A DNA stretch of 64,000 nucleotides from Flavipsychrobacter sp. (GTDB taxonomy: Bacteria > Bacteroidota > Bacteroidia > Chitinophagales > Chitinophagaceae). Positions 1 to 64,000 of the stretch are shown here, piece by piece. The notes beneath the pieces are model-generated. The model was given only the letters and a program-made list of their open reading frames with translations, had not been told where the DNA came from and searched no databases. The position numbers and the translations under genes were made by a program. Position 1 is the stretch's first letter. Each line of letters starts with the position of its first letter. The stretch spans positions 4,476 to 68,475 of the forward strand of contig JAEUVY010000127.1 in assembly GCA_016786565.1 (NCBI GenBank). The letters run 5' to 3'.

Positions 1-149
1 AAACGGGCTTCCGCCTTGTATTTCTTCTTTTTTACCAGGAGGCCGGCGCCTGCAAGTGCCATACCGGCCAGTGTGATGATGATAATAAAACGCTTCTGTT
101 TCTGAATGGTCCTGATTATATCAACAAGGTCAAAAGAGATATTAGTCAT
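1..149 (-). CDS. 5' fragment of a membrane protein gene running off the left edge (Wzz/chain-length-determinant-like N-terminus)
   Basis: Minus-strand ATG at 147-149. It reads MTNISFDLVDIIRTIQKQKRFIIIITLAGMALAGAGLLVKKKKYKAEA with no stop before the window edge. It has one TM helix after a short cytoplasmic segment. Only 49 codons are visible. Confidence 0.3.
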   Translation of the reverse strand, partial: MTNISFDLVDIIRTIQKQKRFIIIITLAGMALAGAGLLVKKKKYKAEAR

Positions 150-399
150 TATATTAGGTATAACTGTTTAAACCGCTTAAAGGTAAGTCTATTTTCAAAA
201 ACCCGTCAAAACAAATTTGTGTAACATATGTGGTCACTAATGCGTTGCAGCGGGCCGAAAGGGAGTAGGGAGTCAAAAAATGTGCCAGTTTTGGGTTGGG
301 GGTGGTTAATGCCCTCCTTCGCTGAAAAAGCTTCGGTGGGTGAAAGGTTAATAAGTTAATAGGTTCCGAGCTTAATTGTCACCCTGCGTTTACCGATGG

Positions 400-752
400 G
401 TTGCCCGATCATTGCCGTCATTCCGAATGGAGTGAGGCACGAACGAACAGAGGAATCTCCTGAGCACATGTACCAATGCCCAATAGAATTCCCGCACCAA
501 GTCTTCCAATCGCGCAATTTTTTTTCTGCGCAGTTTTCTACTAATTCATTGATTATCAATAAAAAGGCGGGAAGTGAATGCGCCGTTTGCTTCCCAAAAC
601 TGCGCAAAACCTGCGCACTTCTTCTCACTTGGTGCGCAGGTGAGAAGTAAAATAAAATCATCATACATGCCCTTTGGCCTCATTTCCCGCAACATCGATA
701 CAAGTTACATCCGGCATAGCAACAGGACAAAAAGAAAATCTATGATAGTGCG
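400..752. repeat. Left copy of an imperfect inverted repeat of about 360 bp (partner 22415-22782)
   Basis: The reverse complement of 690-752 aligns with 22415-22477 (..CTATCATAGATTTTCTTTTTG..GGATGTAACTTGTAT.GATGTTG). The reverse complement of 400-493 aligns with 22688-22782 (GGGAATTCTATT..CTCAGGAGATT.CTCT..CATTCG.AATGACGG..GGGCA). I estimate roughly 70-80% identity by eye; not computed. Confidence 0.75.
511..618 (-). repeat. Core repeat module, copy A (GTGCGCAGG..GGGAAGCA hairpin..TTATTGATAATCAATGAA..AACTGCGCAG)
   Basis: The same module occurs at 22561-22680 and 22932-23044 in the opposite orientation. It contains a GGGAAG/CTTCCC hairpin followed by CCTTTTTATTG and the palindrome ATTGAT.ATCAAT. 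Confidence 0.75.
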
Positions 753-791
753 ATTTGTGTAGTGTGATAAAAGAATCAGGATGACATGGGC

Positions 792-865
792 AGCCCCGAA
801 GGGGCGAAATGATCATAGAAAAACAACCCGCACATCACACAAGCCCCGAGGGGCGACATGATCAT
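792..865. repeat. Two tandem-spaced hairpin units AGCCCCGA(A)GGGGCGA.ATGATCAT
   Basis: Unit 792-816 and unit 842-865 are near-identical. Each holds a GCCCC-GAA-GGGGC stem-loop. Confidence 0.7.
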
Positions 866-1106
866 TCAAAGGACGCTTCTCGCTGAACAACTACATTGCA
901 CAGGGCTTCACAAAGAAGATTCGTCGATCCGTAGATCGGGGATTGCAAGCTCTGGTCCACGCACATATAGTTTAATAAATTCGCAGATCTGGAGATTTGC
1001 TTCCACAACGATGAAACACACCGGGCATACTTTTAGTAGTTTTGGTACACTACGCCTAACGGGGGCTCAATAATTTTTTGTTTTCCAATTATTTAATAAT
1101 GCAAAT

Positions 1107-1544
1107 ATGGCAGATGTAAAGTTCTACATAACATGTTGCTTGGCCTTTCTTCTCGTAGGGTGTAATACAGACGCAATTCATAAACAGGGTAGAAAATCAA
1201 ATCGAATAACAGTACACGTATTGTGCGACAATATTTTTCTGTCAGATACAAGAATTAAGTGTTGTTGTGTCGAAAAAGTAGGCGGGCGCGGTTTTAAAGA
1301 AATTACAATACAAGGAGATGAGCCTGAATATGATTCAATAATTAGATACATAAGCGCACGTAAGATTATAAATGATACTGACAAACAAATTGATGCAAGA
1401 ATGAACATACGAGTGTATACCGGAAATACGTTGATTCTGGAGGCATGTATAGATAATTATGACTATGCCGTTTATTCTAACTCTAAGTATTTAGGTGTTA
1501 ATAGTCGTCTACGACAATACATTGGTAGAAAATATTGTGAATAA
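1107..1544 (+). CDS. Hypothetical lipoprotein
   Basis: 145-aa ORF in an AT-rich stretch. The N-terminus has a lipobox-like CCLAFLLVGC. I recognise no family. Confidence 0.5.
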   Translation: MADVKFYITCCLAFLLVGCNTDAIHKQGRKSNRITVHVLCDNIFLSDTRIKCCCVEKVGGRGFKEITIQGDEPEYDSIIRYISARKIINDTDKQIDARMNIRVYTGNTLILEACIDNYDYAVYSNSKYLGVNSRLRQYIGRKYCE

Positions 1545-1651
1545 ATATTTCAAACTTGAGATCAGTTATTCGACACCTTCATTCAGCACATTATGTGCCA
1601 TCACTAAGGATGTTGGTGACAATAAAACTCCTGACCCTCTAACCGATAAAA

Positions 1652-2132
1652 ATGGAAAGTCGAATTAGAAAAAATGCCAAATGGCTTGTAGCATTAGTGG
1701 TTGTATTTGTATTGGGAGTTTCTATAGGAACTCTCGGAAAACGAAATGAAATAACTAATGCAAGTCCAGTTGCCGACTCTTTGGAACGCACTGATAGCTT
1801 ATTGAACAGGGTAAGACGTGGCGATACTACGGCCTATTTAGAGCTATCGGGAAGATACAGTGATTACCCCCCCGGAGGAAATACTTTTTTGGGCTATATA
1901 CATGGCAAACAGGTATGATTATAGTCGAGCTTATAGCGATGTATATTTTTCACTAATCGGAGCATACTGCTACGGCGATTCTACTCTTTGCAAAATGGAT
2001 ACCCTGACAAGGGATTTTGCCTTGAAATATCTCTATATGGCTGCTCAAAGAAATGAAGAAATGGCTATCGGAGAAATTGAGGCGATGAAGACAAATGAAT
2101 GTTGGACAAAAAGCAATATTTTGCTACACTAA
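1652..2132 (+). pseudogene. Membrane-anchored hypothetical protein gene split by a frameshift at a C7 homopolymer
   Basis: ORF 1652-1918 (TM helix WLVALVVVFVLGVSIG) and ORF 1860-2132 overlap in different frames. The frame switch lies at CCCCCCC (1867-1873). Removing one C joins ..RYSDYPP to EEILFWAIYMANRYDYSRAY.. as one ORF of about 160 aa. Confidence 0.6.
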
Positions 2133-2208
2133 ACTGACCGTTTAATTAGCGCAGAAACTGCACCACAGTCGTTCCGTCTCAACCTGGTCTCTGCCCTTCG
2201 CAGGCCCC

Positions 2209-2251
2209 GGCGAGTACCCCGCAGAAAAAGCGGGGAGATTCACCGAAGACA
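2209..2251. repeat. 43-bp repeat module with hairpin CCCCGC-AGAAAAA-GCGGGG (copy 1)
   Basis: GGCGAGTACCCCGCAGAAAAAGCGGGGAGATTCACCGAAGACA matches 7861-7903 with two substitutions. It lies just 3' of the 2278-4437 gene, so it may act as a terminator hairpin. A companion unit TCTGCCCTTCGCAG sits at 2190-2203 and at 7745-7758. Confidence 0.8.
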
Positions 2252-2277
2252 AAAACCCGGCGCGGTTGCCGTCGTGA

Positions 2278-4437
2278 TCACAGTTTAGATAGTCTGAATA
2301 CCTTTCTTACACCATGTGACGTTCTGATCTCCAGAATGTACTGCCCCCTGTCCAGATCCTCCGTTGCTACCACATTCAGGTCCGGACCCAAGGCACCCGT
2401 CTGCAACAGGTGGCCGGTGAGATCGGATATATTATACTCACCACGATCGTACAGACCCGTAATATTCACTTTGCCCCGGGTCGGATTAGGGTACACCATT
2501 ATCTGTTCCGAACCCTGCAATATGTCGCTTACCGCTACTGTTCCCTTTACAACTATCTCTTTGCACCATGTGTGTGTACCACAGTTGGTATAAACAGTAG
2601 CGCAAACTGTGTAAGTGTCAGCCACCGCATAGGTGTGTATAATTGTTGTGCCACTTCCGGTATATCCATCACCGAAGGTCCACTTTACACTGTCGAGACC
2701 TGCGGTTGTGCCGGTATAGGTGAAGCCATGCACAACCTTGCCAGTATCGGTAAAAGCTGCAACAGGAGTGCTGGCGCATGTGGTGGTTATCTCTTTGCAG
2801 TGCATATCCATGCCACATGATGTGTACACCCGCACACAGGTTGTGAACGTACCGGAACCTGTGTATGTATGAACCGGAGAAAGGGAAGTGCTTGTTCCTC
2901 CATCGCCAAACGTCCACCGAACGCTGTCTACACCGGTTGTAGTTCCGGAATACGTGAAAGACCTGGAAAGAAAAGAGCCTGAATAAAAGTAGTTTGCCAC
3001 CGGCATTGATGTGCAACTGCAGTCAATGCCATACTTCATAATGAAATAATCGGTGTCACCGCCTACGGACGTATATGGAGGCAGACTTCCTCCCCAAATA
3101 TTGTTTTCAACCTGGCCACCAATGTATAAATTACCGACCCCGTCTGCCGCGCACGAATAGGCCAGATCATAGAATCCGGCACCATGCATTTGTTGCAGGG
3201 TCACTATGTATCCTGCTGTGTCCAATACCGTGAAGTAGGCGTTCTGCCCTTCACCTGTATAGCTCCTTATTGTATCTGTTCCACACACAACATGATTGGT
3301 CATTAGGCCAACTGTAGCGACTTTGTTGGCAGGAGTAACTGTAATGTCAAGAAGACTATTTATTCCGGTATTGCCACTGTAGGTTTTTATCCACTTTACA
3401 GCGCCCGAAGTATCCAACTTCATTACCGACGCGATTTTTGATGATGTGACAGACATCTTGTTAATTGCTGTATCGCCACGATATACAAAGCACCTTGGTG
3501 CATTGGGAGTTAGGTAGAGATTTCCGATTCCGTCTGCTGCAATACCCCCCATCGCAACATTTCCACTATAATATGGGTTGGTAAATGTATCAATCCATAT
3601 CCGGTTTCGAGCAGGATTGAAAGCAGCCACGTAAGGATATCCTGAGCTATCCGGAAACGTTCCGTTGTCGCGATAACCATGGGCGTAAAGTTTATTACTT
3701 AATCTGTCAATTGTGATCCCTTTTACAAATAGTGTTGAGTCTAACTCCAATCTGTGGACACTCAATAAATTTCCACCTACATCGTATGTAAGATCGTAGG
3801 TGCCACGGATGCTGGTTATGGATGGGGTGATTTGAACGCCACTCCTTACACTAGCGAGGAAATGAACATTGTTCATATTGTCAACTGAAACAAATGAATT
3901 TTCACCAACACCGCCTGTAAGTGTAGACACGGTATTCGACCCAACAAAACGTACCCAGTTAAAGTGCCCATTTGTATCAAACTGTGCGAGAACCTGGCAT
4001 AAATATATGTCTCCTGTTATTGTAGTGTCATAGCCGATCCTCAATGGGGCAGTGTGATGTAAACCATAAAAGGCTACATAAAGGTGTCCTGCAGTGTCGC
4101 AGGTAATCGCATAGGGGTAGGCTTCTACTCCTGATACCAACTTTGCAAAACGCATTTGCCCGTTACACGTGTGGCTGGTCAAGAAGAGATTCTGGTAGCT
4201 GCCAAATGCAGCAGGTCTGTAGAACGTATCGGCAACGATTGAAGTGCCGCCCATGATGCTCAACGAATAGATATTCCCATTTCTATCGGTGCACATTGAA
4301 TACACTGCTTCCCGCATAGAAAATGTTGACAATGAAGTAGTTGATCCGCCGCCACGCACCCACTTGAAATTTTGCGAGTGTCCCGCCAGCGGTTGAAGTA
4401 ATAGAACAAGCAACAGTGAACTAAAGAGAAATTTCAT
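2278..4437 (-). CDS. Secreted T9SS cargo protein with beta-propeller-like repeats, two PKD-like domains and a C-terminal sorting domain
   Basis: Signal peptide MKFLFSSLLLVLLLQPLAGHSQ (start taken at internal ATG 4437). Two W.FGDG PKD-like repeats (VRWTFGDGGTS.., VKWTFGDGYTG..). The C-terminus VYPNPTRGKVNITGL...ILEIRT is typical of the Por/T9SS CTD. Confidence 0.85.
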   Translation of the reverse strand: MKFLFSSLLLVLLLQPLAGHSQNFKWVRGGGSTTSLSTFSMREAVYSMCTDRNGNIYSLSIMGGTSIVADTFYRPAAFGSYQNLFLTSHTCNGQMRFAKLVSGVEAYPYAITCDTAGHLYVAFYGLHHTAPLRIGYDTTITGDIYLCQVLAQFDTNGHFNWVRFVGSNTVSTLTGGVGENSFVSVDNMNNVHFLASVRSGVQITPSITSIRGTYDLTYDVGGNLLSVHRLELDSTLFVKGITIDRLSNKLYAHGYRDNGTFPDSSGYPYVAAFNPARNRIWIDTFTNPYYSGNVAMGGIAADGIGNLYLTPNAPRCFVYRGDTAINKMSVTSSKIASVMKLDTSGAVKWIKTYSGNTGINSLLDITVTPANKVATVGLMTNHVVCGTDTIRSYTGEGQNAYFTVLDTAGYIVTLQQMHGAGFYDLAYSCAADGVGNLYIGGQVENNIWGGSLPPYTSVGGDTDYFIMKYGIDCSCTSMPVANYFYSGSFLSRSFTYSGTTTGVDSVRWTFGDGGTSTSLSPVHTYTGSGTFTTCVRVYTSCGMDMHCKEITTTCASTPVAAFTDTGKVVHGFTYTGTTAGLDSVKWTFGDGYTGSGTTIIHTYAVADTYTVCATVYTNCGTHTWCKEIVVKGTVAVSDILQGSEQIMVYPNPTRGKVNITGLYDRGEYNISDLTGHLLQTGALGPDLNVVATEDLDRGQYILEIRTSHGVRKVFRLSKL

Positions 4438-4831
4438 GGTGCGGTGTTTGGTGTAAAAGATCATTGCAAACTCTGTGCCACGATATTACAAAACTAACAA
4501 TATCGATGTGCAGACAAAGGGGTAAAGGGTTAAAAGGTCAACAGATAGATGTAGTCGAGACTGTTACCCTGTAATAAATGAATATTGGCTACGACCAAAA
4601 GAAATGCCGCCGGGTCCCTCTCTCACACAAGGCTCAGCAAAGGAGACCCGTCTGGAACGGAAGACCACAGCGTCAACTTCGGTTTTTACATTCCAGCCAG
4701 AAACATCCAGGGGCTTTAGGCACCATTCAGCGTAAGGGCTTCTTCTGAAAGCAAGTCAACTAAGGCAGGAAACTGTTGTAATGCAAATCAGGATGCTCAA
4801 TACCGGGGGGAAACATATGGAAGAACCGGTT

Positions 4832-4867
4832 AGACACAAGTCGGAAAGACTCGCCAGCGGGGTTGTG
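4832..4867. repeat. 36-bp hairpin repeat unit (AGACACAAGTCGGAAA.ACT.GCCAGC.GGGT), left of the toxin-antitoxin cassette
   Basis: Direct imperfect repeat of 5455-5490. A third, inverted copy lies at 22321-22348. Confidence 0.7.
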
Positions 4868-4930
4868 CCGGCCGCAAATATTCACTTTTTGAGTTGAGGG
4901 AACAATTGTAACTTTACTAAAACGATTGCT

Positions 4931-5143
4931 ATGCAAGAGGTATTTCACTTACGTGTCAAAAAAGACTATGCCGAAGCCATCATCATCGACCTTCAAAAGA
5001 TGGATGCGGTAGAATTGCTGAGTGACGATATTCCCGGCTGGCAGGTAGATCTTGTAAAAGAACGAATGGAAGAATACAAAAGGAATCCAATTGTTTTACA
5101 GGATTTCGATAGTGCGATAGATGATATCGAAAAGGAGCTGTAA
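4931..5143 (+). CDS. Addiction-module antitoxin component (TIGR02574-like)
   Basis: 70 aa. The C-terminal pattern ..LVKERMEEYKRNPIVLQDFDSAIDDIEKEL matches the remembered signature of the putative addiction module component family. Its stop overlaps the start of the ParE-like gene (ATGA-type junction at 5143). Confidence 0.65.
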   Translation: MQEVFHLRVKKDYAEAIIIDLQKMDAVELLSDDIPGWQVDLVKERMEEYKRNPIVLQDFDSAIDDIEKEL

Positions 5144-5436
5144 TGTACAAGGTAAAAATACTACCTGCCGCAAAACAAGATATAAGAGAAGCTGCCAAAT
5201 GGTATAATGAACAGCAACCTGGTTTAGGGCTTCGTTTTACATCGTATGTGCGCCATAAAATCCACTCAATAACCGCTAATCCCCTTGCTTTTTCGGTTAA
5301 GTATTCCGATATCCGTGCGGTCGTTTTAGATGTGTTTCCGTATATGGTTCATTTTGAGGTGGAGGGAAATAAGATCATTATCTTGGCTGTATTGCATACC
5401 AGCAGGAAACCTTTGAGTGAAGGTGGGCACCCTTGA
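5143..5436 (+). CDS. RelE/ParE-family type II toxin
   Basis: 97 aa. The N-terminus ..ILPAAKQDIREAAKWY.. and the C-terminus ..IIILAVLHTSRKP are typical of the ParE/RelE plasmid-stabilisation fold. It is translationally coupled to the upstream antitoxin. Confidence 0.8.
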   Translation: MYKVKILPAAKQDIREAAKWYNEQQPGLGLRFTSYVRHKIHSITANPLAFSVKYSDIRAVVLDVFPYMVHFEVEGNKIIILAVLHTSRKPLSEGGHP

Positions 5437-5454
5437 ATGCAGGAGGGATGAATA

Positions 5455-5490
5455 AGACACAAGTCGGAAACACTTGCGCCAGCAGGGTGT
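5455..5490. repeat. 36-bp hairpin repeat unit, right of the toxin-antitoxin cassette
   Basis: AGACACAAGTCGGAAACACTTGCGCCAGCAGGGTGT is a direct repeat of 4832-4867. Confidence 0.7.
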
Positions 5491-5830
5491 CTGAACCGTT
5501 GATTGAAACTGATTGTTTTGTTTTAGCTGATAGCAGAGGTTTATTTTAGCTACATCAAGATGAATACCGTCGGAGACGGAGTTGTATCGCTACTTCCAGA
5601 TGCGCTGCGCAAACATCTGGGATCGGATACCGGTATGACATAGTCGGGAGACTATGGCAAGCGGGGACCAGGTAGGGCGCAAATAAAATTTATTTTTCCT
5701 TGCACCTAACTCTCAGCGATATATAGTAGCCTATTCTTTAAATATATTAAAAGCCCCAAGTGTGGCACTGAATTTGTAGTTCAGTTTCTACCCACGGTTC
5801 ATTTTTTTACAAATACCCAAAAAACACCTT

Positions 5831-7678
5831 ATGAAAAAGCTAGCGTTTACTTTATCCGTTTTCCTGTTTTGTATTGCCGGTGTCAAGGCACAATCTTTCA
5901 GCAGCGGTCATCTTACCGTTTCTGTTACAGACTCAATGGTACACGACTCAACTATTTGTTACACCAACGTATTGTTCTATTATCACATTTATATTGATAG
6001 TTCTTACACCGGACAGATCGTTAGTGTTGTAGACACGAACACGGGCAGCCTTATGGGTACTTTTACCAATGTCTCGGGCAGTTCACCATGGTCGTTCGTT
6101 ACAAATCCCGGAGGCCTCAGTTCGGGTGCTTCCTATTATTGTGTGCCTGATTACAGCATTTCAGGCGGTTACGCCCATACATCGATCTATGCTGCTACAA
6201 GAAAAATCGCGGCAGGATACGATACCGTGTTTGCGACTGCAGCCCACGACAGCCTATTGGTTACCGACCCCTGCGAATACAGCACTGTTTCTGGTGAGAG
6301 ATTCGCTGACAACAACGGCAACTGTGTTTATGATGCCGGAGATGACGCCCTGTCTTTCCCTTTGAGCGATATTGTCGTAAACAGTACATTCGCGCCACCG
6401 GGCACCGGGGTGAATTTCTTCACTTCCGGATCTACATATGGCGCATTGTATACCAGTATGGTACAGAAATCATGGATGACCACATGTACTGTGTCTGTTC
6501 CCTCTTACTACTATTTTGTTTATAGCGTGGGCGCTTGCGCTGCAGGGCCCTATGTATTCACATCCCTCCCGGCCACGGGTGCCGACTTTCCTTTTAATTG
6601 CACCAGCAATGTAGATGTTCAATGCGGCGCGTGTTCTCCCGGATCAGTTCGTTTACATACTCCTTTTCTGCTACATCCATATGTAAGTAATACCGGTTGC
6701 AGCCCGGCTGCCGGCCAGATGAAACTGATACTGGACCCACACGTAGTTTATGATTCCGCACTGAGTTCACATCCGGCCGACGCAGTGAGTGGCGATACGC
6801 TCATCTGGAATTACTCGGGACTTACAAATATTGTTGCCTCCGGATACTGGAATAGTTTTATGGCTGGAGTCCACCTCACGCCCGATGCCACAGTAGTTGT
6901 TGGTGATACACTGTGTTTCCGCATATTTACAAACGTACCGGCGGCTGATATAAATGCAAGCAATAATGATCTTTCGTTTTGTTTCCCTGTGGTTTATTCC
7001 TACGATCCTAACATGAAGGAGGTACTTCCCAAAGGAACAGGTACGGAGGGCTTCATCAGTGGCGATCAGGATACGCTGCAGTATACCATTCATTTTCAGA
7101 ATACAGGCAGTGCGCCTGCTATCGATGTCAAGATCATTGATACCCTTGATTCAGATATTGATCCGGCCAGTTTAAAGATCTTGGGAAGTACACATAAGAT
7201 GACTCCGAAGTGGCTATCGTCGACCGTCGTTGAGTTCACCTATTCCAATATCAATTTGCCGGATAGCCTCAGCAACGAACCTGCGAGTCATGGTGCAGTG
7301 CGTTTCAGTGTAAAGCTCAAAGCAGGTTTACCTATCGGAACAAAGATCCGCAACACCGGGTACATCTATTTTGACCTCAATCCGCCGGTTATCACCAATA
7401 CAGCACTCAGCACCCTTTCAAGCCCTACAACGGTTTCGTCGGTAACATCAGAGCTTGCCTTGAAAATTTATCCCAATCCTGCAACAGACCAGATCACAGT
7501 CGAAAATCTCGATCGGGGCGAGATCAGTATCATGAATATCAGCGGTGCAGTGGTGCTTCGTCATACTGTTACATCATCGCGTTCGGTCGTTGATATAAGC
7601 AGACTACCCGCCGGTGTCTATATCCTCAGATCAATGAACGCATCTGTCTCAGATACCCGCAAATTCATTAAGTATTGA
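5831..7678 (+). CDS. Secreted T9SS cargo / surface protein
   Basis: Signal peptide MKKLAFTLSVFLFCIAGVKAQ. It has a YDPNMKEV...TIHFQNTGSAPAIDVKIIDTLD beta-sandwich module common in Bacteroidota surface proteins. The C-terminus KIYPNPATDQITVENL...GVYILRS is a T9SS CTD. Confidence 0.85.
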   Translation: MKKLAFTLSVFLFCIAGVKAQSFSSGHLTVSVTDSMVHDSTICYTNVLFYYHIYIDSSYTGQIVSVVDTNTGSLMGTFTNVSGSSPWSFVTNPGGLSSGASYYCVPDYSISGGYAHTSIYAATRKIAAGYDTVFATAAHDSLLVTDPCEYSTVSGERFADNNGNCVYDAGDDALSFPLSDIVVNSTFAPPGTGVNFFTSGSTYGALYTSMVQKSWMTTCTVSVPSYYYFVYSVGACAAGPYVFTSLPATGADFPFNCTSNVDVQCGACSPGSVRLHTPFLLHPYVSNTGCSPAAGQMKLILDPHVVYDSALSSHPADAVSGDTLIWNYSGLTNIVASGYWNSFMAGVHLTPDATVVVGDTLCFRIFTNVPAADINASNNDLSFCFPVVYSYDPNMKEVLPKGTGTEGFISGDQDTLQYTIHFQNTGSAPAIDVKIIDTLDSDIDPASLKILGSTHKMTPKWLSSTVVEFTYSNINLPDSLSNEPASHGAVRFSVKLKAGLPIGTKIRNTGYIYFDLNPPVITNTALSTLSSPTTVSSVTSELALKIYPNPATDQITVENLDRGEISIMNISGAVVLRHTVTSSRSVVDISRLPAGVYILRSMNASVSDTRKFIKY

Positions 7679-7702
7679 GAATAATTGACGGTACACGCCA
7701 TT

Positions 7703-7734
7703 TGGACCAAGGGCTTCCCTTGGTCCATTTTTTG
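7703..7734 (+). terminator. Rho-independent terminator
   Basis: TGGACCAAGGG-CTT-CCCTTGGTCCA (11-bp perfect stem) followed by TTTTTTT, 25 nt after the stop at 7678. Confidence 0.8.
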
Positions 7735-7860
7735 CAAATCTGTTTCTGCCCTTCGCAGAACTCAGGCGACAATTTATTGGTGTGATTGATGACTGTTACC
7801 TTGCTATAGATATATTGACTGCTATGACAAGAGCTAACGTCGGGGGCAGAGATAGGCGTC

Positions 7861-7903
7861 GGCGAGTCCCCCGCAGAAAAAGCGGGGAGATTCACGGAAG
7901 ACA
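7861..7903. repeat. 43-bp repeat module with hairpin CCCCGC-AGAAAAA-GCGGGG (copy 2)
   Basis: Near-identical to 2209-2251. It lies between two convergent genes (5831-7678 on plus, 7940-8896 on minus). Confidence 0.8.
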
Positions 7904-7939
7904 GCGACGTAAGAATTTCCGAATTGCATTTTACACCTG

Positions 7940-8896
7940 CTAAACCAGCTCTATGATACCGAATGTTTTTTGCAGCATCTCTATATAGCTGGCTTTGAAA
8001 CCGTCGGTAAGAAAACTGCTTTGTACCAATGCAAACCATTTCTCTTTCGCTCTCGTCATTTTAGCAAAAATATTTGCCTGCTGCTTCGCATCGAGTCCCA
8101 TCTGTTCAAAAGTCGCAACAAAATCAGATCGTTTTATCCTTCTTTTCTTTCCATTCAACGTAAGGGCGGTTTCTTCTATATCGGCCGGGTTCACCAATCT
8201 GGTAGATAAAAGGTCGTAAGCCTGAGCTAGCATAATACCCTGGCCGGGTCTGTGTATGAGCGAAAAGTTTTTAAGGTGCATGTCTGCATTGCCGGTCAAA
8301 AAACAAAAAAGCAACAGCTCTCCGAAATTTACCAGATCCAAACCGGGCTGAGCGCTGTATTTTTTTATCGCCTTCGCGATCTGCTCATAAGAACCATGAT
8401 ATTTTTCTTCCGTTAACCGTTCAGTTATCTGGCACATGTCTTCCATGTGCATTTTTCCTTTCTTTGTTCTGTCTATTCGTTTAGTAATGTAGGCAAGGTT
8501 TCCCGACTGCAGCCTGATGAGGCTATGAGGCACCACGCTTATTTTTGCGGCAGACGCCAGGTGCATGGTGAGGTCTTCTACCTCCGGCAACTCAGGGTAA
8601 TGAGCTGATGGCGGTTTCAGGATATAACTACCCCACAGCCCTACGATCGTAAATCTTTTCGGTTCGTGTTTTGTTGCAGATCCCAACTCCAACGATAATT
8701 TAGGCTGCACACCCGTTACCGCTATCTGGCTTTTCACGATCTGGTCAGCCAGAGCCTCCATGTCCTTTTCGGCATAGGGCAACTCAGGTGCCATGTCCTC
8801 GCCAAAAAATTTCTTGCTACATGCCCTATGAAAGTCTACCTCACCCGCACTGAGCGGTTGGTAACAATACAAACATCTATTCATGTTCTGGTACAT
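7940..8896 (-). CDS. HipA-family Ser/Thr kinase toxin, kinase-core-only (HipT-like)
   Basis: 318 aa. Gly-rich loop region AVTGVQPKLSL. Catalytic loop FLTGNADMHLKNFS (D.H.KN). Cys-rich N-terminus CLYCYQPL..FHRAC. It overlaps the upstream small ORF by 20 nt (alternative start 8884). Confidence 0.85.
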   Translation of the reverse strand: MYQNMNRCLYCYQPLSAGEVDFHRACSKKFFGEDMAPELPYAEKDMEALADQIVKSQIAVTGVQPKLSLELGSATKHEPKRFTIVGLWGSYILKPPSAHYPELPEVEDLTMHLASAAKISVVPHSLIRLQSGNLAYITKRIDRTKKGKMHMEDMCQITERLTEEKYHGSYEQIAKAIKKYSAQPGLDLVNFGELLLFCFLTGNADMHLKNFSLIHRPGQGIMLAQAYDLLSTRLVNPADIEETALTLNGKKRRIKRSDFVATFEQMGLDAKQQANIFAKMTRAKEKWFALVQSSFLTDGFKASYIEMLQKTFGIIELV

Positions 8897-9212
8897 CGTT
8901 TACAGGGTGAACACTAACAGCTCCTATACATTCCCTGCAGCATGCCAGCAGCAACCCCATGCGGTCGCGCTCGTTTAATTTCCAGTTTCGTTCCGCGATA
9001 TGAAGTAGCCACCCTTCCGGAATCAATCCATCAAAAAACGGGAACAGCACCTTTGACTGATATTCCTTGTCTGTGAGTGGCAGTGTTACACTCACCTTTT
9101 CCGCGTCCTCCTGATTCAGGTACGATCTGTCATAGGAGAAGGAATACCCGTTTTCATCCTGAACTAACCAGCCGGCAGTACGTTCGTGCATTTTTATCTC
9201 AGCCTTTCTCAT
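8877..9212 (-). CDS. HipA N-terminal subdomain protein (HipS-like)
   Basis: 111 aa. ..GWLVQDENGYSFSYDRSYL..LPL..FPFFDGLIPEGW..CRECIGAVSV matches the Couple_hipA/HipA N-terminal pattern. It sits between the HTH gene and the kinase gene. Confidence 0.75.
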   Translation of the reverse strand: MRKAEIKMHERTAGWLVQDENGYSFSYDRSYLNQEDAEKVSVTLPLTDKEYQSKVLFPFFDGLIPEGWLLHIAERNWKLNERDRMGLLLACCRECIGAVSVHPVNDVPEHE

Positions 9213-9417
9213 CTGTTACCTCCCTTTTTATCGGTACAGCGCCAACTTCGTAACCAAAAAGCCACAGGACCTGATTCACCTTGTCCATCCTGAGGCTTTC
9301 TTTGCCTTGTTCAAGATCCCGGACGAATCTGAGCCCCACACCGGCTTTCTCGGCCAACTCAGGCTGCCTTAGACCAGATGCCTTTCTTTTTGCCTTTACG
9401 AAATCGCTCAACGACAT
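9199..9417 (-). CDS. XRE-family HTH regulator (HipB-like antitoxin/repressor)
   Basis: 72 aa. ..RKASGLRQPELAEKAGVGLRFVRDLEQGK is a Cro/C1-type HTH. It is the first gene of the three-gene minus-strand operon. Confidence 0.8.
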   Translation of the reverse strand: MSLSDFVKAKRKASGLRQPELAEKAGVGLRFVRDLEQGKESLRMDKVNQVLWLFGYEVGAVPIKREVTDEKG

Positions 9418-9419
9418 TT

Positions 9420-9517
9420 TATACCTTTTGAGGTATAAAGATACGCATTTTACTCAAATTATACCTATTAGGGTATATTTTGTGGCATCGATCCATATTT
9501 ATACCCTTTATGGTATA
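9420..9517. promoter_or_regulatory. Three TATACC-N6-GGTATA operator-like palindromes, 40-bp phased, upstream of the HTH gene
   Basis: Sites at 9420-9437, 9460-9477 and 9500-9517. All have identical 6-bp arms and 6-bp spacers. The first site ends 3 bp from the start codon at 9417. On the gene strand, a TATAATTTG -10/-7-like element overlaps the middle site. Confidence 0.75.
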
Positions 9518-9746
9518 ATTTATGATAAAAACGAGACAAATCCTGATGACAGACAAGTAGTGACATCGGGAACAACAAAGCGGTCTCCTTCTTTCATACA
9601 AAGCTCCACTTAGGAGACCCTGCCAAGGCTCCAGAATTAAAAAATTGCGCACTTCCTGTGAAGTTTCCCCTACTTTTGTTTGATTATCAGCCAAATTTGT
9701 TAAACAAAACAAGAAACGGACGATCAACAACTAAAACCCCGGATGT

Positions 9747-10115
9747 ATGGAAAACGACGATTCAGTTTATTGCTACTATAGCGACCTGCCATCGCCAATG
9801 GCCTATATGGCCGAGGAGGAGGCACCGGCAGAACGAAAACTATCGGTAGCAGATATAGACCGCATCATAGAAATGGCGTGGGAAGACCGCACCCCGTTCG
9901 ATGCTATTGAATTTCAGTTTGGTTTGCGCGAGGACGAGGTGAAGGCGCTGATGAAGAGCCAAATGAAGTTCAGCTCTTATAAACTATGGCGGCAGCGTGT
10001 GGAGGCATGCAGCACCAAACACGCCAAAACGCGGCTGCCCGAGATCAGCAGGTTCAAGTGCAGCATGCAGCGCGATATCTCTTTCAACAAGATCTCTAAA
10101 AGACGTGGCAGGTAA
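9747..10115 (+). CDS. TIGR03643/DUF2805-family protein
   Basis: ..DIDRIIEMAWEDRTPFDAIEFQFGLREDEVKALMK..YKLWRQRV matches the remembered DUF2805 signature. The true start may be an internal Met. Confidence 0.65.
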   Translation: MENDDSVYCYYSDLPSPMAYMAEEEAPAERKLSVADIDRIIEMAWEDRTPFDAIEFQFGLREDEVKALMKSQMKFSSYKLWRQRVEACSTKHAKTRLPEISRFKCSMQRDISFNKISKRRGR

Positions 10116-10136
10116 GCCCCACTGAAAAACAACACG

Positions 10137-10751
10137 ATGCAAACAACATTCTCAGTCGCCGACATACTGAATTTTGAACAACGCTACCGCGCCACCTTCA
10201 TCAACTCGCTCACGGGTTTCAAAAGTGTGGCCCTCATAGGCACCGCGAATGAGGAGGGGCAGACAAACCTGGCCATCTTCAATTCCATCTTTCACCTGGG
10301 TGCCAATCCGCCTATGTTTGGTTTTGTAGTGCGGCCCCACTCGGTTGAGCGCCACACGCTGGACAACATACTGCGCACCGGCACGTTCACGCTAAACCAC
10401 ATTCAGGAGACGTTCTACCAACAGGCGCATCAGACCTCGGCACGCTACCCCGCCCACCAAAGCGAGTTTGACGCCACCGGCCTCACACCCCTGTATCGCG
10501 AGGGTTGCGCCGCGCCATTTGTGCAGCAAAGCAAAATACAGATAGCCGCAGAATTTGTGCGCAAGATAGATGTGGAAGAGAACGGCACGCTGATCATATT
10601 AGCCCGCATCACGGCTGTGTACCTGCCGGAAGATTGTATAGGCGCCGATGGTTACATAGACGTGGAGCAGGCGGGCAGCATCACTTGTGTGGGCCTGGAC
10701 AGTTACCACCGCACCACACGCATTGGCAGATTGCCGTACGCGAAACCGTGA
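10137..10751 (+). CDS. Flavin reductase-like family protein
   Basis: 204 aa. ..FKSVALIGT..GQTNLAIFNS..HLGANPPMFGFVVRP.. is typical of the flavin reductase-like domain. Confidence 0.7.
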   Translation: MQTTFSVADILNFEQRYRATFINSLTGFKSVALIGTANEEGQTNLAIFNSIFHLGANPPMFGFVVRPHSVERHTLDNILRTGTFTLNHIQETFYQQAHQTSARYPAHQSEFDATGLTPLYREGCAAPFVQQSKIQIAAEFVRKIDVEENGTLIILARITAVYLPEDCIGADGYIDVEQAGSITCVGLDSYHRTTRIGRLPYAKP

Positions 10752-10801
10752 GCAGGAGCAGAAGGCAGGGGCAGTGAGAAGTTTCCGGAGCGCAGTGCCC
10801 T

Positions 10802-11788
10802 TTATGATTGGCCCAGGTCTTCGTCGACGTGGGTCTTGAGTGCAGGCAGTTCGCGCGCTTCGCGCTTGATAACAAACACCGCTGTCTTCTTCACGCGCAC
10901 ACCACGCCCCATCTTGCGGGCATACACATCGGTGAACGATGCCCCGAAATACAGGATGATGGCCGAGTAGTAGATCCAAGACAAGAGGATGATAAGTGAT
11001 GCCGCGGCACCATAAGCCGTTATCAGTTTAGAATTAGTAAGGTAGAGCGAGATAAGGAACTTGCCCAGCAGAAAAAGCCCGCCGGTAAACGAAGCACCCA
11101 CCAGCGCGTCCTTCCAGTGTATGCGCGCATCGGGCAGCACCATGAAGATGACCCCGAACAGGAAGGTGACCACTATGAACAGCACACCTGTGTCCACACT
11201 GGTGAGCAACACAATGCTGTCGCTCGGAATGATGTCCTTAAGATACTTCATGTGCTGCAGCTTGCCGGTAAGCACATCGCCTATCACGTTCAGCAGCAGC
11301 GATGCCGTGAGCAGGAAACCGCAACCTATGATGAGCAACAACGACAGCAAACGATCGGTGACCACCTTCAGCCAGCCGCGCTTTGGCTTTGCCTTGACCG
11401 ACCACATATAGTTGATGGAGCTCTTCATCTCAGTGAAGATGCTGGTGGCACTGAACACAAACACTATGATACCTATAATACCGAACAGGGTACTGTTGTT
11501 GCTGGTGTTCATCTTGTCCAGTATGCTCTCCAACTGGTGCGCTTCCTCGGGCCCCACTATATTGGCCACCTGATCGAACACGGCATGTGTGGCGGCGTCC
11601 TTCTTCTTGTAGAAGACACCTATTATATGGATGAGCACCAGCAATAGCGGCCCAATGGCAAATATGGTATAGTAGGCCAGCGACGCGCTGAACTTGGCCA
11701 CGTGGTCTTCTTCAAACTCGTCGATGGTATCTTTTATCACCTCCCAGAAACGGCGCGCCCTGCCTATGGTCTCTTTTTGCACATCCAT
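10802..11788 (-). CDS. YihY/BrkB-family membrane protein
   Basis: 328 aa with multiple TM helices. It has the signature ..FSASLAYYTIFAIGPLLLVLI.. Confidence 0.8.
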   Translation of the reverse strand: MDVQKETIGRARRFWEVIKDTIDEFEEDHVAKFSASLAYYTIFAIGPLLLVLIHIIGVFYKKKDAATHAVFDQVANIVGPEEAHQLESILDKMNTSNNSTLFGIIGIIVFVFSATSIFTEMKSSINYMWSVKAKPKRGWLKVVTDRLLSLLLIIGCGFLLTASLLLNVIGDVLTGKLQHMKYLKDIIPSDSIVLLTSVDTGVLFIVVTFLFGVIFMVLPDARIHWKDALVGASFTGGLFLLGKFLISLYLTNSKLITAYGAAASLIILLSWIYYSAIILYFGASFTDVYARKMGRGVRVKKTAVFVIKREARELPALKTHVDEDLGQS

Positions 11789-11831
11789 TGGCTCAAATGT
11801 AGCTAATATGGGTAAGATTTTGAGTGACGCA

Positions 11832-12164
11832 TCACCATGTCAGATCGGGGTCTGTGGCATCGCTGCGCGACTGCCGGTGTTGCAGTCGGCTGCGCATCTT
11901 TTCCAGCTGGCGGTCATATACCAGCCGGGCTATACGGGCCGGCGCGTCATCTGCCGCCGATATCTCGCGCAGCTTCTTCTCTGATATGTCCAGCCGGTAC
12001 ATCAACTGGTAGAAGGTGCCGGGTCCCTGCGCTATGATGTCGGCCATGCGTAGAGTGAGCAGTTTCAGGATGGTCTCTTCAGAAATGAGGTCGGGCATCT
12101 GTATGCCCCACTCGCCATGCAGTGCCATGGCCGTGTTTTGCAGTAACTCTATACCCTGTTCCAT
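11832..12164 (-). CDS. Conserved hypothetical protein
   Basis: 110-aa ORF with normal composition, tightly packed upstream of the YihY gene. I recognise no family. Confidence 0.5.
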   Translation of the reverse strand: MEQGIELLQNTAMALHGEWGIQMPDLISEETILKLLTLRMADIIAQGPGTFYQLMYRLDISEKKLREISAADDAPARIARLVYDRQLEKMRSRLQHRQSRSDATDPDLTW

Positions 12165-12170
12165 AGGCTG

Positions 12171-13298
12171 TTATTTCTCCACGCAACGCATCATACAAGC
12201 CCACAGCTTATCGGCCGAGGACTGCCAGTTGAACTTCGCTACCTGTGCCGGGGCGTTCTGTATCAGCTTTGTGCGCAGTGCTTCGTCCTTATATAACTGG
12301 TGCATCTTGGTGGCAATATCTTCGGGGTCGGTGGGGTCTACCAGTAGGGCCGCATCGCCGGCCACCTCGGGCATACTCGATGTGTTGCTGGCTATAGCGG
12401 GCACATTGCACTGCAGTGCCTCCAGAATGGGGATACCAAACCCTTCGAACAGGGAGGCATATACCAGGGCATAAGCCCCGCCTATCACCTTCGACAGTTC
12501 GTCCACATTCATATAACCCACCCACTTCACTTCATCTTTAAACGGCATGGTGGCGCGCATCTCCTCTACTTCCTCATACTTCCACGCCATGCGGCCCACT
12601 ATCACCAGCTTCATATTGGTGCGCTGGCGTTTTTTGAAGATCACAAACGCCTTCAGCAGGTTCACAATGTTCTTGCGGGGGTGCAGGGCGCCGGCAAACA
12701 CAAAGTATTCGCAACCATCGGCATACCTGGCCTTCACATCATCGCGCTCGGCCGATGTGAGCGGACGGTACTCGCTGTGCGCGCCATTATAGACAACATC
12801 TATATTATCGGGGGCAATGCCGTAGTGCTCGCTGATGTCGGTCTTGGAGAACGTGGACACCGTGGCTATACGCTTGGCCTTGCGGGCAAACAGCGGCGAA
12901 TAGTGCCTCCAGTAGAGCTTGTGGCTCAGCACATAGTGTTCGGGATAATGTTCGAACGCCAGATCGTGTATCACCAGGCAGGTAGGCACCTTTGTGCTCA
13001 GCGACAGGTAGCCGTCGGTAGACAGGAACAGGTCGGCCTTGTACTTGCGCAGCAGCATGGGCAGGCTCCACTCGAACCACAGGTAGAACAACACCGGGTG
13101 CCGCGCCTGCGGATGCACCACTACCGGGGTGACATTGGGCGCAAAAACGAACTGGGGATCATAAGGCCGGTCGAAAAAGAAGATAAACTCATGCTCGGGA
13201 TGCTGCTTCACGATCCGTTCAAGCGTCTGACTGGTGAACCAGCCTATACCTTCCAATTTGCCCTTCAGCAGCAAACGTGTATTTACAGCAATACGCAT
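12171..13298 (-). CDS. Glycosyltransferase family 4 (GT-B, GT1/GT4 type)
   Basis: 375 aa. C-terminal motif ..ASLFEGFGIPILEALQCNVPAIASNTSSMPEVAGDAALLVDP (E-x7-E type). Confidence 0.9.
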   Translation of the reverse strand: MRIAVNTRLLLKGKLEGIGWFTSQTLERIVKQHPEHEFIFFFDRPYDPQFVFAPNVTPVVVHPQARHPVLFYLWFEWSLPMLLRKYKADLFLSTDGYLSLSTKVPTCLVIHDLAFEHYPEHYVLSHKLYWRHYSPLFARKAKRIATVSTFSKTDISEHYGIAPDNIDVVYNGAHSEYRPLTSAERDDVKARYADGCEYFVFAGALHPRKNIVNLLKAFVIFKKRQRTNMKLVIVGRMAWKYEEVEEMRATMPFKDEVKWVGYMNVDELSKVIGGAYALVYASLFEGFGIPILEALQCNVPAIASNTSSMPEVAGDAALLVDPTDPEDIATKMHQLYKDEALRTKLIQNAPAQVAKFNWQSSADKLWACMMRCVEK

Positions 13299-13353
13299 AC
13301 CTTATGCCGACAAAAATATACTTTTACCGCTTTATCCGCCGTTATTTGTAGGC

Positions 13354-14835
13354 ATGCAGCGTTTTTTTGTAAAAAATATCCTTTTTGTCATCGCGGTGAA
13401 CCTGCTGGTGAAGCCTTTATGGGTACTTTTTATAGACCGTACCGTGCAGAACACCGTACCCGCTGCCTCCTACGGCACCTACCAGGCATTGTTCAGTCTG
13501 GGCATCATTTTCCAGACCGTCCTCGACTTCGGTATCAGCAATTACAACAGCAAGACCATCTCCGGCCATCCCGAGCGGCTGCAGGAGTTGTTTCCGGCCA
13601 TGCTGTCGGCACGGCTGGTGCTTATGTTCCTGTATATGCTGGTGGCCGGCACCTGGGGTTTTGTGCTGGGCTACCGCGGCTGGGAGCTCACCCTGCTGGC
13701 GGGTATCCTCCTCATTCACTCGCTCAATGCGCTGCTGGCGTTCATCCGCAGCAATGTGGCCGCCCTGCACCGCTTCAAGACCGATGCCGTGCTGTCCATC
13801 ACCGACCGCATGCTCATGATCATCATCTGCGGCTTCCTGTTGCTGTACCCGGCCACCGCTGCCGTGTTCCGCATACAGTGGTTCGTCATCACCCAGATCG
13901 TGTGCTACTTTATAGCCGCCATGGCGGGTTATATAGTGCTGCGCCGGCTGGGCAAGGTGAAGCTCAGCTTCTCCTTCAGCGTGCCCGAGATCATGGGCGT
14001 TGTGCGCAACAGCTTTCCCTACGCCCTGCTCATCTTCCTGATGTCCATCTATAACCGTGCCGATGCCATTATGATAGAGCGTATGTGTACCGATGGCAAG
14101 GCGCAGGCCGGCATCTGGGCCGCTGCCTTCCGCCTGTTGGATATGGTCAACATCTTCGGTCTTATGTTCGCCACCATGCTGCTGCCCCTCTTCGGGCGCA
14201 TGCTGGCACAGAAGGAAGACGTGCAACCCATAGCCAAGCTGTGCATGAACATGATGGTGCCCGTATCGGTGATAGCGGCCATAGCGGCATGGTTCTATGG
14301 CGGCGACATCATGTACCTGCTCTATCGCAAGAGCGAGATCTACCCCACCCATGCCGAAAGTTACCGCCTCGTGTTCTCCATCCTCATGCTGTCGTTCCCG
14401 GCATGGTGTGTCATGTATGTGTACTCTACACTACTCACCGCCAATGGTAGTATGAAAACGCTGAACGCTATTGCCGCGGCAGGTGTGGTCTTCAACCTTA
14501 CGCTGAACTATGTGCTGGTGCCCCGCTACAATGCCATAGGCGGCGCCATCACCTCGCTGGCCACACAAACGGGTCTGGCGCTGGTGTTCTTCATTGCCGC
14601 CGTGCGGGTCATTAAACTGCCGCTCAATGCCCGCTGGCTTTTGGCGCATGTGGGCTTCGGCGCGCTGGTGGCGGCGCTGGGTTTCGGTATTGCGCGCTAC
14701 ACGCCGTCGTTGTCGCACCCGGTGCAACTGGTGTTGTTTGGCGCCATCAGCACCGTGCTCATCTTTGTGTTCCGGTTCGTGTCGGTAGGCAATCTCAAAC
14801 AACTCATGAACCGCAAGGTAGAGGCTGCCGCCTAA
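13354..14835 (+). CDS. Polysaccharide/oligosaccharide flippase (MOP/Wzx-like) membrane protein
   Basis: About 490 aa and polytopic. Start taken at ATG 13354 (MQRFFVKNILFVIAVNLLVKPLW). It is divergent from the glycosyltransferase gene. Confidence 0.7.
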   Translation: MQRFFVKNILFVIAVNLLVKPLWVLFIDRTVQNTVPAASYGTYQALFSLGIIFQTVLDFGISNYNSKTISGHPERLQELFPAMLSARLVLMFLYMLVAGTWGFVLGYRGWELTLLAGILLIHSLNALLAFIRSNVAALHRFKTDAVLSITDRMLMIIICGFLLLYPATAAVFRIQWFVITQIVCYFIAAMAGYIVLRRLGKVKLSFSFSVPEIMGVVRNSFPYALLIFLMSIYNRADAIMIERMCTDGKAQAGIWAAAFRLLDMVNIFGLMFATMLLPLFGRMLAQKEDVQPIAKLCMNMMVPVSVIAAIAAWFYGGDIMYLLYRKSEIYPTHAESYRLVFSILMLSFPAWCVMYVYSTLLTANGSMKTLNAIAAAGVVFNLTLNYVLVPRYNAIGGAITSLATQTGLALVFFIAAVRVIKLPLNARWLLAHVGFGALVAALGFGIARYTPSLSHPVQLVLFGAISTVLIFVFRFVSVGNLKQLMNRKVEAAA

Positions 14836-14877
14836 CAAAACAGCTACCGTTTCCGGTAGCTGCCTGCTTGTCTTTTT

Positions 14878-15339
14878 TTATGCACCAAACTGTTTCAGAT
14901 GGTGGTCCAGATGTTTGTAGAACATATTGTTCCATTCTGTCTTGTTCAGCACACCAAACGAGTGCGACGGCTTCCCGTCAAAATAGCTTTCGCCCATCTG
15001 GCGCGTCTTGCGCACAAAACCTATCAGGCGCTGTTTCTCTTCCTCAAAGTTCTTGTCGTCCTTTATAATGAAATCGGGTGCTGTGGGCAGGCCCTGCTTG
15101 TAGGGCTGCTCGTTCACAATATTGCCTTTTACAAAGGTCTTCAGTATCAGGCCCATGATCAGGTTGGGCTTTTTGTACTTGTTCTCTTCAAACACATACT
15201 CATAACTGACACAGCAATGGGCCAGCATTTGCGATACAGACATTTTGCCCCACTGCGGGCGCGTTTCGGGTGTCAGTTGGTTGATACGGGAGATGAGTGT
15301 TTCCTCAACTTCAATGGTGAATACGTTAGGTAGAGCCAT
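14878..15339 (-). CDS. DUF1569/DinB-like protein
   Basis: 153 aa. ..PQWGKMSVSQMLAHC.. and the C-terminal ..YKHLDHHLKQFGA match the remembered DUF1569 pattern. Confidence 0.65.
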   Translation of the reverse strand: MALPNVFTIEVEETLISRINQLTPETRPQWGKMSVSQMLAHCCVSYEYVFEENKYKKPNLIMGLILKTFVKGNIVNEQPYKQGLPTAPDFIIKDDKNFEEEKQRLIGFVRKTRQMGESYFDGKPSHSFGVLNKTEWNNMFYKHLDHHLKQFGA

Positions 15340-15379
15340 ATAAGTAATTTTTGTAAAGATGCGATTTTTTCTAACATTT

Positions 15380-15688
15380 CTACCATTTCATGTGCGGCCA
15401 CCGGCTCTGGAAGAAATAGTACGACGGCGCTTTCTGCTTCAGTGCCTGCACCTCGTCGGCATGTTCCTGCACCAGTGCCGATATGGTTGCCGGCGACAGA
15501 TAAAACTCCGCCACCAGTAGTCGCAGAATGTCTTCGTAGCATTTGTTCTTCAGATAGCCATAATAATAGTAGCGCGCCAGCAGGCATTCATTGCGCTTGT
15601 GCAGCAGGGTGTTGCTGCGGCCCTTGCGCGCGCGGGTGGTTATGGCCGGCTCGCGCATCAGTTCGTTAAAGATCCTTTGTCCTCTCAT
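15380..15688 (-). CDS. Small conserved hypothetical protein
   Basis: 102-aa ORF with plausible composition. Antisense ORFs overlap it. I can support no family. Confidence 0.45.
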   Translation of the reverse strand: MRGQRIFNELMREPAITTRARKGRSNTLLHKRNECLLARYYYYGYLKNKCYEDILRLLVAEFYLSPATISALVQEHADEVQALKQKAPSYYFFQSRWPHMKW

Positions 15689-15936
15689 AGTTGATAGATG
15701 TTATAGCACAAAAATAAAAGCGCCCTGCATGCCGCTGGAGTCAATAACATATTACAGTTTCGCCACAACACCCCTGCAATGCCCTGCTGCCGTGGGTTTC
15801 GGCCTGTCCTGCCACCCGCGCCAACCCACCCAAAATGTGGATATGTCCTTCATTTTTCGTGCCGCGGCTGCCACGCCGGTTGTTTTTGTGGCCCGCATGC
15901 GGGGTGTGATATGTTGCGGCTCATTACATTTGTCTT

Positions 15937-16860
15937 GTGCGTTGCCGCCTCATATACCTGCTGCTGTCGCTTGTGTGTGCCACACAGGCGCGGGCGCAGT
16001 TGTGGCAGTGGCCGTCGGCCGGGGTCAATGCCGGAGTGGTGTCGGCCATCGGCAATAGGTTTCAGCGCATAGGCCTCTCGGTGCAGGCATACTATGGCTA
16101 CCGCCACGTGCAGGGCAATGCCGAGGTGCGCTGGTACCGCAACTTCCGCACCCCGGGGCCACGACTGCCCCACAACGAACTGGTGACCGCCGCTGGTATA
16201 GTATATGCCTGGGGGCCGCCACCAGTATGGAAAGATCCCTTTATCTCGGTAACGGGCAACCAGACCGGCCACCGCAACAGTGCGGGTTATTCCTACAACT
16301 ACTACTGGAACCGCATAGGCACCCGACAGCAAACAGGCATCATCTCGGTGCAGATAGACAGGTTCGGGCTCATCTCGGAGAACGACCTCTTTGCCCGCCC
16401 CACGCTCGACCGCTTCCGCACTGGCGCGGTGCTGGTGCAATACCGCTACCGCGATGTAGCCCAACTGGCGCTGAACTGCACTATGTGGACCGGCCAGATG
16501 GGCACCAACAAGATCACGGGCGATCCCTCTTTTCCACACTATGGTTACATGGACACCACCGGCGGCCGCTATACCCGCTTCTCGCACGGACTGCTGAGCG
16601 CGCAAGGCAAGGTGCACCTGGGTGCCGGGCAGGTGGCGCAGGCCAATGCCGGTATAGATGCCGAGCAGGTGCGCAACGCTTTGCAGAACCGCCTGTTTCA
16701 CGACATGGTGTTCATCCCCCGCCGCTGGCGCCAACCCAAGAACTGCCACATACCCATGCTGGACACCGCCGGCAACCCCTACCTATACCGCCCCGGCCAA
16801 CACATCAAAAAAGCCACTCCCTACTGGAATGTGTTCAACGCGCCGTTTGTGTTTTATTGA
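15937..16860 (+). CDS. Secreted hypothetical protein
   Basis: Signal peptide MRCRLIYLLLSLVCATQARAQ. Composition is Tyr/Gly/Asn-rich and beta-like, with an aromatic C-terminus (..APFVFY). The overlapping ORFs 15850-16749(-) and 16227-16991(+) have Arg/His/Pro-rich junk composition. Confidence 0.6.
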   Translation: MRCRLIYLLLSLVCATQARAQLWQWPSAGVNAGVVSAIGNRFQRIGLSVQAYYGYRHVQGNAEVRWYRNFRTPGPRLPHNELVTAAGIVYAWGPPPVWKDPFISVTGNQTGHRNSAGYSYNYYWNRIGTRQQTGIISVQIDRFGLISENDLFARPTLDRFRTGAVLVQYRYRDVAQLALNCTMWTGQMGTNKITGDPSFPHYGYMDTTGGRYTRFSHGLLSAQGKVHLGAGQVAQANAGIDAEQVRNALQNRLFHDMVFIPRRWRQPKNCHIPMLDTAGNPYLYRPGQHIKKATPYWNVFNAPFVFY

Positions 16861-16901
16861 TTTGGGGGAATTGGGAGGATGCTGCAGGGCTACCCGCACC
16901 C

Positions 16902-17088
16902 ATATGTAAAGATTTCACCCAAAATCTTTACATATCCGGGGCATTTGTAAAAAATCTTTACATATCGTTTTGGGGAGGTGCGCGGGCATGATAATCGGAG
17001 ATTTTATTCTATATATTGGTCGATATGTAAAGATTTCACCCAAAATCTTTCTATATTTACACCATCTGTAAAAAATCTTTCAACATGG
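16902..17088. promoter_or_regulatory. Duplicated operator region upstream of fic: 34-bp palindrome plus downstream half-site, two copies 121 bp apart
   Basis: Copy 1: ATATGTAAAGATTT-CACCCA-AAATCTTTACATAT at 16902-16935 (perfect 14-bp arms), then TGTAAAAAATCTTTACATAT at 16946-16965. Copy 2: 17023-17056 (two mismatches in the right arm), then TGTAAAAAATCTTTCAACATGG at 17067-17088, which overlaps the fic ATG at 17085. Confidence 0.75.
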
Positions 17089-18179
17089 CATGGACAGATC
17101 CGGAAGCACCGTTTAATGAATTGCCCAACCTGCCGCCGGCCACACAGGTGGAAACCACAGCAGTGCTGAAAAAGTCTATTACGGCCAATAAGTACCTTGC
17201 TGAGCTAAAAGGCTCCTGCCTTCGCCTGCCCGATCCGGGATTGCTGCTCAATACCGTTATACTACAGGAAAGTAAAGACAGCTCTGCCATAGAAAATATT
17301 GTCACAACACAAGACGCCTTATATCAGGCCATCTTAGATCCTTCCGATGGGGTGCCGTCTGAAGTGAAGGAGGTGTTGCGTTACCGCGAAGCCATGTATG
17401 CCGGTATCGACGAAATGAACAGGACCGGACTTATCAGATCGGGGCTGGCAATAAATATAATGTGCAAGCTGAGAGGTATAAATAATCAGGGGTTCAGAAC
17501 CCTACCCGGCACCAAACTAAGCAATCCGCAAAGCCAAAGAACAATATACACGCCCCCCGATCCGCAATTTGTATCAGGCAAAATGACGGAATGGGAAAAG
17601 TTTGTGAACGAGAACGAAGACTTCGACCCATTGGTCAAAATGGCCCTGATGCATTATCAACTGGAGGCCATCCACCCCTTCAGCGATGGCAACGGCCGCA
17701 CAGGCCGCATACTAAATGTACTGTACCTCATGCAGCAGAACTTGCTGACACAGCCTGTACTCTACCACAGCTCCTACATTATTCAGCACAAAGCCGACTA
17801 CTACCGTTGCCTGAGAGAAGTGACAGAAAAAGACGCCTGGGAAGCATGGATCTTATTCATGCTCGATGCGGTAATTGAGACCTCACAAAAAACCCTGACG
17901 TTCATAGACAAGACGCTGTCGCTGAAAGAAGAGACATTGGCAATTCTGAAAACACTCTCTCAAAAAATGCCGGCATACGAACTGAACGAAATACTATACA
18001 GCCTGCCCTACCTGAAAATTAAAACCCTAATTGATAAAAATATGGGAACCCGCCCCACTGTCACAGGATACCTTGACGCATTGGCAGAAAAAGGCCTGCT
18101 GATAACAAGAAAAGTAGGCCGCGAAAAGTACTACATCAACCATAGGTTGATGGCGTTGCTGACGGGTCCGGTGGAATAG
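17085..18179 (+). CDS. Fic-family protein (class II, with N-terminal inhibitory helix and C-terminal winged-helix domain)
   Basis: Canonical Fic motif HPFSDGNGRTGR (res 197-208, nt 17673-17708). Inhibitory motif [ST]xxxE[GN] = SSAIEN (res 66-71). C-terminal wHTH-like ..RPTVTGYLDALAEKGLLITRKVGREKYY. Confidence 0.93.
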   Translation: MAWTDPEAPFNELPNLPPATQVETTAVLKKSITANKYLAELKGSCLRLPDPGLLLNTVILQESKDSSAIENIVTTQDALYQAILDPSDGVPSEVKEVLRYREAMYAGIDEMNRTGLIRSGLAINIMCKLRGINNQGFRTLPGTKLSNPQSQRTIYTPPDPQFVSGKMTEWEKFVNENEDFDPLVKMALMHYQLEAIHPFSDGNGRTGRILNVLYLMQQNLLTQPVLYHSSYIIQHKADYYRCLREVTEKDAWEAWILFMLDAVIETSQKTLTFIDKTLSLKEETLAILKTLSQKMPAYELNEILYSLPYLKIKTLIDKNMGTRPTVTGYLDALAEKGLLITRKVGREKYYINHRLMALLTGPVE

Positions 18180-18272
18180 TAGTCAGACGAATAATTAATG
18201 CAGAAACGAACAGGTGGAAAGCCAGTTTGGCATATTCTAGACATTTTGGTATTCCTACAAACTCCCCAATTT

Positions 18273-18313
18273 GAAACGCCAGAATGCAGTGTTATCCTGC
18301 GCTCTGGCGTTTC
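18273..18313. terminator. Hairpin between the convergent fic and RT genes
   Basis: GAAACGCCAGA-N19-TCTGGCGTTTC (11-bp perfect stem). There is no strong T-tract on either strand, so terminator function is tentative. Confidence 0.4.
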
Positions 18314-18352
18314 TTGATAAATAGGGTATAATTGTAGTCGATAGAACACGAA

Positions 18353-21300
18353 CTACAGAACCTTTTCATTGTTAATTCTCTTTAGAACATCCTCAACTAG
18401 AAAATCAGGAGGGAGCGGTTTAAAATCTCCCTTTGTGTGAGTAATTGAAAATTTCTGCCTCTGAAATTCACGCAGCGTAGTTAAATTAATTTTTGCCGTT
18501 AGAATAGCGTCATTTAAACCGCCTTTCAATTTTAATATGTCTTTTCTTGCAGATTCCACAGGTTGAGTTAATCTTGTGTCCCCGTATTGGCTTGTGTTTA
18601 CCTGTGCAACGTAAACATGCAAATCTCTTGACCCCGCTTCGACAATATTGGAAAAATACGGAGTGTCTTTGTTCCATTCAATACCTATCAGCAAATCAAT
18701 CTTTCCTTTCATCAAACTTCGATGCAACGCATTTGCCAGTTCAAAGCAATAAAATGATGAAAAATAGATATTACGCCATACAAAAATATCATACCGATAA
18801 GGAGAAGGTTTGGGAACATTATAATGATTACCCTCAATTAGTTCTTCTTCAATATGGGCATAATGATTTTTAAGCCGGAAAATGACAACTGAATCTTTAA
18901 TGCCGTTTACTTCAACAGGTAAAATAGTAACAATGAAATTAAAACAAGCTTTATCAATAGTAATATGTTCTAAACCAGTTACCGTTAACAGGTTGTTTTT
19001 CTGGGAATGTCTTACTAAACTAGATAGTAAGTTAACCGGTATGAAGAATTCCGGGAATAGTAGTATTTCAGTCCGAGCCTCTCTTGCCTGCCGTAAAATC
19101 GCTGCTAATTTTTGATACCTTTCAAATTCCAAATTGGGCGTATTCCTAACACTCCTTATGATGTTGTCTAATTTCACTTCAGTGTTGGCAAATGCTATCT
19201 TGGGTTCAGGCAATTTGTCTGACGAATTCACCCTTAGCTCTTGTATTTGCGTCGGCATTATATTGTCGTATGATACGGGATCGGTATTTCTTACATAAAA
19301 TTGATTTCTAAAGTGCTTATCTTCTAGTATATACGCTGGAATATGATTTTTATTCGCTCGTTTGTATAACTCAAATGCATCTTCTAAATAAAAGTGGTCC
19401 TTTGAAGAACTTTCCACGTTTTCCGTTCCTTCATCATCAATGGTTGATGTATTTAAAGTTAGTCCAAGAATTTTTGTGAAAGTGTATCCGTTATCTATAC
19501 GATCGACCTTTTTCCCAGCATCAGCAAGTTCGACAAATACAGTTGCCATACAGCATTCAGAAAACTTAATTGGTCTCGGTGAGTCTTCGATCAAGTTCAT
19601 ATCCAACGCATAGTGTTCTAAGTCTATGCGGAGAGAAGCAAGATTGATATTTTTCAACTTTGACTCTTTGGTATAGTTCAATAAAGGATGAACAACGTAA
19701 TGATGCCTAATCATATTAGTTTCCCTGAATCGTTTTCCCCAAAATGAGTTCGGCTTTGTTGCTGCGAACCAGCTACTTTCATACTCGCGTTCAATTTTAT
19801 TTATTTGAAATTCAAAATGTCTAGCCGCCTTTTTTGCTTTTGAGATAAATTCAGGGTTTAACGAAATTGCTATCTCGTGAGCGCAATCGAGATAGTCAAA
19901 TAAGGTAGCAAATATCTGCTTCTCCTTGACTTGTGAATTTTGAAGATTAACTGAGATTTTTTCTAATTGCCCAAAACAATGCAGATAGAATGACACATAT
20001 GCTTCCGCGTGATTGTTTACAAGAAAGAATGTAAAAATCCGCTCCCATAAGCGATAAAAATTGAGACAATTAGTCCCTCTAAAGAACTTAAGAACTTGGT
20101 CACGTTCAGAAGTAGAAATTCGCTTTTCGTGGCGCAACGCACTAAATATTTTGTTTGCCAAATAAACGGTAAGTCCGTAGCGATTCTCCTTGTAGTCTTT
20201 AAGAGTTCTAATTTTCCCTTCGGTGCCGTCATAGAGGAGATGATAGGCGCTTTCTTCGAATGTTTCTTCGTTTTCGTCTTCTTCAGGAAAATCACGAAAT
20301 TCACTCGTGCGTTCGTCCAGTTCCTTTTTGAGTTTATCGATCACAAGATTTGATTCTTCATGATCAAAATAGTACAAGAGAGACTTTTTGCTTTGACAAT
20401 AAAGAGAAGAGTAACCAGACAACTTAAATACTTTATCCGCCTTCCCCTCCTCGCAATCATCTTCATTTTTAATGTGTGTTGCCTTATTAAAGTGATCCGG
20501 GGCATCAACCAACTTGATTACAGGGTGGAAATTCGGCAATACGAATTTTTCCAATTTAGTCATGTCCTCTTTTTCGAAAGAGACCTTTTCGTTTAAATCA
20601 TCTTTATTATCATTGACCTCGCTTTTATATTCCTCGAAATCAAAACGCAGATTCTTCACCTGTTCAAGATCGTGATAGTCAAGCTGTGGATCCGCAATCA
20701 CAATTAGAATGTCGTCAACGTACCGACCATAGTAAGCGGGCTTAATTATCTGCTTTATTCGACTATCAAACTCTTTCAAATATTCGTTTGCCAACACATA
20801 TGATGACACCAAGCCTATTGGGAGTATTACCTCAGTTTTCGCACCCTTCGCATTTTCTTTAAGGTCAACATAAAAATTGTAAGGAACTTGATATTTTTGG
20901 CCAACTAACGCGGTGTATTTCTCATGTATCTTTAAAAAAATCTCCTTTAAGTTATAGTGACTGTTTAATAGGGGATTCTTCCTTTTGCCTCTGCCTTCGA
21001 ACAGCTTAGTTGTTTCTATTCTTACAGAATGGAAATAGTCTCTTATATCCAAATTCAAGAATAGAACATCCTTATCATTATCCAAAATGCTTTGCGCCGC
21101 TTTAATTGAATCATCTCGCCATTTCTTGTACTGTGCATGATATGGCTTAAACAACCCCGACCCTTGCACAATCTTTTCATGGTTCTGAGTCAATAACAGT
21201 CGATTACCCAAACAACTATCGGAGAGGTCGCCATCGAGTTCCCTACCATGTTGCATTATCCATAGAACGGATAACAGGTGAATCTCAACCGGTGCATTAA

Positions 21301-21691
21301 TAAACGCTGTTACGCGGTCAATTTCATAGTTTTTTTCGACCCTTTTATTTGTGATAAAATTATCTTCAAGATTGTTTTCATTAATCCCCTTTATATAGAA
21401 ATCAACATCAATCTGATTTATAAAATAATCAAAGAAGGAAGGATTAGAATGATATTCATTTAATCCAGAGGTAAACAGTTCCAACTTCTCATCTACAGAA
21501 AAAAGTTTGGAATCAAATATATCGGCATTGTAGGGGGCATCCTGACTAAAAAAAATTGAAGTCCAATCTTTTGTTCTATTTGTTTCAAATTCAACTAGCT
21601 TTTTTCGTAGAATAATATCGGTATTGTCATAATAAACATATGATTTTAATTTGTTGTAAGCTTCTTTAACTTGTGAAATGTCGAATGTCAT
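18353..21691 (-). CDS. Reverse transcriptase-nitrilase fusion protein (UG1/DRT type 1-like defence-associated RT)
   Basis: Residue numbers follow the 1120-aa track ORF; the ATG at 21691 (codon 9) is the likely start. RT motif A LNLDIRDYFHS (D223). Motif B-like LPIGLVSSYVLANEYL. Motif C YGRYVDDILIV (YVDD at nt 20711-20722). A long helical middle region follows. The C-terminal C-N hydrolase-like triad contexts are LLFPEFF (E889), FRLKNHY (K949) and SFYCFEL (C990, nt 18746-18748). The gene is visibly AT-rich compared with its flanks. Confidence 0.85.
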   Translation of the reverse strand: MTFDISQVKEAYNKLKSYVYYDNTDIILRKKLVEFETNRTKDWTSIFFSQDAPYNADIFDSKLFSVDEKLELFTSGLNEYHSNPSFFDYFINQIDVDFYIKGINENNLEDNFITNKRVEKNYEIDRVTAFINAPVEIHLLSVLWIMQHGRELDGDLSDSCLGNRLLLTQNHEKIVQGSGLFKPYHAQYKKWRDDSIKAAQSILDNDKDVLFLNLDIRDYFHSVRIETTKLFEGRGKRKNPLLNSHYNLKEIFLKIHEKYTALVGQKYQVPYNFYVDLKENAKGAKTEVILPIGLVSSYVLANEYLKEFDSRIKQIIKPAYYGRYVDDILIVIADPQLDYHDLEQVKNLRFDFEEYKSEVNDNKDDLNEKVSFEKEDMTKLEKFVLPNFHPVIKLVDAPDHFNKATHIKNEDDCEEGKADKVFKLSGYSSLYCQSKKSLLYYFDHEESNLVIDKLKKELDERTSEFRDFPEEDENEETFEESAYHLLYDGTEGKIRTLKDYKENRYGLTVYLANKIFSALRHEKRISTSERDQVLKFFRGTNCLNFYRLWERIFTFFLVNNHAEAYVSFYLHCFGQLEKISVNLQNSQVKEKQIFATLFDYLDCAHEIAISLNPEFISKAKKAARHFEFQINKIEREYESSWFAATKPNSFWGKRFRETNMIRHHYVVHPLLNYTKESKLKNINLASLRIDLEHYALDMNLIEDSPRPIKFSECCMATVFVELADAGKKVDRIDNGYTFTKILGLTLNTSTIDDEGTENVESSSKDHFYLEDAFELYKRANKNHIPAYILEDKHFRNQFYVRNTDPVSYDNIMPTQIQELRVNSSDKLPEPKIAFANTEVKLDNIIRSVRNTPNLEFERYQKLAAILRQAREARTEILLFPEFFIPVNLLSSLVRHSQKNNLLTVTGLEHITIDKACFNFIVTILPVEVNGIKDSVVIFRLKNHYAHIEEELIEGNHYNVPKPSPYRYDIFVWRNIYFSSFYCFELANALHRSLMKGKIDLLIGIEWNKDTPYFSNIVEAGSRDLHVYVAQVNTSQYGDTRLTQPVESARKDILKLKGGLNDAILTAKINLTTLREFQRQKFSITHTKGDFKPLPPDFLVEDVLKRINNEKVL

Positions 21692-22528
21692 GGTAATAGT
21701 TTTTAATAAAAACAATTGAATTTGTTTCCAACAAATAAATAATTATAGCCGAATTTTCCCGTAATTCCTTTTCATGCAAGTATTCCACTTACCTTCTGTC
21801 TGTTTCCGTGATATCTGATTCAGAACTATTGAAATGGCGTTTTGCCATTAGATTCGGCCGTTGGGGTGACAGATTTTACGAAGTAAGTGTAGCTTTTCTC
21901 ACGCTGGAGGTGTATTGCCGCATTCATTTCCTGATTCCTTGTCCGAATTGCTCGGGCCTTGGGGTGGTATCCGCTTGTTAGCCATGGTAGGTGATTTTAG
22001 TTAACCAAAAGTAGTTAAGTTTTCGTTTTTACATAATATAAAATGTATTTTTTTGTAAGTGTAAAGATTCAGGTGTGGCAAAACATATCACCCATGCTGT
22101 AACACTCTCACTTGCCTTATAAAAATGGCGTTAACAAAAATGGCGGAACGCAGCGGCAGCAAAATCTATGGAGGTAGATGTTCCAAAGCTGATAGTAGCG
22201 AGGGCACAGTAGCGAAAACGGCAACGATAGATATCTACATTTTGCAGCGGAGTGCAGACATTTTTTAGCCAATTTTTATACAGCCATGATCTTTTGGTTC
22301 TTTTGTATCAAGGCCCATTTGGCGCAAGTGTTTTTTACTTGTGTCTATCATTCTTGCAAGTGTTTTCCACTTGCAAACCTACCTTTCATCTTTTTTCTGT
22401 CATACCCCACAATTCGCTCTATCATAGATTTTCTTTTTGCTCTGTAGTTATGCAGGATGTAACTTGTATTGATGTTGAAAGAATTCGTGGTTCAGATTCT
22501 TATATTGCATAATAACGTTACTTCTCGG

Positions 22529-22551
22529 GCCTGTCCCGAAAGCATTCGGGA
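22529..22551. repeat. Hairpin unit GCCTGTCCCGAAAGCATTCGGGA (copy 1)
   Basis: Identical 23-mer at 22838-22860. It contains the stem TCCCGAA/TTCGGGA. Confidence 0.8.
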
Positions 22552-22560
22552 TGCGCAAAG

Positions 22561-22680
22561 GTGCGCAGGTTTTGGGAAGCAGTGGGAAGCAAATTGCGCA
22601 CCTGCTTCCCACCTTTTTATTGAGAATCAATGAAATAGATGAAAAAGGCGCAGTAACAAAAAACTGCGCAGTTTCGAAAC
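22561..22680 (+). repeat. Core repeat module, copy B1
   Basis: GTGCGCAGGTTTTGGGAAGCAGTGGGAAGCAAATTGCGCACCTGCTTCCCACCTTTTTATTGAGAATCAATGAA...AACTGCGCAG. The GGGAAGCA/TGCTTCCC hairpin plus T-tract looks terminator-like. Confidence 0.75.
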
Positions 22681-22837
22681 AAAAGAAGGGAATTCTATTT
22701 GGCGGATGTGCTAGTTCTCAGGAGATTTCTCTCTTCGCTCGCGCACTCGCTGCATTCGAAATGACGGGTACAATTGGGCAGCTTTTACTAAAACCCTCAC
22801 GGCGCTCATTCGAGGTGTCCCCCTCCTGGTTTGGAGA

Positions 22838-22860
22838 GCCTGTCCCGAAAGCATTCGGGA
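22838..22860. repeat. Hairpin unit GCCTGTCCCGAAAGCATTCGGGA (copy 2)
   Basis: Identical to 22529-22551. Confidence 0.8.
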
Positions 22861-22931
22861 GGATAGGGGTGGTTTATGGTGATTTTATTTCACGTCTCAC
22901 CCTGCGCAGAAGCCTGCCTGCCGGTAGGCAG

Positions 22932-23044
22932 GTGCGCAGGTTTTGGGAAGCAGTGAGAAGCAGTGGGAAGCAAAACTTCCCACATACCCATTGATAATCA
23001 ATGAAAACACCCCGAACTGCGCAGAACAAAAAAATTTCTCGCAA
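22932..23044 (+). repeat. Core repeat module, copy B2
   Basis: GTGCGCAGGTTTTGGGAAGCAGTGAGAAGCAGTGGGAAGCAAAACTTCCCACATACCCATTGATAATCAATGAA..AACTGCGCAGAACAAAAAAATTTCTCGCAA. The hairpin is kept (GGGAAG/CTTCCC) but with a different loop. Confidence 0.75.
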
Positions 23045-23188
23045 TCCTGACGGGAAACAGTGCGGAGGGTATAAGAAATGATGTTTGTCAGTGATGTTTC
23101 AGGGCATTAAGATTAACTTTGTTAGGTTCGCCTTGGTTGGCGGCAAGGGGTGCGCGGCACCCTTTCTGAACACACACATCACACATTA

Positions 23189-25822
23189 ATGATAGACACA
23201 CCTCGGTACAAAGAGTTGCAGGAGACTCTTGCACAACAAACTGATGAAAAAGGCCGCATAGACACGCTGGTGGATATGGGCGTGGAGATACGCAGTATAG
23301 ACGTGGAGCATGCGCTGAAGATGGCGGAAGACATCATATCGCGCTCCAAAACAGTGGGCTATGCGCGGGGCATAGGCCGCGGGCTGAACCTGAAAGGATC
23401 TTGCCTGTCGCTGCAGGGCCTCTATGATGATGCGCTGGCCATTCTGCGCGATGCCCTGTCTATTGCCGAACGCATTAAAGACAAAGGGCTGGAAGCAAGG
23501 GTGCTGCACAACTTCGGCAACATCTACCGCGACATGGGCGACTTTGCCAACGCGGTGACGCACTTTGAAAAAGCGCTCACCATAAACGAAGAGATAGGCG
23601 ACGAGTACGCGCAAACGGTGATACTGACCAGCATATCGAACCTGCTGTATGACCTGAACGACTACGACAGCGCGCTGGAATATGCGTTGAAGTGTCTGCC
23701 GATATTTGAGAAAGAGCACAATCGCGCCAATCTCACCAACATCTACAATACGTTGGGCAACATCTACTTCAAAAAAGAGGTGTACAAAGAAGCCCTGCTG
23801 TACTTTCAGGAGAACCTGAAACAGTCGGAGCCCGAAACGGCAGCCTATGTGATGGCAGAGAGCGGACTGGGCAAGGTATATTATAAGATGCAGGACTTCG
23901 GCAATTCGTCTAAGTTCCTCACCGATGCCCTGCGCGAAGCGCAGTTGCTGGGAAATGTGGAGGTACAGATCATTTGCCACTTCTACCTGGGCCGTCTGTA
24001 CATGGACGACGGCAATTTCCGCCAGGCGCTGCAGTCGCTCAACTCGGCCTACAGCCTTGCCGACGAATACTCTCGCCGCCACGATCTGGTGAGTGTGCAC
24101 GAAATGCTGTCGGTGCTCTATGACAAGATGGGCGATATACCGCAGGCGTTCCACCACCTCAAGTCATACGAGCAGTTGAAGGAGGAGGTGTTTCAGCAAA
24201 AGATCATCAACGAGCTGCGCAACCTTCAGGTGCGTCAGCAGATAGAGCTGGCGAAAAAGGAGAAGGAAGTGGCCGAGCGCACCGCGCAACTGAAGCATCA
24301 GTTCATGGCCAATATGAGCCACGAGATACGCACGCCCATGAATGCCATTATAGGCATGGCACGGCTGCTGCTGTCCAAGTCGCCACGGCCCGACCAGCTG
24401 CGCTACCTGAACGCCATTCAGATATCGGCCGATAACCTGCTGGTGATCATCAACGACATTCTGGACGTGTCGAAGATAGAGGCCGGTAAAATAGTGATAG
24501 AGCATATAGACTTCTCTATACGCGAGGTGCTGCAGAGCGCCACCGATATGCTGATGCTGAAAGCTGAGGAAAAGAGCATTGGTCTGCGCCTGACGGTGGA
24601 CCACAATCTGCCACGCCGCCTTGTGGGCGATCCCACCCGCATCAACCAGATCTTGATCAATCTGGCGGGCAACGCGGTGAAGTTTACCGAGAAGGGATCG
24701 GTAGAGGTGATCGCGTCGGTGGCCAAGCAGGAGGGCAGCAAACTGTGGGTGCGCTTTGATGTAAAAGACACGGGTATAGGCATAGCGAAGGAACACCTCA
24801 ATTCTATATTCGACAGCTTCACACAGGCCGGCGCCGATACCACGCGCAAGTTTGGCGGCACGGGTCTGGGGCTTACCATCTGCCGCCAGTTGGTGAGCCT
24901 TATGGGTGGCGAGATAAGTGTAGCATCGGAACTGGGTGTGGGTACCACATTCACCGCCATTGTTCCGTTTGAGCAGGCCGCGGTGCAGGAAGAAGAAGTG
25001 AAAAGTAAGGTGCTGGACGAGCGCTCTATGAAGCGACTGAACAACCTGAAGGTGCTGCTGGTGGAAGACAACGAGTTCAACCGCATGGTGGCCGACGATA
25101 CACTGAAGGAAGTGCTGCCGGGCATAAGGCTGCACATGGCCGAGAACGGCAAAGAAGCGGTAGACTGCGTGAAAACGGAGATGTATGATGTGGTACTGAT
25201 GGACATACAGATGCCGGTGATGGACGGAGTGACCGCCACTACCCTCATACGCAATACGCTGCCCGAGCCCAACCGCAATGTGAAGATCATAGCCATGACG
25301 GCCAATGTGATGCAGGAAGATGTGCAGCAGTATTTTGAAGTAGGCATGAACGGCTACATCTCAAAACCGTTTCACGAAGACGAACTGCTGCTGAAAATGG
25401 ACGCGGTGATGACGGACGCACCGGCGGAACCAAAAAAGGAAGAACCTGTAGTGGTGAAGAAGGAAGAACCACAGCTACCCGTCCTTCCAGACAAGGTGAC
25501 GGATATGCAGTTCCTGCGCCAGCTGACCGGTGGCAATGCCGAAAAAATGCAGAAATACATCGGTATGTTCCTGGACAATGCGCCCAAACTGCTGGACAGC
25601 ATAGACAAAGGCCTGGCCGCCCGCGACTTTGGTACAGTGAAGATAGCTGCCCACTCGCTGAAGCCGCAACTGTCTTACATGGGAGTGAAGGAAGACGTGA
25701 GCAAGATATTCCTCATAGAGCAGAGTGCAGGCTCATCGGCCCACTATGACGCCATACCGCCGCTGGTTGCCAACCTGAACCGTTTGTGCGCCAAGGCGTT
25801 TGAGGAATTGAAGCAGCAATAA
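23189..25822 (+). CDS. Hybrid sensor histidine kinase/response regulator with N-terminal TPR repeats and C-terminal HPt domain
   Basis: TPR-like repeats (..NFGNIYRDMGDFANAVTHFEKAL..). H-box FMANMSHEIRTPMNAIIG. ATPase G-boxes DTGIGI and GGTGLGL. REC domain VLLVEDNEFNR..DVVLMDIQMPVMDG. HPt ..AAHSLKPQLSYMG. Start taken at ATG 23189. Confidence 0.93.
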   Translation: MIDTPRYKELQETLAQQTDEKGRIDTLVDMGVEIRSIDVEHALKMAEDIISRSKTVGYARGIGRGLNLKGSCLSLQGLYDDALAILRDALSIAERIKDKGLEARVLHNFGNIYRDMGDFANAVTHFEKALTINEEIGDEYAQTVILTSISNLLYDLNDYDSALEYALKCLPIFEKEHNRANLTNIYNTLGNIYFKKEVYKEALLYFQENLKQSEPETAAYVMAESGLGKVYYKMQDFGNSSKFLTDALREAQLLGNVEVQIICHFYLGRLYMDDGNFRQALQSLNSAYSLADEYSRRHDLVSVHEMLSVLYDKMGDIPQAFHHLKSYEQLKEEVFQQKIINELRNLQVRQQIELAKKEKEVAERTAQLKHQFMANMSHEIRTPMNAIIGMARLLLSKSPRPDQLRYLNAIQISADNLLVIINDILDVSKIEAGKIVIEHIDFSIREVLQSATDMLMLKAEEKSIGLRLTVDHNLPRRLVGDPTRINQILINLAGNAVKFTEKGSVEVIASVAKQEGSKLWVRFDVKDTGIGIAKEHLNSIFDSFTQAGADTTRKFGGTGLGLTICRQLVSLMGGEISVASELGVGTTFTAIVPFEQAAVQEEEVKSKVLDERSMKRLNNLKVLLVEDNEFNRMVADDTLKEVLPGIRLHMAENGKEAVDCVKTEMYDVVLMDIQMPVMDGVTATTLIRNTLPEPNRNVKIIAMTANVMQEDVQQYFEVGMNGYISKPFHEDELLLKMDAVMTDAPAEPKKEEPVVVKKEEPQLPVLPDKVTDMQFLRQLTGGNAEKMQKYIGMFLDNAPKLLDSIDKGLAARDFGTVKIAAHSLKPQLSYMGVKEDVSKIFLIEQSAGSSAHYDAIPPLVANLNRLCAKAFEELKQQ

Positions 25823-25916
25823 GCGCAACTAAGGGCGCTTTTTGCCCGAATGTGACGTAGATATTTTGATTTTTGAAAATTTCAATTTACTTTTCTAAAC
25901 AATTGAAAATTATTTT

Positions 25917-26420
25917 ATGGCAGCTGAACAAAGTAAAAGGTATATTTTTCTGGTGGACGACGAGCCCATTCAGAATGAAATGCTTAAAGATTACATCTCT
26001 GAGCGTTTCAGTTACCAGATCAAGACATACGAAAGCGGAGAAACTGCTTTACAAGATATGCACCTGAACCCTGAAGTAGTGGTTCTCGACTTCCACCTGA
26101 ACGCTCACCTGCCCGATGCGCAGAACGGAGTAGAGGTGCTGAAGAAGATAAAAGAACAGTATCCTGCCGTACAGGTGATCATGCTTTCAGGCCAGGACAA
26201 ACTGGAAGTAGCCATCGACAGTATGAAGCATGGCGCCTACGACTATGTTATAAAGGGTGAGACAGCGTTCTCTCGCATGGAGAACATCTTCAACAACATC
26301 AACGAGTTAAGCAGCATCAAATCCGCCAACGAAAACTACAAGCGCGTGATAACTATGCTGTGGGCAGCTATAGCCGGTGTGGCACTGCTGGGTATGGGTC
26401 TGCTGTACATCTTCCGCTAA
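25917..26420 (+). CDS. Single-domain response regulator with a C-terminal transmembrane helix
   Basis: REC domain YIFLVDDEPIQ..VVVLDFHL..VIMLSGQ..K. C-terminal hydrophobic VITMLWAAIAGVALLGMGLLYIF. Confidence 0.8.
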   Translation: MAAEQSKRYIFLVDDEPIQNEMLKDYISERFSYQIKTYESGETALQDMHLNPEVVVLDFHLNAHLPDAQNGVEVLKKIKEQYPAVQVIMLSGQDKLEVAIDSMKHGAYDYVIKGETAFSRMENIFNNINELSSIKSANENYKRVITMLWAAIAGVALLGMGLLYIFR

Positions 26421-26433
26421 AAAAAAGTGGTGA

Positions 26434-27717
26434 TCATATGACCACCACTTCGTAATAATCTTTCGGATCAAAGTATTTCCGAGCTAACGCCTGCAACTCA
26501 GCAGGCGTTATGCTTTTATAGATCCTAACGTTGTTATTAAAATAATTTTCGTCGAAACCGTTGAGGATGATGCTGCGCCAGCGGTGCAATATAGAGAACG
26601 GTCCGTCGAGGTCGCCGAGGAGCCCACCCAGCAGGTAGTTCTTCACCAGCAGTAGTTCTTCATCGTCGGCCTGCTCATTGCACAGCAGTTCCATCTCTTT
26701 GTAGATTTCGGTAACTGCAGCTTCCACCACATCTCTGCCGGTCTCGGTATGTATGGTGAGTGAGCCACCGTTCAGATCGGGTGCAAGAGAGCTGTAGATG
26801 CCATAAGTATACCCCTTCTCTTCGCGTATGTTGCTCATCAGCCTTGACCCGAAGTAACCTCCGAACAGTGTGTTAAGCACTACCATCGGGGTGTAGTCGG
26901 GGTGGTGGCGGTTAGGGAACAGGCGCCCTATACGGATAGCACCCTGCACACCGTTAGGATCGTTGCTGATGCGGTGTTTGCGCTCTGCAGCACTTTGCAC
27001 CGCATATTCGTTCTTAGTGGTTTCAGCCGGCGTCAATTGCAGTTTGCCAAAGGTGTCGTTCAGCACCTTCACTTCTGCATCGCCTATCTTGCCACCCATG
27101 AAGATCTTCACATTGGCCAGGTTGTAGCACCTGTTGTAGAACGTCACTACGTCCTCCCGCTGCAGGGCTTCGATCTTCTCCTTCCGCGAATATCGGCCAT
27201 AAGGATGCTCCTCGCCAAACATGAGCGCGTCTATCTGTTGGTTGGCCACAAACTCGCACTGGCGCAGATGTACCAGCAACTTCTGTATGGCGTTGCGCTT
27301 GTGCAGTTCCAGCTCCGCCTCAGGGTAGATACTGTCGGTAAGCATCTCTACTACCATTGGCAGCAACTCTGGCAGGTGCCTGGTCAAGGTGTGCAGCGTT
27401 ACGGTAGCTTTGTCGTTGCCGGCACTTACCTTTAGCTGTGCGCCATAAAATTCCAGCGCTTCATGTATCTGCTTCGAGGTGTGCTTCGAGGTTCCGCTCT
27501 TCAGCAATGCTGCTGCGGCGTGCGCTACAGATGGTGCCTGCTCGTACCATAGGCCGGCTGGGAAAACCCAATCTATCTCTACCACGTCCTGCACTCCGGC
27601 ATTGAGCCAGTATAGCGGCAGGCCATTGTCGAGGCTCACTTTGTTGATAGCCGGCAACACGTAGTCGAACTCAACTGCATCGTGTATCGGCGGTGCTATT
27701 TTACGATCTATGACCAT
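26434..27717 (-). CDS. M16 (insulinase/pitrilysin) family protein, non-catalytic type
   Basis: 427 aa with M16 two-domain length and pattern. I found no HxxEH zinc motif in the N-terminal part. Confidence 0.75.
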   Translation of the reverse strand: MVIDRKIAPPIHDAVEFDYVLPAINKVSLDNGLPLYWLNAGVQDVVEIDWVFPAGLWYEQAPSVAHAAAALLKSGTSKHTSKQIHEALEFYGAQLKVSAGNDKATVTLHTLTRHLPELLPMVVEMLTDSIYPEAELELHKRNAIQKLLVHLRQCEFVANQQIDALMFGEEHPYGRYSRKEKIEALQREDVVTFYNRCYNLANVKIFMGGKIGDAEVKVLNDTFGKLQLTPAETTKNEYAVQSAAERKHRISNDPNGVQGAIRIGRLFPNRHHPDYTPMVVLNTLFGGYFGSRLMSNIREEKGYTYGIYSSLAPDLNGGSLTIHTETGRDVVEAAVTEIYKEMELLCNEQADDEELLLVKNYLLGGLLGDLDGPFSILHRWRSIILNGFDENYFNNNVRIYKSITPAELQALARKYFDPKDYYEVVVI

Positions 27718-27725
27718 AGTGTTTT

Positions 27726-28238
27726 TTATTTTACAAAGAGTGCACGCAATTCACCGGCATCTTCGGCTTTCATTTTTCCGCCTAATATCAATCGCAGCTG
27801 CCGGCGACGAAGAGCGCCATCAAACATTCTCGTTTCCTCTTCTGTTTCGGGTATCAGTTCGGGTACTTTCCTCGGGCGACCGTTGGGGTCAAGCGCTACA
27901 AAAGTGAGGTATGCCTCGTTGGAAAGGTACTTGTATTGCGCCGACAGATCTTCACCCCACACCCTGATGAACACCTCCATAGAGGTATTAAAAGAACGTG
28001 TAAGCTTTGCTTCGATCGTGAGCAGGTTGCCCAGTTTAATGGGGTTTGCAAAAGACACATTGTCAACAGATGCAGTAACAACCGGGCAACTGCAGTGCTT
28101 TTGTGCTGCTATAGCAGCGGCAATGTCCATCCAGTGCATCAGTCGGCCACCCATCAGGTTGCCCAGCGTGTTGGTGTCGTTCGGCAACACCAATTCCGAC
28201 ATCACAACAAAGGTGTCTTTCGGATTTTTAGCTTTCAT
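27726..28238 (-). CDS. Acyl-CoA thioesterase (hotdog fold, YciA/ACOT-like)
   Basis: ..MSELVLPNDTNTLGNLMGGRLMHWMDIAAAIAAQKH.. is a classic acyl-CoA thioester hydrolase signature. Confidence 0.88.
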   Translation of the reverse strand: MKAKNPKDTFVVMSELVLPNDTNTLGNLMGGRLMHWMDIAAAIAAQKHCSCPVVTASVDNVSFANPIKLGNLLTIEAKLTRSFNTSMEVFIRVWGEDLSAQYKYLSNEAYLTFVALDPNGRPRKVPELIPETEEETRMFDGALRRRQLRLILGGKMKAEDAGELRALFVK

Positions 28239-28291
28239 CTTGGTATCGTTTGAAGCGGCAAGGTATCACTTTGCCTGTTATAAAAATGTTG

Positions 28292-29728
28292 TTATTTGAT
28301 CAATTCAGTATATGGCATTATAGTATAGGGTACTGTGGTATCAATATCAAAGTACTGACGATTGAGGTTTTCGGGCACCAGCATGTCAAAACTAATGCTG
28401 ATCGCATCGGGTTTCAGCAACGCGTCACGCTTGGCATTATCGCCTGAGTCAATGATACAGAATGTTCTTTGCGGCCGCTCTCCGTTCATCGCCGACATGA
28501 GTATACATTCATTGGGCAGCGACCAGTCCAGCATCAGCTTCTTTCTGAGGTCTTTGTCGGCATACAAGGCCAGCTTGGTGATGCCACGTTCTTTCATTTC
28601 TGCAAATACATCTTCCTTGAATTTTGTTCTCCATTCATAATCTCCTGCATAAGCATAGATGTATGCCAGACGTATGACAATAATGATGGCGACTACAAAC
28701 ATGGATGTTGCCTGTTTCAGCCGTGGAAGATAGTAGAACACAAACGGCATGGAACAAATGATGCTCAACGACATCCACTCGCTCTCAATGTGGAAGAGCG
28801 CAAAGTCGGCATCGTAACCTCCATAAGTCAGGCTCATTACTATGCCATACCCAATGCATGACAGTATAGTCCACCCCAACAGGCGCTTGTTACCGGCCTT
28901 GTATAGAAACCATAATCCCGCAAGCAGCACAAATATCGCCGGCCAATACAAGAGGAAACAACGCTTGATGAACACCTTTGTTACCGGTGTGTTCCATGAC
29001 AACAGGACGTCTTTTATACTGAAATGTGTGACACCATGAAGTGCGGCACCATCATAAGGCTGGCTAATGCTGAAGAGGAACTTCGTTGCGATGACGGCTA
29101 TCAGAAGGGTGCTGTAGATACCTTTCTGTCGAACCGCCATCGCCCCACTTTCATCATCCATCATCAGGAAAACCCACAGAAAAACAAAGGGTATTATCAC
29201 GATAAAGTGTGTGGACACAGTAACCGCTGCCAACAAGAAAAAGAGCACATACTGCAATGCTACATTTGCTCCTCGTTGCTGCAGATATTTCATTGTGCCG
29301 ATGGTGAGAAACAGCCAGGCAACTGCCTGATGGATCTCGTTGTTTGTCCAGTAGTAAGATGACGTTACAAATAGCAAGTAATACAATGCCATTACTATAG
29401 TGAGCCTGTATTGCCGGTATGCAAAATACAAACAGGAAGAAACGGCAAGATAAAAAATGCTGAAGCTGAGCGAATAGGCTATGAGGATCGACTTTATCGG
29501 CGCGTTCAGTTTCTGGCCGATCAACGGCACCATCTGCGTGACAAAAGACCCCAGGCGATGCTCCTGTATATAGAATCGTTTGTAGTTAAGTACGTTGAAA
29601 ACAACAAACGAGGCATCAGCAAAGAAAACGCGCTCTTTGAACCAAACAACTGCTCCCACCAGCAGCAACACCATCGCTACAAGCGCCAGTGTTGCCGGAC
29701 GTTTTAATGAGCGCTCGTTTGCATCCAT
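28292..29728 (-). CDS. Polytopic integral membrane protein, function unknown
   Basis: 478 aa with at least 10 hydrophobic segments followed by a soluble C-terminal domain. I recognise no family. Confidence 0.6.
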   Translation of the reverse strand: MDANERSLKRPATLALVAMVLLLVGAVVWFKERVFFADASFVVFNVLNYKRFYIQEHRLGSFVTQMVPLIGQKLNAPIKSILIAYSLSFSIFYLAVSSCLYFAYRQYRLTIVMALYYLLFVTSSYYWTNNEIHQAVAWLFLTIGTMKYLQQRGANVALQYVLFFLLAAVTVSTHFIVIIPFVFLWVFLMMDDESGAMAVRQKGIYSTLLIAVIATKFLFSISQPYDGAALHGVTHFSIKDVLLSWNTPVTKVFIKRCFLLYWPAIFVLLAGLWFLYKAGNKRLLGWTILSCIGYGIVMSLTYGGYDADFALFHIESEWMSLSIICSMPFVFYYLPRLKQATSMFVVAIIIVIRLAYIYAYAGDYEWRTKFKEDVFAEMKERGITKLALYADKDLRKKLMLDWSLPNECILMSAMNGERPQRTFCIIDSGDNAKRDALLKPDAISISFDMLVPENLNRQYFDIDTTVPYTIMPYTELIK

Positions 29729-29753
29729 TCGTTGTTTGTTTGATTATTGACGA

Positions 29754-30971
29754 CTACCTGTTGATCACCACCTGAGTTGTGAATTCCGGCACGCCATTTT
29801 CGCTGACCATCACATGGTATAAACCAGATAGTAAAAACCCAAGCAATGAGACTGTGGCATCGCCCTTACTTCCATCAAACCGACCTGACATTACCTCCCG
29901 GCCTGATATATCGCTGATAGTGTATTGGTATGGTACGCTTCTCGGAACAACAAAATGCAACGTATTGTTTGCCGGATTGGGATAGACAGCAAACCGAACA
30001 CTACCACTCAAATTTTCTGTCGCTACCGGTTCCAGCCTTTGATGATGATAGACAACTTTTGACGGGGTGGAAAACCCTGCATCTTTGTATTGAACCGAAA
30101 CAAGGGGCGTTATTTCTCCTGCGCGATAGTACGACTGAGAGTAAACGGTATCTTTCTTTCCCTGTGTAAGACCCAAAAGGGTCAGATACGCTCCCGGAGC
30201 TACGGCACTACCCGTGTAAAAACTGTCGGTAGTGTACGTAGTTATTTGTGTCTGCAGGACATTGACATATGGAGACGGAGCACCGGTTGAATTCTTTACA
30301 CGCATCGTGCCCCAGCCAACAACTGTATCTTTCCGTACCGTAAAACGCCTTTGGGTGAATTGCTGATGGGAGAGAGAGAATGCAGAAATGGACAACTCAA
30401 AAACAATATCAGAAGAAAACACAGATTGCCATGCGCTTCCGGATGTTGAAGGAAATGCAATCTTCACCAGATGCGTAGAATATAAACTTGTCTGTGCAGG
30501 AATGAAAATAGAGTCAAATGGCGCTGCAGTTAGGCTGGAAAGACTATACGCAGCATAATTTGCTTTCATTGAGTATTCAAATATACCTGTTGATGTGACA
30601 GAATTTGATCTAAATTGGGAGAAAGTAAATGTTGAAATTCTTCCAACTCCGCTATCACCAAAATGATACGTTGGAACGGCAACCCGATAGGACAACAAGG
30701 CAGCCGAACTATCGGTTGCAGCTGAAATATCCCAGCTACCTCCTGTAGCCGGCGTCAGCGATGGCAATGGTGCAGTGTAGCTTAATTGTCGCAGACTATC
30801 TGTTCCTACCAGAACACCGGGGTAATCGGTGGCGGTAAGCGTGATCTGACCATATCCGGTCAGGAACGTGCAGCAAAGAATGATGATAGCAGATAATGAA
30901 CGCACTGAATATATTTTTGAGTAAATATATTTGAAAATAGCTGAACAATAAAATTCTTTGCCTCTCGACAA
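29754..30971 (-). CDS. Secreted T9SS cargo protein
   Basis: C-terminus ..FAVYPNPANNTLHFVV...GLYHVMVSE is a T9SS CTD. Hydrophobic leader LSAIIILCCTFLTGYGQ. The exact start is uncertain. Confidence 0.75.
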   Translation of the reverse strand: MSRGKEFYCSAIFKYIYSKIYSVRSLSAIIILCCTFLTGYGQITLTATDYPGVLVGTDSLRQLSYTAPLPSLTPATGGSWDISAATDSSAALLSYRVAVPTYHFGDSGVGRISTFTFSQFRSNSVTSTGIFEYSMKANYAAYSLSSLTAAPFDSIFIPAQTSLYSTHLVKIAFPSTSGSAWQSVFSSDIVFELSISAFSLSHQQFTQRRFTVRKDTVVGWGTMRVKNSTGAPSPYVNVLQTQITTYTTDSFYTGSAVAPGAYLTLLGLTQGKKDTVYSQSYYRAGEITPLVSVQYKDAGFSTPSKVVYHHQRLEPVATENLSGSVRFAVYPNPANNTLHFVVPRSVPYQYTISDISGREVMSGRFDGSKGDATVSLLGFLLSGLYHVMVSENGVPEFTTQVVINR

Positions 30972-30977
30972 TATTGG

Positions 30978-33827
30978 CTACTTACTCAAGTGCATGCTTC
31001 GCTCTTTATACAACTGCCTGAACCAAGGATCGCGCAGATTCTTGATGAACCTGATCGCCTCACCTGTGCTTTTCATCTCAGGTCCCAGCTCTTTGTTCAC
31101 ATTGGGGAACTTGTTGAAGCTGAATACAGGCTCTTTCACTGCAAAACCTTCCAGATTCTTTTCCATCACAAAGTCTTTCAGCTTCTTTTCCCCCATCATT
31201 ACTTTCGTAGCAATATTGAGATATGGGATGTTGTAGGCTTTTGCAATGAACGGTGTTGTGCGGCTGGCACGTGGGTTAGCCTCTATCACGTATACCTTAT
31301 TGTCCTTGATGGCAAACTGAATATTGATCAGTCCGCGCACATTAAGGCGTAATGCGATCTTTTTGGCTATGTCGGCCATCTCCTCAACTACCAACGGCCC
31401 CAGATTGAATACCGGCAGCAACGCATGGCTGTCGCCACTGTGAATACCTGCCGGCTCTATGTGTTCCATAATACCCATTATGTGTACCTCTTCGCCGTCA
31501 CATATTGCGTCTACTTCCGCCTCCTGACACCTGTCCAGGAAGTGGTCGATAAGTATCTTGTTGCCGGGCAAATGTTTCAAAAGGCTCACGACACTTTTTT
31601 CCAGCTCTTGATCGTTGATAACAATACGCATGCGCTGCCCGCCCAAAACGTATGACGGACGAACCAGAACAGGATAACCAACCTCCTTGGCCACTTCTAT
31701 TGCCTCATCGGTTGTATATGCGGTTCCATATCGCGGATACGGTATGTTTAATTCCTTCAGTGTATCGCTGAACCTGCCGCGATCTTCGGCAATGTCCATG
31801 TTGTCGAAAGAGGTACCAATGATCCTGATCCCTTTTTCATGAAGCCTTTTTGCAAGCTTTAAGGCCGTCTGCCCACCCAACTGAACTATGACACCATCGG
31901 GCTGTTCGTGCTCTATGATCTCCCACAGATGCTCCCAGTTCACCGGCTCAAAGTAGAGCTTGTCTGCAATATCAAAGTCGGTAGAAACGGTCTCAGGGTT
32001 GCAGTTCACCATTATAGACTCGTAACCACATTCGCGTATAGCCAGCAGGCCATGTGTACAGCAGTAATCAAACTCAATACCCTGACCTATACGGTTAGGG
32101 CCAGAGCCCAATACAATGATCTTCTTCTTTTTGCTGACAATGCTCTCATTCGAAAGCACTTCGCGTGGCGACGATTGTGGCTTGTTTTCAAATGTGCTGT
32201 AGTAGTAAGGAGTCTTTGCTTCAAACTCTGCACTACAAGTATCCACCATTTTGAACACCCTTGTTATCCCAAGCGCCTTTCGGAATTCATATACTTCTTC
32301 TGCCGAGCAATCGCTGAGCAACTCTGCTATCTGTTCATCACCAAAGCCCATCTTTTTTGCTTCGCGCATCAAAGACTCGGGCATTTTATCAAGGTGCTTA
32401 ATTTTTCTGATCTCATTTTCCAGATTCACAATGTCCTGGATCTGGTATAGGAACCAACGGTCTATCTGTGTCAGCTCGCGGATCGTTTTTATCGATACGC
32501 CGGCAGCCATGGCTTCCTTTATCCTGAAGATCCTGTCCCAGGTAGGTCGCTTCAGCGTATCTATCAGTTCTTCCGGCTTCAGCCTGCTGGTACTTATGAA
32601 AGAAAGACCGGTCGCATTATTCTCAAGACTTTGGCATGCCTTCTGCAAAGCCTCGGGGAATGTACGCCCAATGGCCATCACCTCTCCCACAGACTTCATC
32701 TGCAAGCCCAGTGTGTCGTCGGCACCTTTGAATTTATCAAAGTTCCACCGTGGCATTTTTACAATCACGTAATCGAGTGCGGGCTCGAAGTAAGCTGAAG
32801 TGGTCTGCGTTATCTGGTTACTCAATTCATCGAGCGAGTATCCTATCGCCAGTTTTGCAGCTATCTTAGCGATCGGGTATCCGGTTGCCTTTGAGGCAAG
32901 GGCCGATGATCTGCTCACGCGAGGATTGATCTCTATCGCGATGATCTCTTCGGTCTCAGGATTCAAAGCAAACTGCACATTACAGCCCCCGGCAAAATTG
33001 CCCAGATCGCGCATCATACGGATGGCCGTATTCCTCATCAGCTGAAAAGCAGTATCACTCAGGGTCATGGCAGGCGCCACAGTTATGCTATCGCCGGTAT
33101 GGATACCCATGGGGTCAAAATTCTCAACGGTACATATGATCGTCACGTTGTCTTTCATATCCCTCAACAGCTCCAGCTCAAATTCTTTCCAACCCATTAC
33201 CGCTTTTTCCACCAGCACTTCATGTATGGGTGATGCCGTGAGGCCTCTTTCCAGCGCACCATCCAATTCTTCCTTATTGAACACTATTCCGCCACCGGTA
33301 CCACCAAGGGTAAATGAAGGCCTTATAACCAGCGGAATACCGATCTCCTGAGCAAACTCTTTTCCTTCCAGCAAAGAATTGGCGGTTTTTGCTGTAGCAA
33401 CCGGCACGCCCAGCTCTATCATCCATTTACGGAACAGCTCACGATCTTCTGCTTTATCAATCGCTTTAATGTCCACACCTATCAGGCGAACATTGTGCCG
33501 CTCCCATATTCCCAACTCATCCGCTTCTTTTGCAAGGTTCAGCGCTGTTTGTCCACCCATGGTAGGCAGTACCGCATCTATCTGGTTTTCTTCCAGTATC
33601 TGCTCCAGACTCTCAACGGTTAGTGGTAAAAGATATACCCTGTCGGCCATGATCGGGTCGGTCATGATAGTAGCGGGGTTTGAATTGATAAGGATGACCC
33701 TTACCCCTTCTTCCCTGAGACTACGAGCCGCCTGTGAACCCGAATAGTCGAATTCACACGCCTGACCGATAATGATTGGTCCCGAACCGATGATGAGAAC
33801 ACTTTTGATGGATAGATCGCGTGGCAT
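30978..33827 (-). CDS. carB: Carbamoyl-phosphate synthase large subunit
   Basis: The N-terminus [33 protein letters not shown] is the canonical CarB start. It has duplicated ATP-grasp halves (second half [24 protein letters not shown]). Confidence 0.97.
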
Positions 33828-34224
33828 TATAAAAAATTATGAAAGTTTAAATACTATTACCTGCAGAGAAACCATACAGGTCATTGGATATCCGGAGAGA
33901 TGAGCAGACATAAAAATCGGGCTCAACGCCCGAGGGGCAAAAGTAGGAAAAAAGACAGTAGTATCGGGCTATAATTTATTTACATATGAATAAAAAAGCG
34001 CGATAGAATTTTTGATGGAGTATATATCCTGAACATCATCCTTTTTGCCCGAAACGTGTTAATTGGAAAAATAATATTGCGGCAGATAGATAAATTAGCC
34101 CCATGTTAATAAAATAGTCAGAGAGGCATCAATATTTGCATATTTTTGCTGAAAATGGCGGCATTTTAGCCATTTTGAAATACTTTTTTGCACTTTTGTG
34201 CTTGATGTCATAAATCCCGGAGTA

Positions 34225-35256
34225 ATGAGTTTTTTAGGTTTTTTTAAATTTCTGACGCAGGAAATTGCGATCGATCTTGGCACTGCCAATACATTAATAA
34301 TACATAACGATCAGGTAGTTGTAGACGAACCATCGATTGTTGCGATAGACCGTACTACCAACAAGATAGTGGCAGTGGGAAAGAAAGCGATGATGATGCA
34401 CGAAAAGACCCACGAAAACCTGAAAACAATACGCCCGCTTAAAGATGGTGTGATAGCCGACTTTAATGCCGCAGAGGGTATGCTTCGGGAAATGATCAAA
34501 CTTGTTTATCCCAAAAAACCCATGTTCCCGCCAAGCTGGAGGATGGTGATCTGTATCCCATCGAGCATCACAGAAGTAGAAAAACGCGCTGTGCGCGACT
34601 CTGCAGAGCAGGCCGGAGCAAAGGAAGTATATATGATACACGAACCCATGGCAGCAGCTTTGGGTATAGGCATTGATGTTGAAGAGCCTACCGGCAACAT
34701 GATCATTGACATAGGCGGTGGTACAACCGGTATCTCAGTAATAGCGCTGGCTGGTATTGTATGCGATCAGTCTATTCGTATAGCGGGAGATGAATTCACA
34801 GGAGATATTATGGAAGCTATGCGTCGCTACCACAGCCTTATGATAGGTGAGCGCACGGCTGAGCAAATAAAAATACACGTGGGGTCGGCGCTGAAAGAAC
34901 TGGACAATCCGCCTGATGACATTGCAGTAAACGGTCGCGACCTTGTTACCGGCATTCCAAAGCAGATAATGGTATCTTACCAGGAAGTTGCTGAAGCATT
35001 AGACAAGTCCATTTTCAAAATAGAAGAAGCTATTCTCAAGGCGCTGGAAAGCACTCCTCCTGAACTTGCTGCCGACATATACAGAAGGGGCCTTTACCTG
35101 ACCGGTGGTGGTGCGCTTCTGAGGGGTCTTGACAAGAGGATATCCCACAAGATCAAACTTCCGGTTCATGTTGCCGACGACCCGCTGCGTGCGGTGGTGC
35201 GTGGCACCGGAATGGCGCTAAAGAATATTGCAAGGATGCCGTTCCTCATGAAGTAA
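34225..35256 (+). CDS. mreB: Rod shape-determining protein MreB
   Basis: ..EIAIDLGTANTLI.., ..NMIIDIGGGTTGISVI.., ..GLYLTGGGALLRGLD.. are actin-like ATPase motifs. Start taken at ATG 34225. Confidence 0.96.
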   Translation: MSFLGFFKFLTQEIAIDLGTANTLIIHNDQVVVDEPSIVAIDRTTNKIVAVGKKAMMMHEKTHENLKTIRPLKDGVIADFNAAEGMLREMIKLVYPKKPMFPPSWRMVICIPSSITEVEKRAVRDSAEQAGAKEVYMIHEPMAAALGIGIDVEEPTGNMIIDIGGGTTGISVIALAGIVCDQSIRIAGDEFTGDIMEAMRRYHSLMIGERTAEQIKIHVGSALKELDNPPDDIAVNGRDLVTGIPKQIMVSYQEVAEALDKSIFKIEEAILKALESTPPELAADIYRRGLYLTGGGALLRGLDKRISHKIKLPVHVADDPLRAVVRGTGMALKNIARMPFLMK

Positions 35257-35356
35257 CGCATTGCTTCAATTGTTAGCCTATTGGTTGCTGTTTAAGTGCA
35301 GATGCTATTGACACAATGATTGTGTTATAGACTCTTGATAAAATTAATCCGGACGG

Positions 35357-36214
35357 GTGCGCAATTTTATATTTTTCATACGCCGTTTTTTCAACCTCAT
35401 TTTGTTCCTGACATTAGAGGTGATATGCGTCGTAATGATAGAACGGACAAATACTTTACAGGGGAACGATATTGTAAGTTCGGCAAACGCTGTTTCGGGG
35501 CTCGTTTATAAAAAGCAGAACGACGTAGTATATTACTTTGGTCTGCGCCGCATGAACGATAGTCTACAGAACGAGAATGCCCGACTGAGACAAATAATAG
35601 AGCAGTATCGCAGCCTGGATACCCTGAGTGATTCGCTTGTGAAGACCAAAACACAGGTGGGCGACACTTCAAAACACATTGTACGGTTTGCGGAATATGT
35701 GTACCGCACCGCTCGCGTCATAAACAACTCGGTAAATGCTACCGATAATTTTATAACCATTAACAGGGGATCCCGACATGGTATTGGCAAAAACATGGCG
35801 GTGCTTTCGGGCTCCGGTGTGGTGGGCCGGGTAGAACATGTATCGGCAAACTACTCAAGCATATTATCGGTGCTGAGTGCAAAACAAAGAGTGAGTGCCC
35901 GCCTTAAAAACACAGCAAACGGATTTGTGGTTTGGGAAGGAAAAAACCCGCGGGTACTGACCATGATAGATGTACCACAGCAGGTAGAGGTAAAGAAAGG
36001 AGACTCGGTTTTCACCAATAGCTACTCACTTTATTTCCCTCCTGAAGTATTGATAGGCACGGTGATAAAGACCGAGCCAATTAAAAAGAACGCAATGCAA
36101 CACATATACCTGAAATCTTCGACCGATTTTGCGAATCTTCAGTATGTGTATGTGGTTGAAAACAAAATGCGCCAGGAAAAAACGCAGTTAGAGGACTCGA
36201 CAACAAAAAAGTGA
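35357..36214 (+). CDS. mreC: Rod shape-determining protein MreC
   Basis: N-terminal TM helix, a coiled-coil (LQNENARLRQIIEQY) and a beta-barrel domain (..GSRHGIGKNMAVLSGSGVVGRV..). It lies immediately after mreB. GTG start. Confidence 0.88.
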   Translation: MRNFIFFIRRFFNLILFLTLEVICVVMIERTNTLQGNDIVSSANAVSGLVYKKQNDVVYYFGLRRMNDSLQNENARLRQIIEQYRSLDTLSDSLVKTKTQVGDTSKHIVRFAEYVYRTARVINNSVNATDNFITINRGSRHGIGKNMAVLSGSGVVGRVEHVSANYSSILSVLSAKQRVSARLKNTANGFVVWEGKNPRVLTMIDVPQQVEVKKGDSVFTNSYSLYFPPEVLIGTVIKTEPIKKNAMQHIYLKSSTDFANLQYVYVVENKMRQEKTQLEDSTTKK

Positions 36215-36263
36215 TCGCCAGAAGAGCCGATATACCCCACAATATGACAAAAGAAAAAGCAGT

Positions 36264-36809
36264 ATGAACGTGTATCTTAAAAATATTCTGAGATTTTGCA
36301 TCATAGTTTCACTACAGGTGCTTATTCTCAACAAGATCACGCTGAGATGGTGGAGCGAACCGTCCGGATTCCCTGTTTTTATACCCTACATCTACCCACT
36401 ATTTATTCTCCTGCTTCCATTTGAAACTCCGGTATGGGCATTGCTTATATTGGGGTTCGTGTTGGGTGCCACTGTCGATTCGTTTGGCAACACAGCCGGT
36501 ATGCACGCATGTGCAACCGTACTTATTGCCTACCTCAGGACAAACGTATTGAGCGCACTGCTGCCACGCAATCTCTCAGAATATTCGGGGCTGCAGCCTT
36601 CCACCAGAAACATGGGCTGGATGCCCTTCCTTGTTTACAGCGGATTTCTCACCATTCTGCATCACCTGCTTTTCTTCAGCGTGGAACTCTGGAATCTCTC
36701 CAACGTTGGCCAATTGCTTTTGAAAACCGCTGCGTCTGCAGCAACTTCTATGCTCTTCATTATTGTTTACCTACTCCTGTTTACAAAACAGGATAATTCG
36801 AGAATCTAG
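36264..36809 (+). CDS. mreD: Rod shape-determining protein MreD
   Basis: 181-aa polytopic membrane protein directly after mreC. Confidence 0.75.
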   Translation: MNVYLKNILRFCIIVSLQVLILNKITLRWWSEPSGFPVFIPYIYPLFILLLPFETPVWALLILGFVLGATVDSFGNTAGMHACATVLIAYLRTNVLSALLPRNLSEYSGLQPSTRNMGWMPFLVYSGFLTILHHLLFFSVELWNLSNVGQLLLKTAASAATSMLFIIVYLLLFTKQDNSRI

Positions 36810-37645
36810 TCGAGCGGTAGAATATCGTTGAATACAATACCATAGGCCGAAACAGATAGATCTGGCTTGATCCAATTTGCAAAGAGATTTCCACCATTCG
36901 TTAAGCCGCAATTTATCTGCTTGACCCACCCCACTCCAGCATCATCTTTTATCAGACCGGCTCCAAAATATTGTGCCACAAAATACCCCGTATTTACCGG
37001 TGCATATGCCGCCGGCAATGACCCCATCAGGTAATAAAGTGAACCGGGAGAAGCCGCAAAATTCTGCGCGTTAGATGCTGTCAGCACTCCTCTTATGTGC
37101 AGCGTATTTGTTGTGTGATCCTTTTTGTAATACACCGTCCCGCTCACACCACCGTCCACTACCGATGTTGAAACAGACAGTGTCTTCCATGCAGCGTCTC
37201 TGTTGGCTGCACCAAACACTTTTCCGTAAGGGTTCAGATCGGTCAAGGGGAATCTCGTAGCGTCTGCAACTGTTCCCGTGGGCAGTACAGCAAGGCTCGC
37301 AGTTTTTTCATTGATCACATTTGGCGTGCTGCCGTCAAAGTAAATCAATGGTGCAGATGTCTCTGTTATCGACACGTACACGTCAGAGCCTCCGGTAGCG
37401 CCTGAAACAGACGAGCTCTCGCATCTTATCATTTCCCCATTGTAGAAAAACCAACCATTGGTAATGGAATAATCACCCGTTGATGGATTGCTGACAACCA
37501 TCCCGCTCACAACAACCGGCGCGCTGCCACTGCCACCCATTGCAGCCAATGCATTGGTCGCCTATATGTATGCCGATTGCAGATAATTAAGTTGGTCCTG
37601 CGTCAAGGGGAACCCTCCCGGCTTTGTAAAATCTATTGTCTTCAT
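36806..37645 (-). pseudogene. Tail fibre / receptor-binding protein gene with an in-frame TAG at codon 28
   Basis: ATG at 37643-37645 reads MKTIDFTKPGGFPLTQDQLNYLQSAYI, then TAG (37562-37564), then in frame ATNALAAMGGSGS.. into the 247-aa track ORF. The upstream ATG lies 30 nt after the preceding gene's stop, which fits the operon packing. Confidence 0.6.
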
Positions 37646-37675
37646 GTGCTTTATTTTTTCTCGCTTAAATAATCA

Positions 37676-38179
37676 TTAGAATACCACTATGCCGTAAACG
37701 CCCTTACCTGCTATCCTGTACTTATTGACTACAGCCCGCATATGCACCTCGTCAAAAACAACGGAAGCCGGCACCCTAATTATGAATGAATCGCCAAGCA
37801 GCGTGGTCTCAGTTGTTGTAAATAATGTGACCGGCGTGTCAAATGCGGCCACACCCGATTCTGCGCTCAGCCCAAGCCAAACGGGGTAGGTCTCAGGTTC
37901 TGTAAATACGAATGCCGGGTCTTCATAGCTACCGTCAACAATCGTAATTCCGCGCATCACGGTATCGAACGTATCATTCAGCACCGCCTCCAGAAAAACC
38001 ACCTGACCGGTATGAGCCAGTGTATACACATCGCCTTTCCTTTGCCTCAGGAACTGCACATGCAACCACTTTATCGGAGCTATCAGGCAACGTAGCCACG
38101 CCTTCATCTTTACGTTTCTCAGTCTTACCGGAAGCAACTGTGCACGCAGTATGTCATAATTAATATCAAAAAATCCCAT
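37676..38179 (-). CDS. Phage baseplate/tail-associated hypothetical protein
   Basis: 167-aa ORF placed between the baseplate J-like gene and the fibre gene. Confidence 0.5.
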   Translation of the reverse strand: MGFFDINYDILRAQLLPVRLRNVKMKAWLRCLIAPIKWLHVQFLRQRKGDVYTLAHTGQVVFLEAVLNDTFDTVMRGITIVDGSYEDPAFVFTEPETYPVWLGLSAESGVAAFDTPVTLFTTTETTLLGDSFIIRVPASVVFDEVHMRAVVNKYRIAGKGVYGIVVF

Positions 38180-38205
38180 CGCTATTTTCTGTTGATCTTG
38201 TTTGT

Positions 38206-39036
38206 CTACTCAGGCAGGTACGCCTCATAAGAAACATTGGCGGCAAAGTGGGTCTCGTCCAGTTTCATGTACCCCGCATCGGGAATGTATTTCACTGTGA
38301 TCGGTACAAATGCCGTTGAAGCGTAGTTTGCCTGTGCAGACAGTACCTGCCCTATCTTCACCCCTTCTATTGCCTGGAGCGCGGCGATAAACTTGTTAAG
38401 TATAAACACACCGTTGAATGGAAGGTCTGCCAGAAAGACCTTTATCGCATCCATTACCGGATTGACAGCAGTACCATCGATCCTCGAACCGGTCGCCGTC
38501 AGCACGAGCGGATCATAGAATATTTTCAACGACACTCTGAATGTATCAGGCGCATCACTTGTAATGTACAGCCTTACTCCCGCGTCCTTTATCCTGTTCA
38601 TGTATGTCGTAAACGCACTTAGTTCTGGTGCAGTCAACCCCTCCAGTGCCGCGGCTGGGCCCTTAGCCACTTTTATCCTTATCATATTCAGCAACTCTAT
38701 GGCTGCCGCGTATTGTACTATTGTAACACTTGTATCTTCAGTTGGCTCGGCATACTCATCACTATCCGGCGGAAGCGTCACCCCATACTGGAATGCCTTT
38801 GCCTTGTTTACATACCACGACAGCTTGTGGGGTCGCATAGTGCCGATCTTCAACTCCATCTCTGATCTGTGTGCATCAAACAACTCTTCCAGTGTCCATA
38901 TACACACAGCAACCACATATGTCCACAACCGCCACATCGCCACCTTGCTATCGCTCCAGGTATATGTACTCAGGTGCGGATCAGTTGTCATCGTACCTAT
39001 TATCTGGTCTTGTATCTCCTTGATCTTTCTTGCCAT
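38206..39036 (-). CDS. Baseplate J-like wedge protein
   Basis: Start taken at MARKIKEIQDQIIG. Size, position and C-terminal pattern (..FLADLPFNGVFILNKFIAALQAIEGVKIG..) resemble Baseplate_J family proteins. Confidence 0.55.
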   Translation of the reverse strand: MARKIKEIQDQIIGTMTTDPHLSTYTWSDSKVAMWRLWTYVVAVCIWTLEELFDAHRSEMELKIGTMRPHKLSWYVNKAKAFQYGVTLPPDSDEYAEPTEDTSVTIVQYAAAIELLNMIRIKVAKGPAAALEGLTAPELSAFTTYMNRIKDAGVRLYITSDAPDTFRVSLKIFYDPLVLTATGSRIDGTAVNPVMDAIKVFLADLPFNGVFILNKFIAALQAIEGVKIGQVLSAQANYASTAFVPITVKYIPDAGYMKLDETHFAANVSYEAYLPE

Positions 39037-39043
39037 TGTTTCT

Positions 39044-39994
39044 TTATTCAACTGTGATAACCATTGTAAAAGCTGAAGCCGGATAAGTAACACCCGCTGC
39101 CGTATTCATGTATGTTGTCTTTAATCCCAGCGTGTGCACACCTGCATTAAGCGTCACTACTGTCTTATCCGGATTTGCGGGATCCGACGGATCGGGAATA
39201 CCCGCACTCGCTACTCCAAGCCATTCCATACTATACGTGCTGAAGTTGGTGAGGACAATGGGAGGATGTTGCCTTATGAACCTCAATGTCACATTCGTAT
39301 TTGTAGATGACACCAACTCAACACTTATGTCACCCAACAAATGCTCTACAACCGTATTGCTGGTATTATCAAATACAGTCACCGGCGCCACATAAGCAGT
39401 ATTACCGGCAATGTCACTATAAGTGGCCGTAGTAATGGGCGCGCCCAGGTCGCTCCACACGATCATATAACCGAACCCAACCGTCCATGGCAACTTATAT
39501 GGGATCGATATACCGTCCATTGCAGTTACAGACTCGGGCAACGCACTCTCGGGCGTTAGCCCCATAATAAAACGCTCTTCTGTCTGGTATGTAAGTCGAT
39601 TATTCCCGGGAAATTCAACGTCGACCGGATTGAGATTCAAAAAATCGGGGCCACCCTGCATATCAAATTTGTAATACCCCATCACATGCGGATCACCTAC
39701 CTCATTCGGCACAGCTAGTATCCTTGGACGAAATACTATCCAATAGCCCAATCCCGTTGTGTATGCTGTTCCCAATAATATCTTCTCTCTCCTCAGATAC
39801 TCAATTGCAGATATGTCTGCACGCTCATCCGATACTTCCGGCAAGTTCACGCTGGTCCCTGCCATCGGCACACTTCCTACGTCTCTTCCGTTGGCCATGG
39901 CTACACTCATGGCCGCCTCCATTGTTCCGTATTCCGTAAGAACAATATCCAGCAAACTCTGATTGGGTTGTACTATTCCTGTTTTCATTTCCAT
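39044..39994 (-). CDS. Phage baseplate structural protein with LysM-like N-terminus
   Basis: 316 aa. The N-terminal ..IVQPNQSLLDIVLTEYGTMEAAMSVAMANG.. resembles LysM/gpX-like modules. Assignment is by position in the baseplate block. Confidence 0.5.
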   Translation of the reverse strand: MEMKTGIVQPNQSLLDIVLTEYGTMEAAMSVAMANGRDVGSVPMAGTSVNLPEVSDERADISAIEYLRREKILLGTAYTTGLGYWIVFRPRILAVPNEVGDPHVMGYYKFDMQGGPDFLNLNPVDVEFPGNNRLTYQTEERFIMGLTPESALPESVTAMDGISIPYKLPWTVGFGYMIVWSDLGAPITTATYSDIAGNTAYVAPVTVFDNTSNTVVEHLLGDISVELVSSTNTNVTLRFIRQHPPIVLTNFSTYSMEWLGVASAGIPDPSDPANPDKTVVTLNAGVHTLGLKTTYMNTAAGVTYPASAFTMVITVE

Positions 39995-40000
39995 GTATGT

Positions 40001-40300
40001 TTACCGGTATACCGCATTTGTATCTATCGATCCGTCTTTGTTCAACTTAATGCCCGAAACGATCATCCCGTCCCGGCAAAACTCTACGTTTATAGCACGT
40101 ATCATCCCTTCAAAATTTTCGTCATTCAGATAGTTGAATACTCCGACACAGATCGTAGGATTTTCTTTAAAATCGCCCTTATTGTTCAGCAATAATTGCC
40201 GCTGATGCGTTGCCGTACTTTCCGCTATTACCAGGTCTCCGCTATCAATCAAAAGATCGTCTCCTTCATCCAGCGAAATGTCTTTCATCTCCCTCGCCAT
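40001..40300 (-). CDS. Small baseplate-associated protein
   Basis: 99 aa in the slot occupied by gp25/W-like or XkdS-like proteins in myovirus tails. No diagnostic motif seen. Confidence 0.45.
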   Translation of the reverse strand: MAREMKDISLDEGDDLLIDSGDLVIAESTATHQRQLLLNNKGDFKENPTICVGVFNYLNDENFEGMIRAINVEFCRDGMIVSGIKLNKDGSIDTNAVYR

Positions 40301-40312
40301 ATCATCCTCTTT

Positions 40313-40861
40313 TTATGCTGCCAACAAATTGTTTAGTCTCAATAGAATCGCATCAAACAGCGCAACGTTCACCGGCACCGAACTAGGCCCTGTGGAAGTA
40401 GTTACAGTGATGAGTTTTATAGAATCCAGAATGTCCCTTAGAAGCGTATAAAGGTCCTCCGCACCGCATCTGATAGTTACCTTTTCCGCAACCCTCACTG
40501 TCGCCATTCCCGTGTCTATTTGAATGGATTCAGGAGTTACAACTACAGATCGGCCATGCAACCTCACCTCCCACTTTGATACGCTGCTTGCCTGAAGCAG
40601 AGTCCATTGCCCTGACCCGTCAATGCTGCCAATCACCACATCGCTACCCTCCTCAGGAGTAGCAATCACTCCATCGGTACCATCACTCGTTGCTTTAAAT
40701 AGAACATCCTTTATTTCAAGTCCGTTTGCCGACAGTACTACACTCATTGTATTTGCTCCGGCGTCAATGCTCCCTGCGACAACCTTGCCTGATACAATTT
40801 CAAAAGGTCTCCGTGATAGCTCTTTCAATCCGTCAATTATCCTCACACTATTTCTATTCAT
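40313..40861 (-). CDS. Baseplate spike / assembly protein V-like
   Basis: 182 aa, beta-rich N-terminal half and helical C-terminus. It lies immediately after the hub-like gene. Confidence 0.45.
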   Translation of the reverse strand: MNRNSVRIIDGLKELSRRPFEIVSGKVVAGSIDAGANTMSVVLSANGLEIKDVLFKATSDGTDGVIATPEEGSDVVIGSIDGSGQWTLLQASSVSKWEVRLHGRSVVVTPESIQIDTGMATVRVAEKVTIRCGAEDLYTLLRDILDSIKLITVTTSTGPSSVPVNVALFDAILLRLNNLLAA

Positions 40862-40865
40862 CCTT

Positions 40866-41888
40866 TTACATTTTCGTCACTTTGGGCCCTATCTCAATTA
40901 TTCGCCTGGCGCCACCTACACCAAACCGCACCTCCACACTTTCGGCCACATAGATCCCGTCCCTGTCTTTGTTCAAACTATCTGAAATAGACACCCTGTA
41001 TCCCGGCTGTACATATGGCTGCAAGTAGGCGGTGAGCTGCCCGTCGAGTCCACTATACCTGAACCTGGCCATTCGCTCGTCAGCAAGTTGCTTCAGACCT
41101 TTCCTGCCTGCGACATGGTTGAGCACACGCTGATAGTTTGCGCCGGTACTTCCAACCTTTGCTGCTGTGCCTGATTCAACAACTCCGCTGATGGGCCGCC
41201 TCATGTACACCACTTGTGCGGGCGCTCCTTCAGTGCTGTGTTGCCTCAGTTCACTGTCTCTTAGCGCATTATACCCCACCTTGTATTTCACTACGCTACC
41301 CCTGTTAAATACCTCTCCATTTGCGCATGAGGTATAAAACCGCCCGCACCACAACACATCTCGGTCAGCCATAAAACACTTTATGTTCCCGTCAGTATAG
41401 GTGCTGATAGCGTTTACCACATCCAATCCCGACATGCCCGATGAAAAGACATTAGTCAACTCCACATTGTCCTTGCACTTGACATGCAATCCGGGTAGCA
41501 TCTTCCTTATCGCTACTAACGCGCTCTGAACATCATTAGCGTTAACTATCTTCTCCGGCACAACTCGCCTTAGCAACCAACTTACACCCTCGCATTCAAT
41601 AATCACATGCCTATTGCAGGTTATGTTCTTTACATACCCCGTAAACTCCGTTTCAAGTGAACCATTGTATCCAAGCTTTATTACTACCGCATCACCCGCA
41701 CTAAATAGCTCCGATGGTGTTCTTCGTTCCGGTTGCGCTCTTCCTTTCCGTCTTATCATGGCCACCGCCGGTATGTGCACTTCAGCTGTCTCCACAACAC
41801 TGTGCACACTCTTCCTTATCACCACTTCATTCACGGTGGTAAAAAAGAATCCACCTATCGCTATCTTACTGTTTAGTACAAACATCAC
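40866..41888 (-). CDS. Baseplate hub protein (late control D / gp27-like)
   Basis: 340 aa. Size and position (after the tape-measure-like and LysM-like genes) are typical of the gpD-like hub. Confidence 0.5.
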   Translation of the reverse strand: MMFVLNSKIAIGGFFFTTVNEVVIRKSVHSVVETAEVHIPAVAMIRRKGRAQPERRTPSELFSAGDAVVIKLGYNGSLETEFTGYVKNITCNRHVIIECEGVSWLLRRVVPEKIVNANDVQSALVAIRKMLPGLHVKCKDNVELTNVFSSGMSGLDVVNAISTYTDGNIKCFMADRDVLWCGRFYTSCANGEVFNRGSVVKYKVGYNALRDSELRQHSTEGAPAQVVYMRRPISGVVESGTAAKVGSTGANYQRVLNHVAGRKGLKQLADERMARFRYSGLDGQLTAYLQPYVQPGYRVSISDSLNKDRDGIYVAESVEVRFGVGGARRIIEIGPKVTKM

Positions 41889-42535
41889 TCTATTGATATC
41901 AGGTTAAAGGTCTCATCACTGATCAGCTTCAATTCATAGGGTCGCACGTTCTTTACACCTGGTATCACCGGCATACGCATCTCCGCTATCACAACTTTGT
42001 CACTGCCACTCCTGTCTGGCCTCAGCAAGAAAATATCCGTCACTGCTGAGGCAATGGAAACAGGCTTGTTCTGTTCATAGGCATCTCTCAACATCGCTAT
42101 CTGGTCTTCAGGAAAATCATGTGTAGCTCCTATTATCAGCCCCCTTATCGTAATCTCGTAGTCCGATGTATTGATCATCTCCTTCACGGTACCTCTCCGC
42201 TCGGTCAATACTGTATCTATGATGTGCTTCTTGCTCTCTACACTCACCACCGGATTAGGCAACTGCCACGACTTGTTCGGCTTTTGATCTGAGTTCGACT
42301 CCCTTCCCGCGCCTCCATACGCCACTTGATCCTCATCCTCAAAACTGATTGTTACCGGCATGAATATCTTGCCATTCCTTCCGTCTTCATAATACGGCGA
42401 ACCACCCATACCGGTGCCAGCCCTCATCCCGTCCACCTCACCATATGTCTTAGGGAAATTTGGCTTGAACGCCTCCGGGCTCACACCAAACGCCTTCTTA
42501 TATAGGTCCACCAGACTCAAACTTATCCTCGCCAT
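41885..42535 (-). CDS. Phage tail/baseplate protein, function unknown
   Basis: 216 aa. Its start overlaps the upstream gene's end (4-nt coupling at 41885-41888 with the next gene). Confidence 0.5.
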   Translation of the reverse strand: MARISLSLVDLYKKAFGVSPEAFKPNFPKTYGEVDGMRAGTGMGGSPYYEDGRNGKIFMPVTISFEDEDQVAYGGAGRESNSDQKPNKSWQLPNPVVSVESKKHIIDTVLTERRGTVKEMINTSDYEITIRGLIIGATHDFPEDQIAMLRDAYEQNKPVSIASAVTDIFLLRPDRSGSDKVVIAEMRMPVIPGVKNVRPYELKLISDETFNLISIE

Positions 42536-42538
42536 CTC

Positions 42539-43660
42539 TTATCCTATTGTGTTTACACTTTCAAGAATGTCCATCAATACTCCCTCTATCTTCGACCGCA
42601 ATTCATACGCGCCTCCGTCACCTCTGTTCGTCTGGATCGTCACCGACCCTATCAATGGCTGATTGATCTCTACTTTCACTGCCTGGCTTCGCTGATTCAT
42701 GTTCGTCCCGGTTCCTCTTCTTCCGTTTCCTGCAGCACTTTCTGTCGGCAAGTGTATCAGCTTATTGTCAAACTTCCCTCCATTTGACAGCCCTGAGCCG
42801 TCCATCGAAAAATTCGGCCTTAACGATACTGGTTTTACTGACTGCATAAAATTGTTTCTGTAGATCATTCCCCTTTCTACAGGCAACGTTGACCTACTTT
42901 GTAACAGTCCGCGAGATGGAACTAAGCTGCTACGGGACACATTCGGCAATTCACTCGAATGAAAACTCTTGGGATCGCCTGAAGTACGCAAATCATATGC
43001 AACCCGCGATTCACCTTCATTTCGCAACCCGACCGTCGCTCTCATACTCTCAATACCTGTTCTCGTCTTTCTCGCATAAAAAGGAGCAGTTATCGTCGGT
43101 GTCTTTTGTTCGGTTAGCCAAAGCGCATTTTTACGACAGCTAGCTAAGTTCTTCCCAATGGCAGTTTGGCTTCCTTCTGAATCCCGCACAGGAAGTCTTC
43201 CATTTCCAGCGGAATTTATTACTTCATGTGAATCAGCGCTTGTCAATACCCTGGAGGTCATCTCCGATTCCAATACCCGCAACTTCCCTACGCGTGCAAT
43301 CGGTTCTCGCAATCTATTCCCCTTTAAGAAAATGGGCAGTTGCTCAATGTGCATCTCTGGTTTGTTCCCTACAATCTCGCTTGTCCTTATTCTCCCACCA
43401 GTGTTTATCCCTTGCCCCGAGATCCGATCTTCATCATTTTGTTGCCTGTTGTCCGGTCGTGTCTTCTGTCTGTTTTGCGAAAGCGCTTTCCTCCCATACC
43501 TCATAAACCTGAATACAGATGACAGCCCCATGCCACTCACTTTAATTCCTCGAGTCTTCAATTGCATAAACACCCCGGCCAACTCAGCTATCCTTTTCAC
43601 CCCATCTTCTTCTTTAACTGCAACCTTTTGCATTTGGGCTCCCATTGTTCCGTGTTCCAT
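42539..43660 (-). CDS. Tape-measure-position protein, Arg/Ser/Gly/Asn-rich
   Basis: 373 aa in the tape-measure slot (after tube and chaperone, before the hub). Composition is basic and low-complexity rather than the long helical type. Confidence 0.45.
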   Translation of the reverse strand: MEHGTMGAQMQKVAVKEEDGVKRIAELAGVFMQLKTRGIKVSGMGLSSVFRFMRYGRKALSQNRQKTRPDNRQQNDEDRISGQGINTGGRIRTSEIVGNKPEMHIEQLPIFLKGNRLREPIARVGKLRVLESEMTSRVLTSADSHEVINSAGNGRLPVRDSEGSQTAIGKNLASCRKNALWLTEQKTPTITAPFYARKTRTGIESMRATVGLRNEGESRVAYDLRTSGDPKSFHSSELPNVSRSSLVPSRGLLQSRSTLPVERGMIYRNNFMQSVKPVSLRPNFSMDGSGLSNGGKFDNKLIHLPTESAAGNGRRGTGTNMNQRSQAVKVEINQPLIGSVTIQTNRGDGGAYELRSKIEGVLMDILESVNTIG

Positions 43661-43678
43661 CTCTCCTCCTTTTTCTTC

Positions 43679-43810
43679 TTACTCATGCTCATCTGCAGGT
43701 CGTTCATGTTGCAGTATATAATTCAAGTGCGCAATTTTCCTCGCAAACTCTTCGTCACTCAACTTCCTGTGGTCCAGTCCCGGTAAATGGTATTCCAATA
43801 TCGTCTCCAT
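43679..43810 (-). CDS. Candidate small ORF between the chaperone-like and tape-measure-like genes
   Basis: 43 codons: METILEYHLPGLDHRKLSDEEFARKIAHLNYILQHERPADEHE. It is below the ORF-track cutoff and fills an otherwise empty 190-nt gap. Confidence 0.3.
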   Translation of the reverse strand: METILEYHLPGLDHRKLSDEEFARKIAHLNYILQHERPADEHE

Positions 43811-43851
43811 ATATCCCACGGGATCGTGCGTCGGACCGCCGCGCGATCCCT

Positions 43852-44175
43852 CTATAAGTTTACCAGTACCGCTTTCTTACCTTCAAGTTTCACTTTCAAC
43901 TCCTGGCATACACCAATGAACATCTGATCATCGCGCAGCACCTCTTCACTTCCGCCAAGAAAGGTCAGCGATGCCAGCTCTTCGTACATGTCCAGCGCCC
44001 GCTCATTGTCGGCCTTGCTCATGGCGCAGTTCAATTCTTGCCTTCCCGGATTCTTGAAGTAGGCAATATGTCCATCCACTTCAATCGAGTAGATTCCATA
44101 CTTATGGCTCGCCTTCCATTCCCTTATCTGCGCATCAGCGGCGCTTCCTATTGGTTTACTATTCTGTTCGTTCAT
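43852..44175 (-). CDS. Tail assembly chaperone-like protein
   Basis: 107 aa, directly downstream of the tube gene, which is the usual chaperone position. Confidence 0.4.
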   Translation of the reverse strand: MNEQNSKPIGSAADAQIREWKASHKYGIYSIEVDGHIAYFKNPGRQELNCAMSKADNERALDMYEELASLTFLGGSEEVLRDDQMFIGVCQELKVKLEGKKAVLVNL

Positions 44176-44187
44176 CTCGTTGGTAGT

Positions 44188-44622
44188 TTATTGCACTGAA
44201 ACCAGTTTCATGAAAACGATCGGCAGCGTCACATCCATATGCTTTGCGCCCTGGTCCCATCCTTTCTCAAACTCTTTTATCTCTACGCCCACAAGGGTGT
44301 CGGTCTGCAACCCTCTTGCCCCTTTGGCCTTGTACGTGATCACTATGTCGAACTGCAGGTCAAGGATGTCGTCACCTCCCGCCAACAGTGCGGCCTTGTT
44401 CATGTCATCCAGCGCACCCTTCAGCACCTTTATATGCCCCTCATAGGTCCGCTTCCCACCCTGAATACTTATTGGCTCATCGCCTGCGGCATGCAGCAGT
44501 TGTTTATCCTTCAGTGCTTTGTATTTCAGTCCCCTTATTTTGGTCAGGTTCGATCCCGCCACTGTTACGGTCATATCTGCCCATTCACAGTCTTTACTAT
44601 CGAAAAATGGTATCGTTGGCAT
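44188..44622 (-). CDS. Tail tube protein
   Basis: 144 aa, immediately after the sheath gene, with beta-rich composition. Confidence 0.6.
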   Translation of the reverse strand: MPTIPFFDSKDCEWADMTVTVAGSNLTKIRGLKYKALKDKQLLHAAGDEPISIQGGKRTYEGHIKVLKGALDDMNKAALLAGGDDILDLQFDIVITYKAKGARGLQTDTLVGVEIKEFEKGWDQGAKHMDVTLPIVFMKLVSVQ

Positions 44623-44663
44623 TTTTTTGATTCTTTTGTTCTGTTATTAATTGATCAGCCTCA

Positions 44664-45842
44664 CTAGATCGCCGGGTTATTGAAACCAAGGCTGATCTCT
44701 ATCTGTGTCGCATATCCCACCGGCACAATTCCTATCACTACATTCAGCTGGTTGGTGCTCAGTATGTTCTGCGCAGGGTCTATAAAGCACTTCACACTGC
44801 TTATCTCCCTGTTAGCCGTCATGGTATTATTGATCAGGTTCTCTATCTGCTGACTCAACCATTTGCAGAATCCGGGCTCCAGTGTCCCGTCTGTGGTCAC
44901 CGGCACTTCATCATCCACCACCTGCACAAACGTGGCATAAGCCAGCACATGTGCCTTGTCTATTACGCGCCCTCTCGCCAGCACACTATAGTCGTCTGTC
45001 GTCGCCGCACAGGTCGGATCACCCGAGAAATAATACCCGGTCGTATTCGGATAGGTCATGAAGGTGATGAATCCCTTTCCCGCTATTACCGGCAGGCTCT
45101 CCGCAACAGAAGCCACCGCTGTTGTTGCAAGAAATGCGCTGGTATTCGAAAGTGGTCCGTTCCTCACCCTGCTTATCTTTCGTTGCACCGGCACCGTAGA
45201 GAGCACACCCAATACCAGCCCCACACATGCTCCTTTGCCTGCCACTGTATCGCCTATCACTATAGCGGTTCTGTTATTCGATCCTCCTGTGGCCATATCA
45301 GTCAGTGCTGCTGCGCTGCCCGAATAACTGGTTCCTCCTATCACGGCTCTGAAGGGCTTGTGTGCTTCAAAATACTCCTGCGCAAGTGCTGCCATATTGG
45401 TCGCCGCGGCATATACATCCTCATTCACACCATTGGTCACAGTTACCGCCGATCCCGCTGCAATAACAGCCGCGTCATCACTCAACACGCCCAGCAATTT
45501 TATCCTGCCTCCCGCATAGTCCAGCAGCTTCCTCGCACCTGCCGCCTCACTCACCAGGGCCACCTCATCTACGGTCATCGTTGCAGGCACAAGCATCAGG
45601 TACAGTTGCGCGCCACTGCCGGCCTGTGCATAAAACTCCTTCACCTGTCGCAGGGCAAATGCGTTTCCCGTCTCTGTTATGCCTGCTGCGTTGGCAGAAG
45701 CCACACTTGTTATCAGTATCGGCGTACCTACCGTGTAAGCGCCCTCAGTCGCCCCCGTCACTACCAGGCCTGGCATCCCGTCATTGGTCTGCAGCGTTCC
45801 GCCCAATTGGCCGTTGGCCAACGTTATATTTACACTACCCAT
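44664..45842 (-). CDS. Contractile tail sheath protein (DUF2586-like)
   Basis: 392 aa, Ala/Gly/Thr/Val-rich. It sits in the slot between the head genes and the tube. It resembles the remembered DUF2586 sheath-like family. Confidence 0.6.
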   Translation of the reverse strand: MGSVNITLANGQLGGTLQTNDGMPGLVVTGATEGAYTVGTPILITSVASANAAGITETGNAFALRQVKEFYAQAGSGAQLYLMLVPATMTVDEVALVSEAAGARKLLDYAGGRIKLLGVLSDDAAVIAAGSAVTVTNGVNEDVYAAATNMAALAQEYFEAHKPFRAVIGGTSYSGSAAALTDMATGGSNNRTAIVIGDTVAGKGACVGLVLGVLSTVPVQRKISRVRNGPLSNTSAFLATTAVASVAESLPVIAGKGFITFMTYPNTTGYYFSGDPTCAATTDDYSVLARGRVIDKAHVLAYATFVQVVDDEVPVTTDGTLEPGFCKWLSQQIENLINNTMTANREISSVKCFIDPAQNILSTNQLNVVIGIVPVGYATQIEISLGFNNPAI

Positions 45843-45919
45843 TCTCTTTTGTTTTTTGATTTACAGTTCTTCGTTGTTCACTTGTTCACGAAACACTACA
45901 TCCTGATGAGGAAATTATC

Positions 45920-46348
45920 CTACCTCGATGCGGTATATTTTGCCTGAACAAACAGATCATAATCCCTTTGCTTCATCCGGCCTCCATCCAGTGCCGCGGT
46001 AATAAGGCTTGCCAGCTTATGCAGCAACGCGTCCTTCACCTCTGGCGCAGCCTTTGCCAGCTCAGTTATCAGGCACCTGATTCTCGCATTTATATCTCCC
46101 TCTTCTGCGCATGTGTTCATTGCCGTAAGGGTCACCACCGCTTTTTCTAGTGCTGTCACTATGTGTCGCTTCAGCAGATCGTCCGCTTCTCCCGGTATCA
46201 GCAATGTCACTACATCTGAGGCCGGCGACTCCAGCATTACCTTCAGTGCCGTTGTTATCTGCAATGCCGTTTCTGCATGTGCTTCAACATACTCGTCAAA
46301 GTGTTGCACCAGCTGCCGTATCTTTTTTCTCATTTTATTACAGAACAT
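45920..46348 (-). CDS. Phage-cluster helical hypothetical protein
   Basis: 142 aa, predicted all-helical, sitting in the head-tail connector slot. Confidence 0.45.
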   Translation of the reverse strand: MFCNKMRKKIRQLVQHFDEYVEAHAETALQITTALKVMLESPASDVVTLLIPGEADDLLKRHIVTALEKAVVTLTAMNTCAEEGDINARIRCLITELAKAAPEVKDALLHKLASLITAALDGGRMKQRDYDLFVQAKYTASR

Positions 46349-46360
46349 ATTCTCTTGGTT

Positions 46361-46633
46361 TTAGTGTTTATAGAGTATCGCGTTTGTCTCCAGCGCATGT
46401 AGTCGTTCGGCATGCTCATTGAGGCGGCGGTGTATCATGGCTTCCTGGTCTTTCAACCCCTGTATCTGTTGTCCCTGCACCGTGGTCACTTGTGTCAGCT
46501 GTTTCAATTCCGTCACTATTTCATCCAGCCTCTTTATCACCTGATCCGTGATCACCTTTACCGTAAAGCCCAGTATTGTTGCCATTACACCGGCCGCCCC
46601 TATGAGTATCCATATTTTTATCTCACTCAGCAT
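46361..46633 (-). CDS. Membrane-anchored coiled-coil protein
   Basis: 90 aa. N-terminal TM helix IWILIGAAGVMATILGF, then heptad-like ..LDEIVTELKQLTQVTTVQGQQIQGLKDQ.. Confidence 0.5.
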   Translation of the reverse strand: MLSEIKIWILIGAAGVMATILGFTVKVITDQVIKRLDEIVTELKQLTQVTTVQGQQIQGLKDQEAMIHRRLNEHAERLHALETNAILYKH

Positions 46634-46642
46634 TTTCTTCTT

Positions 46643-47557
46643 TTATGCTGCGGCCTGCACTATGGCCACAATTCCTTTCGCATCATTTCTGCGTTTCCTC
46701 GCTCCCATTCTCACACCCACGCTATATATGTCACCATAGTAAGTAGGGTCTCCTATTCGCTCAAAGAAGGTGATCTGTCCCAGCGCGCGCTCCACCGCGC
46801 TCACCTGCCAGCACAACACACCGTCATTGTCGTCTGCTGCTGCCAGTGCTCCGTAGCTGTTCACTTCCGGCAGCGTCGTGTTATCGTAGCTCACCACACT
46901 TCCCCTCATCATAATGTTGAAACCGAACAAACGTCCCAACACACCGTCTTTCACATCATAGGCCGCACTGAAATCGCGGTACTGCGTCGCCGACATATCA
47001 TCTGTCAGTTGCTGAAACATGTCTGCGCTTATCAGGGCATACCTGCCTTCCATTGGTATGTTCTGCTTGTTCATCTGCAGTTGCGCGTGTTTCAGGTCAT
47101 TCACCGTCAGCTTCTTTCGGTTACCGGTCGTGTCATCAAGATGTGTCGCCGTCGATACACCTGTTGTTCTGATGATCGTTCCTGTCGCTCCCGTCGGGCT
47201 CCAGTCAATCAGCAGGTTCTCCGCTATCGTCTGCCTCAGCGACGACTCATATTCGGCAAGTATGCTTTCACGTTTGTTGTAGCTCAGTTCAAAACTCTCC
47301 GCATTCGGTATCAGTATCGGATCCGTTGTAAACTCGTCCAGCACATAGGTTACATCTGTGTCCGTCCGCTGCACTACTGTTGCCGGCACCGATGCCCTGT
47401 TCTTTACCACAGTCGCTGTTGCTCCTGCCTGCGGTATGTGCACTACTTTGCCCTGCAGCACATACTGACTTGCATCCGTCGACGCCAGCAGAAACTCATT
47501 GTTCTTGAATAGATTTCCCTCTATATGGTCCTGCCATATCTCTTTTTGAATTGCCAT
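46643..47557 (-). CDS. Major capsid protein (HK97-fold type)
   Basis: 304 aa. The N-terminus MAIQKEIWQDHIEGNLFKNNEFL..VHIPQAG..VVKNR..PATV..RTDTDVTYVLDEFTTDPI..ELSYNKR matches the remembered pattern of a capsid family common in Bacteroidota prophages. It follows the protease-scaffold gene. Confidence 0.78.
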   Translation of the reverse strand: MAIQKEIWQDHIEGNLFKNNEFLLASTDASQYVLQGKVVHIPQAGATATVVKNRASVPATVVQRTDTDVTYVLDEFTTDPILIPNAESFELSYNKRESILAEYESSLRQTIAENLLIDWSPTGATGTIIRTTGVSTATHLDDTTGNRKKLTVNDLKHAQLQMNKQNIPMEGRYALISADMFQQLTDDMSATQYRDFSAAYDVKDGVLGRLFGFNIMMRGSVVSYDNTTLPEVNSYGALAAADDNDGVLCWQVSAVERALGQITFFERIGDPTYYGDIYSVGVRMGARKRRNDAKGIVAIVQAAA

Positions 47558-47673
47558 CTTTTTTTATGATTGTTTGGTGATAGAATTTTATCTCATTACA
47601 GCACACGCAGTGCCTGGCACGCTCGTGCATTCAGTTTCTTCCCGTAGATGTTGGTGTTGGTATTTTATTTCGC

Positions 47674-48666
47674 TCAGGCGTTGAATTTGTTGTTAAACAA
47701 CTCCTGATATTTTGCGCCGTCGGTCGCGCGCAATTCCATTAACTTCTTACCACTGGGGTCATTGCGTTCATAGTCGTCCCAGGTCCATTCAGCAACATTG
47801 CCTTCCGCTCTCGGTTGGCTCAGTTGTTCCGCTATAGATCGGTAAGCAGGCATTGCAGCCAGTAGTGTTCTTAGTCCTTCCGGGTTGCCCGCATAGTCAG
47901 CAGCCAGACGGTCTCGCAATTCCACCGTCACCTTCTTGTCTTCCAGTGCCCTCACCAGCATCGATTGCACTTCGGCCTTCATTCGGCTCGTTTGTATTTC
48001 CTCCAGTGTCGCGGTTAGTCGGCTCCTTTCTTCATACAGTAATTGATTCTCTGCTTCCAGCTGTGTCGCTTTCAGTGCCAGTTGCTCCACTGCCTTTCCT
48101 ATTTGTAGTGCGTCACTTGTCTTTTCCATTTTCAGGTGAACGGCCATTGTCGCCAGCAACTCATTGTTCCCTATTGTATAGATCGACTTGTTGCCGCTCA
48201 TGTCCGCCAGATTCATTTCGTTTTCATTGGCGTCATACAATTGGGTCAGCGCATTGCAGTTGCCTGGTATATCCACCAAACTGCACTCTTTGTTATACCA
48301 TCTTGTTATCGTTGGTCCGGTTTGGCCAGGCAGCATCAGTTCTTTGTCCAGGCTATACTCCAGTACCACTATGTGTCCCACCGATGCAGCGTTCAGGAAA
48401 CCGTTTTCCACTTCCTGCAATGTCTGCTCACCTCTCGCGTTCACCAGATTTATCACCGGCACACCCAGCAACTGGTCTCCTTCTACCCGCAGGTCTTCCC
48501 ACTTCAGCACTATGCCGTCCTCACGCTTGTGCATATAATATCCTATGGGGTTCTTCCTGAATGATTCGATCTCGTAACCCGATGTCAATAATCTGAACCC
48601 ATATTCGTTCACACTGCTGTCCGAGAGTACATAACTCCGCTCTGCTTTCTTCAATTTGTCGGTCAT
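47674..48666 (-). CDS. Prohead protease fused to a scaffold-like coiled-coil domain
   Basis: Start taken at MTDKLKK (ATG 48666). The N-terminal half has the HK97-type protease pattern (..NPIGYYMHKREDG.. and ..GFLNAASVGHIV..). The C-terminal half is coiled-coil (..LEAENQLLYEERSRLTATLEEIQ..). Confidence 0.75.
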   Translation of the reverse strand: MTDKLKKAERSYVLSDSSVNEYGFRLLTSGYEIESFRKNPIGYYMHKREDGIVLKWEDLRVEGDQLLGVPVINLVNARGEQTLQEVENGFLNAASVGHIVVLEYSLDKELMLPGQTGPTITRWYNKECSLVDIPGNCNALTQLYDANENEMNLADMSGNKSIYTIGNNELLATMAVHLKMEKTSDALQIGKAVEQLALKATQLEAENQLLYEERSRLTATLEEIQTSRMKAEVQSMLVRALEDKKVTVELRDRLAADYAGNPEGLRTLLAAMPAYRSIAEQLSQPRAEGNVAEWTWDDYERNDPSGKKLMELRATDGAKYQELFNNKFNA

Positions 48667-48969
48667 GATAGGGATTTGGTTGTTTTGTGACACAAAGGTC
48701 ATTCGCATTCCGGTGCCCCGCAAATCACGTTTCTGTCATTCGCATCTATTGCCATACCGTTGGCTGTCTGCTGCTTATCATAGATTTATTTCCGCTCCCA
48801 ATCCGTTCATACTCAGTCAGCTTACACATTTCATTCTGCCTGGCACCTCACATGTTCCACATTCTTTCGTTTGCAGCCGATCCTCCTACTCATATTAACG
48901 CAATTTTTGCTGAATATCCCCCGCCTGCACGCCCTCATGGTTCACGCAGAAATAATATCTTTGTTCCTT

Positions 48970-49995
48970 ATGGCATCCTTACAGGAACAAATTCTGCCCT
49001 ACGAGCAGGAAATTAATGCTTTCAACCCCGCAAACGCCGCCGACCTCGAGCAATTTCGCATCAGGTTCCTCGGCACAAAGGGTATTGTCAAACTGTTGGC
49101 AAATGAAATGAAGAACGTCCCGCCGGAAGGACGTAAAGAAGCCGGCATGTTGCTCAATTCATTCAAACAACTTGCCGAGGCCCGCTACGAGCAGTTCGCC
49201 CATCTCAAAGACGAGGGCAACGCCAACGCTGCGGCAATAGATACAAGCCTACCGGGTGCGGCACTGCCTATCGGCACTCGCCACCCGCTGCGCATTGTCG
49301 AGAACCGCATTGTCGATATTTTCAGCAAGATCGGTTTCAGTGTAGCTACCGGCCCCGAGATCGAGGACGACTGGCACAACTTTACGTCACTCAACATGCC
49401 CGAGAATCACACAGCTCGCGACATGCAGGACACGTTCTACGTGGCGCAGAACCCCGACTGGGTATTGCGTACCCATACGTCTTCCGTACAGGCGCGCATC
49501 CTCGAGACCACTCCGCTTCCGGTTCGTGTCATTTGTCCCGGCCGTGTTTATCGCAACGAAACCATATCTGCTCGTGCGCACTGCTTCTTCCATCAGTTCG
49601 AAGGACTGTACGTAGATAAGAAGGTGTCTTTCGCCGACCTCAAGCAAACGCTCTATTATTTCGTTACAGAGATGTTCGGCCCCGATACCAAGGTGCGCTT
49701 CCGCCCTTCCTACTTCCCGTTCACCGAGCCAAGCGCTGAAATGGATATCTCATGTACTGTATGTGGCGGTTCAGGCTGTAGCCTGTGCAAGCATACCGGC
49801 TGGGTCGAGATCCTCGGCTGCGGCATGGTGCACCCCAACCTCCTGCGCAATTTCGGTATCGACCCCGAGGTTTATTCCGGTTTCGCGTTCGGCATGGGTG
49901 TAGAACGTATCACACAGATCAAATATCAGGTGAACGATCTCCGTCTCTATTCTCAGAACGACGTTCGCTTCCTCCGGCAGTTCCAAGGGTTGTGA
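48970..49995 (+). CDS. pheS: Phenylalanine--tRNA ligase alpha subunit
   Basis: ..FRIRFLGTKG.., ..HPL.., ..RTHTSSVQAR.., ..FHQFEGL.., ..FTEPSAEMD.., ..GFAFGMGVERI.. are class II aaRS PheS motifs. Start taken at ATG 48970. Confidence 0.96.
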   Translation: MASLQEQILPYEQEINAFNPANAADLEQFRIRFLGTKGIVKLLANEMKNVPPEGRKEAGMLLNSFKQLAEARYEQFAHLKDEGNANAAAIDTSLPGAALPIGTRHPLRIVENRIVDIFSKIGFSVATGPEIEDDWHNFTSLNMPENHTARDMQDTFYVAQNPDWVLRTHTSSVQARILETTPLPVRVICPGRVYRNETISARAHCFFHQFEGLYVDKKVSFADLKQTLYYFVTEMFGPDTKVRFRPSYFPFTEPSAEMDISCTVCGGSGCSLCKHTGWVEILGCGMVHPNLLRNFGIDPEVYSGFAFGMGVERITQIKYQVNDLRLYSQNDVRFLRQFQGL

Positions 49996-50016
49996 CGACA
50001 CTAAATATCATTCCAT

Positions 50017-50052
50017 AAAAAAGGAGCCACTACAGTACAGTGGCTCCTTTTT
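50017..50052. terminator. Bidirectional rho-independent terminator between pheS and radA
   Basis: AAAAAA-GGAGCCACT-ACAGTAC-AGTGGCTCC-TTTTT. Confidence 0.85.
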
Positions 50053-50096
50053 CGTTTTCTAAATATTCTCTCGACAGTAACCGAAAAGGAATTACA

Positions 50097-51476
50097 TCAT
50101 GCAAAAAGCAATTTGTACACATCCTCCACCTTGTTCACCATCTTTATCTCGATCTTGTAGTTTTTCCTGTCCAGCCCCTTTGCATTCGCTTTTGGTATAA
50201 ATATTACATCCATACCCAATTTGTCTGCCTCGGCTATCCGCTGCTCTATCCTGTTCACAGCCCTTATCTCTCCGCTCAACCCTACCTCACCTACCAGACA
50301 GACATTAGATGGCAACGTTTTATCTTCATAAGACGATAATAATGAACACACTACCGCCAACTCTATCGATGGATCCTCTATTTTCAGTCCACCCGCTATG
50401 TTCACAAACACATCTTTAGCCCCAAAATGGAACCCACCCCGTTTTTCCAGCACCGCCAGCAGCAACTGCAGCCGTCTCAGGTCCATGCCGCTCACCGTTC
50501 TTTGCGGCGTTCCATACACGGCAGTCGTCACCAGGGCCTGCACTTCTATCATCAGCGGCCTCGATGCCTCCATCGTTGCTGCTATAGCTATACCGCTCAG
50601 CGGCTCGTCATGTTGAGATAATAAAATTTCAGATGGGTTCGTCACTGCGCGCATTCCCTGCTGCACCATCTCATAAATACCCAGTTCCGCCGTCGATCCG
50701 AACCTGTTTTTCAGTGTCCGCAGTATCCGGTAGGCATAATGTCGGTCTCCTTCAAACTGCAGAACCGTGTCCACCATATGCTCCAATACCTTCGGTCCCG
50801 CTATAGATCCGTCCTTCGTTATGTGACCAATTATGAACACCGGTATGTTCGATGTCTTCGCAAATCGTTGCAGCTCAGCGGCACACTCCCTCACCTGCGA
50901 CACACTGCCCGCCGCCGACTCCACATACGGCGACTCCAGCGTCTGTATAGAATCTATGATCAATACCTGCGGCTTCACCTTTTTCACTTCGTTAAAGATC
51001 GTCGCTGTGTCTGTCGCCGTCAGCAGGTACAGATTATTGTTGGTCACTCCCAGTCGCTCCGCACGCAACTTTATTTGTTGTGCGCTTTCCTCTCCCGATA
51101 CATATAGTGTCCTTATCGATTTCCATTGCAATGCGCATTGCAGAAACAAGGTACTCTTTCCTATGCCCGGGTCGCCCGCCACCAGTATCACCGATCCCGG
51201 CACCACACCGCCACCCAACACTCGGTTAAGCTCTGTATCCGGCGCTGGTAGCCGCCTTTCCTCTACTTGCTCTATTTCATCCAGCTTATGCGCCTTGTTT
51301 TTTTCTTTGTTGTCTCCGTCCTCCCAACCCTGCACATCTCCTCGTTTCTTTTCATCGCGCTGCACCACTTCTTCCACAAACGAATTCCATGTACCGCACG
51401 ACGGACACTTACCCGTCCATTTCGGTGTCTCATATCCGCATTGCTGACAGAAGAATGCTGATTTTATTTTTGCCAT
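50097..51476 (-). CDS. radA: DNA repair protein RadA/Sms
   Basis: N-terminal zinc ribbon FFCQQCGYETPKWTGKCPSCGTWNSF. Walker A GDPGIGKST. KNRFG motif. Lon-like C-terminal domain. Confidence 0.97.
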   Translation of the reverse strand: MAKIKSAFFCQQCGYETPKWTGKCPSCGTWNSFVEEVVQRDEKKRGDVQGWEDGDNKEKNKAHKLDEIEQVEERRLPAPDTELNRVLGGGVVPGSVILVAGDPGIGKSTLFLQCALQWKSIRTLYVSGEESAQQIKLRAERLGVTNNNLYLLTATDTATIFNEVKKVKPQVLIIDSIQTLESPYVESAAGSVSQVRECAAELQRFAKTSNIPVFIIGHITKDGSIAGPKVLEHMVDTVLQFEGDRHYAYRILRTLKNRFGSTAELGIYEMVQQGMRAVTNPSEILLSQHDEPLSGIAIAATMEASRPLMIEVQALVTTAVYGTPQRTVSGMDLRRLQLLLAVLEKRGGFHFGAKDVFVNIAGGLKIEDPSIELAVVCSLLSSYEDKTLPSNVCLVGEVGLSGEIRAVNRIEQRIAEADKLGMDVIFIPKANAKGLDRKNYKIEIKMVNKVEDVYKLLFA

Positions 51477-52100
51477 CGTTCGTTAAAGATACAACTTCAC
51501 CTACCGCCCGCACGACAGTTACGCCTTTACGATATCCACATTTTTTCATGCAGACCATAATTTACATTTTTCAGGAAATGAGATGCAGACCCTTCAAAAA
51601 TTTTCAGCGCGGCTTCATGCCATCGGGTGGTGGGGAGAAAAAGAATGGAACTCTTCGGACAACTTCCCCGGGGCTTGGGGTACCCCTAAAAACAGAGCCG
51701 CCGGAAGAATCCGGCAGCTCTTACTTACTAACCCATTAAATTCACAACTTGATGCAAATATACTACCGGTGGGGGTAGCAAAAAAATGGAATTGCAAACC
51801 GCCTCCATCAGTTTTATAGATATAGTCGGAAATTAATATCCCACGACAGTCACACCCAACTATTTGCTGCTTTTTTCTGCTAAATGGCCTCCTTTTTGTC
51901 ATTTTCTCTTCCCCAATAGCCACATTTCGTCAATACTAATATGAAATGGAGCAAACGAAACATTTACAATAATTTCATTCGTTTCGCCAAATAACGGATT
52001 TCTCCATGTCTTCCGCGCCGTTTTCTAACAATTATTATACCTGCGGGCTTACATCAATAACCTAAATTTGCTTGCCTCATTCAAGGCAGGTTTCAAAATT

Positions 52101-53831
52101 ATGAACGCAACATTCCAACCACTTCCGGTTAAAGAAAGGACTTTCCTCCCCAAAGACTTCACAGTCACCAATTGGGATACACTCAAACCATACTACGACG
52201 AACTCACCGAAAGAGAGATAACCTCTCCTTCCCAACTCGCTACCTGGCTCAGCAACATCTCCGAGCTCGAAGCAGTCATCAGCGAAGACGCTTGTTGGCG
52301 TCAGATAAAAATGACGTGCGACACAACCAACAAGGAAATTGAAGAAGCCTTCACTTTCTTCTGCATGGAGATCGAACCCAAGATCAAACCTTACACGTTT
52401 GCGCTCAACAAAAAACTCCTCGCCTGTCCGTTCGTCAAAGAACTCGATCCCGCCATGTACTTCCCCTACCTGCGCGGCGTAGAGAATGCGGCTCAATTGT
52501 ACCGCGAAGAGAACGTCGCGCTTCAGGCCGACCTCAATCTCCTCGCACAACAATACGGTGTCATCTCCGGTGCCATGAGTGTCGAGATCGACGGTAAGGA
52601 ATACACGCTGCAGCAGGCAGCCAAATTCCTGCAGAACCCCGAGCGCGATCTCAGGCAATCTGTATTTACAAAAGTGGCCGGTCGTCGTCTGGTTGATAAA
52701 GACAAACTCAACGAACTTTTCGATAAGCTCCTTTCCATTCGCCATCAGGTGGCCCGCAATGCCGGCTTTGATAACTACCGCGATTACAAATTCCGCGAAC
52801 TCGGTCGCTTCGACTATTCTGTCGAAGACTGTTTCGAATTCCACAAAGCAGTAAAAGAACACATCGTTCCGTTGCATGCCATGCTCGTTCGCAACCGGCA
52901 GCAGCGCCTCGGCGTCGATGTCATGCGCCCTTGGGATGGCGACGCCGAACCAAAAGGTACGCAGCCACTCCATCCTTTTACATCAGGAAAAGAGCTCGCA
53001 GAAAAAACCGTTGAGACCTTCAGTCGCCTGTCACCGTTCTTCAGCAACTGCCTCACTACCATGCAGGGCATGGAGCGTCTCGACCTCGAAAGCCGCAAAG
53101 GCAAGGCGCCGGGTGGCTACAACTGTCCGCTCGCCGAGACAGGAGTGCCGTTCATCTTCATGAATGCTGCCGGGACCATGGGCGATGTCATCACCATGAT
53201 GCACGAAGGCGGTCACGCTATCCACTCATTCCTCTCTCATCCGCTCCCGCTCACCGCGTTCAAAGAATATCCTATGGAGATCGCCGAACTCGCCAGCATG
53301 AGTATGGAGCTGTTCTCTATGGAACATTGGGATGTCTTCTTCAAAGATCAGACCGAACTCCACCGCGCACAACTCGAAGAGATGGAACGCATCATCTCGG
53401 TCCTTCCGTGGATCGCCACTATCGATAAGTTCCAGCATTGGCTCTATACCAATCCGGGTCACTCCGTTCAGCAACGCGAAGAACAATGGCTCGCCATACT
53501 CGACGAGTTCGCTACCGGCATCACCGACTGGTCCGGCTTCGACGAATACCGCCGCAACCTCTGGCAGAAACAATTGCACCTTTTCGAAGTTCCGTTCTAT
53601 TATATCGAATACGGAATCGCCCAGCTTGGCGCCATCGCCATGTGGCGGCAGTACCGCGGCAACAAACAACAGGCATTACAGAACTATCAGAACGCGCTCA
53701 GCCTCGGCTACACCAAAACACTAAAAGAATTATACGCTACCGCAGGCATCCGTTTCGACTTCTCACCGGCCTACATCAAAGAACTTTCAGATTTTGTAAC
53801 TCCTTTGTTGAAAGAGATGGGTGTAAAATAG
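52101..53831 (+). CDS. M3-family oligoendopeptidase (PepF-like)
   Basis: Zinc motif MMHEGGHAIH (HExxH). Size about 577 aa. Start taken at ATG 52101. Confidence 0.88.
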   Translation: MNATFQPLPVKERTFLPKDFTVTNWDTLKPYYDELTEREITSPSQLATWLSNISELEAVISEDACWRQIKMTCDTTNKEIEEAFTFFCMEIEPKIKPYTFALNKKLLACPFVKELDPAMYFPYLRGVENAAQLYREENVALQADLNLLAQQYGVISGAMSVEIDGKEYTLQQAAKFLQNPERDLRQSVFTKVAGRRLVDKDKLNELFDKLLSIRHQVARNAGFDNYRDYKFRELGRFDYSVEDCFEFHKAVKEHIVPLHAMLVRNRQQRLGVDVMRPWDGDAEPKGTQPLHPFTSGKELAEKTVETFSRLSPFFSNCLTTMQGMERLDLESRKGKAPGGYNCPLAETGVPFIFMNAAGTMGDVITMMHEGGHAIHSFLSHPLPLTAFKEYPMEIAELASMSMELFSMEHWDVFFKDQTELHRAQLEEMERIISVLPWIATIDKFQHWLYTNPGHSVQQREEQWLAILDEFATGITDWSGFDEYRRNLWQKQLHLFEVPFYYIEYGIAQLGAIAMWRQYRGNKQQALQNYQNALSLGYTKTLKELYATAGIRFDFSPAYIKELSDFVTPLLKEMGVK

Positions 53832-53864
53832 CCCGTTTACAGTATCCTATATTTCCAATAACTT

Positions 53865-53907
53865 AAAAAGCCTGCCAACTGTATAGTATCAGTTGACAGG
53901 CTTTTTT
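53865..53907. terminator. Bidirectional rho-independent terminator
   Basis: AAAAA-GCCTGCCAACTG-TATAGTAT-CAGTTGACAGGC-TTTTTT, lying between convergent genes. Confidence 0.85.
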
Positions 53908-53950
53908 GAATTCAAAGGTTTTCTTCTTCTTCAAGTAGAAATATCAGCCA

Positions 53951-54589
53951 CTAGTTGTTCAACAATTTCGCTGTTGCAATATCTACTCCGTCTATAGAAA
54001 TGTGCATATTATCTACCCACGCTCTTCCTGTACCAAATATCTGTGCCCCTGCTAATATATGCTGTGCGTTCTTACCATCGTAGTTCAGCTCAATGGTATA
54101 TTCCGTCCAGTCAGTAGTACCCTTTGCCGCGGTTTTCGCCATATTGTCAAATGCCAGAACTGAATCCTGTCCATCTATACGAAACCATAATCCTGCCCAT
54201 CCCCTCACATCTTCTGTTTTCAGGTAGCCGGTCAGCTTTATCTTTTGTCCGTTAAATCGTTCATCTATTATGGTCTTTGTCACAGTCCACCCCAGCACCC
54301 CGTTCCTTTCCAGCAATATAGAGCTTCGCCCATGCTGCTTCACCACCGTATCCGTATGACATATCTTCATCAGACTATCTACAGATATAGTTGTATCTCT
54401 TGGATGGCGGGGTATCCAGCGCTCCGGCATATTATTACTTCCCGGCGTTTCCATATCCAGGTTATAGTTTACCCTGGTCTGCAAAGGCTCACTTTCTTTC
54501 ACATGTTTCTTTCCGTGGAGAAAGCAACCGGTCATCGCTATAGCTAAACCGGCAATTATTGCAAATAATAGTACGTTTTGTTTTTTCAT
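53951..54589 (-). CDS. Lipoprotein with beta-sandwich (CBM-like) domain, function unknown
   Basis: Start taken at MKKQNVLLFAIIAGLAIAMTGCF (lipobox). Confidence 0.6.
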   Translation of the reverse strand: MKKQNVLLFAIIAGLAIAMTGCFLHGKKHVKESEPLQTRVNYNLDMETPGSNNMPERWIPRHPRDTTISVDSLMKICHTDTVVKQHGRSSILLERNGVLGWTVTKTIIDERFNGQKIKLTGYLKTEDVRGWAGLWFRIDGQDSVLAFDNMAKTAAKGTTDWTEYTIELNYDGKNAQHILAGAQIFGTGRAWVDNMHISIDGVDIATAKLLNN

Positions 54590-54949
54590 ACGGTGCGTAT
54601 TCTGTGTAAGATACTTAATAACGCGCTGCACGGGTATGATAAGATTGTCATCACGGCAGCATCTGTTATTCATCACTCATCAAAACTCAAGTTAGCTGGT
54701 GTTGCTTGCATAGGCAATTCCTTGCCTGTTACCGGCACTGTAACATTTACTACCTCAAACTTAATGTCATCAAACCATATTGTACCGGTGCCACTCAGCA
54801 AAGCACCATATCCTAAACCGGTAGCATTTTCAGGCACATTCCGACTTCGTTACACCCATCCTCAAAGAAATGGGGGTGAAGTAATTTGCTACTTAACATA
54901 ATGGCATTGGGGGAATGGGCACTTCACTCATTCCCCATTTTTTTGGGTG

Positions 54950-56263
54950 TCACCTTCCCTTCATCGACATGCTATGTAAAAACAATTCATACGCCTGGCG
55001 CCATCCTGTCCATTCCGCATCTGTGCCCAACGAAAAATTATGGAATACCGTGATCAGCTTGCTGCCGGTTTGCTCCAATACCTTACGCATCGCTTCCAGC
55101 CTTTCAAACGCCTGCTGTGTTGTCAGACCCGCTTCGTAGTGAGCGGTGGTGTCCATAAAACAGAAAGGGAACACCCTCAGATTGGTTTTCTTTTCTTGCT
55201 CAAGGTCATACCACATAAACGAACTTCCCGTTCCCGACCTGAAACCCAGGTGCGTACCATATCCCATACTATAGTCCTCTCTTATCCCCTCTGCAATTAG
55301 CCTTCGGTATGTCTGCGGCAGCACAGCGCGTATATAGTGCTGTCTCGATATCGCAGTGCTCTTCCCCGCCACAGTCTCCAGCACACCCCGCTCCGCCCGC
55401 ATCACACTTCCTTCGCCCGAGTAGTACGACGGATGTATCCCTATTATCCCCTCCTTAGCCAGGTTCTTGATCACGCGCACCATCGCCGGATGTTCAGGAT
55501 GTATGTTCTTATCAAACTTCGTCGTGCGCAGCGTCGACAGTACAAAATACGTCGGAATGAATCCATACTCTTTGTGCACCTGCCTCAGCCACCTGAACGA
55601 ATCATACGGATCCTTCTGCTTTTTCTTCAGTACCTGCGCCCGCAATCCTATCTCTTTCAGATTACCCGCCGCCAACGCTCTCAAAAAAGCACCCGCTATT
55701 CTCTTCGCACCCTTGTGCAGGTGCGCGTATGCCATATCTATATCATAGGTCGGCCTGAATACAAATTGCATTTCCGGTAGCTCCACGCTCCATCGCTTAA
55801 GCAATTCCTTTCTCAATGCATGCACCCACTCATCTACTATTGGTCGTTGCAGCCATCCGTTTTTGGTCAGTACACTTTCCGTCGCCGGATACCTGCCGTG
55901 TTTGTCCGGCACATATCCGCCATACTCCTCATATCGTGTTATCAGAAAAAAAATAGCAGAGAAAATATCAAAGGGCACGGTGTACCCATCTTCACTCATT
56001 GCGAATAGGGTAGGCAACTGCCCCCAACTACCCACCGCGGGTTTCACTGCGGCGGTACCCGTTTGCTGCAACAGACCTGCAACGGGCACACAGAACTTGC
56101 CCGCTTGCGGTATACCATAATACACAGCATACTCACTCGCATCTGCTTCCTCCTTGTTATCGGTAATGTGCACGTCCAGTTGCAGTCGTTCTTTTATCAG
56201 CCATCCGGTCACATACCTGAGACGCTCATTCACAAACGGACTATATACAACCACGGTCGCCAT
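54950..56263 (-). CDS. Conserved hypothetical protein (possibly polysaccharide deacetylase-like)
   Basis: 437-aa ORF with normal composition. The family call rests only on a remembered resemblance of the N-terminus (..VYSPFVNERLRYV..) to Bacteroidota proteins annotated this way. Confidence 0.45.
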   Translation of the reverse strand: MATVVVYSPFVNERLRYVTGWLIKERLQLDVHITDNKEEADASEYAVYYGIPQAGKFCVPVAGLLQQTGTAAVKPAVGSWGQLPTLFAMSEDGYTVPFDIFSAIFFLITRYEEYGGYVPDKHGRYPATESVLTKNGWLQRPIVDEWVHALRKELLKRWSVELPEMQFVFRPTYDIDMAYAHLHKGAKRIAGAFLRALAAGNLKEIGLRAQVLKKKQKDPYDSFRWLRQVHKEYGFIPTYFVLSTLRTTKFDKNIHPEHPAMVRVIKNLAKEGIIGIHPSYYSGEGSVMRAERGVLETVAGKSTAISRQHYIRAVLPQTYRRLIAEGIREDYSMGYGTHLGFRSGTGSSFMWYDLEQEKKTNLRVFPFCFMDTTAHYEAGLTTQQAFERLEAMRKVLEQTGSKLITVFHNFSLGTDAEWTGWRQAYELFLHSMSMKGR

Positions 56264-56269
56264 GTGTTT

Positions 56270-57646
56270 CTATTTTCCCTGGCGTTCCTTCCACATCTTG
56301 TTAAACGACTTCTCTGCAAATCGCAGTGGCGTTCGGTGTTTCACCCATGTGTCTTCAAACAGTTTGTTCACCACCTTTCCCTTCATATTCGCGCTCGCCA
56401 GGTTCAGCATCGTCCGGCTCAGCATCGCGCGCTCCCACAGTGCCCACACTGCATGTTCACCAAAACCATTCAGATTGTCCTCTACAGCAATATGCCTGTT
56501 CTCCAGCAACATCTCATGTATGTTGATCTTCACCGGACATACCTCTGTACAGTTGCCGCACAAGCTGCTCGCATAACTCAGATGTTTGAATTCATTCATC
56601 CCCTCCAGGTGCGGAGTTATCACCGCGCCTATCGGGCCGCTGTAAGTAGTGCCATAGGCATGGCCACCTATATTCTTATATACCGGGCATGCGTTCAGGC
56701 AACTTCCGCACCTGATGCAGTACATGCTCTCACGCACTTCCTTCCGCAGCAGATTCGTTCTGCCGTTATCCAGCAATATCACATACATCTCCTCCGGTCC
56801 GTCAGTTTCATTCGCCCTTCTCGGTCCCGTAAAAATGCTGTTGTACACAGTCACTTGTTGCCCCGTGCCAAAAGTCGCAAGCAACGGCCAGAACAGTGGC
56901 AGATCATTGATCGATGGCAGCAATTTTTCTATGCCCACCACCGCTATATGTGTCTTCGGAAACGTTGTCGACAGTCGCCCATTCCCCTCATTCTCGGTCA
57001 CACACACACCGCCCACATCGGCCAGCAAAAAGTTACCGCCGGTGATACCTACTTCCGCCGTCACATACTTCTCTCTCAGGTTCTTGCGCGCCACCAGTGT
57101 TATCTCCGACGGGCTCAGGTGTGGCTCAGTGCCCAGCTTCTCATGAAATAGCTTGGCCACATCTTCCTTGCTCTTGTGCATCGCCGGCGTCACTATATGG
57201 TAGGGCGGCTCCTCGTCCAGTTGTTGTATATATTCGCCCAGGTCCGTCTCCACCGATTCTATACCATTTTTCGCAAAAAACGAATTCAGGTGCAGCTCTT
57301 CCGTCACCATGCTCTTTGCCTTCACCACCTGGCGTGTGTTCTTCTCCTTGCATATCTGCAGTATAGCCTGCCTTGCTTCTTCAGCGTCCTCAGCCCATAT
57401 CAGCTTACCGCCGTTGGCGGTAAAATTTTTTTCAAATTGCTCCAGGTACTTGTCAAGGTTCTCAATGGTCTTCCACTTTATGTTCTTGGCGCGCCTGCGT
57501 GCCAGCTCCAGGTTCGAATATTGCTTCTTACCTTTCACCACACTGTCATTATACTTCTGTATGTTGAACGCCACCTTTCGCTTGTGCTCCAGGTCATGCG
57601 CCTTCACCTCACTCTTCGCAAGAAATATGTTCTGTTGATTACCCAT
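56270..57646 (-). CDS. LutB/LldF-family iron-sulfur lactate-utilisation protein
   Basis: Two ferredoxin-type clusters, CIRCGSCLNACPVY and CGNCTEVCPVKI, plus a LUD-type N-terminal region. 458 aa. Confidence 0.82.
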   Translation of the reverse strand: MGNQQNIFLAKSEVKAHDLEHKRKVAFNIQKYNDSVVKGKKQYSNLELARRRAKNIKWKTIENLDKYLEQFEKNFTANGGKLIWAEDAEEARQAILQICKEKNTRQVVKAKSMVTEELHLNSFFAKNGIESVETDLGEYIQQLDEEPPYHIVTPAMHKSKEDVAKLFHEKLGTEPHLSPSEITLVARKNLREKYVTAEVGITGGNFLLADVGGVCVTENEGNGRLSTTFPKTHIAVVGIEKLLPSINDLPLFWPLLATFGTGQQVTVYNSIFTGPRRANETDGPEEMYVILLDNGRTNLLRKEVRESMYCIRCGSCLNACPVYKNIGGHAYGTTYSGPIGAVITPHLEGMNEFKHLSYASSLCGNCTEVCPVKINIHEMLLENRHIAVEDNLNGFGEHAVWALWERAMLSRTMLNLASANMKGKVVNKLFEDTWVKHRTPLRFAEKSFNKMWKERQGK

Positions 57647-57758
57647 GTAAACTCATTAATTATAACCCGGCGATACGTGCTCGTCAGCACCACTCATTAC
57701 ATGCTTCATAGGATGGGATAGAACAAACCTACACAATATATTCTTTGTGTGGTAGTTC

Positions 57759-59009
57759 CTACTGTTGCTTCTTCGGTCCGCCACCATTGCCCTTGTACCT
57801 CCGCTTTTTCTTGTTCGCTTGTCCTTCACCACCACTACCACTGCTGCGCTCACTGCGGGCTGCAGGTGTTGGTGCCGCGCCAAATTCCGCTGGAACCGGC
57901 AATTTCTCTACCTCCTTCCCTATCAGCTTCTCTATCTTATGAAACTTGAACTGCTCCTTGTCGGTGATGAACGTGTAAGCCGTTCCCTTTGAGGCGGCCC
58001 TCGCTGTCCTGCCTATACGGTGCACATAGTCCTCTCCGTCATGCGGCACATCATAGTTGATCACCAGATCTATGTCTTCTATGTCTATACCACGGCTCAG
58101 TATGTCTGTTGCCACCAGTATAGATAGTTTCTTACTCTTGAAATCAAGCAACACCTGCTCCCGTTGCTCCTGCTCCAGGTCCGAGTGTATACTACCCACC
58201 GGAAATTTCGCACGCTTCAGCTCTTCAAACAGCTTCTTCACACTCAGCTTGCTCGAGCAGAATACGACCACACTCGCAAATTCCTTCTGTTTCAGCACAT
58301 ACTTCACCAGCGCGGGTTTCTGCGGTTCATATACCAGGAACGCGCCCTGTGTTATCTGTTCCGGTGGCTTCGATATCGCAATGTTCACTTCGGCCGGGTT
58401 CACCAATATGGTATTGGCAAGCTTCCTGATGGCCGGTGGCATCGTCGCCGAGAAAAGCAGGTTCTGCCTTTCGTTCGGCAGATAAGAAATGATCTTGATG
58501 ATGTCCTCATAAAAACCCATATCCAGCATCCTGTCCGCCTCATCCAGTATCAGATACTTCAGTCCGCCCAGCTTCACATAACCCATGTTCAGGTGCGATA
58601 TCATCCTGCCCGGCGTACATATCACTATGTCCACGCCCGTTTCCAGTGCCTTCCGCTCCGATGCGAACAATGCTCCGCCCGTTCCTCCGTAAACCGATAT
58701 GAAACTTATGTTGGTATAGTACGCTATCCCTTCCAATGCCTGCGATATCTGTGTCGCCAACTCGCGCGTCGGCACTATGATCAGCGCGTTCACCGATCGT
58801 TCGTCATGCGGCTTCGTCAGCAATTGCTCCAGTACAGGCAGCAAAAATGCAGCCGTCTTGCCCGTACCCGTTTGAGCCGCGGCTATTATGTCTCTTCCTT
58901 CCAGTATCAGTGGTATTACCTGTGCTTGTACAGGGGTGGCTTTTTCATAGCCCATGGCATCTATGCCATCCATCAGATCATCATCAAAGCCAAAATCAGC
59001 GAAATACAA
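57759..59009 (-). CDS. DEAD-box ATP-dependent RNA helicase (RhlE-like) with basic C-terminal tail
   Basis: Motif I AQTGTGKT. Motif II LILDEADRMLD. SAT motif (LFSATMP). Motif VI HRIGRTARA. Confidence 0.95.
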   Translation of the reverse strand: MYFADFGFDDDLMDGIDAMGYEKATPVQAQVIPLILEGRDIIAAAQTGTGKTAAFLLPVLEQLLTKPHDERSVNALIIVPTRELATQISQALEGIAYYTNISFISVYGGTGGALFASERKALETGVDIVICTPGRMISHLNMGYVKLGGLKYLILDEADRMLDMGFYEDIIKIISYLPNERQNLLFSATMPPAIRKLANTILVNPAEVNIAISKPPEQITQGAFLVYEPQKPALVKYVLKQKEFASVVVFCSSKLSVKKLFEELKRAKFPVGSIHSDLEQEQREQVLLDFKSKKLSILVATDILSRGIDIEDIDLVINYDVPHDGEDYVHRIGRTARAASKGTAYTFITDKEQFKFHKIEKLIGKEVEKLPVPAEFGAAPTPAARSERSSGSGGEGQANKKKRRYKGNGGGPKKQQ

Positions 59010-59131
59010 AATATGTAGAATTTTTGCTAAGATACCAATTCACCGCCACATACACCGCTTGCACCTCACATCAATGTCATTATTACAAGGCTCTATATAC
59101 CCCTCCCGCAAAATAAACTACCTTTAACCCC

Positions 59132-59848
59132 ATGATTCCGGCTTGGCAAAAAGGAGTTGTTACACACATAGAACAGGCTACGTCCAACACACGCCGGTAT
59201 TGGGTAGAAATGCCCGAAAAACCCGACTTCAATTTTGTCCCCGGTCAGTTCGTCACCCTCGATCTCCCCATCCACGAGCAGCGCAACAAACGTTGGCGCA
59301 GCTACAGCATCGCCTCTATGCCTGATGGCACCAATGTCATCGAACTCATCATTGTGCATTTGCACGGTGGGGTAGGGTCTCGCTACATTTTCGAGAACGT
59401 CAAGGTCGGCGACTCGCTCACACTGCGTGGCCCGCAGGGCATTTTCACGTTACCCGCCGACAAAGACAAAGAACATTTCTTCATCTGCACAGGCACCGGC
59501 ATCGCCCCGTTCCGCAGCATGATCCGGTACATTCACCACCACAATATCAAAGGCTACAAGATCAATCTCATCTTCGGCACACGCACCATCGCCGATCTTC
59601 TGTACCACGATGAGATGCTCGATCTTCAGAACAAGGTCGAAGGATTCCGCTATATACCCACGCTCTCCCGCCAGCACTGGGAGGGCCACACCGGCTATGT
59701 ACACGAGATTTATGAAGAGTTATGCGCAACCCATCAGCCTGCATCATTCATGTTGTGCGGCTGGCGCGAAATGATCGACGAAGCGCGCGAGCGCATCCTC
59801 GCCCTCGGTTACGACAAACGCGATGTGCAGATAGAGATCTACGGCTGA
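59132..59848 (+). CDS. Ferredoxin-NADP reductase-like FAD/NAD(P)-binding oxidoreductase
   Basis: FAD-binding RSYSIAS. NAD(P)-binding FICTGTGIAPF. 238 aa. Confidence 0.82.
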   Translation: MIPAWQKGVVTHIEQATSNTRRYWVEMPEKPDFNFVPGQFVTLDLPIHEQRNKRWRSYSIASMPDGTNVIELIIVHLHGGVGSRYIFENVKVGDSLTLRGPQGIFTLPADKDKEHFFICTGTGIAPFRSMIRYIHHHNIKGYKINLIFGTRTIADLLYHDEMLDLQNKVEGFRYIPTLSRQHWEGHTGYVHEIYEELCATHQPASFMLCGWREMIDEARERILALGYDKRDVQIEIYG

Positions 59849-60270
59849 TCCGCGTTTGCCACCTCGTCAGCGGCTCCGAAATCATACTCTATCGCTTCCC
59901 ACAATTCTATTTTATTCCCTTCCGGGTCCATTATGTGGGCAAACTTCCCGTAATCATACACCTGCAGCTCACCTATTTGCTCCACTCCCTCTTTTTTCAA
60001 CTCGCCCAGCAGCCACTCCAGGTCCTCAACCCGCATATTGATCATGAAATCCTTTCCCGATGGCGCGAAATACTGAGTATCCGCCTTGAACGGATTCCAC
60101 ACGGTACTGCCCTTCTTCGACGGGTCTTCCGCATCCCTCCAGTCAAATACCGTCCCATAAGGGTCATTACCCAAACCCAGATGTTTGTGATACCACTCGC
60201 GCACACCATTAGGGTCCTGTGCCTTAAAGAAAATACCACCTATACCTGTTACTCGTTTTTTGTTTTCCAT
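59839..60270 (-). CDS. VOC (glyoxalase/bleomycin-resistance) family protein
   Basis: 143 aa. ..GIGGIFFKAQDP.. and ..KFAHIMDPEGNKIELWE are typical VOC strands. Confidence 0.7.
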   Translation of the reverse strand: MENKKRVTGIGGIFFKAQDPNGVREWYHKHLGLGNDPYGTVFDWRDAEDPSKKGSTVWNPFKADTQYFAPSGKDFMINMRVEDLEWLLGELKKEGVEQIGELQVYDYGKFAHIMDPEGNKIELWEAIEYDFGAADEVANADQP

Positions 60271-60340
60271 CTTCCTTACCTTTTAAAAACAACGAAGGCC
60301 CTGATTTCACAGAGCCCTCGCCTAAAATTTGTTATTGTTC

Positions 60341-60736
60341 TTATTCTATCGTCGCTGAGAACGCCTCCAGCTGCTCCATTATCTGTTGCTTGTTGGCTAT
60401 TATGTTCTCCTGACGCATTTTCAGCACCTGCGCAAACATATTCCTTTGCTTCACAGTCAATGCGCTGTATCTGCTCTTGTCAGCATCATTCTGTGCATGG
60501 CGCATCTTCTCCCGTGTCGACCCGAATTCGGCATTCGCCAATTTGTTGATCTCTGTGAAAAGCTGCTCAGCTTCGGCTTTCTTATCTTTATCCAGCAGTT
60601 TTCCCAACTCCGCCACCAGTGCCGAGAACTCACTTTTCGTCACTTCGGTCTGTTCGGTAACTACAACTTGCTGCGCCATAGCAGGCAACCCTGCAGTCAG
60701 CAAAAGTAAAGATGCGGATAAGACTTTAATATTCAT
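60341..60736 (-). CDS. Small secreted helical protein (paralogue of the next gene)
   Basis: Signal peptide MNIKVLSASLLLLTAGLPAMAQQ. The C-terminus ..LEAFSATIE resembles ..LEFAATIY of its neighbour. Confidence 0.6.
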   Translation of the reverse strand: MNIKVLSASLLLLTAGLPAMAQQVVVTEQTEVTKSEFSALVAELGKLLDKDKKAEAEQLFTEINKLANAEFGSTREKMRHAQNDADKSRYSALTVKQRNMFAQVLKMRQENIIANKQQIMEQLEAFSATIE

Positions 60737-60774
60737 GCTTTGTAGGTATGTGGCACGTTTCCGCACCCTTGCAA

Positions 60775-61167
60775 TTAATAGATGGTCGCTGCAAATTCCA
60801 ACAACTTAGCCTTTATAAGCACTCTGTTTGTTGCCAGATTCGGCTTCAGGTTCCACGCCGCCTGATAGATCACAGTCTGGTTATTCAGAATAGTCTCATA
60901 AGCGGTCTTTGCTGCTGGTGTCGGAGCTGTCAGTATGCTGTTCTTGGTCACACCAAGCACACTCAGCATCATGGTGTGTATTTCTTCCCATGTTGCCTGA
61001 GCCGCAGTCATGCTTCCGGCGCCTATCTGGCTGTCCATTAGATTCACTTTCGCGGTAAATGACGCTACCGTCACAGGTGCCGCTGCACTATACGCCGCTG
61101 CATGCTGGGTCGGAGCCACGCTCGCTGCAGCCGTCAAAAGGAAACACGCTATTAAAATACGCTTCAT
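60775..61167 (-). CDS. Small secreted helical protein
   Basis: Signal peptide MKRILIACFLLTAAASVAP. 130 aa. Confidence 0.6.
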   Translation of the reverse strand: MKRILIACFLLTAAASVAPTQHAAAYSAAAPVTVASFTAKVNLMDSQIGAGSMTAAQATWEEIHTMMLSVLGVTKNSILTAPTPAAKTAYETILNNQTVIYQAAWNLKPNLATNRVLIKAKLLEFAATIY

Positions 61168-61216
61168 TGTAGTTGAATTTTATTGATAAAGGTAATAAAA
61201 TGAATTAAAAAATCTG

Positions 61217-63139
61217 CTATTCACTATCTAAGACAGTAGCTCCCCCCTCATATAGTTGGGTCTTATACTTCAAAGAAGGCGATTTTAACAATTCACCCAG
61301 CCCCAGCTCACTCCATTTAGCATCTATTTTCGCTATTGTAGCGTCGTCCGCAGCTATTATATTCGGCCACGGCCTGTCAAAGTTATCGTACCGCTTTGTC
61401 TTCCTTGTTCCGTCCAGCCCCAATATCTGCTGCTGGTCCCCGGCATAGAAATTATCCCTTCTCGGGTCCAGATTGTTACAAAAACGCCACAAAACATCAG
61501 CAATATCGTGTATGTCCACGGTGTGCTCCACATAGATCACCATCTTCACTCCCTCCATTCCTGCCGCTCCGGCAATTCTCGTGTGCAGGTCGCGCACATG
61601 GCCGGGCCGATCCTTTTTCATAGACACCATCAACACCGGTATCTCCCATTGGCGCATCAGCACATCGTTCACGCCGTTCACCTCCGGCATATCAGCCATT
61701 ATCTGCTTTGCCGAGAATGCTGCCGATATTTTGTAAGGCTTCAACTCCTCGGTCTGTTCTTCTTCGGTCTTCCGCGTACCATCTATGCACATCTTACCGC
61801 CAAAACCCATCTTCGAGCAGCTATGGTCCAGCACATCCATCGGGCCCTGACTGAAGTACACATCGGTCACAGGGTTCAGATTGTCAAATACCTCTTTCGC
61901 CAGCTTCCCATAGTCGTCTATTTTTATTCCGTTCTGCCCCACACCGTTTGCCAGCACCAGAATCTTATTAAACATCATTTGTCCTGCCCCCCACATCGCA
62001 TTCATCACTTTCTGACCCTGTCCGGCATATTCCTTGTTTATCGTCGCTATCACCAGATTATGGAACACTCCTTCCACCGGCATATTCATATCAGTGATCT
62101 CAGGCACCATCGTCATTTTTATCGGCGTAAGGAAGATGCGCTCGGTAGCCTTCCCTATCCACGCGTCCTCCTGCGGCGGTATACCCACTATCGTAGCCGG
62201 GTATATGGCATCCTTTTTATGTGTTATCGCCGTCACATGAAACTTCGGGTACCAATCTGCCAGAGAATAATATCCTGTATGGTCCCCGAACGGCCCTTCC
62301 CATATAAGCTCTTCGCTCGGATCCACATATCCTTCGATAATGAAATCCGCATCTGCAGGCACTTCTATTTCGGGCTGGGTGATGCAGCGCACCATCTCCA
62401 CTTTCTTCTTGCGCAGAAATCCGGCCAGCATGTACTCATCCACATTCTCTGGTAGCGGAGCAGTGGCCGCGTATGTATATACCGGGTCTCCTCCCAGTGC
62501 CACTGCAACCGGCATTCTTTTTCCCAGTTTCTTGTACTCATTATAGTGCCTCGCCGACACTTTATGCTTGTGCCAGTGCATACCTGTCATTTGCTCATCA
62601 AACACTTGCATGCGGTACATGCCTATGTTACGCATTCCCGTATTCGGATCCTTGGTGTGTATCGCCGGCAGGGTTATGAACCTGCCTCCATCCTCCGGCC
62701 AGCACTTCAGCACTGGTATCTTGCTCAGGTCCGGCTTTGCCATCACCACTTCCTGGCAGGCGCCACGGCCACTCACCACTTTCGGCATGTATGAGGCAAA
62801 CTTACCCAGCTCGGGCAGCATCGCCAACTTGTCCAAGATACCGGCCTTGGGCGCAGACATCTTTTTCATCAGACTGTCTATGTCGTTCATCACCTCGTCC
62901 AGGTCGTTCACACCCAGTGCGATACACATTCTCCGTTCACTACCCATACTATTTATGAGTAGCGGAAACTGGGTCCCCGTGTTTTCAAATAGCAATGCCT
63001 TGTTCCGGTCAGGTGTCTTAGACACCCTGTCTGTGATCTCCGATATCTCCAGCTCCGGATCCACAAATGCCTTGATCCGCACCAGCTCTCCTGCCTCTTC
63101 CAGCTTTTCTACAAACGCTCTCAACGATTTATATGCCAT
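61217..63139 (-). CDS. UbiD-family (menaquinone/ubiquinone pathway) decarboxylase
   Basis: 640 aa. The N-terminus ..SLRAFVEKLEEAGELVRIK.. and the core ..GGRFITLP..TKDP.TG..N.GMYRMQV.. are typical of UbiD. Confidence 0.88.
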   Translation of the reverse strand: MAYKSLRAFVEKLEEAGELVRIKAFVDPELEISEITDRVSKTPDRNKALLFENTGTQFPLLINSMGSERRMCIALGVNDLDEVMNDIDSLMKKMSAPKAGILDKLAMLPELGKFASYMPKVVSGRGACQEVVMAKPDLSKIPVLKCWPEDGGRFITLPAIHTKDPNTGMRNIGMYRMQVFDEQMTGMHWHKHKVSARHYNEYKKLGKRMPVAVALGGDPVYTYAATAPLPENVDEYMLAGFLRKKKVEMVRCITQPEIEVPADADFIIEGYVDPSEELIWEGPFGDHTGYYSLADWYPKFHVTAITHKKDAIYPATIVGIPPQEDAWIGKATERIFLTPIKMTMVPEITDMNMPVEGVFHNLVIATINKEYAGQGQKVMNAMWGAGQMMFNKILVLANGVGQNGIKIDDYGKLAKEVFDNLNPVTDVYFSQGPMDVLDHSCSKMGFGGKMCIDGTRKTEEEQTEELKPYKISAAFSAKQIMADMPEVNGVNDVLMRQWEIPVLMVSMKKDRPGHVRDLHTRIAGAAGMEGVKMVIYVEHTVDIHDIADVLWRFCNNLDPRRDNFYAGDQQQILGLDGTRKTKRYDNFDRPWPNIIAADDATIAKIDAKWSELGLGELLKSPSLKYKTQLYEGGATVLDSE

Positions 63140-63221
63140 GCAACAAAGGTAGCAACGTCAGCCTTACCAGCCTCCACTGCCACCCTTCCCGGTCATAGAT
63201 TCTCTATATTCTTAAATAAGG

Positions 63222-63734
63222 CTACACCCCTGCATCAAACTCGCCCGTTATCACCGGCGTCACAGCCACATATGTTACCGCCGCCTGCGTACTTCTGTCA
63301 TCAAATGCCAGACTATACCGTATTTCACGCACCCTGTAACCGTCCGTCCTTTGCTGGCTCCTTGTGTTCTTCCTTATTAGGTACCCGAAACCCTCTCCCG
63401 CACTCCACCCGTGCAACGCCTTGTTCAACTTCCACTCCAACTCATAATACCCCAATGCTGCCTCCTTATATTCCTCCGGGGTACCGCTTGCCGTCGGCCC
63501 ATTCGGCGCGAAACCCAGCAACACACACACTGTCCCCTCAGCCGTCTGTACGTTCGACCCCAGATTGTCATATTCAAACGTTTCCATGTCTATCAGCACA
63601 CACGGCCACTGCACCGCCGGCCTGCTCTTGGCGTTCAGTTGTCCTCTGTCCTGATCCACCCAGGCTATCTCAGGCACTACAGCGCCTATACGCTCCTGCA
63701 TGTTTTTCAATAATCTCGAAAATGGCGAATTCAT
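63222..63734 (-). CDS. Phage-like structural protein (neck/tail-completion-like)
   Basis: 170 aa. The pattern ..IGAVVPEIAWVDQDRGQL...PAVQWPCVLID... resembles head-tail connector/tail-completion proteins as I remember them. The call is weak. Confidence 0.4.
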   Translation of the reverse strand: MNSPFSRLLKNMQERIGAVVPEIAWVDQDRGQLNAKSRPAVQWPCVLIDMETFEYDNLGSNVQTAEGTVCVLLGFAPNGPTASGTPEEYKEAALGYYELEWKLNKALHGWSAGEGFGYLIRKNTRSQQRTDGYRVREIRYSLAFDDRSTQAAVTYVAVTPVITGEFDAGV

Positions 63735-63757
63735 CTCTATTCAGTTTTTAGTTTTCC

Positions 63758-64000
63758 TCACGCCTGTTCCTTCACAGGCACACCATAGGTCTCACTCCAA
63801 TATTCCCTTGGTATATTCACTATCGCATTCAGCTCTTTGTCTATAGCCACTCTTTTGTACAGCTGTTCCACATCCATTTCTTTGGCAAATACAAACCGCC
63901 CCCCATCGGTGTCGTACCCATACGATCGCAATACGCTCAAAAACCGGGCACTGTTCAGCATCGACGCGGTATACGCTATATCTGCCTTCGTTATCTCAAA
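63758..64000 (-). CDS. 3' end of a gene running off the right edge (possibly phage portal, Mu gp29/DUF935-like C-terminus)
   Basis: The frame is open from 64000 down to the stop at 63758 (FEITKADIAYTASMLNSARFL...NIPREYWSETYGVPVKEQA). The terminal ..W.E.YG.P.. resembles remembered DUF935 tails. Only 80 codons are visible. Confidence 0.3.
   Translation of the reverse strand, partial: FEITKADIAYTASMLNSARFLSVLRSYGYDTDGGRFVFAKEMDVEQLYKRVAIDKELNAIVNIPREYWSETYGVPVKEQA

Follow-up and report, generated by a model that had tools for sequence, protein, structure and literature searches.

A stand-alone UG5-large reverse transcriptase-nitrilase gene as a probable single-gene anti-phage system of Flavipsychrobacter

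Findings

The analysed window, 64,000 nucleotides of a Flavipsychrobacter chromosome, contains a gene that, as judged by profile scores, encodes a UG5-large (DRT11/DRT5L) fusion of a reverse transcriptase (RT) and a nitrilase, belonging to class 3 of the UG/Abi RTs. [quoted passage not shown] The gene stands alone, was acquired horizontally, and lies beside a second defence gene of the SoFic type.

Family assignment and gene model

The PADLOC profile RT_UG5-nitrilase matches the protein over its full length (785 bits, E=2e-236; aa 8-1112 in the numbering of the 1120-aa form), whereas Drt1a reaches 63 bits and covers the RT core alone (aa 170-354); the gene is therefore assigned to UG5-large and not to UG1/DRT1, the family named in the first-pass annotation. 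That annotation was right to describe a class 3 UG/Abi defence RT composed of an RT, a spacer and a nitrilase-fold domain with a Glu-Lys-Cys triad. Its list of RT-nitrilase fusions (UG1, UG5 and UG6) has to lose UG6, in which the nitrilase is a separate gene (PMC9226505, PMC13436386), and its statement that template, cDNA and nitrilase substrate were unresolved is out of date for template and product (PMC13275509, PMC13436386).

The open reading frame of 1112-1120 aa is present on the minus strand, as 18353-21691 from an ATG or as 18353-21715 from an in-frame TTG that adds eight residues. The ATG at 21691 is the likely start, since it is favoured by 100% identity to NCBI protein P0001 (1112 aa) and by the N-termini of 47 homologues. 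Motif positions recorded earlier proved exact, both for LNLDIRDYFHS (motif A, aa 220-230), LPIGLVSSYVLANEYL (motif B-like, aa 298-313) and YVDD (motif C) and for the triad, whose E889, K949 and C990 are E881, K941 and C982, at the same nucleotides, in the 1112-aa numbering used below. Features are collected in Table 1.

Table 1. Positions of the RT-nitrilase gene, its domains and adjoining features in the window
Feature	Position (nt)	Strand	Extent	Basis or remark
RT-nitrilase CDS, complete	18353..21691	-	1112 aa + TAG stop (18353-18355)	ORF list
N-terminal region and RT fingers/palm	20657..21691	-	aa 1-345	RVT_1 match, conserved residues, Foldseek
YVDD polymerase catalytic motif	20711..20722	-	aa 324-327	invariant in alignments
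Post-palm insertion	20402..20689	-	aa 335-430	specific to Bacteroidota clade, from alignments
Mainly alpha-helical region	19532..20401	-	aa 431-720	AF2 model secondary structure
Conserved low-confidence segment RTSEFRDFP...YDGTEGKIRTLKDYKE	20186..20311	-	aa 461-502	pLDDT 37-58, strongly conserved
Beta-rich connector domain, helices to nitrilase	19187..19531	-	aa 721-835	model strands at 729-836
Nitrilase-superfamily (CN-hydrolase fold) effector domain	18437..19186	-	aa 836-1085	fold search, conserved residues
Nitrilase catalytic residues	E881 19049-19051; K941 18869-18871; C982 18746-18748; E984 18740-18742	-
Conserved C-terminal tail	18356..18436	-	aa 1086-1112	alignment with DRT5L and DRT1
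SoFic-type Fic gene	17085..18179	+	364 aa	Pfam Fic_N + Fic + SoFic-like_C
Hairpin	18273..18313	.	in 173-bp gap between convergent SoFic and RT genes	inverted repeat
AT-rich upstream stretch	21692..22500	.		GC 0.38, no credible ORF

The closest of the characterised proteins, to which overall identity is only 21-30%, belong to the same family. DRT5L (Neville et al., Nat Struct Mol Biol 2026, PMC13275509) is colinear with the window protein from end to end, with 27% identity over aa 1-712, a span that takes in the helical region, and 38% across the nitrilase domain; its identity to members of the Bacteroidota clade concerned here is about 30% (E ~1e-110). It likewise has the RT motifs, the E-K-C-x-E residues, equivalents of S463 and S/T490 and a KxxPPxF tail, but is shorter by about 165 aa (947 aa, a length machine-read from the supplement, in which small errors are possible), since the 335-430 insertion is missing and the connector is incomplete. 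The paper on DRT5L does not report on phage defence, oligomeric state or the site of priming. DRT11 of Sinorhizobium meliloti RMO17 (WP_040120558.1; Microbiol Spectr 2026, PMC13436386), whose locus on pSymA is matched by tblastn, is also a stand-alone member of the PADLOC/UG5-large family without a transmembrane (TM) protein and resides in a variable, defence-rich region. Its YVDD, K833/C876/E878 and FKPxP tail line up with those of the window protein, although identity is about 21% globally and 29% over the tblastn segments, the sequence of the 483-502 loop differs, and the protein has 1005 aa and is encoded on an alphaproteobacterial megaplasmid rather than, with 1112 aa, on a Bacteroidota chromosome.

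Domain architecture

The RT assignment is supported by a Pfam RVT_1 match (34.9 bits against a cut-off of 29.6) and by Foldseek matches of this region to G2L4, retron Ec86, DRT9 and group II intron RTs, and HMM ranking places the domain outside the group II, retron and DGR types. The catalytic aspartate of motif A is D215 (nt 21047-21049) and motif B reads LPIGLVSS; D215, Y324, D326 and D327 are kept in all 126 divergent representatives of the family that were used for conservation counts. Substitution of the aspartate pair abolishes defence both in DRT11 (DD-to-AA at the equivalent of YVDD; PMC13436386) and in DRT1 (D324N/D325N; PMC13275509).

For the nitrilase domain, the structure model (pLDDT 86.8) confirms the proposed fold, as all 50 of the listed PDB matches are nitrilase-superfamily proteins, with E-values down to 2.5e-12 and TM-scores up to 0.71. 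The triad is invariant and extends to Glu-Lys-Cys-x-Glu, with E881, K941, C982 and E984 present in 126 of 126 representatives; in sequence alignments it is in register with K833/C876/E878 of DRT11, C1116 of DRT1 and the PE, K and C motifs of E. coli YafV, the last through a statistically weak profile alignment (E=0.018). Compared with canonical nitrilases (Pyrococcus horikoshii amidase 6YPA/1J31, C. jejuni Cj1056c 9WPN, mouse Nit2 2W1V and YafV), the domain has the same alpha-beta-beta-alpha fold (RMSD 3.6-4.2 A) and the PE, K, C-x-E and GD-R/S motifs in register, but just 10-19% identity, and it is fused to an RT. The PADLOC profile RTasNitrilase matches it (E=2e-27), whereas Pfam CN_hydrolase stays below threshold (11 bits against 23.2), so that the domain is recognisable solely by its fold and by dedicated defence HMMs; it belongs to a separate, defence-associated radiation of nitrilases (PMC9226505, PMC13436386).

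Beyond the nitrilase, the tail carries the motif K1091-P-L-P1094-P1095-D-F1097 (nt 18401-18421), which aligns with K-H-N-P-P-G-F in DRT5L and K1219-T-Q-P-A1223-G-F in DRT1, F1225 of the latter corresponding to F1097. Among the 126 representatives K1091 and P1094 are invariant, position 1095 holds Pro in 108 of them and Ala in the remaining 18, and position 1097 is aromatic in 123. On the strength of this alignment we propose that the tail is the counterpart of the domain-swapped active-site lid of DRT1, in which the lid mutations K1219A and A1223F abolish defence (PMC13275509).

The middle region, about 490 aa between RT and nitrilase, had been described as a helical region of about 500 aa, which is approximate. 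In the predicted model helices make up about 290 aa (431-720), which would correspond to the alpha-helical repeat/extension domain of class 3 UG/Abi RTs (class description, PMC9226505; DRT1 domains, PMC13275509); the remainder consists of the connector of about 115 aa and the insertion that precedes the helices. The connector exceeds its DRT11 and DRT5L counterparts in length and is gapped in alignments with DRT11 and the E. coli protein; DRT11 has a small DUF4136-like connector at the equivalent position (PMC13436386). The insertion, missing from DRT11, E. coli UG5-large and DRT5L, is rich in indels, has no invariant residue, includes a variable acidic loop (aa 399-419; pLDDT <50 at 405-416) and occupies, topologically, the site of the DRT1 priming loop. 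Within the conserved segment that follows, position 463 (S463, nt 20303-20305) is Ser in 123 of 126 representatives and Tyr in the other three, and position 490 (T490, nt 20222-20224) is Ser or Thr in 109; both positions also carry a hydroxyl side chain in DRT5S, DRT5L, DRT11 and the E. coli UG5-large protein. We hypothesise from this conservation that S463 and T490 are candidate protein-priming residues.

Proposed mechanism

Under the proposed mechanism, the RT domain would build short, semirandom single-stranded DNA from dNTPs with no RNA template, a hydroxyl side chain on the RT protein itself serving as the primer, so that the DNA would remain covalently bound. The adduct would drive the nitrilase domains into oligomers, the state in which enzymes of the nitrilase family are catalytically competent, and in this same step the C-terminal tail (KPLPPDF) contributed by an adjacent protomer would cover the Glu-Lys-Cys-Glu site and keep it dormant. 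A cue from the phage replication stage, which for DRT1 is an ssDNA helicase together with other factors, would lift the inhibition; the nitrilase would then hydrolyse an essential amide- or nitrile-bearing metabolite, or make a toxin, and the infected cell would be halted before phage progeny are released. Neither an ncRNA nor a partner protein would be required.

Much of this scheme has precedent in the literature. UG5-large is the family of DRT11, for which phage defence was demonstrated (Microbiol Spectr, July 2026, PMC13436386); that defence is Abi-like and requires both the DD motif of the RT and the nitrilase cysteine (PMC13436386). Purified DRT5L, a UG5-large protein, makes DNA that is covalently bound to it when no template is added (NSMB, June 2026, PMC13275509), as do DRT1 and DRT5S, all three in the presence of RNase A, and template-free, protein-primed synthesis is described for class 3 DRTs including the UG5-large protein (PMC13275509). 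Adducts of DRT1 lead to tetramer and filament assembly with the nitrilase sites closed by the lid, and triggering requires T4 Dda; filaments, lid closure and the Dda trigger were shown for DRT1 (UG1) only, and for no UG5 protein (PMC13275509). Against the full explanation stand the low overall identity to the characterised proteins, the clade-specific insertion and the longer connector; the priming serine of DRT1, S402, lacks a conserved counterpart in UG5 (PMC13275509), with which our alignment agrees.

Genomic context and alternative explanations

The AT-richness noted earlier by eye is borne out by computation: the RT gene has a GC content of 0.36 and GC3 of 0.35, against GC3 of 0.71-0.77 in flanking host genes, and across the whole window GC is lowest at 18-22 kb. 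The claim that no partner gene lies on the same strand holds. Of the reported toxin-antitoxin and Fic genes, the Fic gene is real and of SoFic type (PADLOC SoFic, E=3e-107, profile positions 9-359 of 361), while a scan of ORFs within about 6 kb turned up no toxin-antitoxin pair; a protein with an Ntox23 toxin domain is encoded further along. The neighbourhood is a two-gene defence islet and not a toxin-antitoxin block.

It could be argued that SoFic and the RT-nitrilase form an obligate two-gene system, or that the RT depends on another partner that has escaped recognition, for example the TM protein found in canonical UG5-large loci. SoFic and the RT gene converge, lie in one low-GC islet and are separated by a hairpin, and E. 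coli E101 UG5-large reportedly depends on a downstream protein (PMC9226505), which implies that partner dependence varies within the family. We nevertheless consider this very unlikely: a Fic homologue occurs in 0 of 24 related RT loci, where neither a neighbour of any kind nor a non-coding element in the flanks is conserved; SoFic (GC 0.48, GC3 0.57) differs in composition from the RT gene, which suggests separate origins; and no TM-like ORF adjoins the RT gene, TM partners being present in only 31 of 299 UG5 members (PMC9226505) and dispensable to DRT11 (PMC13436386). SoFic therefore appears to be an independent single-gene defence candidate, and the hairpin (fold energy -38.2 kcal/mol for a 98-nt stretch, z = -6.3 against shuffles) is probably a terminator shared by the two genes.

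An equally improbable reading makes the gene a decaying or non-defensive relic, either a metabolic nitrilase fusion or an inactive retroelement remnant. Its foreign base composition and the sub-threshold Pfam score of the nitrilase would fit, but hundreds of homologues are colinear with the full-length ORF, the catalytic residues of both domains are intact, and Rfam detects no group II intron or retron RNA. Moreover, relatives sit within defence islands: of 10 neighbours sampled from related loci, 7 are ThsB, pAgo, DrmA, GmrSD, LmuB-like, SIR2-like or PDC-S33. Relatives adjoin Thoeris, pAgo, DISARM and GmrSD genes where the window gene adjoins SoFic.

That the protein is a DRT1 (UG1) system acting exactly like DRT1, priming at the DRT1 serine included, is scarcely credible. 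The two have the class 3 architecture (RT, helical repeats and nitrilase) and the lid motif in common, the profile of the window family matches the RT and nitrilase regions of the DRT1 cryo-EM structure 9YFD (E=1e-21; PMC13275509), and UG1 is nested within the UG5 radiation in the nitrilase phylogeny (PMC13436386). The HMM scores, however, already imply placement in the UG5 clade; UG1 and UG5 are apart in the RT phylogeny, and UG1 proteins have 1200-1300 aa (PMC9226505), DRT1 itself 1229; the equivalent of the S402 loop is unconserved, with many indels; and the cysteine motif is CYD in DRT1 and CFE here.

Least probable of all is copying of a dedicated ncRNA from the 1.4-kb ORF-poor upstream region (21692-23149), in the manner of the class 2 systems DRT2, DRT3 and DRT9, because this unusually long gap before the next gene, despite local repeats, hairpins and a first 0.8 kb as low in GC as the RT gene, has no Rfam match and a folding energy (z -1.6 to -1.7) that shuffled sequences match. 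DNA homology to the closest relative (80% identical) extends only about 25 nt beyond the ATG on the upstream side, and in many relatives a further gene lies 15-50 bp away on either side. For DRT11, neither RNA-seq nor deletion revealed an ncRNA, and an upstream deletion is tolerated (PMC13436386); DRT5L needs no template for polymerisation when RNase A is present (PMC13275509). The AT-rich stretch holds the promoter region of the RT gene but does not belong to the conserved parts of the system.

Implications

The window gene is a well-formed but ordinary member of UG5-large, a family of some 1000 sequence clusters. What is new is modest: the lid motif of DRT1, in the form KxxP[PA]xF, is universal in the UG5-large family, and S463 emerges as a candidate priming residue.

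Family assignment and domain architecture

The gene examined here encodes a class 3 UG/Abi reverse transcriptase (RT) which, assigned by HMM scores, is a UG5-large RT-nitrilase; its active sites and C-terminal lid motif are intact and it is organised as a stand-alone gene. It consists of a single long open reading frame with alternative TTG and ATG starts, and the N-termini of all aligned homologues coincide with the ATG. An identical protein of 1112 aa is deposited at NCBI under the name 'RNA-directed DNA polymerase [Flavipsychrobacter sp.]'. The motifs and coordinates of the first-pass annotation proved exact throughout, its residues E889, K949 and C990 (1120-aa form) being E881, K941 and C982 in the 1112-aa numbering used here. 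Computation confirms the AT-richness that it had judged by eye: the gene has a GC of 0.36 and a GC3 of 0.35, against 0.71-0.77 for GC3 in the host genes on either side, and nowhere in the 64-kb window is GC lower than at 18-22 kb.

Features of the RT-nitrilase locus and protein (nucleotide positions in window coordinates; aa, residues of the 1112-aa form)
Feature	Position	Strand	Remarks
RT-nitrilase, ATG start	18353-21691	-	1112 aa
RT-nitrilase, TTG start	18353-21715	-	1120 aa
Motif C, YVDD	20711-20722	-	
E881 codon	19049-19051	-	
K941 codon	18869-18871	-	
C982 codon	18746-18748	-	
N-terminal region and RT	aa 1-345		AlphaFold2 model
Clade-specific insertion	aa 335-430		AlphaFold2 model
Helical region	aa 431-720		AlphaFold2 model
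Beta-rich connector	aa 721-835		AlphaFold2 model
C-terminal alpha/beta domain			AlphaFold2 model; follows the connector
Near-invariant nitrilase segment	aa 1033-1059 (18515-18595)	-	TSQYGDTRLTQP...LKGGLND
SoFic	17085-18179	+	Fic_N, Fic and SoFic-like_C (Pfam); PADLOC SoFic, E=3e-107, full-length; convergent with the RT gene
Low-GC islet	about 16.9-22.5 kb		about 5.6 kb
Ntox23 protein	15937-16860	+	307 aa; Pfam Ntox23 (bacterial toxin 23); GC 0.61, host-like; directly left of the islet
ORF adjacent to Ntox23	15380-15688	-	102 aa; no family match
58-nt element, two copies	16902-16959; 17023-17080		121 bp apart, 84% identical
AT-rich stretch	21692-22500		0.8 kb; GC 0.38; between RT start and repeats; no credible ORF
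Duplicated intergenic unit	22529-22635; 22838-23006		partly duplicated; second copy with a 62-bp insertion
ORF overlapping the unit	22551-22994		147 aa; no Pfam or PADLOC match
Negative GC skew	40000-64000		-0.16 to -0.29 in 2-kb windows; large ORFs mostly on the minus strand

Because the PADLOC model RT_UG5-nitrilase (PDLC03780; E=2e-236, 785 bits) covers the whole protein, aligning aa 8-1112 with positions 18-897 of 907 in the profile, whereas Drt1a (UG1), the next non-UG5 model, reaches 63 bits over the RT core only (aa 170-354), we assign the protein to UG5-large and not, as had been proposed at first, to DRT1/UG1. The UG5-small model scores 361 bits and that of the stand-alone RT-associated nitrilase 94 bits (aa 837-1105). 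Identity with DRT1 is rejected on these scores, on length (1112 aa against 1200-1300 aa) and on the absence of an equivalent of its residue S402; the size is that of UG5-large, which exceeds about 1000 aa with an RT-hydrolase extension. RVT_1 is the only Pfam family recognised (34.9 bits; cut-off, 29.6), and NCBIfam holds no family-level model that matches. It belongs to a large family, with 544 matches in an indexed search and, in an exhaustive one, 991 representative clusters (E<=1e-30). Among 126 divergent full-length representatives of the family, the motif A aspartate (D215) and the motif C residues Y324, D326 and D327 of YVDD are kept in every one.

DRT5L, a purified UG5-large protein, is the nearest characterised relative and is colinear with the RT-nitrilase at about 30% identity end to end; DRT11, the stand-alone UG5-large of Sinorhizobium meliloti (Sanchez-Nieto et al. 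2026, PMC13436386), follows with about 21-29% identity, and a tblastn search of the pSymA plasmid of strain RMO17 with our protein lands exactly on its locus; DRT1, a UG1 class 3 RT-nitrilase, shows local similarity only. Compared with these three, the RT-nitrilase differs in its Bacteroidota host, in about 95 aa inserted behind the palm and in a longer connector, and it is without any partner gene. These differences are variations inside a known family that PADLOC already models at full length.

DRT11 confers Abi-like protection, dependent on MOI, against podovirus-like phages; it needs the DD motif of its RT as well as the nitrilase cysteine, and no ncRNA was detected with it (PMC13436386). 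Neville et al. (2026, PMC13275509) purified the class 3 proteins DRT1, DRT5L and the UG5-small DRT5S (labelled UG5S_WP_166099902.1 in their supplement), all of which made DNA without added template and with RNase A present; this DNA was covalently attached to the protein. The earlier view that template and product are unresolved is therefore outdated. In DRT1, synthesis is primed at S402, the adducts lead to tetramer and filament assembly via the nitrilase domains, a domain-swapped C-terminal tail shuts the nitrilase site, the substitutions K1219A and A1223F abolish defence, and activation requires the T4 helicase Dda (PMC13275509).

The nitrilase domain

An AlphaFold2 model of the whole protein was built on 48 homologues (pLDDT 80.6, pTM 0.84), and a Foldseek search with it retrieved nitrilase-superfamily enzymes first and then RTs (G2L4, retron Ec86, DRT9 and a group II intron RT). 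The C-terminal region was also modelled separately (aa 819-1112, pLDDT 86.8), and all 50 of the PDB matches listed for this model belong to the nitrilase superfamily, with its alpha-beta-beta-alpha sandwich, at E-values down to 2.5e-12, TM scores of 0.50-0.71 and RMSDs of 3.6-4.2 A; the PDB copy searched is older than the release of 9YFD, the cryo-EM structure of DRT1. The fold predicted in the first-pass annotation is thus borne out. Pfam CN_hydrolase (PF00795) stays below threshold, at 11 bits (E=0.27) where 23.2 are required, so that the hmmscan test proposed at the outset formally fails though the fold is clear. Matches in relatives are likewise sub-threshold in 14 of 19 (best E=3.4e-4), and we dropped this family as a domain test in favour of the fold search and profile alignments.

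The putative Glu-Lys-Cys triad that had been read from the sequence occurs in canonical order and motif context and aligns in register: E881, K941 and C982, together with E984, are invariant in the 48 close homologues and in 126/126 of the divergent full-length representatives. The catalytic set aligns with K833, C876 and E878 of DRT11 and with C1116 of DRT1. In a profile alignment that is weak alone (E=0.018), LLFPEFF, FRLKNHY and FYCFEL match IVLPEMF, FYDKRHL and LVCYDL of YafV, a bona fide amidase. A segment within the domain (aa 1033-1059) is near-invariant family-wide and has a pLDDT below 50 in the monomer model; this would fit a stretch whose folding depends on an oligomer interface, as seen in other nitrilases.

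The C-terminal lid and a candidate priming site

The C-terminal sequence K1091-P-L-P-P-D-F aligns with K-H-N-P-P-G-F of DRT5L and with K1219-T-Q-P-A1223-G-F of DRT1, so that K1091, P1094 and position 1095 correspond to K1219, P1222 and A1223. K1091 and P1094 are kept in 126/126 representatives, 108 of which have Pro at position 1095 and the other 18 Ala. This conservation of the tail supports, at the level of sequence, a lid mechanism common to the RT-nitrilase and DRT1.

The priming residue of DRT1 has no such conserved counterpart. S402 of DRT1 lies in a disordered loop about 77 residues past YVDD and is stated to be conserved in no other class 3 DRT (PMC13275509); in the family alignment the corresponding positions (aa 399-419) are mostly gaps without a conserved hydroxyl residue. 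Further along, aa 461-502 combine high conservation yet poor modelling. Position 463 is Ser in 123 representatives and Tyr in the other 3, always offering a hydroxyl, within the context [ST]-S-E-F-R, and 109/126 carry Ser or Thr at position 490; DRT11, an E. coli UG5-large protein, DRT5L and DRT5S have a hydroxyl residue at both equivalents. Judging from these patterns, we propose S463 as the best candidate for the priming residue, or alternatively S/T490, at a site distinct from that of DRT1. The wider proposal, that UG5 proteins prime from aa 461-502 (S463, or failing that S/T490) and that a KxxP[PA]xF lid acting in trans is general to class 3 RT-nitrilases, is tentative, with a probability of roughly 0.3.

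Stand-alone organisation and genomic surroundings

The absence of a partner gene asserted in the first-pass annotation holds: across 24 related RT loci, mostly from Bacteroidota, no conserved neighbour gene was found, and in several of them the distance from either end of the RT gene to other genes is 15-50 bp. The closest relative, with 80% protein identity, is similar at the DNA level over 18360-21716 only, the coding sequence and about 25 nt. A transmembrane (TM) protein encoded downstream (clusters 85/1858) is an accessory of UG5-large, present in 31/299 members and dispensable for DRT11 (PMC9226505, PMC13436386). Such a partner is rejected here, since both a hydropathy scan of all ORFs of at least 35 aa beside the RT-nitrilase on either strand, in which none was TM-like, and a tblastn search with the ORF that follows the UG5-large gene on the E. 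coli plasmid came back empty; the missing TM protein does not exclude the RT-nitrilase from UG5-large. An upstream ncRNA is likewise rejected: Rfam searches at the gathering and E<=1 thresholds gave no match, folding energies were unremarkable by z-score on both strands, and conservation in relatives was negative.

The 1.4 kb upstream of the gene are without a credible ORF. The AT-rich part next to the RT start is absent from the DNA conserved in the closest relative and matches no RNA family; might it derive from a decayed islet gene? Beyond it lies the partly duplicated intergenic unit, in which a GGGAAGCAGTG-type repeat and an ATTGAnAATCAATGAAA motif accompany a perfect hairpin (TCCCGAA-TGCT-TTCGGGA); the 147-aa ORF that overlaps the unit is probably not a gene.

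On the other side of the RT-nitrilase lies SoFic, whose translation shows HPFSDGNGRTGR (Fic motif HPFxDGNGRxxR) and whose GC of 0.48 is between that of the RT-nitrilase and that of host genes; a strong hairpin (z=-6.3) separates the two genes. With SoFic beside the RT, the low-GC block constitutes a two-gene defence islet. An obligate partnership of the two is rejected, as a Fic gene was found in none of the 24 related loci; given this absence and the differing GC3, SoFic and the RT are independent tenants of the islet. The second copy of the 58-nt element stops 5 nt ahead of the SoFic start codon, and each copy carries a perfect 14-bp palindrome (ATATGTAAAGATTT/AAATCTTTACATAT). The element occurs nowhere else in the window and may serve as an operator or mark an edge of the islet. 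A dispersed repeat or MITE is rejected for the flanking repeats, each of which occurs only twice, and only locally, within the window.

No cognate immunity gene was identified for the Ntox23 protein. Housekeeping genes, T9SS cargo and genes without a family match make up the remaining large genes scanned. Of the hallmarks of mobile elements, no integrase or transposase was found among the larger ORFs scanned, and no tRNA gene in the window. The last 24 kb or so of the window show a sustained, strongly negative GC skew that exceeds by far that of the first 40 kb.

Defence components make up 7 of the 10 neighbours sampled at related loci, namely LmuB-like, GmrSD, ThsB, DrmA, pAgo, SIR2-like DUF4917/PDC-S21 and PDC-S33. 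On the E. coli MS 69-1 plasmid (NZ_CP146678.1, 627-6658), the UG5-large homologue adjoins an AbiEii/AbiEi toxin-antitoxin pair, a type of neighbour that DRT11 is also reported to have on pSymA. Downstream of this homologue, an ORF of 156 aa shows no hydrophobic TM segment by Kyte-Doolittle analysis and has no PADLOC match. In an Ignavibacteriaceae MAG the RT-nitrilase frame runs about 100 codons past the usual C-terminus before it meets a stop (about 11204-11513 of that locus); an extended C-terminus, a fusion or an error in sequencing could each account for this.

Proposed mechanism and implications

By analogy with DRT11, the RT-nitrilase would be expected to defend in a manner that depends on both active sites and to give an Abi-like phenotype. 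Following DRT5L, for which template-free covalent synthesis is documented, the RT would make a short single-stranded DNA adduct, template-free and protein-primed. The two steps after that are modelled on DRT1 only: the adduct would drive oligomerisation of the nitrilase domains, which would lie dormant under a lid contributed in trans, and a phage trigger would release the nitrilase. The enzyme would then hydrolyse an essential metabolite, leading to abortive infection.

The protein is an intact representative from Chitinophagaceae (Bacteroidota) of a family whose tested members are from Proteobacteria or of unstated origin. The analysis shows the Bacteroidota clade to be a module of strictly one gene that travels from one defence island to another, and the clade keeps the C-terminal lid motif that is essential in DRT1 as well as a candidate priming residue. 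The S463 hypothesis apart, this locus makes questions of nitrilase substrate, trigger and UG5 priming site no more tractable than DRT1 or DRT11 do. If the proposal on priming and lid is true, this compact clade and its additional insertion behind the palm would serve usefully as a second structural model for the gating of a nitrilase effector by a DNA adduct of the protein's own making.

Follow-up and report, generated by a model that had tools for sequence, protein, structure and literature searches.

What is a cluster of phage-like head and tail genes doing between core genes of a Flavipsychrobacter chromosome? The first-pass annotation of the window (a 64,000-nucleotide stretch of Flavipsychrobacter sp. 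DNA) had offered two readings, a decaying prophage and a domesticated particle system. The results below strongly support the domesticated particle system and speak against the decaying prophage.

A head-tail operon abutting mreD

Sixteen minus-strand ORFs, all co-directional and with intergenic gaps of at most 190 nt, cover positions 36806–48666, flanked by mreB-mreC-mreD on one side and pheS/radA on the other. They run in the order protease/scaffold, major capsid, sheath, tube, frameshifted chaperone, tape-measure slot, two hub proteins, baseplate genes and fibre slot. HMM matches bore out the earlier labels of protease, capsid, sheath, tube and the two hubs, and the −1 frame that of the chaperone, while spike, baseplate and fibre are assigned by position only.

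The left boundary is the host gene mreD (36264–36809, plus strand), which follows mreB and mreC and is matched over its full length by TIGR03426 (E 5.5e-7, below the cut-off). Its stop codon and that of the fibre gene both lie within CTAG at 36806–36809, as first annotated. On the right, pheS is indeed divergent, but the protease starts at ATG 48666 rather than TTG 48723, leaving a 303-bp spacer to the likely pheS start at 48970. The cluster's composition, judged host-like by eye, is so in numbers as well (GC 0.492 versus 0.495; codon-usage r 0.67). No tRNAs, att-like features or repeats were found at the locus.

Upstream of the protease gene lies a candidate Bacteroidota-type promoter for the operon (48693–48724, minus strand), composed of a −33 TTTG (48721–48724), a 20-nt spacer and a −7 GACCTTTG (48693–48700). 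The motif CTTTGTG is present about 30 nt upstream of the protease ATG in 64 of 79 distinct loci, regardless of the upstream neighbour. TTTG/TAnnTTTG is a known promoter consensus, and we infer that this region is a promoter because it fits that consensus.

The first gene (47674–48666, minus strand like all genes of the operon) encodes a prohead protease with a C-terminal scaffold-like coiled coil, resembling Mu I/Z (phrog_11321, 1e-56; weak PF10123, Mu I). Its 765 homologues of about 330 aa are nearly invariant over the N-terminal 160 residues, and its dN/dS (omega) is 0.04–0.12. The major capsid protein (46643–47557; phrog_267, 1.4e-33; PF19821; PF11651) is Mu T/P22-coat-like, of the HK97 fold class, with an ORF intact in 90 of 91 loci (omega 0.00–0.10). 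The third gene (46361–46633) encodes a 90-aa protein with an N-terminal transmembrane helix and a coiled coil, for which PHROG matches were weak; it is full-length in 77 of 79 loci (median identity 69%, omega 0.06–0.14) and is a candidate for a lysis or assembly role. The fourth gene product (45920–46348; omega 0.04), 142 aa long and all-helical, is specific to the clade and contains three conserved cysteines; it has no family match, and its AF2 model (pLDDT 63) gave no fold match.

The contractile tail sheath (44664–45842; DUF2586, 5.7e-54; phrog_907, 9e-39) shares 28% identity with the Flavobacterium pippivirus sheath and is intact in 82 of 85 loci (omega 0.03–0.05). The tail tube (44188–44622; phrog_4579 'tail protein'; phrog_9206) is intact in 87 of 87 (omega 0.01). 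The tail assembly chaperone (43852–44175; phrog_19076) has a −1 frameshift extension (43876 to 43679), so that the whole gene spans 43679–44175. Beyond the chaperone stop, the −1 frame is open for at least 40 codons in 68 of 68 distinct loci, compared with 2 of 68 for the +1 frame, and this conserved extension supports the chaperone identity; no slippery site was identified in the frameshift region. The low-complexity, fast-evolving protein in the tape-measure slot (42539–43660; omega about 0.5) has no family match and is named from its position. In most loci an ORF fills this slot and terminates at the start of the following gene, with a protein length of 290–520 aa in element loci versus 590–790 aa in phage relatives.

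The two hub genes encode a DUF6046 baseplate-hub-associated protein (41885–42535; PF19512, 3.4e-26; phrog_5233; omega 0.05) and the baseplate hub (40866–41888; phrog_4930, 6.2e-40; omega 0.10), the latter intact in 83 of 83 loci. A spike-slot protein (40313–40861), conserved across loci (omega 0.07–0.10), and a small baseplate protein in the gp25/W slot (40001–40300; median identity 56%, omega 0.02–0.06) are placed by position. The thirteenth gene (39044–39994; omega 0.11 against L151), for an accessory baseplate or fibre protein, occurs in certain lineages only and is missing between its two neighbours in L042, L045, L048, L051 and L052. The baseplate wedge protein of the J slot (38206–39036, real start ATG 39036; phrog_38413, 1.6e-66) has a mean column identity of 67% in an alignment of 12 sequences (omega 0.05). 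The distal baseplate protein (37676–38179, placed by position) is full-length in 35 of 35 loci, and its dN is roughly tenfold that of the head genes. The fibre-slot protein (36806–37549), a receptor-binding candidate, is the fastest-evolving among the conserved genes. Family and PDB searches gave no match for the spike-slot, gp25/W-slot, accessory, distal baseplate and fibre-slot proteins.

A separate packaging/connector module

The first-pass annotation had seen no portal or packaging gene. This holds within 36806–48723, but the same window carries, on the same strand and 14.5 kb upstream of the protease, a tail terminator gene and the 3' end of a portal gene. At least nine housekeeping genes intervene between the operon and this second module in this genome. 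The tail terminator (63222–63734, minus strand; phrog_6911) is the last gene of the module. Its AF2 model (pLDDT 85) matches the terminators of Mu (9khy) and RcGTA (6tba), T5 p142 and lambda gpU, and it is 26% identical to a P. gingivalis phage 'tail completion' protein. The portal fragment (63758–64000, minus strand) covers the final 80 codons of a Mu-type portal gene; its translation matches, at all residues but one, the C-terminal end of the 372-aa Portal_Mu protein from L078, a 96%-identical relative. At the corresponding place L078 has a complete TerS-TerL-adaptor-portal-terminator module, with thyA/TPR to one side of it and UbiD...pheS to the other; in the present genome the portal gene, adaptor, TerL and TerS continue past the window end.

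The module consists of TerS, TerL, a secreted charged protein, a gp36-like adaptor, a short Mu portal and the tail terminator, with a small membrane protein gene on the opposite strand. TerL retains 75 of 80 phage-conserved columns, the catalytic ones included, and its ORF is intact in 26 of 28 loci. TerS keeps its N-terminal HTH (PF06056, phrog_4151), unlike the TerS of RcGTA, so packaging could be sequence-directed. We found no neck/stopper homologue in the element. Phage relatives carry a neck gene and, as the C-terminal half of their portal, a MuF-like region; the element lacks both, which might hamper the joining of head and tail or the retention of DNA.

Vertical inheritance and purifying selection

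Searches of one-genome-per-species assemblies yielded 76 loci, about 60 of which form a conserved clade. The hosts are about 60 species of Flavipsychrobacter, Taibaiella, Nemorincola and MAGs (Chitinophagaceae). The distance between the modules ranges from 0.5 kb to about 185 kb, the latter on a single contig. The two lie next to each other in divergent orientation in some species, while elsewhere a DEAD helicase gene, 3–6 kb of genes for secreted proteins or pheS...UbiD comes between them. The fibre|mreD-mreC-mreB-carB junction is kept at mreD identities of 68–98%, with a stop-to-stop gap of −4 to +6 nt in 17 loci. Of the wedging between mreD and pheS described at first, only the mreD side is conserved, recurring in many species, whereas the pheS side is one among several lineage-specific arrangements. 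IMG/VR records above 50% identity are 11–25 kb fragments, and those at or below 48% are 26–40 kb phages.

Distances between elements correlate with those between their hosts (Mantel r 0.86, p 2e-4). The clade of the element forms a monophyletic group, with each of the neighbour types pheS, thyA and DEAD confined to one subclade. The dN/dS check proposed with the first-pass annotation revealed purifying selection on intact ORFs, with values of 0.01–0.14 for nearly all element genes. Head-tail genes lie at 0.01–0.13, compared with 0.01–0.08 for flanking host genes, and packaging genes at 0.03–0.14 (six independent pairs). More than 95% of element ORFs are intact across loci; a few loci have in-frame stops (TerL in L010 and L012, portal in L042, sheath in L013, protease in L019), which may reflect either errors in the MAGs or genuine decay. 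The element is neither strain-specific nor inactivated by mutation, and no complete prophage could be reconstructed around it. Transposase, MuB, Gam and repressor, which phage relatives carry, had no match in any clade locus. As first annotated, no integrase, repressor, holin/endolysin or att-like repeats were found; the search for early and lysis genes covered 10 kb flanks.

A probable domesticated myovirus

The reading that we favour, at a probability of roughly 0.6, is that the element is a domesticated Mu-type myovirus ('viriform') making DNA-containing tailed particles, in the manner of a GTA or PBSX. Such a phage would have been captured in the ancestor of the Flavipsychrobacter/Taibaiella/Nemorincola group and then passed on vertically as two modules, the packaging/connector genes and the 16-gene protease-to-fibre operon with its own conserved host-type promoter, both transcribed by the host. 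Protease/scaffold and capsid protein would assemble a procapsid on the portal, and TerS/TerL would fill it with DNA by headful packaging. A short contractile tail, formed by the chaperone (with its frameshift product), tape measure, hub, tube, sheath and terminator, would then join the head. Lysis functions encoded elsewhere would let the particles out, and the fast-evolving distal tail proteins would serve adsorption. The element lacks genes for replication, transposition, integration and immunity and is split into non-contiguous parts; it therefore cannot propagate itself, and host DNA is most likely the cargo of the predicted particles, as in a gene-transfer agent. As a first gene-transfer-agent-like element of the Bacteroidota it is a strong candidate.

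An unlikely but serious alternative is a PBSX-like killer particle, likewise domesticated, whose tail kills related strains and for which DNA packaging is incidental or serves assembly only. The tail is contractile, and the distal genes evolve at roughly ten times the rate of the head genes, which together with the omega of the tape-measure-slot gene (about 0.5) is the pattern expected of strain-specific targeting. The shortened tape measure fits as well, and with the MuF-like 'DNA pilot' domain and the neck lost, delivery of DNA might no longer be productive. However, capsid, portal, TerS and TerL are constrained as strongly as the tail (omega 0.01–0.12), and TerL retains its catalytic columns; both would be hard to explain if the tail alone mattered. 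Pure tailocins lose their head genes, whereas here these are kept.

We consider it improbable that the locus is an active temperate phage, site-specific at the mreD 3' end, or a helper locus serving a separate replicon or satellite. The very precise fibre|mreD junction recurring in many hosts would suit such an element, IMG/VR pipelines call the cluster a provirus, and the TerS-to-fibre span in this genome, about 32 kb, is near a Mu-size headful and could be held by a Mu-size head. Yet no integrase or transposase was found in the loci and their 10 kb flanks, there are no repeats, the other boundary varies (pheS, thyA, DEAD, secreted-protein genes) with neighbour types that track the element phylogeny, and codon usage is host-like. 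Moreover, the essential single-copy genes pheS and radA sit between the modules, which in one genome are about 185 kb apart. A functionless, decaying Mu-like remnant kept by chance is hardly credible. The lack of early, integration and lysis genes, the deletion of the neck gene and portal C-terminal domain and the stops in a few loci would be expected of it, but its occurrence in about 60 species, besides many metagenome loci, with the genes in identical order, omega of 0.01–0.14, more than 95% intact ORFs, a conserved frameshift region and promoter, and co-divergence with the host effectively refute it.

Comparison with known particles and phages

Like RcGTA of Rhodobacter capsulatus (Alphaproteobacteria), the element is a chromosomally fixed, phage-derived head-tail cluster that is vertically inherited across a clade under purifying selection, lacks replication and integration genes and has components at more than one locus. 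The tail terminator fold is shared (6tba_4A). The element is nevertheless of independent origin, without sequence homology to RcGTA, in a Bacteroidota host, and has a Mu-type portal, adaptor and protease as well as a contractile tail with baseplate where RcGTA has a siphovirus-like tail. RcGTA packages and transfers random host DNA, as the element may also do. PBSX of Bacillus subtilis, also chromosomal and non-propagating with a head and a contractile tail, could serve as a model for a killing role. PBSX, however, is confined to one species group and forms a single contiguous block resembling a prophage, which carries its own repressor and lysis genes, whereas the element is bipartite, spans several genera and has neither a regulator nor lysis genes recognisable in its vicinity.

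With phage Mu the element shares Pfam Portal_Mu, the gp36 adaptor, a weak Mu I protease/scaffold match and the terminator fold, at sequence identities too low for direct BLAST matches, and it lacks the A/B transposition genes, c repressor, lysis genes and host-range inversion system. The Flavobacterium myophage Pippivirus lotta8-1 (NC_048829.1, Winoviridae) is collinear (TerS-TerL-x-adaptor-portal...protease-capsid-DUF2586 sheath-tube-tape measure-hub-fibre), but this 34.7 kb phage is lytic or replicative and carries genes for helicase/primase, a separate MuF-like gene and, after the fibre genes, an endolysin. The Porphyromonas gingivalis transposable siphophages (for example phage006a_EM3, BK068089.1) are complete phages of 33–35 kb. 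They have non-contractile tails and encode a repressor, a transposase, MuB-like and Gam-like proteins, a neck protein and an 852-aa portal-MuF fusion; the element has none of their early genes, neck or portal C-terminal half. Their TerS, TerL, adaptor, portal and tail terminator are homologous to those of the element, the protease and capsid protein share 27% and 43% identity, and their divergent packaging | protease-capsid layout matches that of the element loci in which the two modules are adjacent.

A head–tail operon abutting mreD

The one-strand head–tail cluster that the first-pass annotation had described is made up of 16 minus-strand open reading frames (g1 to g16), which tile positions 36806–48666. 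Using HMM searches, we identified 7 of the 16 products: a prohead protease whose C-terminal half is scaffold-like (phrog_11321, E = 1e-56, and a weak match to Mu I, PF10123, 0.0026), the major capsid protein (phrog_267, 1.4e-33), the tail sheath (DUF2586, 5.7e-54), the tail tube, a chaperone-family protein and two baseplate-hub proteins (phrog_4930, 6e-40, and DUF6046). The earlier labels for protease, capsid, sheath, tube, chaperone and hub stand on HMM matches; the names spike, wedge and fibre are given by position only. Nothing in Pfam, PHROGs, NCBIfam or PDB matched g11, g12, g13, g15 or g16. NCBIfam held no match for the small tail proteins, and PDB profile searches of g11, g12, g15 and the tail terminator returned chance-level matches only. 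The AF2 model of g4 was of low confidence (pLDDT 63) and gave no fold match, and megablast against GenBank phages found no match to the whole cluster.

At its left end the operon runs into mreD, as had been read from the sequence: the tetranucleotide CTAG at 36806–36809 provides the stop codons of both mreD and the fibre gene. This flank holds mreB, mreC and a probable mreD (TIGR03426, E = 5.5e-7, full-length, below cut-off). The convergent fibre gene and mreD have zero intergenic spacer and no detectable terminator, in the window and in 17 related loci, and a terminator scan of the junction found none; transcription of the particle operon would therefore run antisense into mreD, and the reverse. 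The right flank carries pheS and radA. We placed the protease start at ATG 48666 because its homologues are about 330 aa long; a TTG-extended ORF overlaps the protease's own promoter. The divergent orientation of pheS had been called correctly, and the spacer, estimated earlier at 250–300 bp, measures 303 bp (protease ATG 48666, pheS ATG 48970).

Composition is host-like, as noted by eye before, with a GC content of 0.492 compared with 0.495. Codon usage agrees: the RSCU correlation was 0.67 for the cluster, against 0.58 when one half of the host set was compared with the other and 0.06 when a foreign island elsewhere in the window was used. tRNA genes and Rfam families were absent across the whole window, so there is no tRNA-type att site. 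Scans for sigma70 promoters and intrinsic terminators over 36.0–49.1 kb stayed at chance level.

Packaging genes in a second module

Packaging genes had been reported as absent, but they proved to be displaced to a second module, part of which lies at the right end of the window. In the closest annotated phages, the transposable phages of P. gingivalis, a TerS-TerL-adaptor-portal-neck-tail completion module is divergent from the protease-capsid-tail module. Searching their proteins against the window gave two matches at its right end, both on the cluster's strand: a 'tail completion' homologue, or tail terminator (63222–63734), and the last 80 codons of a portal (63758–64000). The AF2 model of this 170-aa protein is confident (pLDDT 85) and has a tail-terminator fold, matching the corresponding proteins of Mu, T5, lambda and RcGTA.

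The rest of the module was read from a relative, L078, a Flavipsychrobacter MAG whose terminator is 96% identical. It encodes TerS (145 aa, HTH), TerL (523 aa, phrog_38, 3e-70), a secreted charged protein of 189 aa (7350–7919), a Mu gp36-like adaptor (PF07030, 7.9e-8), a multi-pass membrane protein of 120 aa on the opposite strand (8384–8746), a 372-aa portal with the full Portal_Mu domain (PF06074, 2.6e-62) and, last, the terminator. On one side lie thyA, EGF-like and TPR genes; on the other UbiD, a ferredoxin-reductase-like gene, a DEAD helicase, lutB, DUF7033, an M3 peptidase, radA and pheS. In the window genome the two modules are 14.5 kb apart with essential genes in between. Since the packaging module is displaced and housekeeping genes separate it from the head–tail operon, the element is bipartite; its genes amount to 17 kb.

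Neither the 189-aa nor the 120-aa protein occurs in the phage relatives, and neither matches any family. Their genes are under purifying selection (omega, or dN/dS, 0.03–0.07), and they are candidates for a role in release or regulation.

Distribution and synteny

We found 765 relatives of the protease; their identities level off near 60%, and many sit on contigs of 0.1–1.3 Mb. A scan with one genome per species gave 76 loci, about 60 of which belong to Flavipsychrobacter, Taibaiella, Nemorincola and unnamed Chitinophagaceae (hereafter the clade) and have identical gene order. The loci come mostly from MAG or metagenome contigs, and some of the record titles are clearly wrong; two cultured isolates, F. 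stenotrophus RB1R16 and N. caseinilytica JCM 32105, carry the element. Three contigs bear the titles Bordetella parapertussis (L007, CALQJX020000001.1), Asaia bogorensis (L053, CALRKH020000019.1) and Pseudopedobacter saltans (L072, QFOI01000297.1). The first two hold a Chitinophagaceae element with pheS 85–89% identical to the window's, and radA is 91% identical in L007, so that their taxonomic labels look wrong; the L072 match is confined to the N-terminal domain of the protease.

In a metagenome scan centred on g14, the order fibre|mreD-mreC-mreB-carB was kept in lineages whose MreD is just 68–81% identical to the window's, and in 17 loci the distance between the fibre and mreD stops was -4 to +6 nt. 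Three lineages carry two extra fibre-like genes at this junction. One or two such genes stand between g16 and mreD in L114, L116, L117 and L119 (about 12100–13500) and in L110 (12128–14992); they share the N-terminal motif MAIKxRTxLKxYF..G..PTQ.QF, and the window's single fibre-slot gene, flush with mreD, is the streamlined form.

The proposed check for the same mreD–pheS position in relatives gave a conserved junction on the mreD side and a variable boundary on the pheS side. The packaging module is directly divergent from the protease in L035, L037, L049, L055 and L059. A DEAD helicase gene separates the two in L010–L021, as do 3–6 kb of secreted-protein or metabolic genes in L031, L040, L042, L048 and L060. 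Elsewhere thyA-side genes take its place and the module is at another site (L006, L009, L018, L022, L033, L034), a pheS...UbiD block lies between the modules (the window's arrangement), the packaging module sits about 4 kb downstream of the fibre gene (L109, L137), or the modules are about 185 kb apart (contig Ga0164296_1000002). A single inversion does not account for all of the pheS, thyA and DEAD arrangements.

All chromosomally anchored loci form one clade in a capsid+sheath+tube tree, in which pheS, thyA and DEAD neighbours each mark one subclade. Element distances also follow host distances (MreBCD+CarB; Mantel r = 0.86, p = 2e-4, 10 taxa including two near-identical pairs). Monophyly, neighbour subclades and element–host co-variation together mark a single ancient capture, with vertical descent and occasional rearrangement since then, and not repeated integration.

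Losses and gains relative to phages

Relatives whose protease is at most 48% identical are phages of 26–40 kb from IMG/VR or MAGs. Their portal is long and includes a MuF-like domain (the phrog_35074 profile spans 890 positions), they possess a neck gene and a tape measure of 590–790 aa, and at least some have repressor or transposase/MuB genes. Compared with these phages, the clade has lost all early genes, the neck gene, about half of the tape measure and the C-terminal half of the portal, with a portal-to-terminator gap of 28–750 nt as against 1.6–2.6 kb. In most clade members the packaging module has acquired two genes, one for the secreted 189-aa protein and one for the antisense membrane protein. 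Within 10-kb flanks, we found no match to transposase, MuB, Gam or repressor in clade loci, and no neck/stopper or lysis genes; tblastn with P. gingivalis phage early proteins matched in distant loci only (L063, L073, L075, L076, L190). IMG/VR records of the clade, of 11–25 kb, hold the cluster alone or with the packaging module, and provirus callers log such elements as 'viruses' of 11–12 kb.

L187 (IMGVR_UViG_3300047494_000252, about 13848–14423), a relative outside the main clade, has a portal–terminator gap of 412 nt and only 276 bp from the chaperone to the DUF6046 gene, with no tape-measure gene. It may represent a second, independent reduction.

Selection on both modules

The dN/dS check returned purifying selection in nearly all genes, with omega as pairwise Nei-Gojobori (NG86) values that are not tree-corrected. 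Omega was 0.00–0.13 in 15 of the 16 head–tail genes (dS 0.1–1), 0.01–0.08 in flanking housekeeping genes, and 0.03–0.14 in TerS, TerL, adaptor, portal, terminator and the two clade-specific genes (six independent pairs); across both modules, g8 excepted, the range is 0.01–0.14. The exception, g8 in the tape-measure slot, has an omega of about 0.5 and is low-complexity and variable in length; in most loci the slot is nonetheless filled by an ORF whose end coincides with the start of g9. Compared with head genes, those of the distal tail evolve about 10 times faster.

More than 95% of loci have intact ORFs. Stop-free full-length copies were counted for capsid (90/91), tube (87/87), sheath (82/85), hub (83/83), TerL (26/28) and portal (21/22). 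TerL keeps 75 of the 80 columns that are at least 95% conserved in its phage relatives, including the Walker-like, DDxD and DGPD motifs. Past the chaperone stop, the -1 frame is open for at least 40 codons in all 68 distinct loci (+1 frame, 2/68), so a G/GT-type frameshift product has been retained. In 64 of 79 loci, irrespective of the upstream neighbour, the protease ATG is preceded at a distance of about 30 nt by a Bacteroidota-type promoter, TTTG-N20-GACCTTTG.

Synonymous divergence between the window (30978–63734) and its closest relatives, L081, L004 and L078, is uneven: dS is about 0.09 in UbiD and the terminator, 0.4–0.7 from pheS through g5 and 1.1–2.8 from g12 through mreBCD and carB, where the Mre proteins are 97–100% identical despite this divergence. 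The pattern suggests a mosaic recombination history with a putative breakpoint within the tail genes.

Nature of the element

A decaying prophage, one of the two options raised at first, would be a functionless remnant. This is contradicted by the clade-wide conserved synteny and distribution and by the low omega, intact ORFs, kept motifs, frameshift and promoter. A prophage integrated site-specifically at mreD is contradicted as well, since the other boundary is variable, essential genes lie inside the element, no integrase gene occurs within the 10-kb flanks and no tRNA gene in the window, and one genome has its modules 185 kb apart. Nor could a complete prophage be reconstructed from the flanks, as both modules are bounded by housekeeping genes. 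We rejected a Mu-like transposable prophage because a search of clade loci with 10-kb flanks gave no DDE transposase A, MuB-like ATPase or c-type repressor, which such a prophage has in one contiguous 33–40 kb genome; Mu-type morphogenetic proteins are present (portal PF06074, gp36 adaptor and, weakly, protease I/scaffold). Membership of the RcGTA family was rejected because all family matches are to Mu-type or Bacteroidota phage families with sheath and baseplate; the siphovirus-like RcGTA, with HK97-type genes g1-g15, is linked to the element only by the fold-level terminator match. An R-type tailocin or contractile injection system was rejected on the presence and constraint of capsid, protease, portal, TerS and TerL. 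A PBSX-like killing particle, a less probable alternative, would fit the fast-evolving distal tail and the loss of the DNA-pilot domain. A head and a contractile tail are present; the block is split, and its flanks yielded neither a repressor nor lysis genes of the kind that PBSX has. The constraint on capsid, portal and terminase speaks against killing by tail alone: it suggests that DNA-filled heads matter, which favours a GTA-like role over a pure tail weapon.

The element shares several traits with GTAs and viriforms. Its phage-derived structural genes are chromosomally fixed and vertically inherited across the clade, structural and packaging genes are under purifying selection, and within 10-kb flanks there are no genes for autonomous replication, integration or immunity, its parts not forming a contiguous excisable genome. 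It is most likely a host-controlled, non-propagating particle factory; the sequences establish its gene content, layout, inheritance and constraint, and from these we infer particles, cargo and role. A procapsid would be built on the Mu-type portal with the protease/scaffold, and TerS/TerL would load DNA into the head by headful packaging. A short contractile tail would assemble on the hub with chaperone, frameshift product and tape measure, be capped by the terminator and be joined to the head by the gp36-like adaptor. Release would depend on functions encoded at sites outside the known modules. The boldest reading, held tentatively at a probability of roughly 0.4, is that the element is a true gene transfer agent, the first in Bacteroidota. 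It would descend from a Mu-type myovirus that was domesticated independently and is encoded in two unlinked chromosomal modules, its head–tail operon stop-to-stop with mreBCD since the origin of the clade, and it would package host DNA and move it between Flavipsychrobacter/Taibaiella-group cells.

By descent the nearest systems are Bacteroidota Mu-type phages, namely the P. gingivalis transposable phages and Flavobacterium pippiviruses; by putative function they are RcGTA-type agents and PBSX. Known GTAs and GTA-like elements are few, from Alphaproteobacteria, Brachyspira, Desulfovibrio and Methanococcus to PBSX and the recent Faecalibacterium FpGTA. A 2026 paper listing known GTA systems includes none in Bacteroidota (PMC12946183). 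Our literature searches found nothing relevant on Flavipsychrobacter prophages or on GTA-like elements in Bacteroidota, in line with the initial remark that none was known to have been characterised there. A clade-wide, selected, bipartite element of Mu type would add a new and independent example of a domesticated phage, from a host lineage abundant in freshwater and soil. Its trail would run through the loss of early genes, neck, MuF domain and half the tape measure and the gain of two new genes and a host promoter. The two cultured isolates make direct testing feasible.

Other features of the window

The foreign island is a low-GC stretch at 17085–21715 (GC 0.37–0.39 against about 0.49; codon-usage r with the host 0.06). 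It holds a 1120-aa minus-strand ORF with a reverse-transcriptase domain (18353–21715; PF00078, E = 1.6e-8) adjoined by a Fic/DOC protein (17085–18179), and may be an RT island of the defence type. At 7940–8896 there is a HipA_C kinase-type toxin gene (PF07804, 5.9e-46), near genes for two T9SS-sorted secreted proteins (2278–4464 and 5831–7678).

Follow-up and report, generated by a model that had tools for sequence, protein, structure and literature searches.

The gene transfer agent (GTA) of the alphaproteobacterium Rhodobacter capsulatus (RcGTA) has a siphovirus-like tail. PBSX particles of Bacillus subtilis package host DNA, and the regulators and lysis genes of PBSX form one contiguous locus that is not known to be split by housekeeping genes. 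Contractile tails with baseplate and fibres are found in PBSX as well as in R-type tailocins. The Mu-like phages named in Bacteroidota are Porphyromonas gingivalis phage012a and its relatives (BK068093.1) and Flavobacterium phages lotta8/pippi8. The RcGTA "genome" is multilocus, occupying more than one chromosomal locus co-regulated in trans (PMC5026251). PBSX has been cited as GTA-like, and a recent report describes FpGTA of Faecalibacterium, a GTA-like element outside Alphaproteobacteria with two operons about 125 kb apart (PMC12946183).

We analyzed a 64,000-nucleotide stretch of DNA (the window) that carries two phage-like gene sets. The terminator gene of one and the protease gene of the other (longest ORF start at 48723) are separated by 14,499 bp and both lie on the minus strand (Table 1).

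Table 1. Features of the two modules and of the intervening DNA in the window
Feature	Coordinates	Strand	Evidence or remark
Convergent 181-aa ORF in mreD position	36264-36809		No Pfam match; overlaps stop codon of last fibre gene
Baseplate and fibre genes	36806..42535	(-)	phrog_5233, phrog_4930, phrog_38413
Tape-measure-position gene, 373 aa	42539..43660	(-)	Low-complexity, fast-evolving
Tail sheath (DUF2586), tail tube, 107-aa gene in tail-chaperone position	43852..45842	(-)	
Two small conserved genes (90 and 142 aa), capsid/sheath interval	45920..46633	(-)	
Major capsid protein (MCP), HK97-type, Phage_capsid_2	46643..47557	(-)	phrog_267 (1.4e-33), Pfam PF19821
Prohead protease/scaffold (Mu gpI-like), first head-tail gene	47674..48723	(-)	phrog_11321 (1e-56)
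Predicted promoter/operator region 5' of protease gene	48689..48790	(-)	Alignment, nhmmer profile
Host chromosomal block between modules	48724..63139	mixed	Pfam; outside element
Spacer between terminator gene and UbiD, 82 bp	63140..63221	(-)	
Predicted tail terminator (tail completion), 170 aa	63222..63734	(-)	Last gene of packaging/neck module
Mu-type (DUF935/gp29) portal, C-terminal 80 codons, runs off window	63758..64000	(-)	Pfam Portal_Mu

The genes at the window end belong to a particle system of phage origin, of which they form the DNA-packaging half. A preliminary description had placed them on the minus strand, which was correct, and had likened the incomplete gene to the C terminus of a Mu gp29/DUF935 portal, which both a profile match and full-length relatives bear out. 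Its translation, ending in NIPREYWSETYGVPVKEQA before the stop codon, aligns to positions 263-336 of the 336 (the last 74) in Portal_Mu with E = 4.2e-5 and 23.5 bits, slightly below the cut-off of 23.9 bits because the window holds just 80 residues. The complete portal of relatives L001 and L095 (96-99% identical) has 372 aa and matches Portal_Mu at E = 2.6e-62. Over residues 22-370 of the 853-aa phage012a portal the identity is 35%, and the protein represents a short form that lacks a C-terminal extension of roughly 480 aa present in the phage homologues. The 170-aa protein had been compared to head-tail connector and tail-completion proteins, of which the tail-completion part stood and the head assignment did not. 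It matched phrog_6911 in a PHROG profile search (E = 4.5e-28) and the phage012a "tail completion" protein (27% identity, E = 5.5e-15), so that both genes have phage homologues. When its AlphaFold (AF2) model (mean pLDDT 85) was submitted to Foldseek, tail terminators were retrieved at E about 1e-6 (T5 p142, lambda gpU, and the diffocin and pyocin R2 collars), along with one chain of 6tba, the entry for a native GTA virion, at about the same E value. As judged from this predicted fold and the profile match, the protein is a tail terminator rather than a head protein.

The preliminary description had suggested looking beyond 64 kb for portal and terminase genes, and near-identical relatives do carry TerS, TerL (phrog_38, 3e-70), a 189-aa gene, a Mu gp36-like adaptor, and the full portal there, followed by host TPR, EGF, and thyA genes. 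The order TPR, TerS, TerL, 189-aa gene, adaptor, portal, terminator, UbiD was found in L001, L002, L003, L095, and L096, whose 170-aa genes are 87-96% identical to that of the window. A second, separately bounded complete prophage at this end was ruled out, as only packaging/neck genes are present, with host genes on both sides.

Comparison with relatives indicated how the two gene sets are connected. In the ancestral-type layout, seen in about 45 IMG/VR loci (contigs up to 44 kb) and in phage012a, a module reading TerS, TerL, adaptor, portal, and onward to the terminator diverges from one reading protease, MCP, and onward. Phage012a also encodes a repressor, MuA-like transposase, MuB, Gam, endolysin, and holin, and the comparison shows that the element descends from a transposable, Mu-like phage of Bacteroidota. 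In the MCP tree the split elements form one clade. In its sister group (L022, L023, and L026), seen on contigs of 17-21 kb, the modules lie next to each other and diverge from a shared intergenic region of about 430 bp; this group may still be a complete phage, because its contigs show no flanks. Related phages and the sister lineage have the two sets side by side, so the genes at 63.2-64 kb belong with the cluster at 36.8-48.7 kb, as had been proposed. The accompanying claim that they lie upstream and collinear, as expected of portal and early head genes, did not survive: the packaging module is divergent in related Mu-like phages, so that the same-strand layout of the window is derived, via rearrangement, and other genomes show opposite strands, a reversed module order, or a distance of 73-126 kb. 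Spacing among relatives ranges from adjacent-divergent through 14.5 kb to about 73 kb (GCA_030426665.1, convergent, one contig) and about 126 kb (GCA_044225795.1, same strand, reverse order, one contig), and every relative orientation occurs. For most genomes, a single head would be too small to take in both loci.

The split state is common to the whole clade and occurs in at least five host contexts, the host gene 5' of the protease being pheS (window, L010, L012, and L093), clpX (L006), peroxiredoxin (L008), moxR (L092), or dinB (L119). A protease next to TerS was absent from all 12 metagenome loci showing at least 1.3 kb upstream of TerS; in L116, a shorter contig, the protease is adjacent to TerS and divergent.

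The head-tail module runs from the protease to the fibres. The protease has a weak Pfam Mu-like_Pro match, is called at 329-331 aa in relatives, and likely starts near 48666. MCP has 1515 homologues, the best 120 of which share 73-99% identity at a length of about 304 aa, and its dN/dS is 0-0.005. The 90- and 142-aa genes had no informative family match in PHROG or Pfam, but their position and sequence are kept across the clade (dN/dS 0.04-0.09), and they probably encode head-completion or neck proteins. The sheath/tube region matches Pfam DUF2586 (5.7e-54), phrog_907, phrog_4579, and phrog_19076, with dN/dS of 0.008-0.07 for the sheath, tube, and 107-aa genes. The tape-measure-position gene, without a PHROG or Pfam family match, has a dN/dS of 0.56, and its product shares only 58-64% identity between relatives that reach 81-100% in their other proteins. 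The baseplate and fibre set (dN/dS 0.05-0.13) comprises a DUF6046-like hub, a baseplate hub, four small or medium genes, the phrog_38413 protein, a 167-aa gene, and a 247-aa fibre-like gene; DUF6046 is annotated in relatives, and the order is collinear in all of them. The fastest divergence is in the baseplate and fibre proteins, which share 29-68% identity in comparisons that give 73-92% for MCP.

Between the modules lie pheS (+), radA, an M3 peptidase gene (+), a 241-aa gene, DUF7033, lutB, a DEAD-box helicase gene, an FNR-like reductase gene (+), a glyoxalase-like gene, two small genes, and UbiD. Pfam agreed with every assignment made previously (PheS, RadA, M3 peptidase, LutB, DEAD-box helicase, FNR-like reductase, and UbiD), and DUF7033, the glyoxalase-like gene, and the small genes come in addition. 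The small genes at 60341-60766 and 60775-61167, the two block genes scanned against PHROGs, gave no match. This block (dN/dS 0.01-0.08) is syntenic in L001, L095, L093, L091, and L104, with or without an adjoining head-tail module. The element as a whole is flanked by mreB, mreC, the 181-aa ORF, carB, pheS, UbiD, TPR, and thyA, with mreB and mreC adjoining the fibre end, and GC content along the window shows no step at module boundaries. A scan of the spacer next to UbiD agreed with the earlier statement that its 82 bp hold no terminator-like hairpin. Immediately 5' of the UbiD ATG it contains TACCTTTG, which fits the Bacteroidetes -7 promoter consensus TAnnTTTG; with this putative box before UbiD, co-transcription with the terminator gene is not implied.

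Promoter architecture was then compared between modules. The predicted region 5' of the protease, the sole significant nhmmer profile match in the window, contains an A-rich stretch, CTATGATA-type boxes, TTTGCG (-33-like), and CCTTTGTG (-7-like), and a homologous architecture sits 5' of TerS in relatives. A profile built from protease-upstream regions alone matched the held-out TerS-upstream region of GCA_044225795.1 (E = 2.8e-7, one genome pair) and gave no match in that of L001 or L091. A gapped pattern defined post hoc, on which a shared promoter in the window's own lineage rests, matched once in the window, at the same region, and once 5' of TerS in L095. Both modules thus seem to have similar upstream promoter/operator architecture, with statistical support from one genome pair only.

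The element also diverges in step with its host. For 20 of 21 element genes dN/dS is 0.005-0.19, with 0.03-0.10 for TerS, TerL, and portal, which are under purifying selection as strong as that on tail genes, and 0.09-0.19 for the terminator gene; pheS, radA, and UbiD have values of 0.02-0.04. Element dS (0.26-0.98) parallels that of flanking host genes (0.23-0.92). Likewise, the window and L093 share 92% identity in MCP, 91% in RadA, and 89% in PheS, and the window and GCA_030426665.1 share 85% in MCP, 81% in UbiD, and 82% in DEAD. None of the 21 structural ORFs is broken or truncated in relatives with saturated synonymous sites, and synteny with host genes persists down to about 80% host protein identity. 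These comparisons suggest that the particle genes have been inherited vertically in Chitinophagaceae-type bacteria, under strong selection, as two loci.

Functions for autonomous propagation were sought as well. No homologue of the phage012a repressor, MuA, or MuB was found in any fetched locus, no integrase, transposase, or amidase/holin lysis cassette near either module, and no tRNA or bracketing (att-like) repeats at the loci; nor was any lysis system found in the window's lineage, where the CHAP gene present in several relatives is absent. In that lineage, TerS to fibres including the host block spans about 31.7 kb, a length that a head scaled to the phage relatives (33-35 kb) would still accommodate, so that distance alone would not keep particles from carrying their own genes.

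Dispersed chromosomal loci, as in GTAs, had been offered as one interpretation, and it draws support from dN/dS, from divergence in parallel with the host flanks, and from several arrangements of independent origin. We consider it probable, from gene content and evolutionary pattern, that the two sets are halves of one Mu-derived, contractile-tailed, non-autonomous, host-kept, vertically inherited GTA-like system, a candidate GTA in a phylum in which we found none described. In the chromosomal lineage, the early region (transposase, MuB, repressor, and Gam), amidase/holin cassette, "neck" gene, and portal C-terminal extension would have been lost, and a rearrangement with its breakpoint in the divergent intergenic region would have parted the modules; a single inversion over the packaging module and adjacent 14.5-kb host block would yield the window layout. 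Each module may have retained its own late-type promoter/operator copy and so stayed a working transcription unit. A common regulator would turn on both loci, and capsids, portal, terminase, and contractile tails would assemble in trans. Headful packaging is expected of Mu-like ancestors, and the terminase would package host DNA in this manner. The predicted particles, which we infer package and transfer DNA, would be unable to propagate their own genes as phage because replication, transposition, and integration functions are missing.

The same selection and vertical-descent evidence fits equally well a domesticated particle with another role, either a PBSX-like killer that packages host DNA without useful delivery or a defence or kin-discrimination device. 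In its favour, the tail is contractile, with a full complement of baseplate and fibre genes, and the rapid divergence of baseplate and fibres is the pattern expected of target-specificity determinants. However, pure tailocins lose TerS, TerL, and portal, which here are as constrained as the tail, and the contiguous regulator and lysis locus of PBSX is unlike the two-locus layout; we regard such a role as rather unlikely, though far from negligible.

The broken prophage of the preliminary description is correct insofar as a rearrangement split the element, anciently, and incorrect in that the element was not inactivated. That a recently broken Mu-like prophage is decaying here as a functionless remnant would agree with the missing early region and lysis cassette, the parted modules, and the shortened portal, but intact ORFs, low dN/dS, MCP conservation equal to that of RadA and PheS, and a split common to the clade in at least five host contexts make it highly improbable. 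Many of these regions are classed as viral in IMG/VR, and the sister group has its modules adjacent on short contigs, which could point to a still autonomous or mobilisable virus with missing functions elsewhere, or to a satellite or helper resource for another phage. Element dS equal to host-flank dS, host synteny kept to about 80% protein identity, the lack of any integrase, transposase, or att-like repeats found, and modules up to 126 kb apart argue against this, and we hold it to be quite improbable. As the window and most relatives are metagenome assemblies, a prophage fragment could have been joined to the chromosome by an assembly or binning artefact; yet independently assembled data from different samples repeatedly contain the pheS/protease and terminator/UbiD junctions (L010, L012, L093 on a 4.05-Mb contig, L001, L002, L003, L095, L096, L091, and L104), which leaves next to no room for it.

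Compared with known systems, the candidate GTA resembles RcGTA in its phage-derived structural genes without replication or integration genes, its vertical inheritance under purifying selection, its spread over more than one chromosomal locus, which calls for co-regulation in trans, and a tail terminator fold matching a chain of 6tba. It arose independently, from a transposable Mu-like phage of Bacteroidota, and has a contractile sheath/tube tail with full baseplate instead of a siphovirus-like one. RcGTA combines one core head-tail cluster with accessory loci, whereas here terminase and portal are split from capsid and tail. FpGTA likewise has two separated operons but is podovirus-like and from Firmicutes; it is backed by sequencing of packaged DNA, whereas packaging and transfer by the window system are predicted from its genes. 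PBSX is similarly chromosomally fixed, non-propagating, and contractile-tailed, with capsid and packaging genes retained, but its genes, among them its own repressor and lysis cassette, all lie in one contiguous locus, and it is from another phylum and phage ancestry. Homology to phage012a extends over TerS (31% identity), TerL (43%), adaptor (35%), portal (35%), terminator (27%), prohead protease (27%), and MCP (49%), and its divergent two-module layout recurs in the sister lineage of the window element. Phages of this type are 33-35 kb long with repressor, MuA-like transposase, MuB, Gam, endolysin, holin, "neck", and 853-aa portal, all of which the window element lacks. The tail of phage012a is non-contractile and its tape measure is long, whereas the window element has a myovirus-type tail and, unlike phage012a, is split by host genes.

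The two minus-strand genes at the end of the window are phage-like, as the preliminary description had proposed from their appearance. The truncated frame matches the C-terminus of Mu-type portals (Table), and its translation ends in NIPREYWSETYGVPVKEQA before the stop codon. An AlphaFold model of the complete 170-aa protein, built with 39 homologues (pLDDT 85), found its best PDB matches in the tail terminators T5 p142 and lambda gpU, the diffocin and R2-pyocin collars and a chain of the native gene transfer agent (GTA) virion entry 6tba, with E values of about 1e-6. Because of these matches and of its 27% identity to the "tail completion" protein of phage012a, a Mu-like transposable phage of Porphyromonas gingivalis, we identify the 170-aa protein as a tail terminator.

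The interval between the terminator and protease genes is made up of 14.5 kb of ordinary chromosomal genes, i.e., pheS, radA and genes for an M3 peptidase, a DUF7033 protein, lutB, a DEAD-box helicase, an FNR-like reductase and a UbiD-family protein, which confirms that host genes separate the two phage-like sets. The head-tail cluster abuts convergent mreB and mreC together with a 181-aa ORF that lies in the mreD position and has no Pfam match. For both pheS (TTG, 48871) and the protease gene (TTG, 48723), the start of the longest ORF probably lies too far upstream; the lengths called in relatives (341 and ~330 aa, respectively) imply a divergent intergenic region of ~300 bp. Elsewhere, a low-GC stretch at ~17 to 23 kb (37% GC, compared to 45 to 55% in the rest of the window) encodes a 1120-aa protein with a reverse-transcriptase domain, which may be a defense-type or retroelement enzyme on an acquired island.

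Features of the two modules and their surroundings (window positions unless a related locus is named)
Feature	Position	Strand	Size	Match or remark
Reverse-transcriptase protein	18353-21715	-	1120 aa	RVT_1
Head-tail cluster	36.8-48.7 kb	-		protease/scaffold, MCP, sheath (DUF2586), tube, baseplate hubs, fibre
Gene in tape-measure position	42539-43660	-	373 aa	low-complexity
Protease gene	47674-48723	-		longest ORF
Region with -7-like box	48667-48969			upstream of protease gene, (T/G)ACCTTTG
Gapped promoter pattern	48693-48780			post hoc
Region with -7-like box	63140-63221			upstream of UbiD gene, (T/G)ACCTTTG
Tail terminator	63222-63734	-	170 aa	phrog_6911, E 4.5e-28; no Pfam family matched
Portal C-terminus	63758-64000	-	open frame leaving the window	last 74 positions of Pfam Portal_Mu, E 4.2e-5; phrog_35074
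TerS-like	relatives		154 aa	first gene of the packaging module
TerL	relatives		523 aa	phrog_38, 3e-70
189-aa protein	L001 7350-7919	+	189 aa	between TerL and adaptor; signal peptide judged by eye
Mu gp36-like adaptor	relatives			after the 189-aa gene
Membrane protein	L001 8384-8746	-	120 aa	antisense between adaptor and portal; multi-pass by eye
Portal	relatives		372 aa	Portal_Mu, 2.6e-62
Gene upstream of protease: pheS/radA	window, L010, L012, 4.05-Mb contig L093
Gene upstream of protease: clpX	L006
Gene upstream of protease: peroxiredoxin	L008
Gene upstream of protease: moxR	L092
Gene upstream of protease: dinB	L119
Fibre homologue upstream of TerL	L107 355-2565			same strand; metagenome contig Ga0208507_1015764
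CHAP peptidase	L008 11742-12269; L092 11833-12399; L119 11684-12235			between head and sheath genes
Extra sequence	L026 6697-8793		~2 kb	protease-to-capsid gap

An exact-sequence query with the 170-aa protein matched no record, and the sequence beyond 64 kb was deduced from the close relatives L001 and L095. A terminator gene 87 to 96% identical to that of the window was found in seven fetched loci (L001-L003, L005, and L095-L097) from Flavipsychrobacter and Chitinophagaceae metagenome-assembled genomes and from metagenomes, while a search of viral contigs with the 170-aa protein as a single sequence returned one short locus. In all of these relatives, the left flank runs from thyA to EGF-repeat genes and a TPR protein gene before the TerS-like gene, and the terminator is followed by UbiD and host genes matching those of the window. 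In these relatives, extension past the equivalent of the window end therefore yields portal, adaptor, TerL and TerS genes and then host genes, in a 5.3-kb packaging/neck module with chromosomal genes on both sides. The preliminary description had allowed for a separately bounded prophage with its own head and tail genes; since this locus is without capsid and tail genes and is bounded by host genes, a second complete prophage was rejected. An assembly chimera is likewise ruled out by the recurrence of the junctions in independent assemblies.

A protein search returned 1515 homologues of the major capsid protein (MCP), the best 120 of which were 73 to 99% identical and ~304 aa long, many of them on contigs of 0.2 to 4 Mb. 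In the MCP tree, proteins with at least 73% identity form one clade on a long stem, hereafter the chromosomal clade, and the split elements all belong to it. Its basal branch (L022, L023 and L026), as well as L116, carries the two modules adjacent and divergent; on the shorter contig L116, the protease gene directly adjoins TerS in this orientation. No terminase precedes the protease gene within the visible sequence of any other member and, where several kilobases upstream are visible, the neighboring host gene differs by lineage (Table). Conversely, none of the 12 metagenome loci fetched with TerL and showing at least 1.3 kb upstream of TerS had a protease or capsid gene there. In GCA_044225795.1, the modules share a strand and are separated by ~126 kb, head-tail module first; in GCA_030426665.1, they are convergent, with ~73 kb between them. 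The TPR-packaging-UbiD context of the window is kept in GCA_030426665.1 and in locus L104 even though UbiD is only 79 to 81% identical, which indicates that the packaging module was in place before that divergence and that it was the head-tail module that moved. Synteny across relatives thus places the modules in several chromosomal arrangements, with a split state common to one clade, and the 14.5-kb same-strand layout of the window is one lineage-specific outcome among several. Another arrangement is seen in L107, in which TerL is immediately preceded by a tail-fibre homologue, with no TerS match between the two. Cotranscription of the terminator and UbiD genes as a functional link was rejected, as their adjacency is lineage specific and a separate -7-like box precedes UbiD, of the same type as that found upstream of the protease gene.

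A search of IMG/VR with the MCP alignment, followed by tblastn mapping of the loci, separated two groups. In loci with 42 to 58% MCP identity, whose contigs reach 44 kb, the terminator, portal, adaptor, TerL and TerS genes stand head-to-head with the protease and MCP genes. Among deposited phages, the nearest are Mu-like transposable P. gingivalis phages (33 to 35 kb) and Flavobacterium myophages; in BK068093.1, one of the former, the annotation lists a repressor, a transposase, a MuB-like protein and Gam ahead of the same divergent module pair. The preliminary description had regarded the window-end genes as upstream of, and collinear with, the head-tail cluster, where a portal would be expected. 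Given the divergent modules of the related phages, this collinearity argument does not apply to the family.

Sequences preceding TerS and the protease gene were aligned from six genomes. They share an A-rich stretch, 2 to 3 CTATG(A/G)TA boxes, TTTG(C/T), ~20 nt, and CTTTGTG near the start codon; the CTATGATA boxes would be predicted to act at both loci. TTTG(C/T) and CTTTGTG fit the Bacteroidetes promoter consensus, with TTTG at -33 and TAnnTTTG at -7. The adjacent-divergent sister lineage has one copy at each end of a ~430-bp intergenic region. A profile built from protease-upstream regions alone recovered the held-out TerS-upstream region of GCA_044225795.1 (E 2.8e-7) and, marginally, the TerS side of L023, and did not detect the TerS-upstream regions of L091 and L001. 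An nhmmer search of the window with the promoter profile found no third copy and no further regulon member, and the counts of the short motifs ATCTATGATA and CCTTTGTGTCAC in the window were indistinguishable from chance. A gapped pattern had a single match in the window, compared to an expected 0.02, and another immediately ahead of TerS in L095; being post hoc and circular, it offers a suggestive link for the lineage of the window. Each module may thus be an autonomous late transcription unit answering the same regulator, in which case both would stay functional if the chromosome broke between the two copies of the promoter. A single inversion of the packaging module together with the 14.5-kb host block could have produced the layout of the window.

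Selection was estimated by the Nei-Gojobori method between the window and close relatives, with L001 standing in for genes beyond 64 kb. The dN/dS ratio was 0 to 0.005 for the MCP, 0.01 for the tube, 0.03 to 0.06 for the sheath, protease, TerL and portal, and 0.05 to 0.19 for the baseplate genes, terminator and adaptor, compared to 0.02 to 0.04 for the flanking pheS, radA and UbiD. Only the gene in the tape-measure position was relaxed (0.56); its product, short for a tape measure, is 58 to 64% identical between relatives, compared to 81 to 100% for its neighbors. Synonymous divergence of the element genes tracks that of the adjoining host genes, both against L012 (pheS, 0.26; radA, 0.23; MCP, 0.29; protease, 0.31) and against L003 (UbiD, 0.81; portal, 0.82; terminator, 0.76). 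At greater distance, the MCP is 92% identical where RadA and PheS are 91% and 89% identical, and it is more conserved, at 85%, than UbiD (81%) and the DEAD-box helicase (82%). All structural ORFs mapped by tblastn are full length in every relative, and host synteny is kept down to ~80% host protein identity. No GC step was seen at the module borders in the window, and no tRNAs and no bracketing or att-like repeats were found at the loci. The dN/dS ratios of 0.005 to 0.19, the dS values close to those of the host flanks, the synteny and the single clade argue for vertical inheritance under purifying selection; by these measures, the element is a long-resident, apparently functional gene set and not a decaying prophage.

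Of the two alternatives in the preliminary description, the second, a GTA-like dispersal of particle genes, finds good support in these ratios, in the agreement of dS with the flanks and in the several arrangements. We classify the element, from its genes, as a GTA-like, Mu-derived, contractile-tailed particle system with two loci, because its structural set is intact, it lacks autonomy genes and it descends vertically under purifying selection. The set comprises full-length TerS, TerL, portal, adaptor, terminator, protease, MCP, sheath, tube, baseplate and fibre genes. Both loci are directly flanked by host genes (~10 kb of flank at the packaging locus), and neither the window nor any fetched related locus has homologues of the phage012a repressor, MuA or MuB. 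The dispersed loci may be coregulated by the host, the likeness of the TerS and protease promoters being significant in GCA_044225795.1 and, in the lineage of the window, suggested by the post hoc pattern. Self-packaging is excluded by genomic distance where the modules are 73 to 126 kb apart; in the lineage of the window, the span is ~31.7 kb and related phage genomes are 33 to 35 kb, so that by distance it might occur. A functional Mu-like transposable prophage was rejected, since host genes stand where MuA, MuB and a repressor would accompany the structural genes and the modules, 14.5 kb apart here and 73 to 126 kb apart elsewhere, do not form a contiguous packageable genome. An R-type tailocin or extracellular contractile injection system would share the contractile tail, but the MCP, portal, TerS and TerL are retained under strong purifying selection. 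A capsid-forming PICI-type satellite does not agree with the lack of an integrase and with a capsid gene located away from the packaging genes.

The main alternative to the GTA-like classification would be a killer particle resembling PBSX, or some other particle of benefit to the host. The packaging of essentially random host DNA and its delivery to recipients are GTA functions that are putative for this element. The fullest reading, which we advance tentatively and with somewhat less than even confidence, is an independently evolved, Mu-derived, contractile-tailed GTA of Bacteroidota that is found widely among Chitinophagaceae-type bacteria of freshwater and soil and whose morphogenesis genes form two freely relocatable modules, functionally joined by a late promoter/operator present in duplicate. 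Capsid proteins with at least 73% identity form more than 120 clusters at 90% identity, and the taxonomic assignment draws on four named sources (Flavipsychrobacter, Chitinophagaceae, Bacteroidota, and "uncultured Bacteroidetes"). If this reading is true, the ancestral divergent-promoter layout would have preadapted the phage to break-up and domestication.

To our knowledge, GTAs are known from a handful of lineages, mostly Alphaproteobacteria, and the present candidate bears on how often phages become domesticated DNA-exchange devices. It occurs in abundant environmental Bacteroidota, has a clearly identifiable phage ancestor and a living sister lineage in which the ancestral layout persists, and shows several chromosomal arrangements that arose independently. 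Such a natural series lends itself to the study of how a phage loses its autonomy and how dispersed particle genes stay coregulated. Novelty is provisional: the searchable literature, whose coverage is incomplete, yielded no account of this element or of any Bacteroidota GTA; PMC12142844, considered as a prior description, concerns unrelated Acidobacteria-like contigs. The IMG/VR loci L010-L026 include ~12-kb regions that are listed as viral contigs and extend exactly from the protease gene to the fibre genes. These regions resemble provirus calls on apparently host-fixed genes and, if the genes do belong to the host, such entries may inflate the numbers of prophages and "viruses" attributed to Chitinophagaceae-type bacteria in metagenomes from lakes and soil.

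Compared to the related phages, the chromosomal clade lacks the early region for transposition and lysogeny. In BK068093.1, endolysin and holin genes follow the capsid gene, and the annotation also includes a "neck" gene and a portal of 853 aa; the clade lacks the amidase endolysin, the holin and the "neck" protein, and its portal is without the C-terminal ~480 residues. A CHAP peptidase gene is found in several lineages of the clade (L008, L092 and L119, Table) but is missing from the lineage of the window, which is thus left without a recognized lysin. The adjacent-divergent element L026 has extra sequence between its protease and capsid genes (Table). The clade has also gained genes. The antisense 120-aa membrane protein, without a Pfam family and not found in the phage relatives, was acquired in most lineages (L001-L003, L005, L090, L091, L098, L099, L104 and L115) and is also present in L095-L097; it is more constrained than its neighbors (dN/dS, 0.01 to 0.04) and could have been added for a holin-like or regulatory role. 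The 189-aa protein, with no Pfam or PHROG match, appears secreted and charged, with a very acidic and basic C-terminal tail, and is confined to the chromosomal clade (L001, L090, L022, L023 and L026), where it represents a gain over the related phages.
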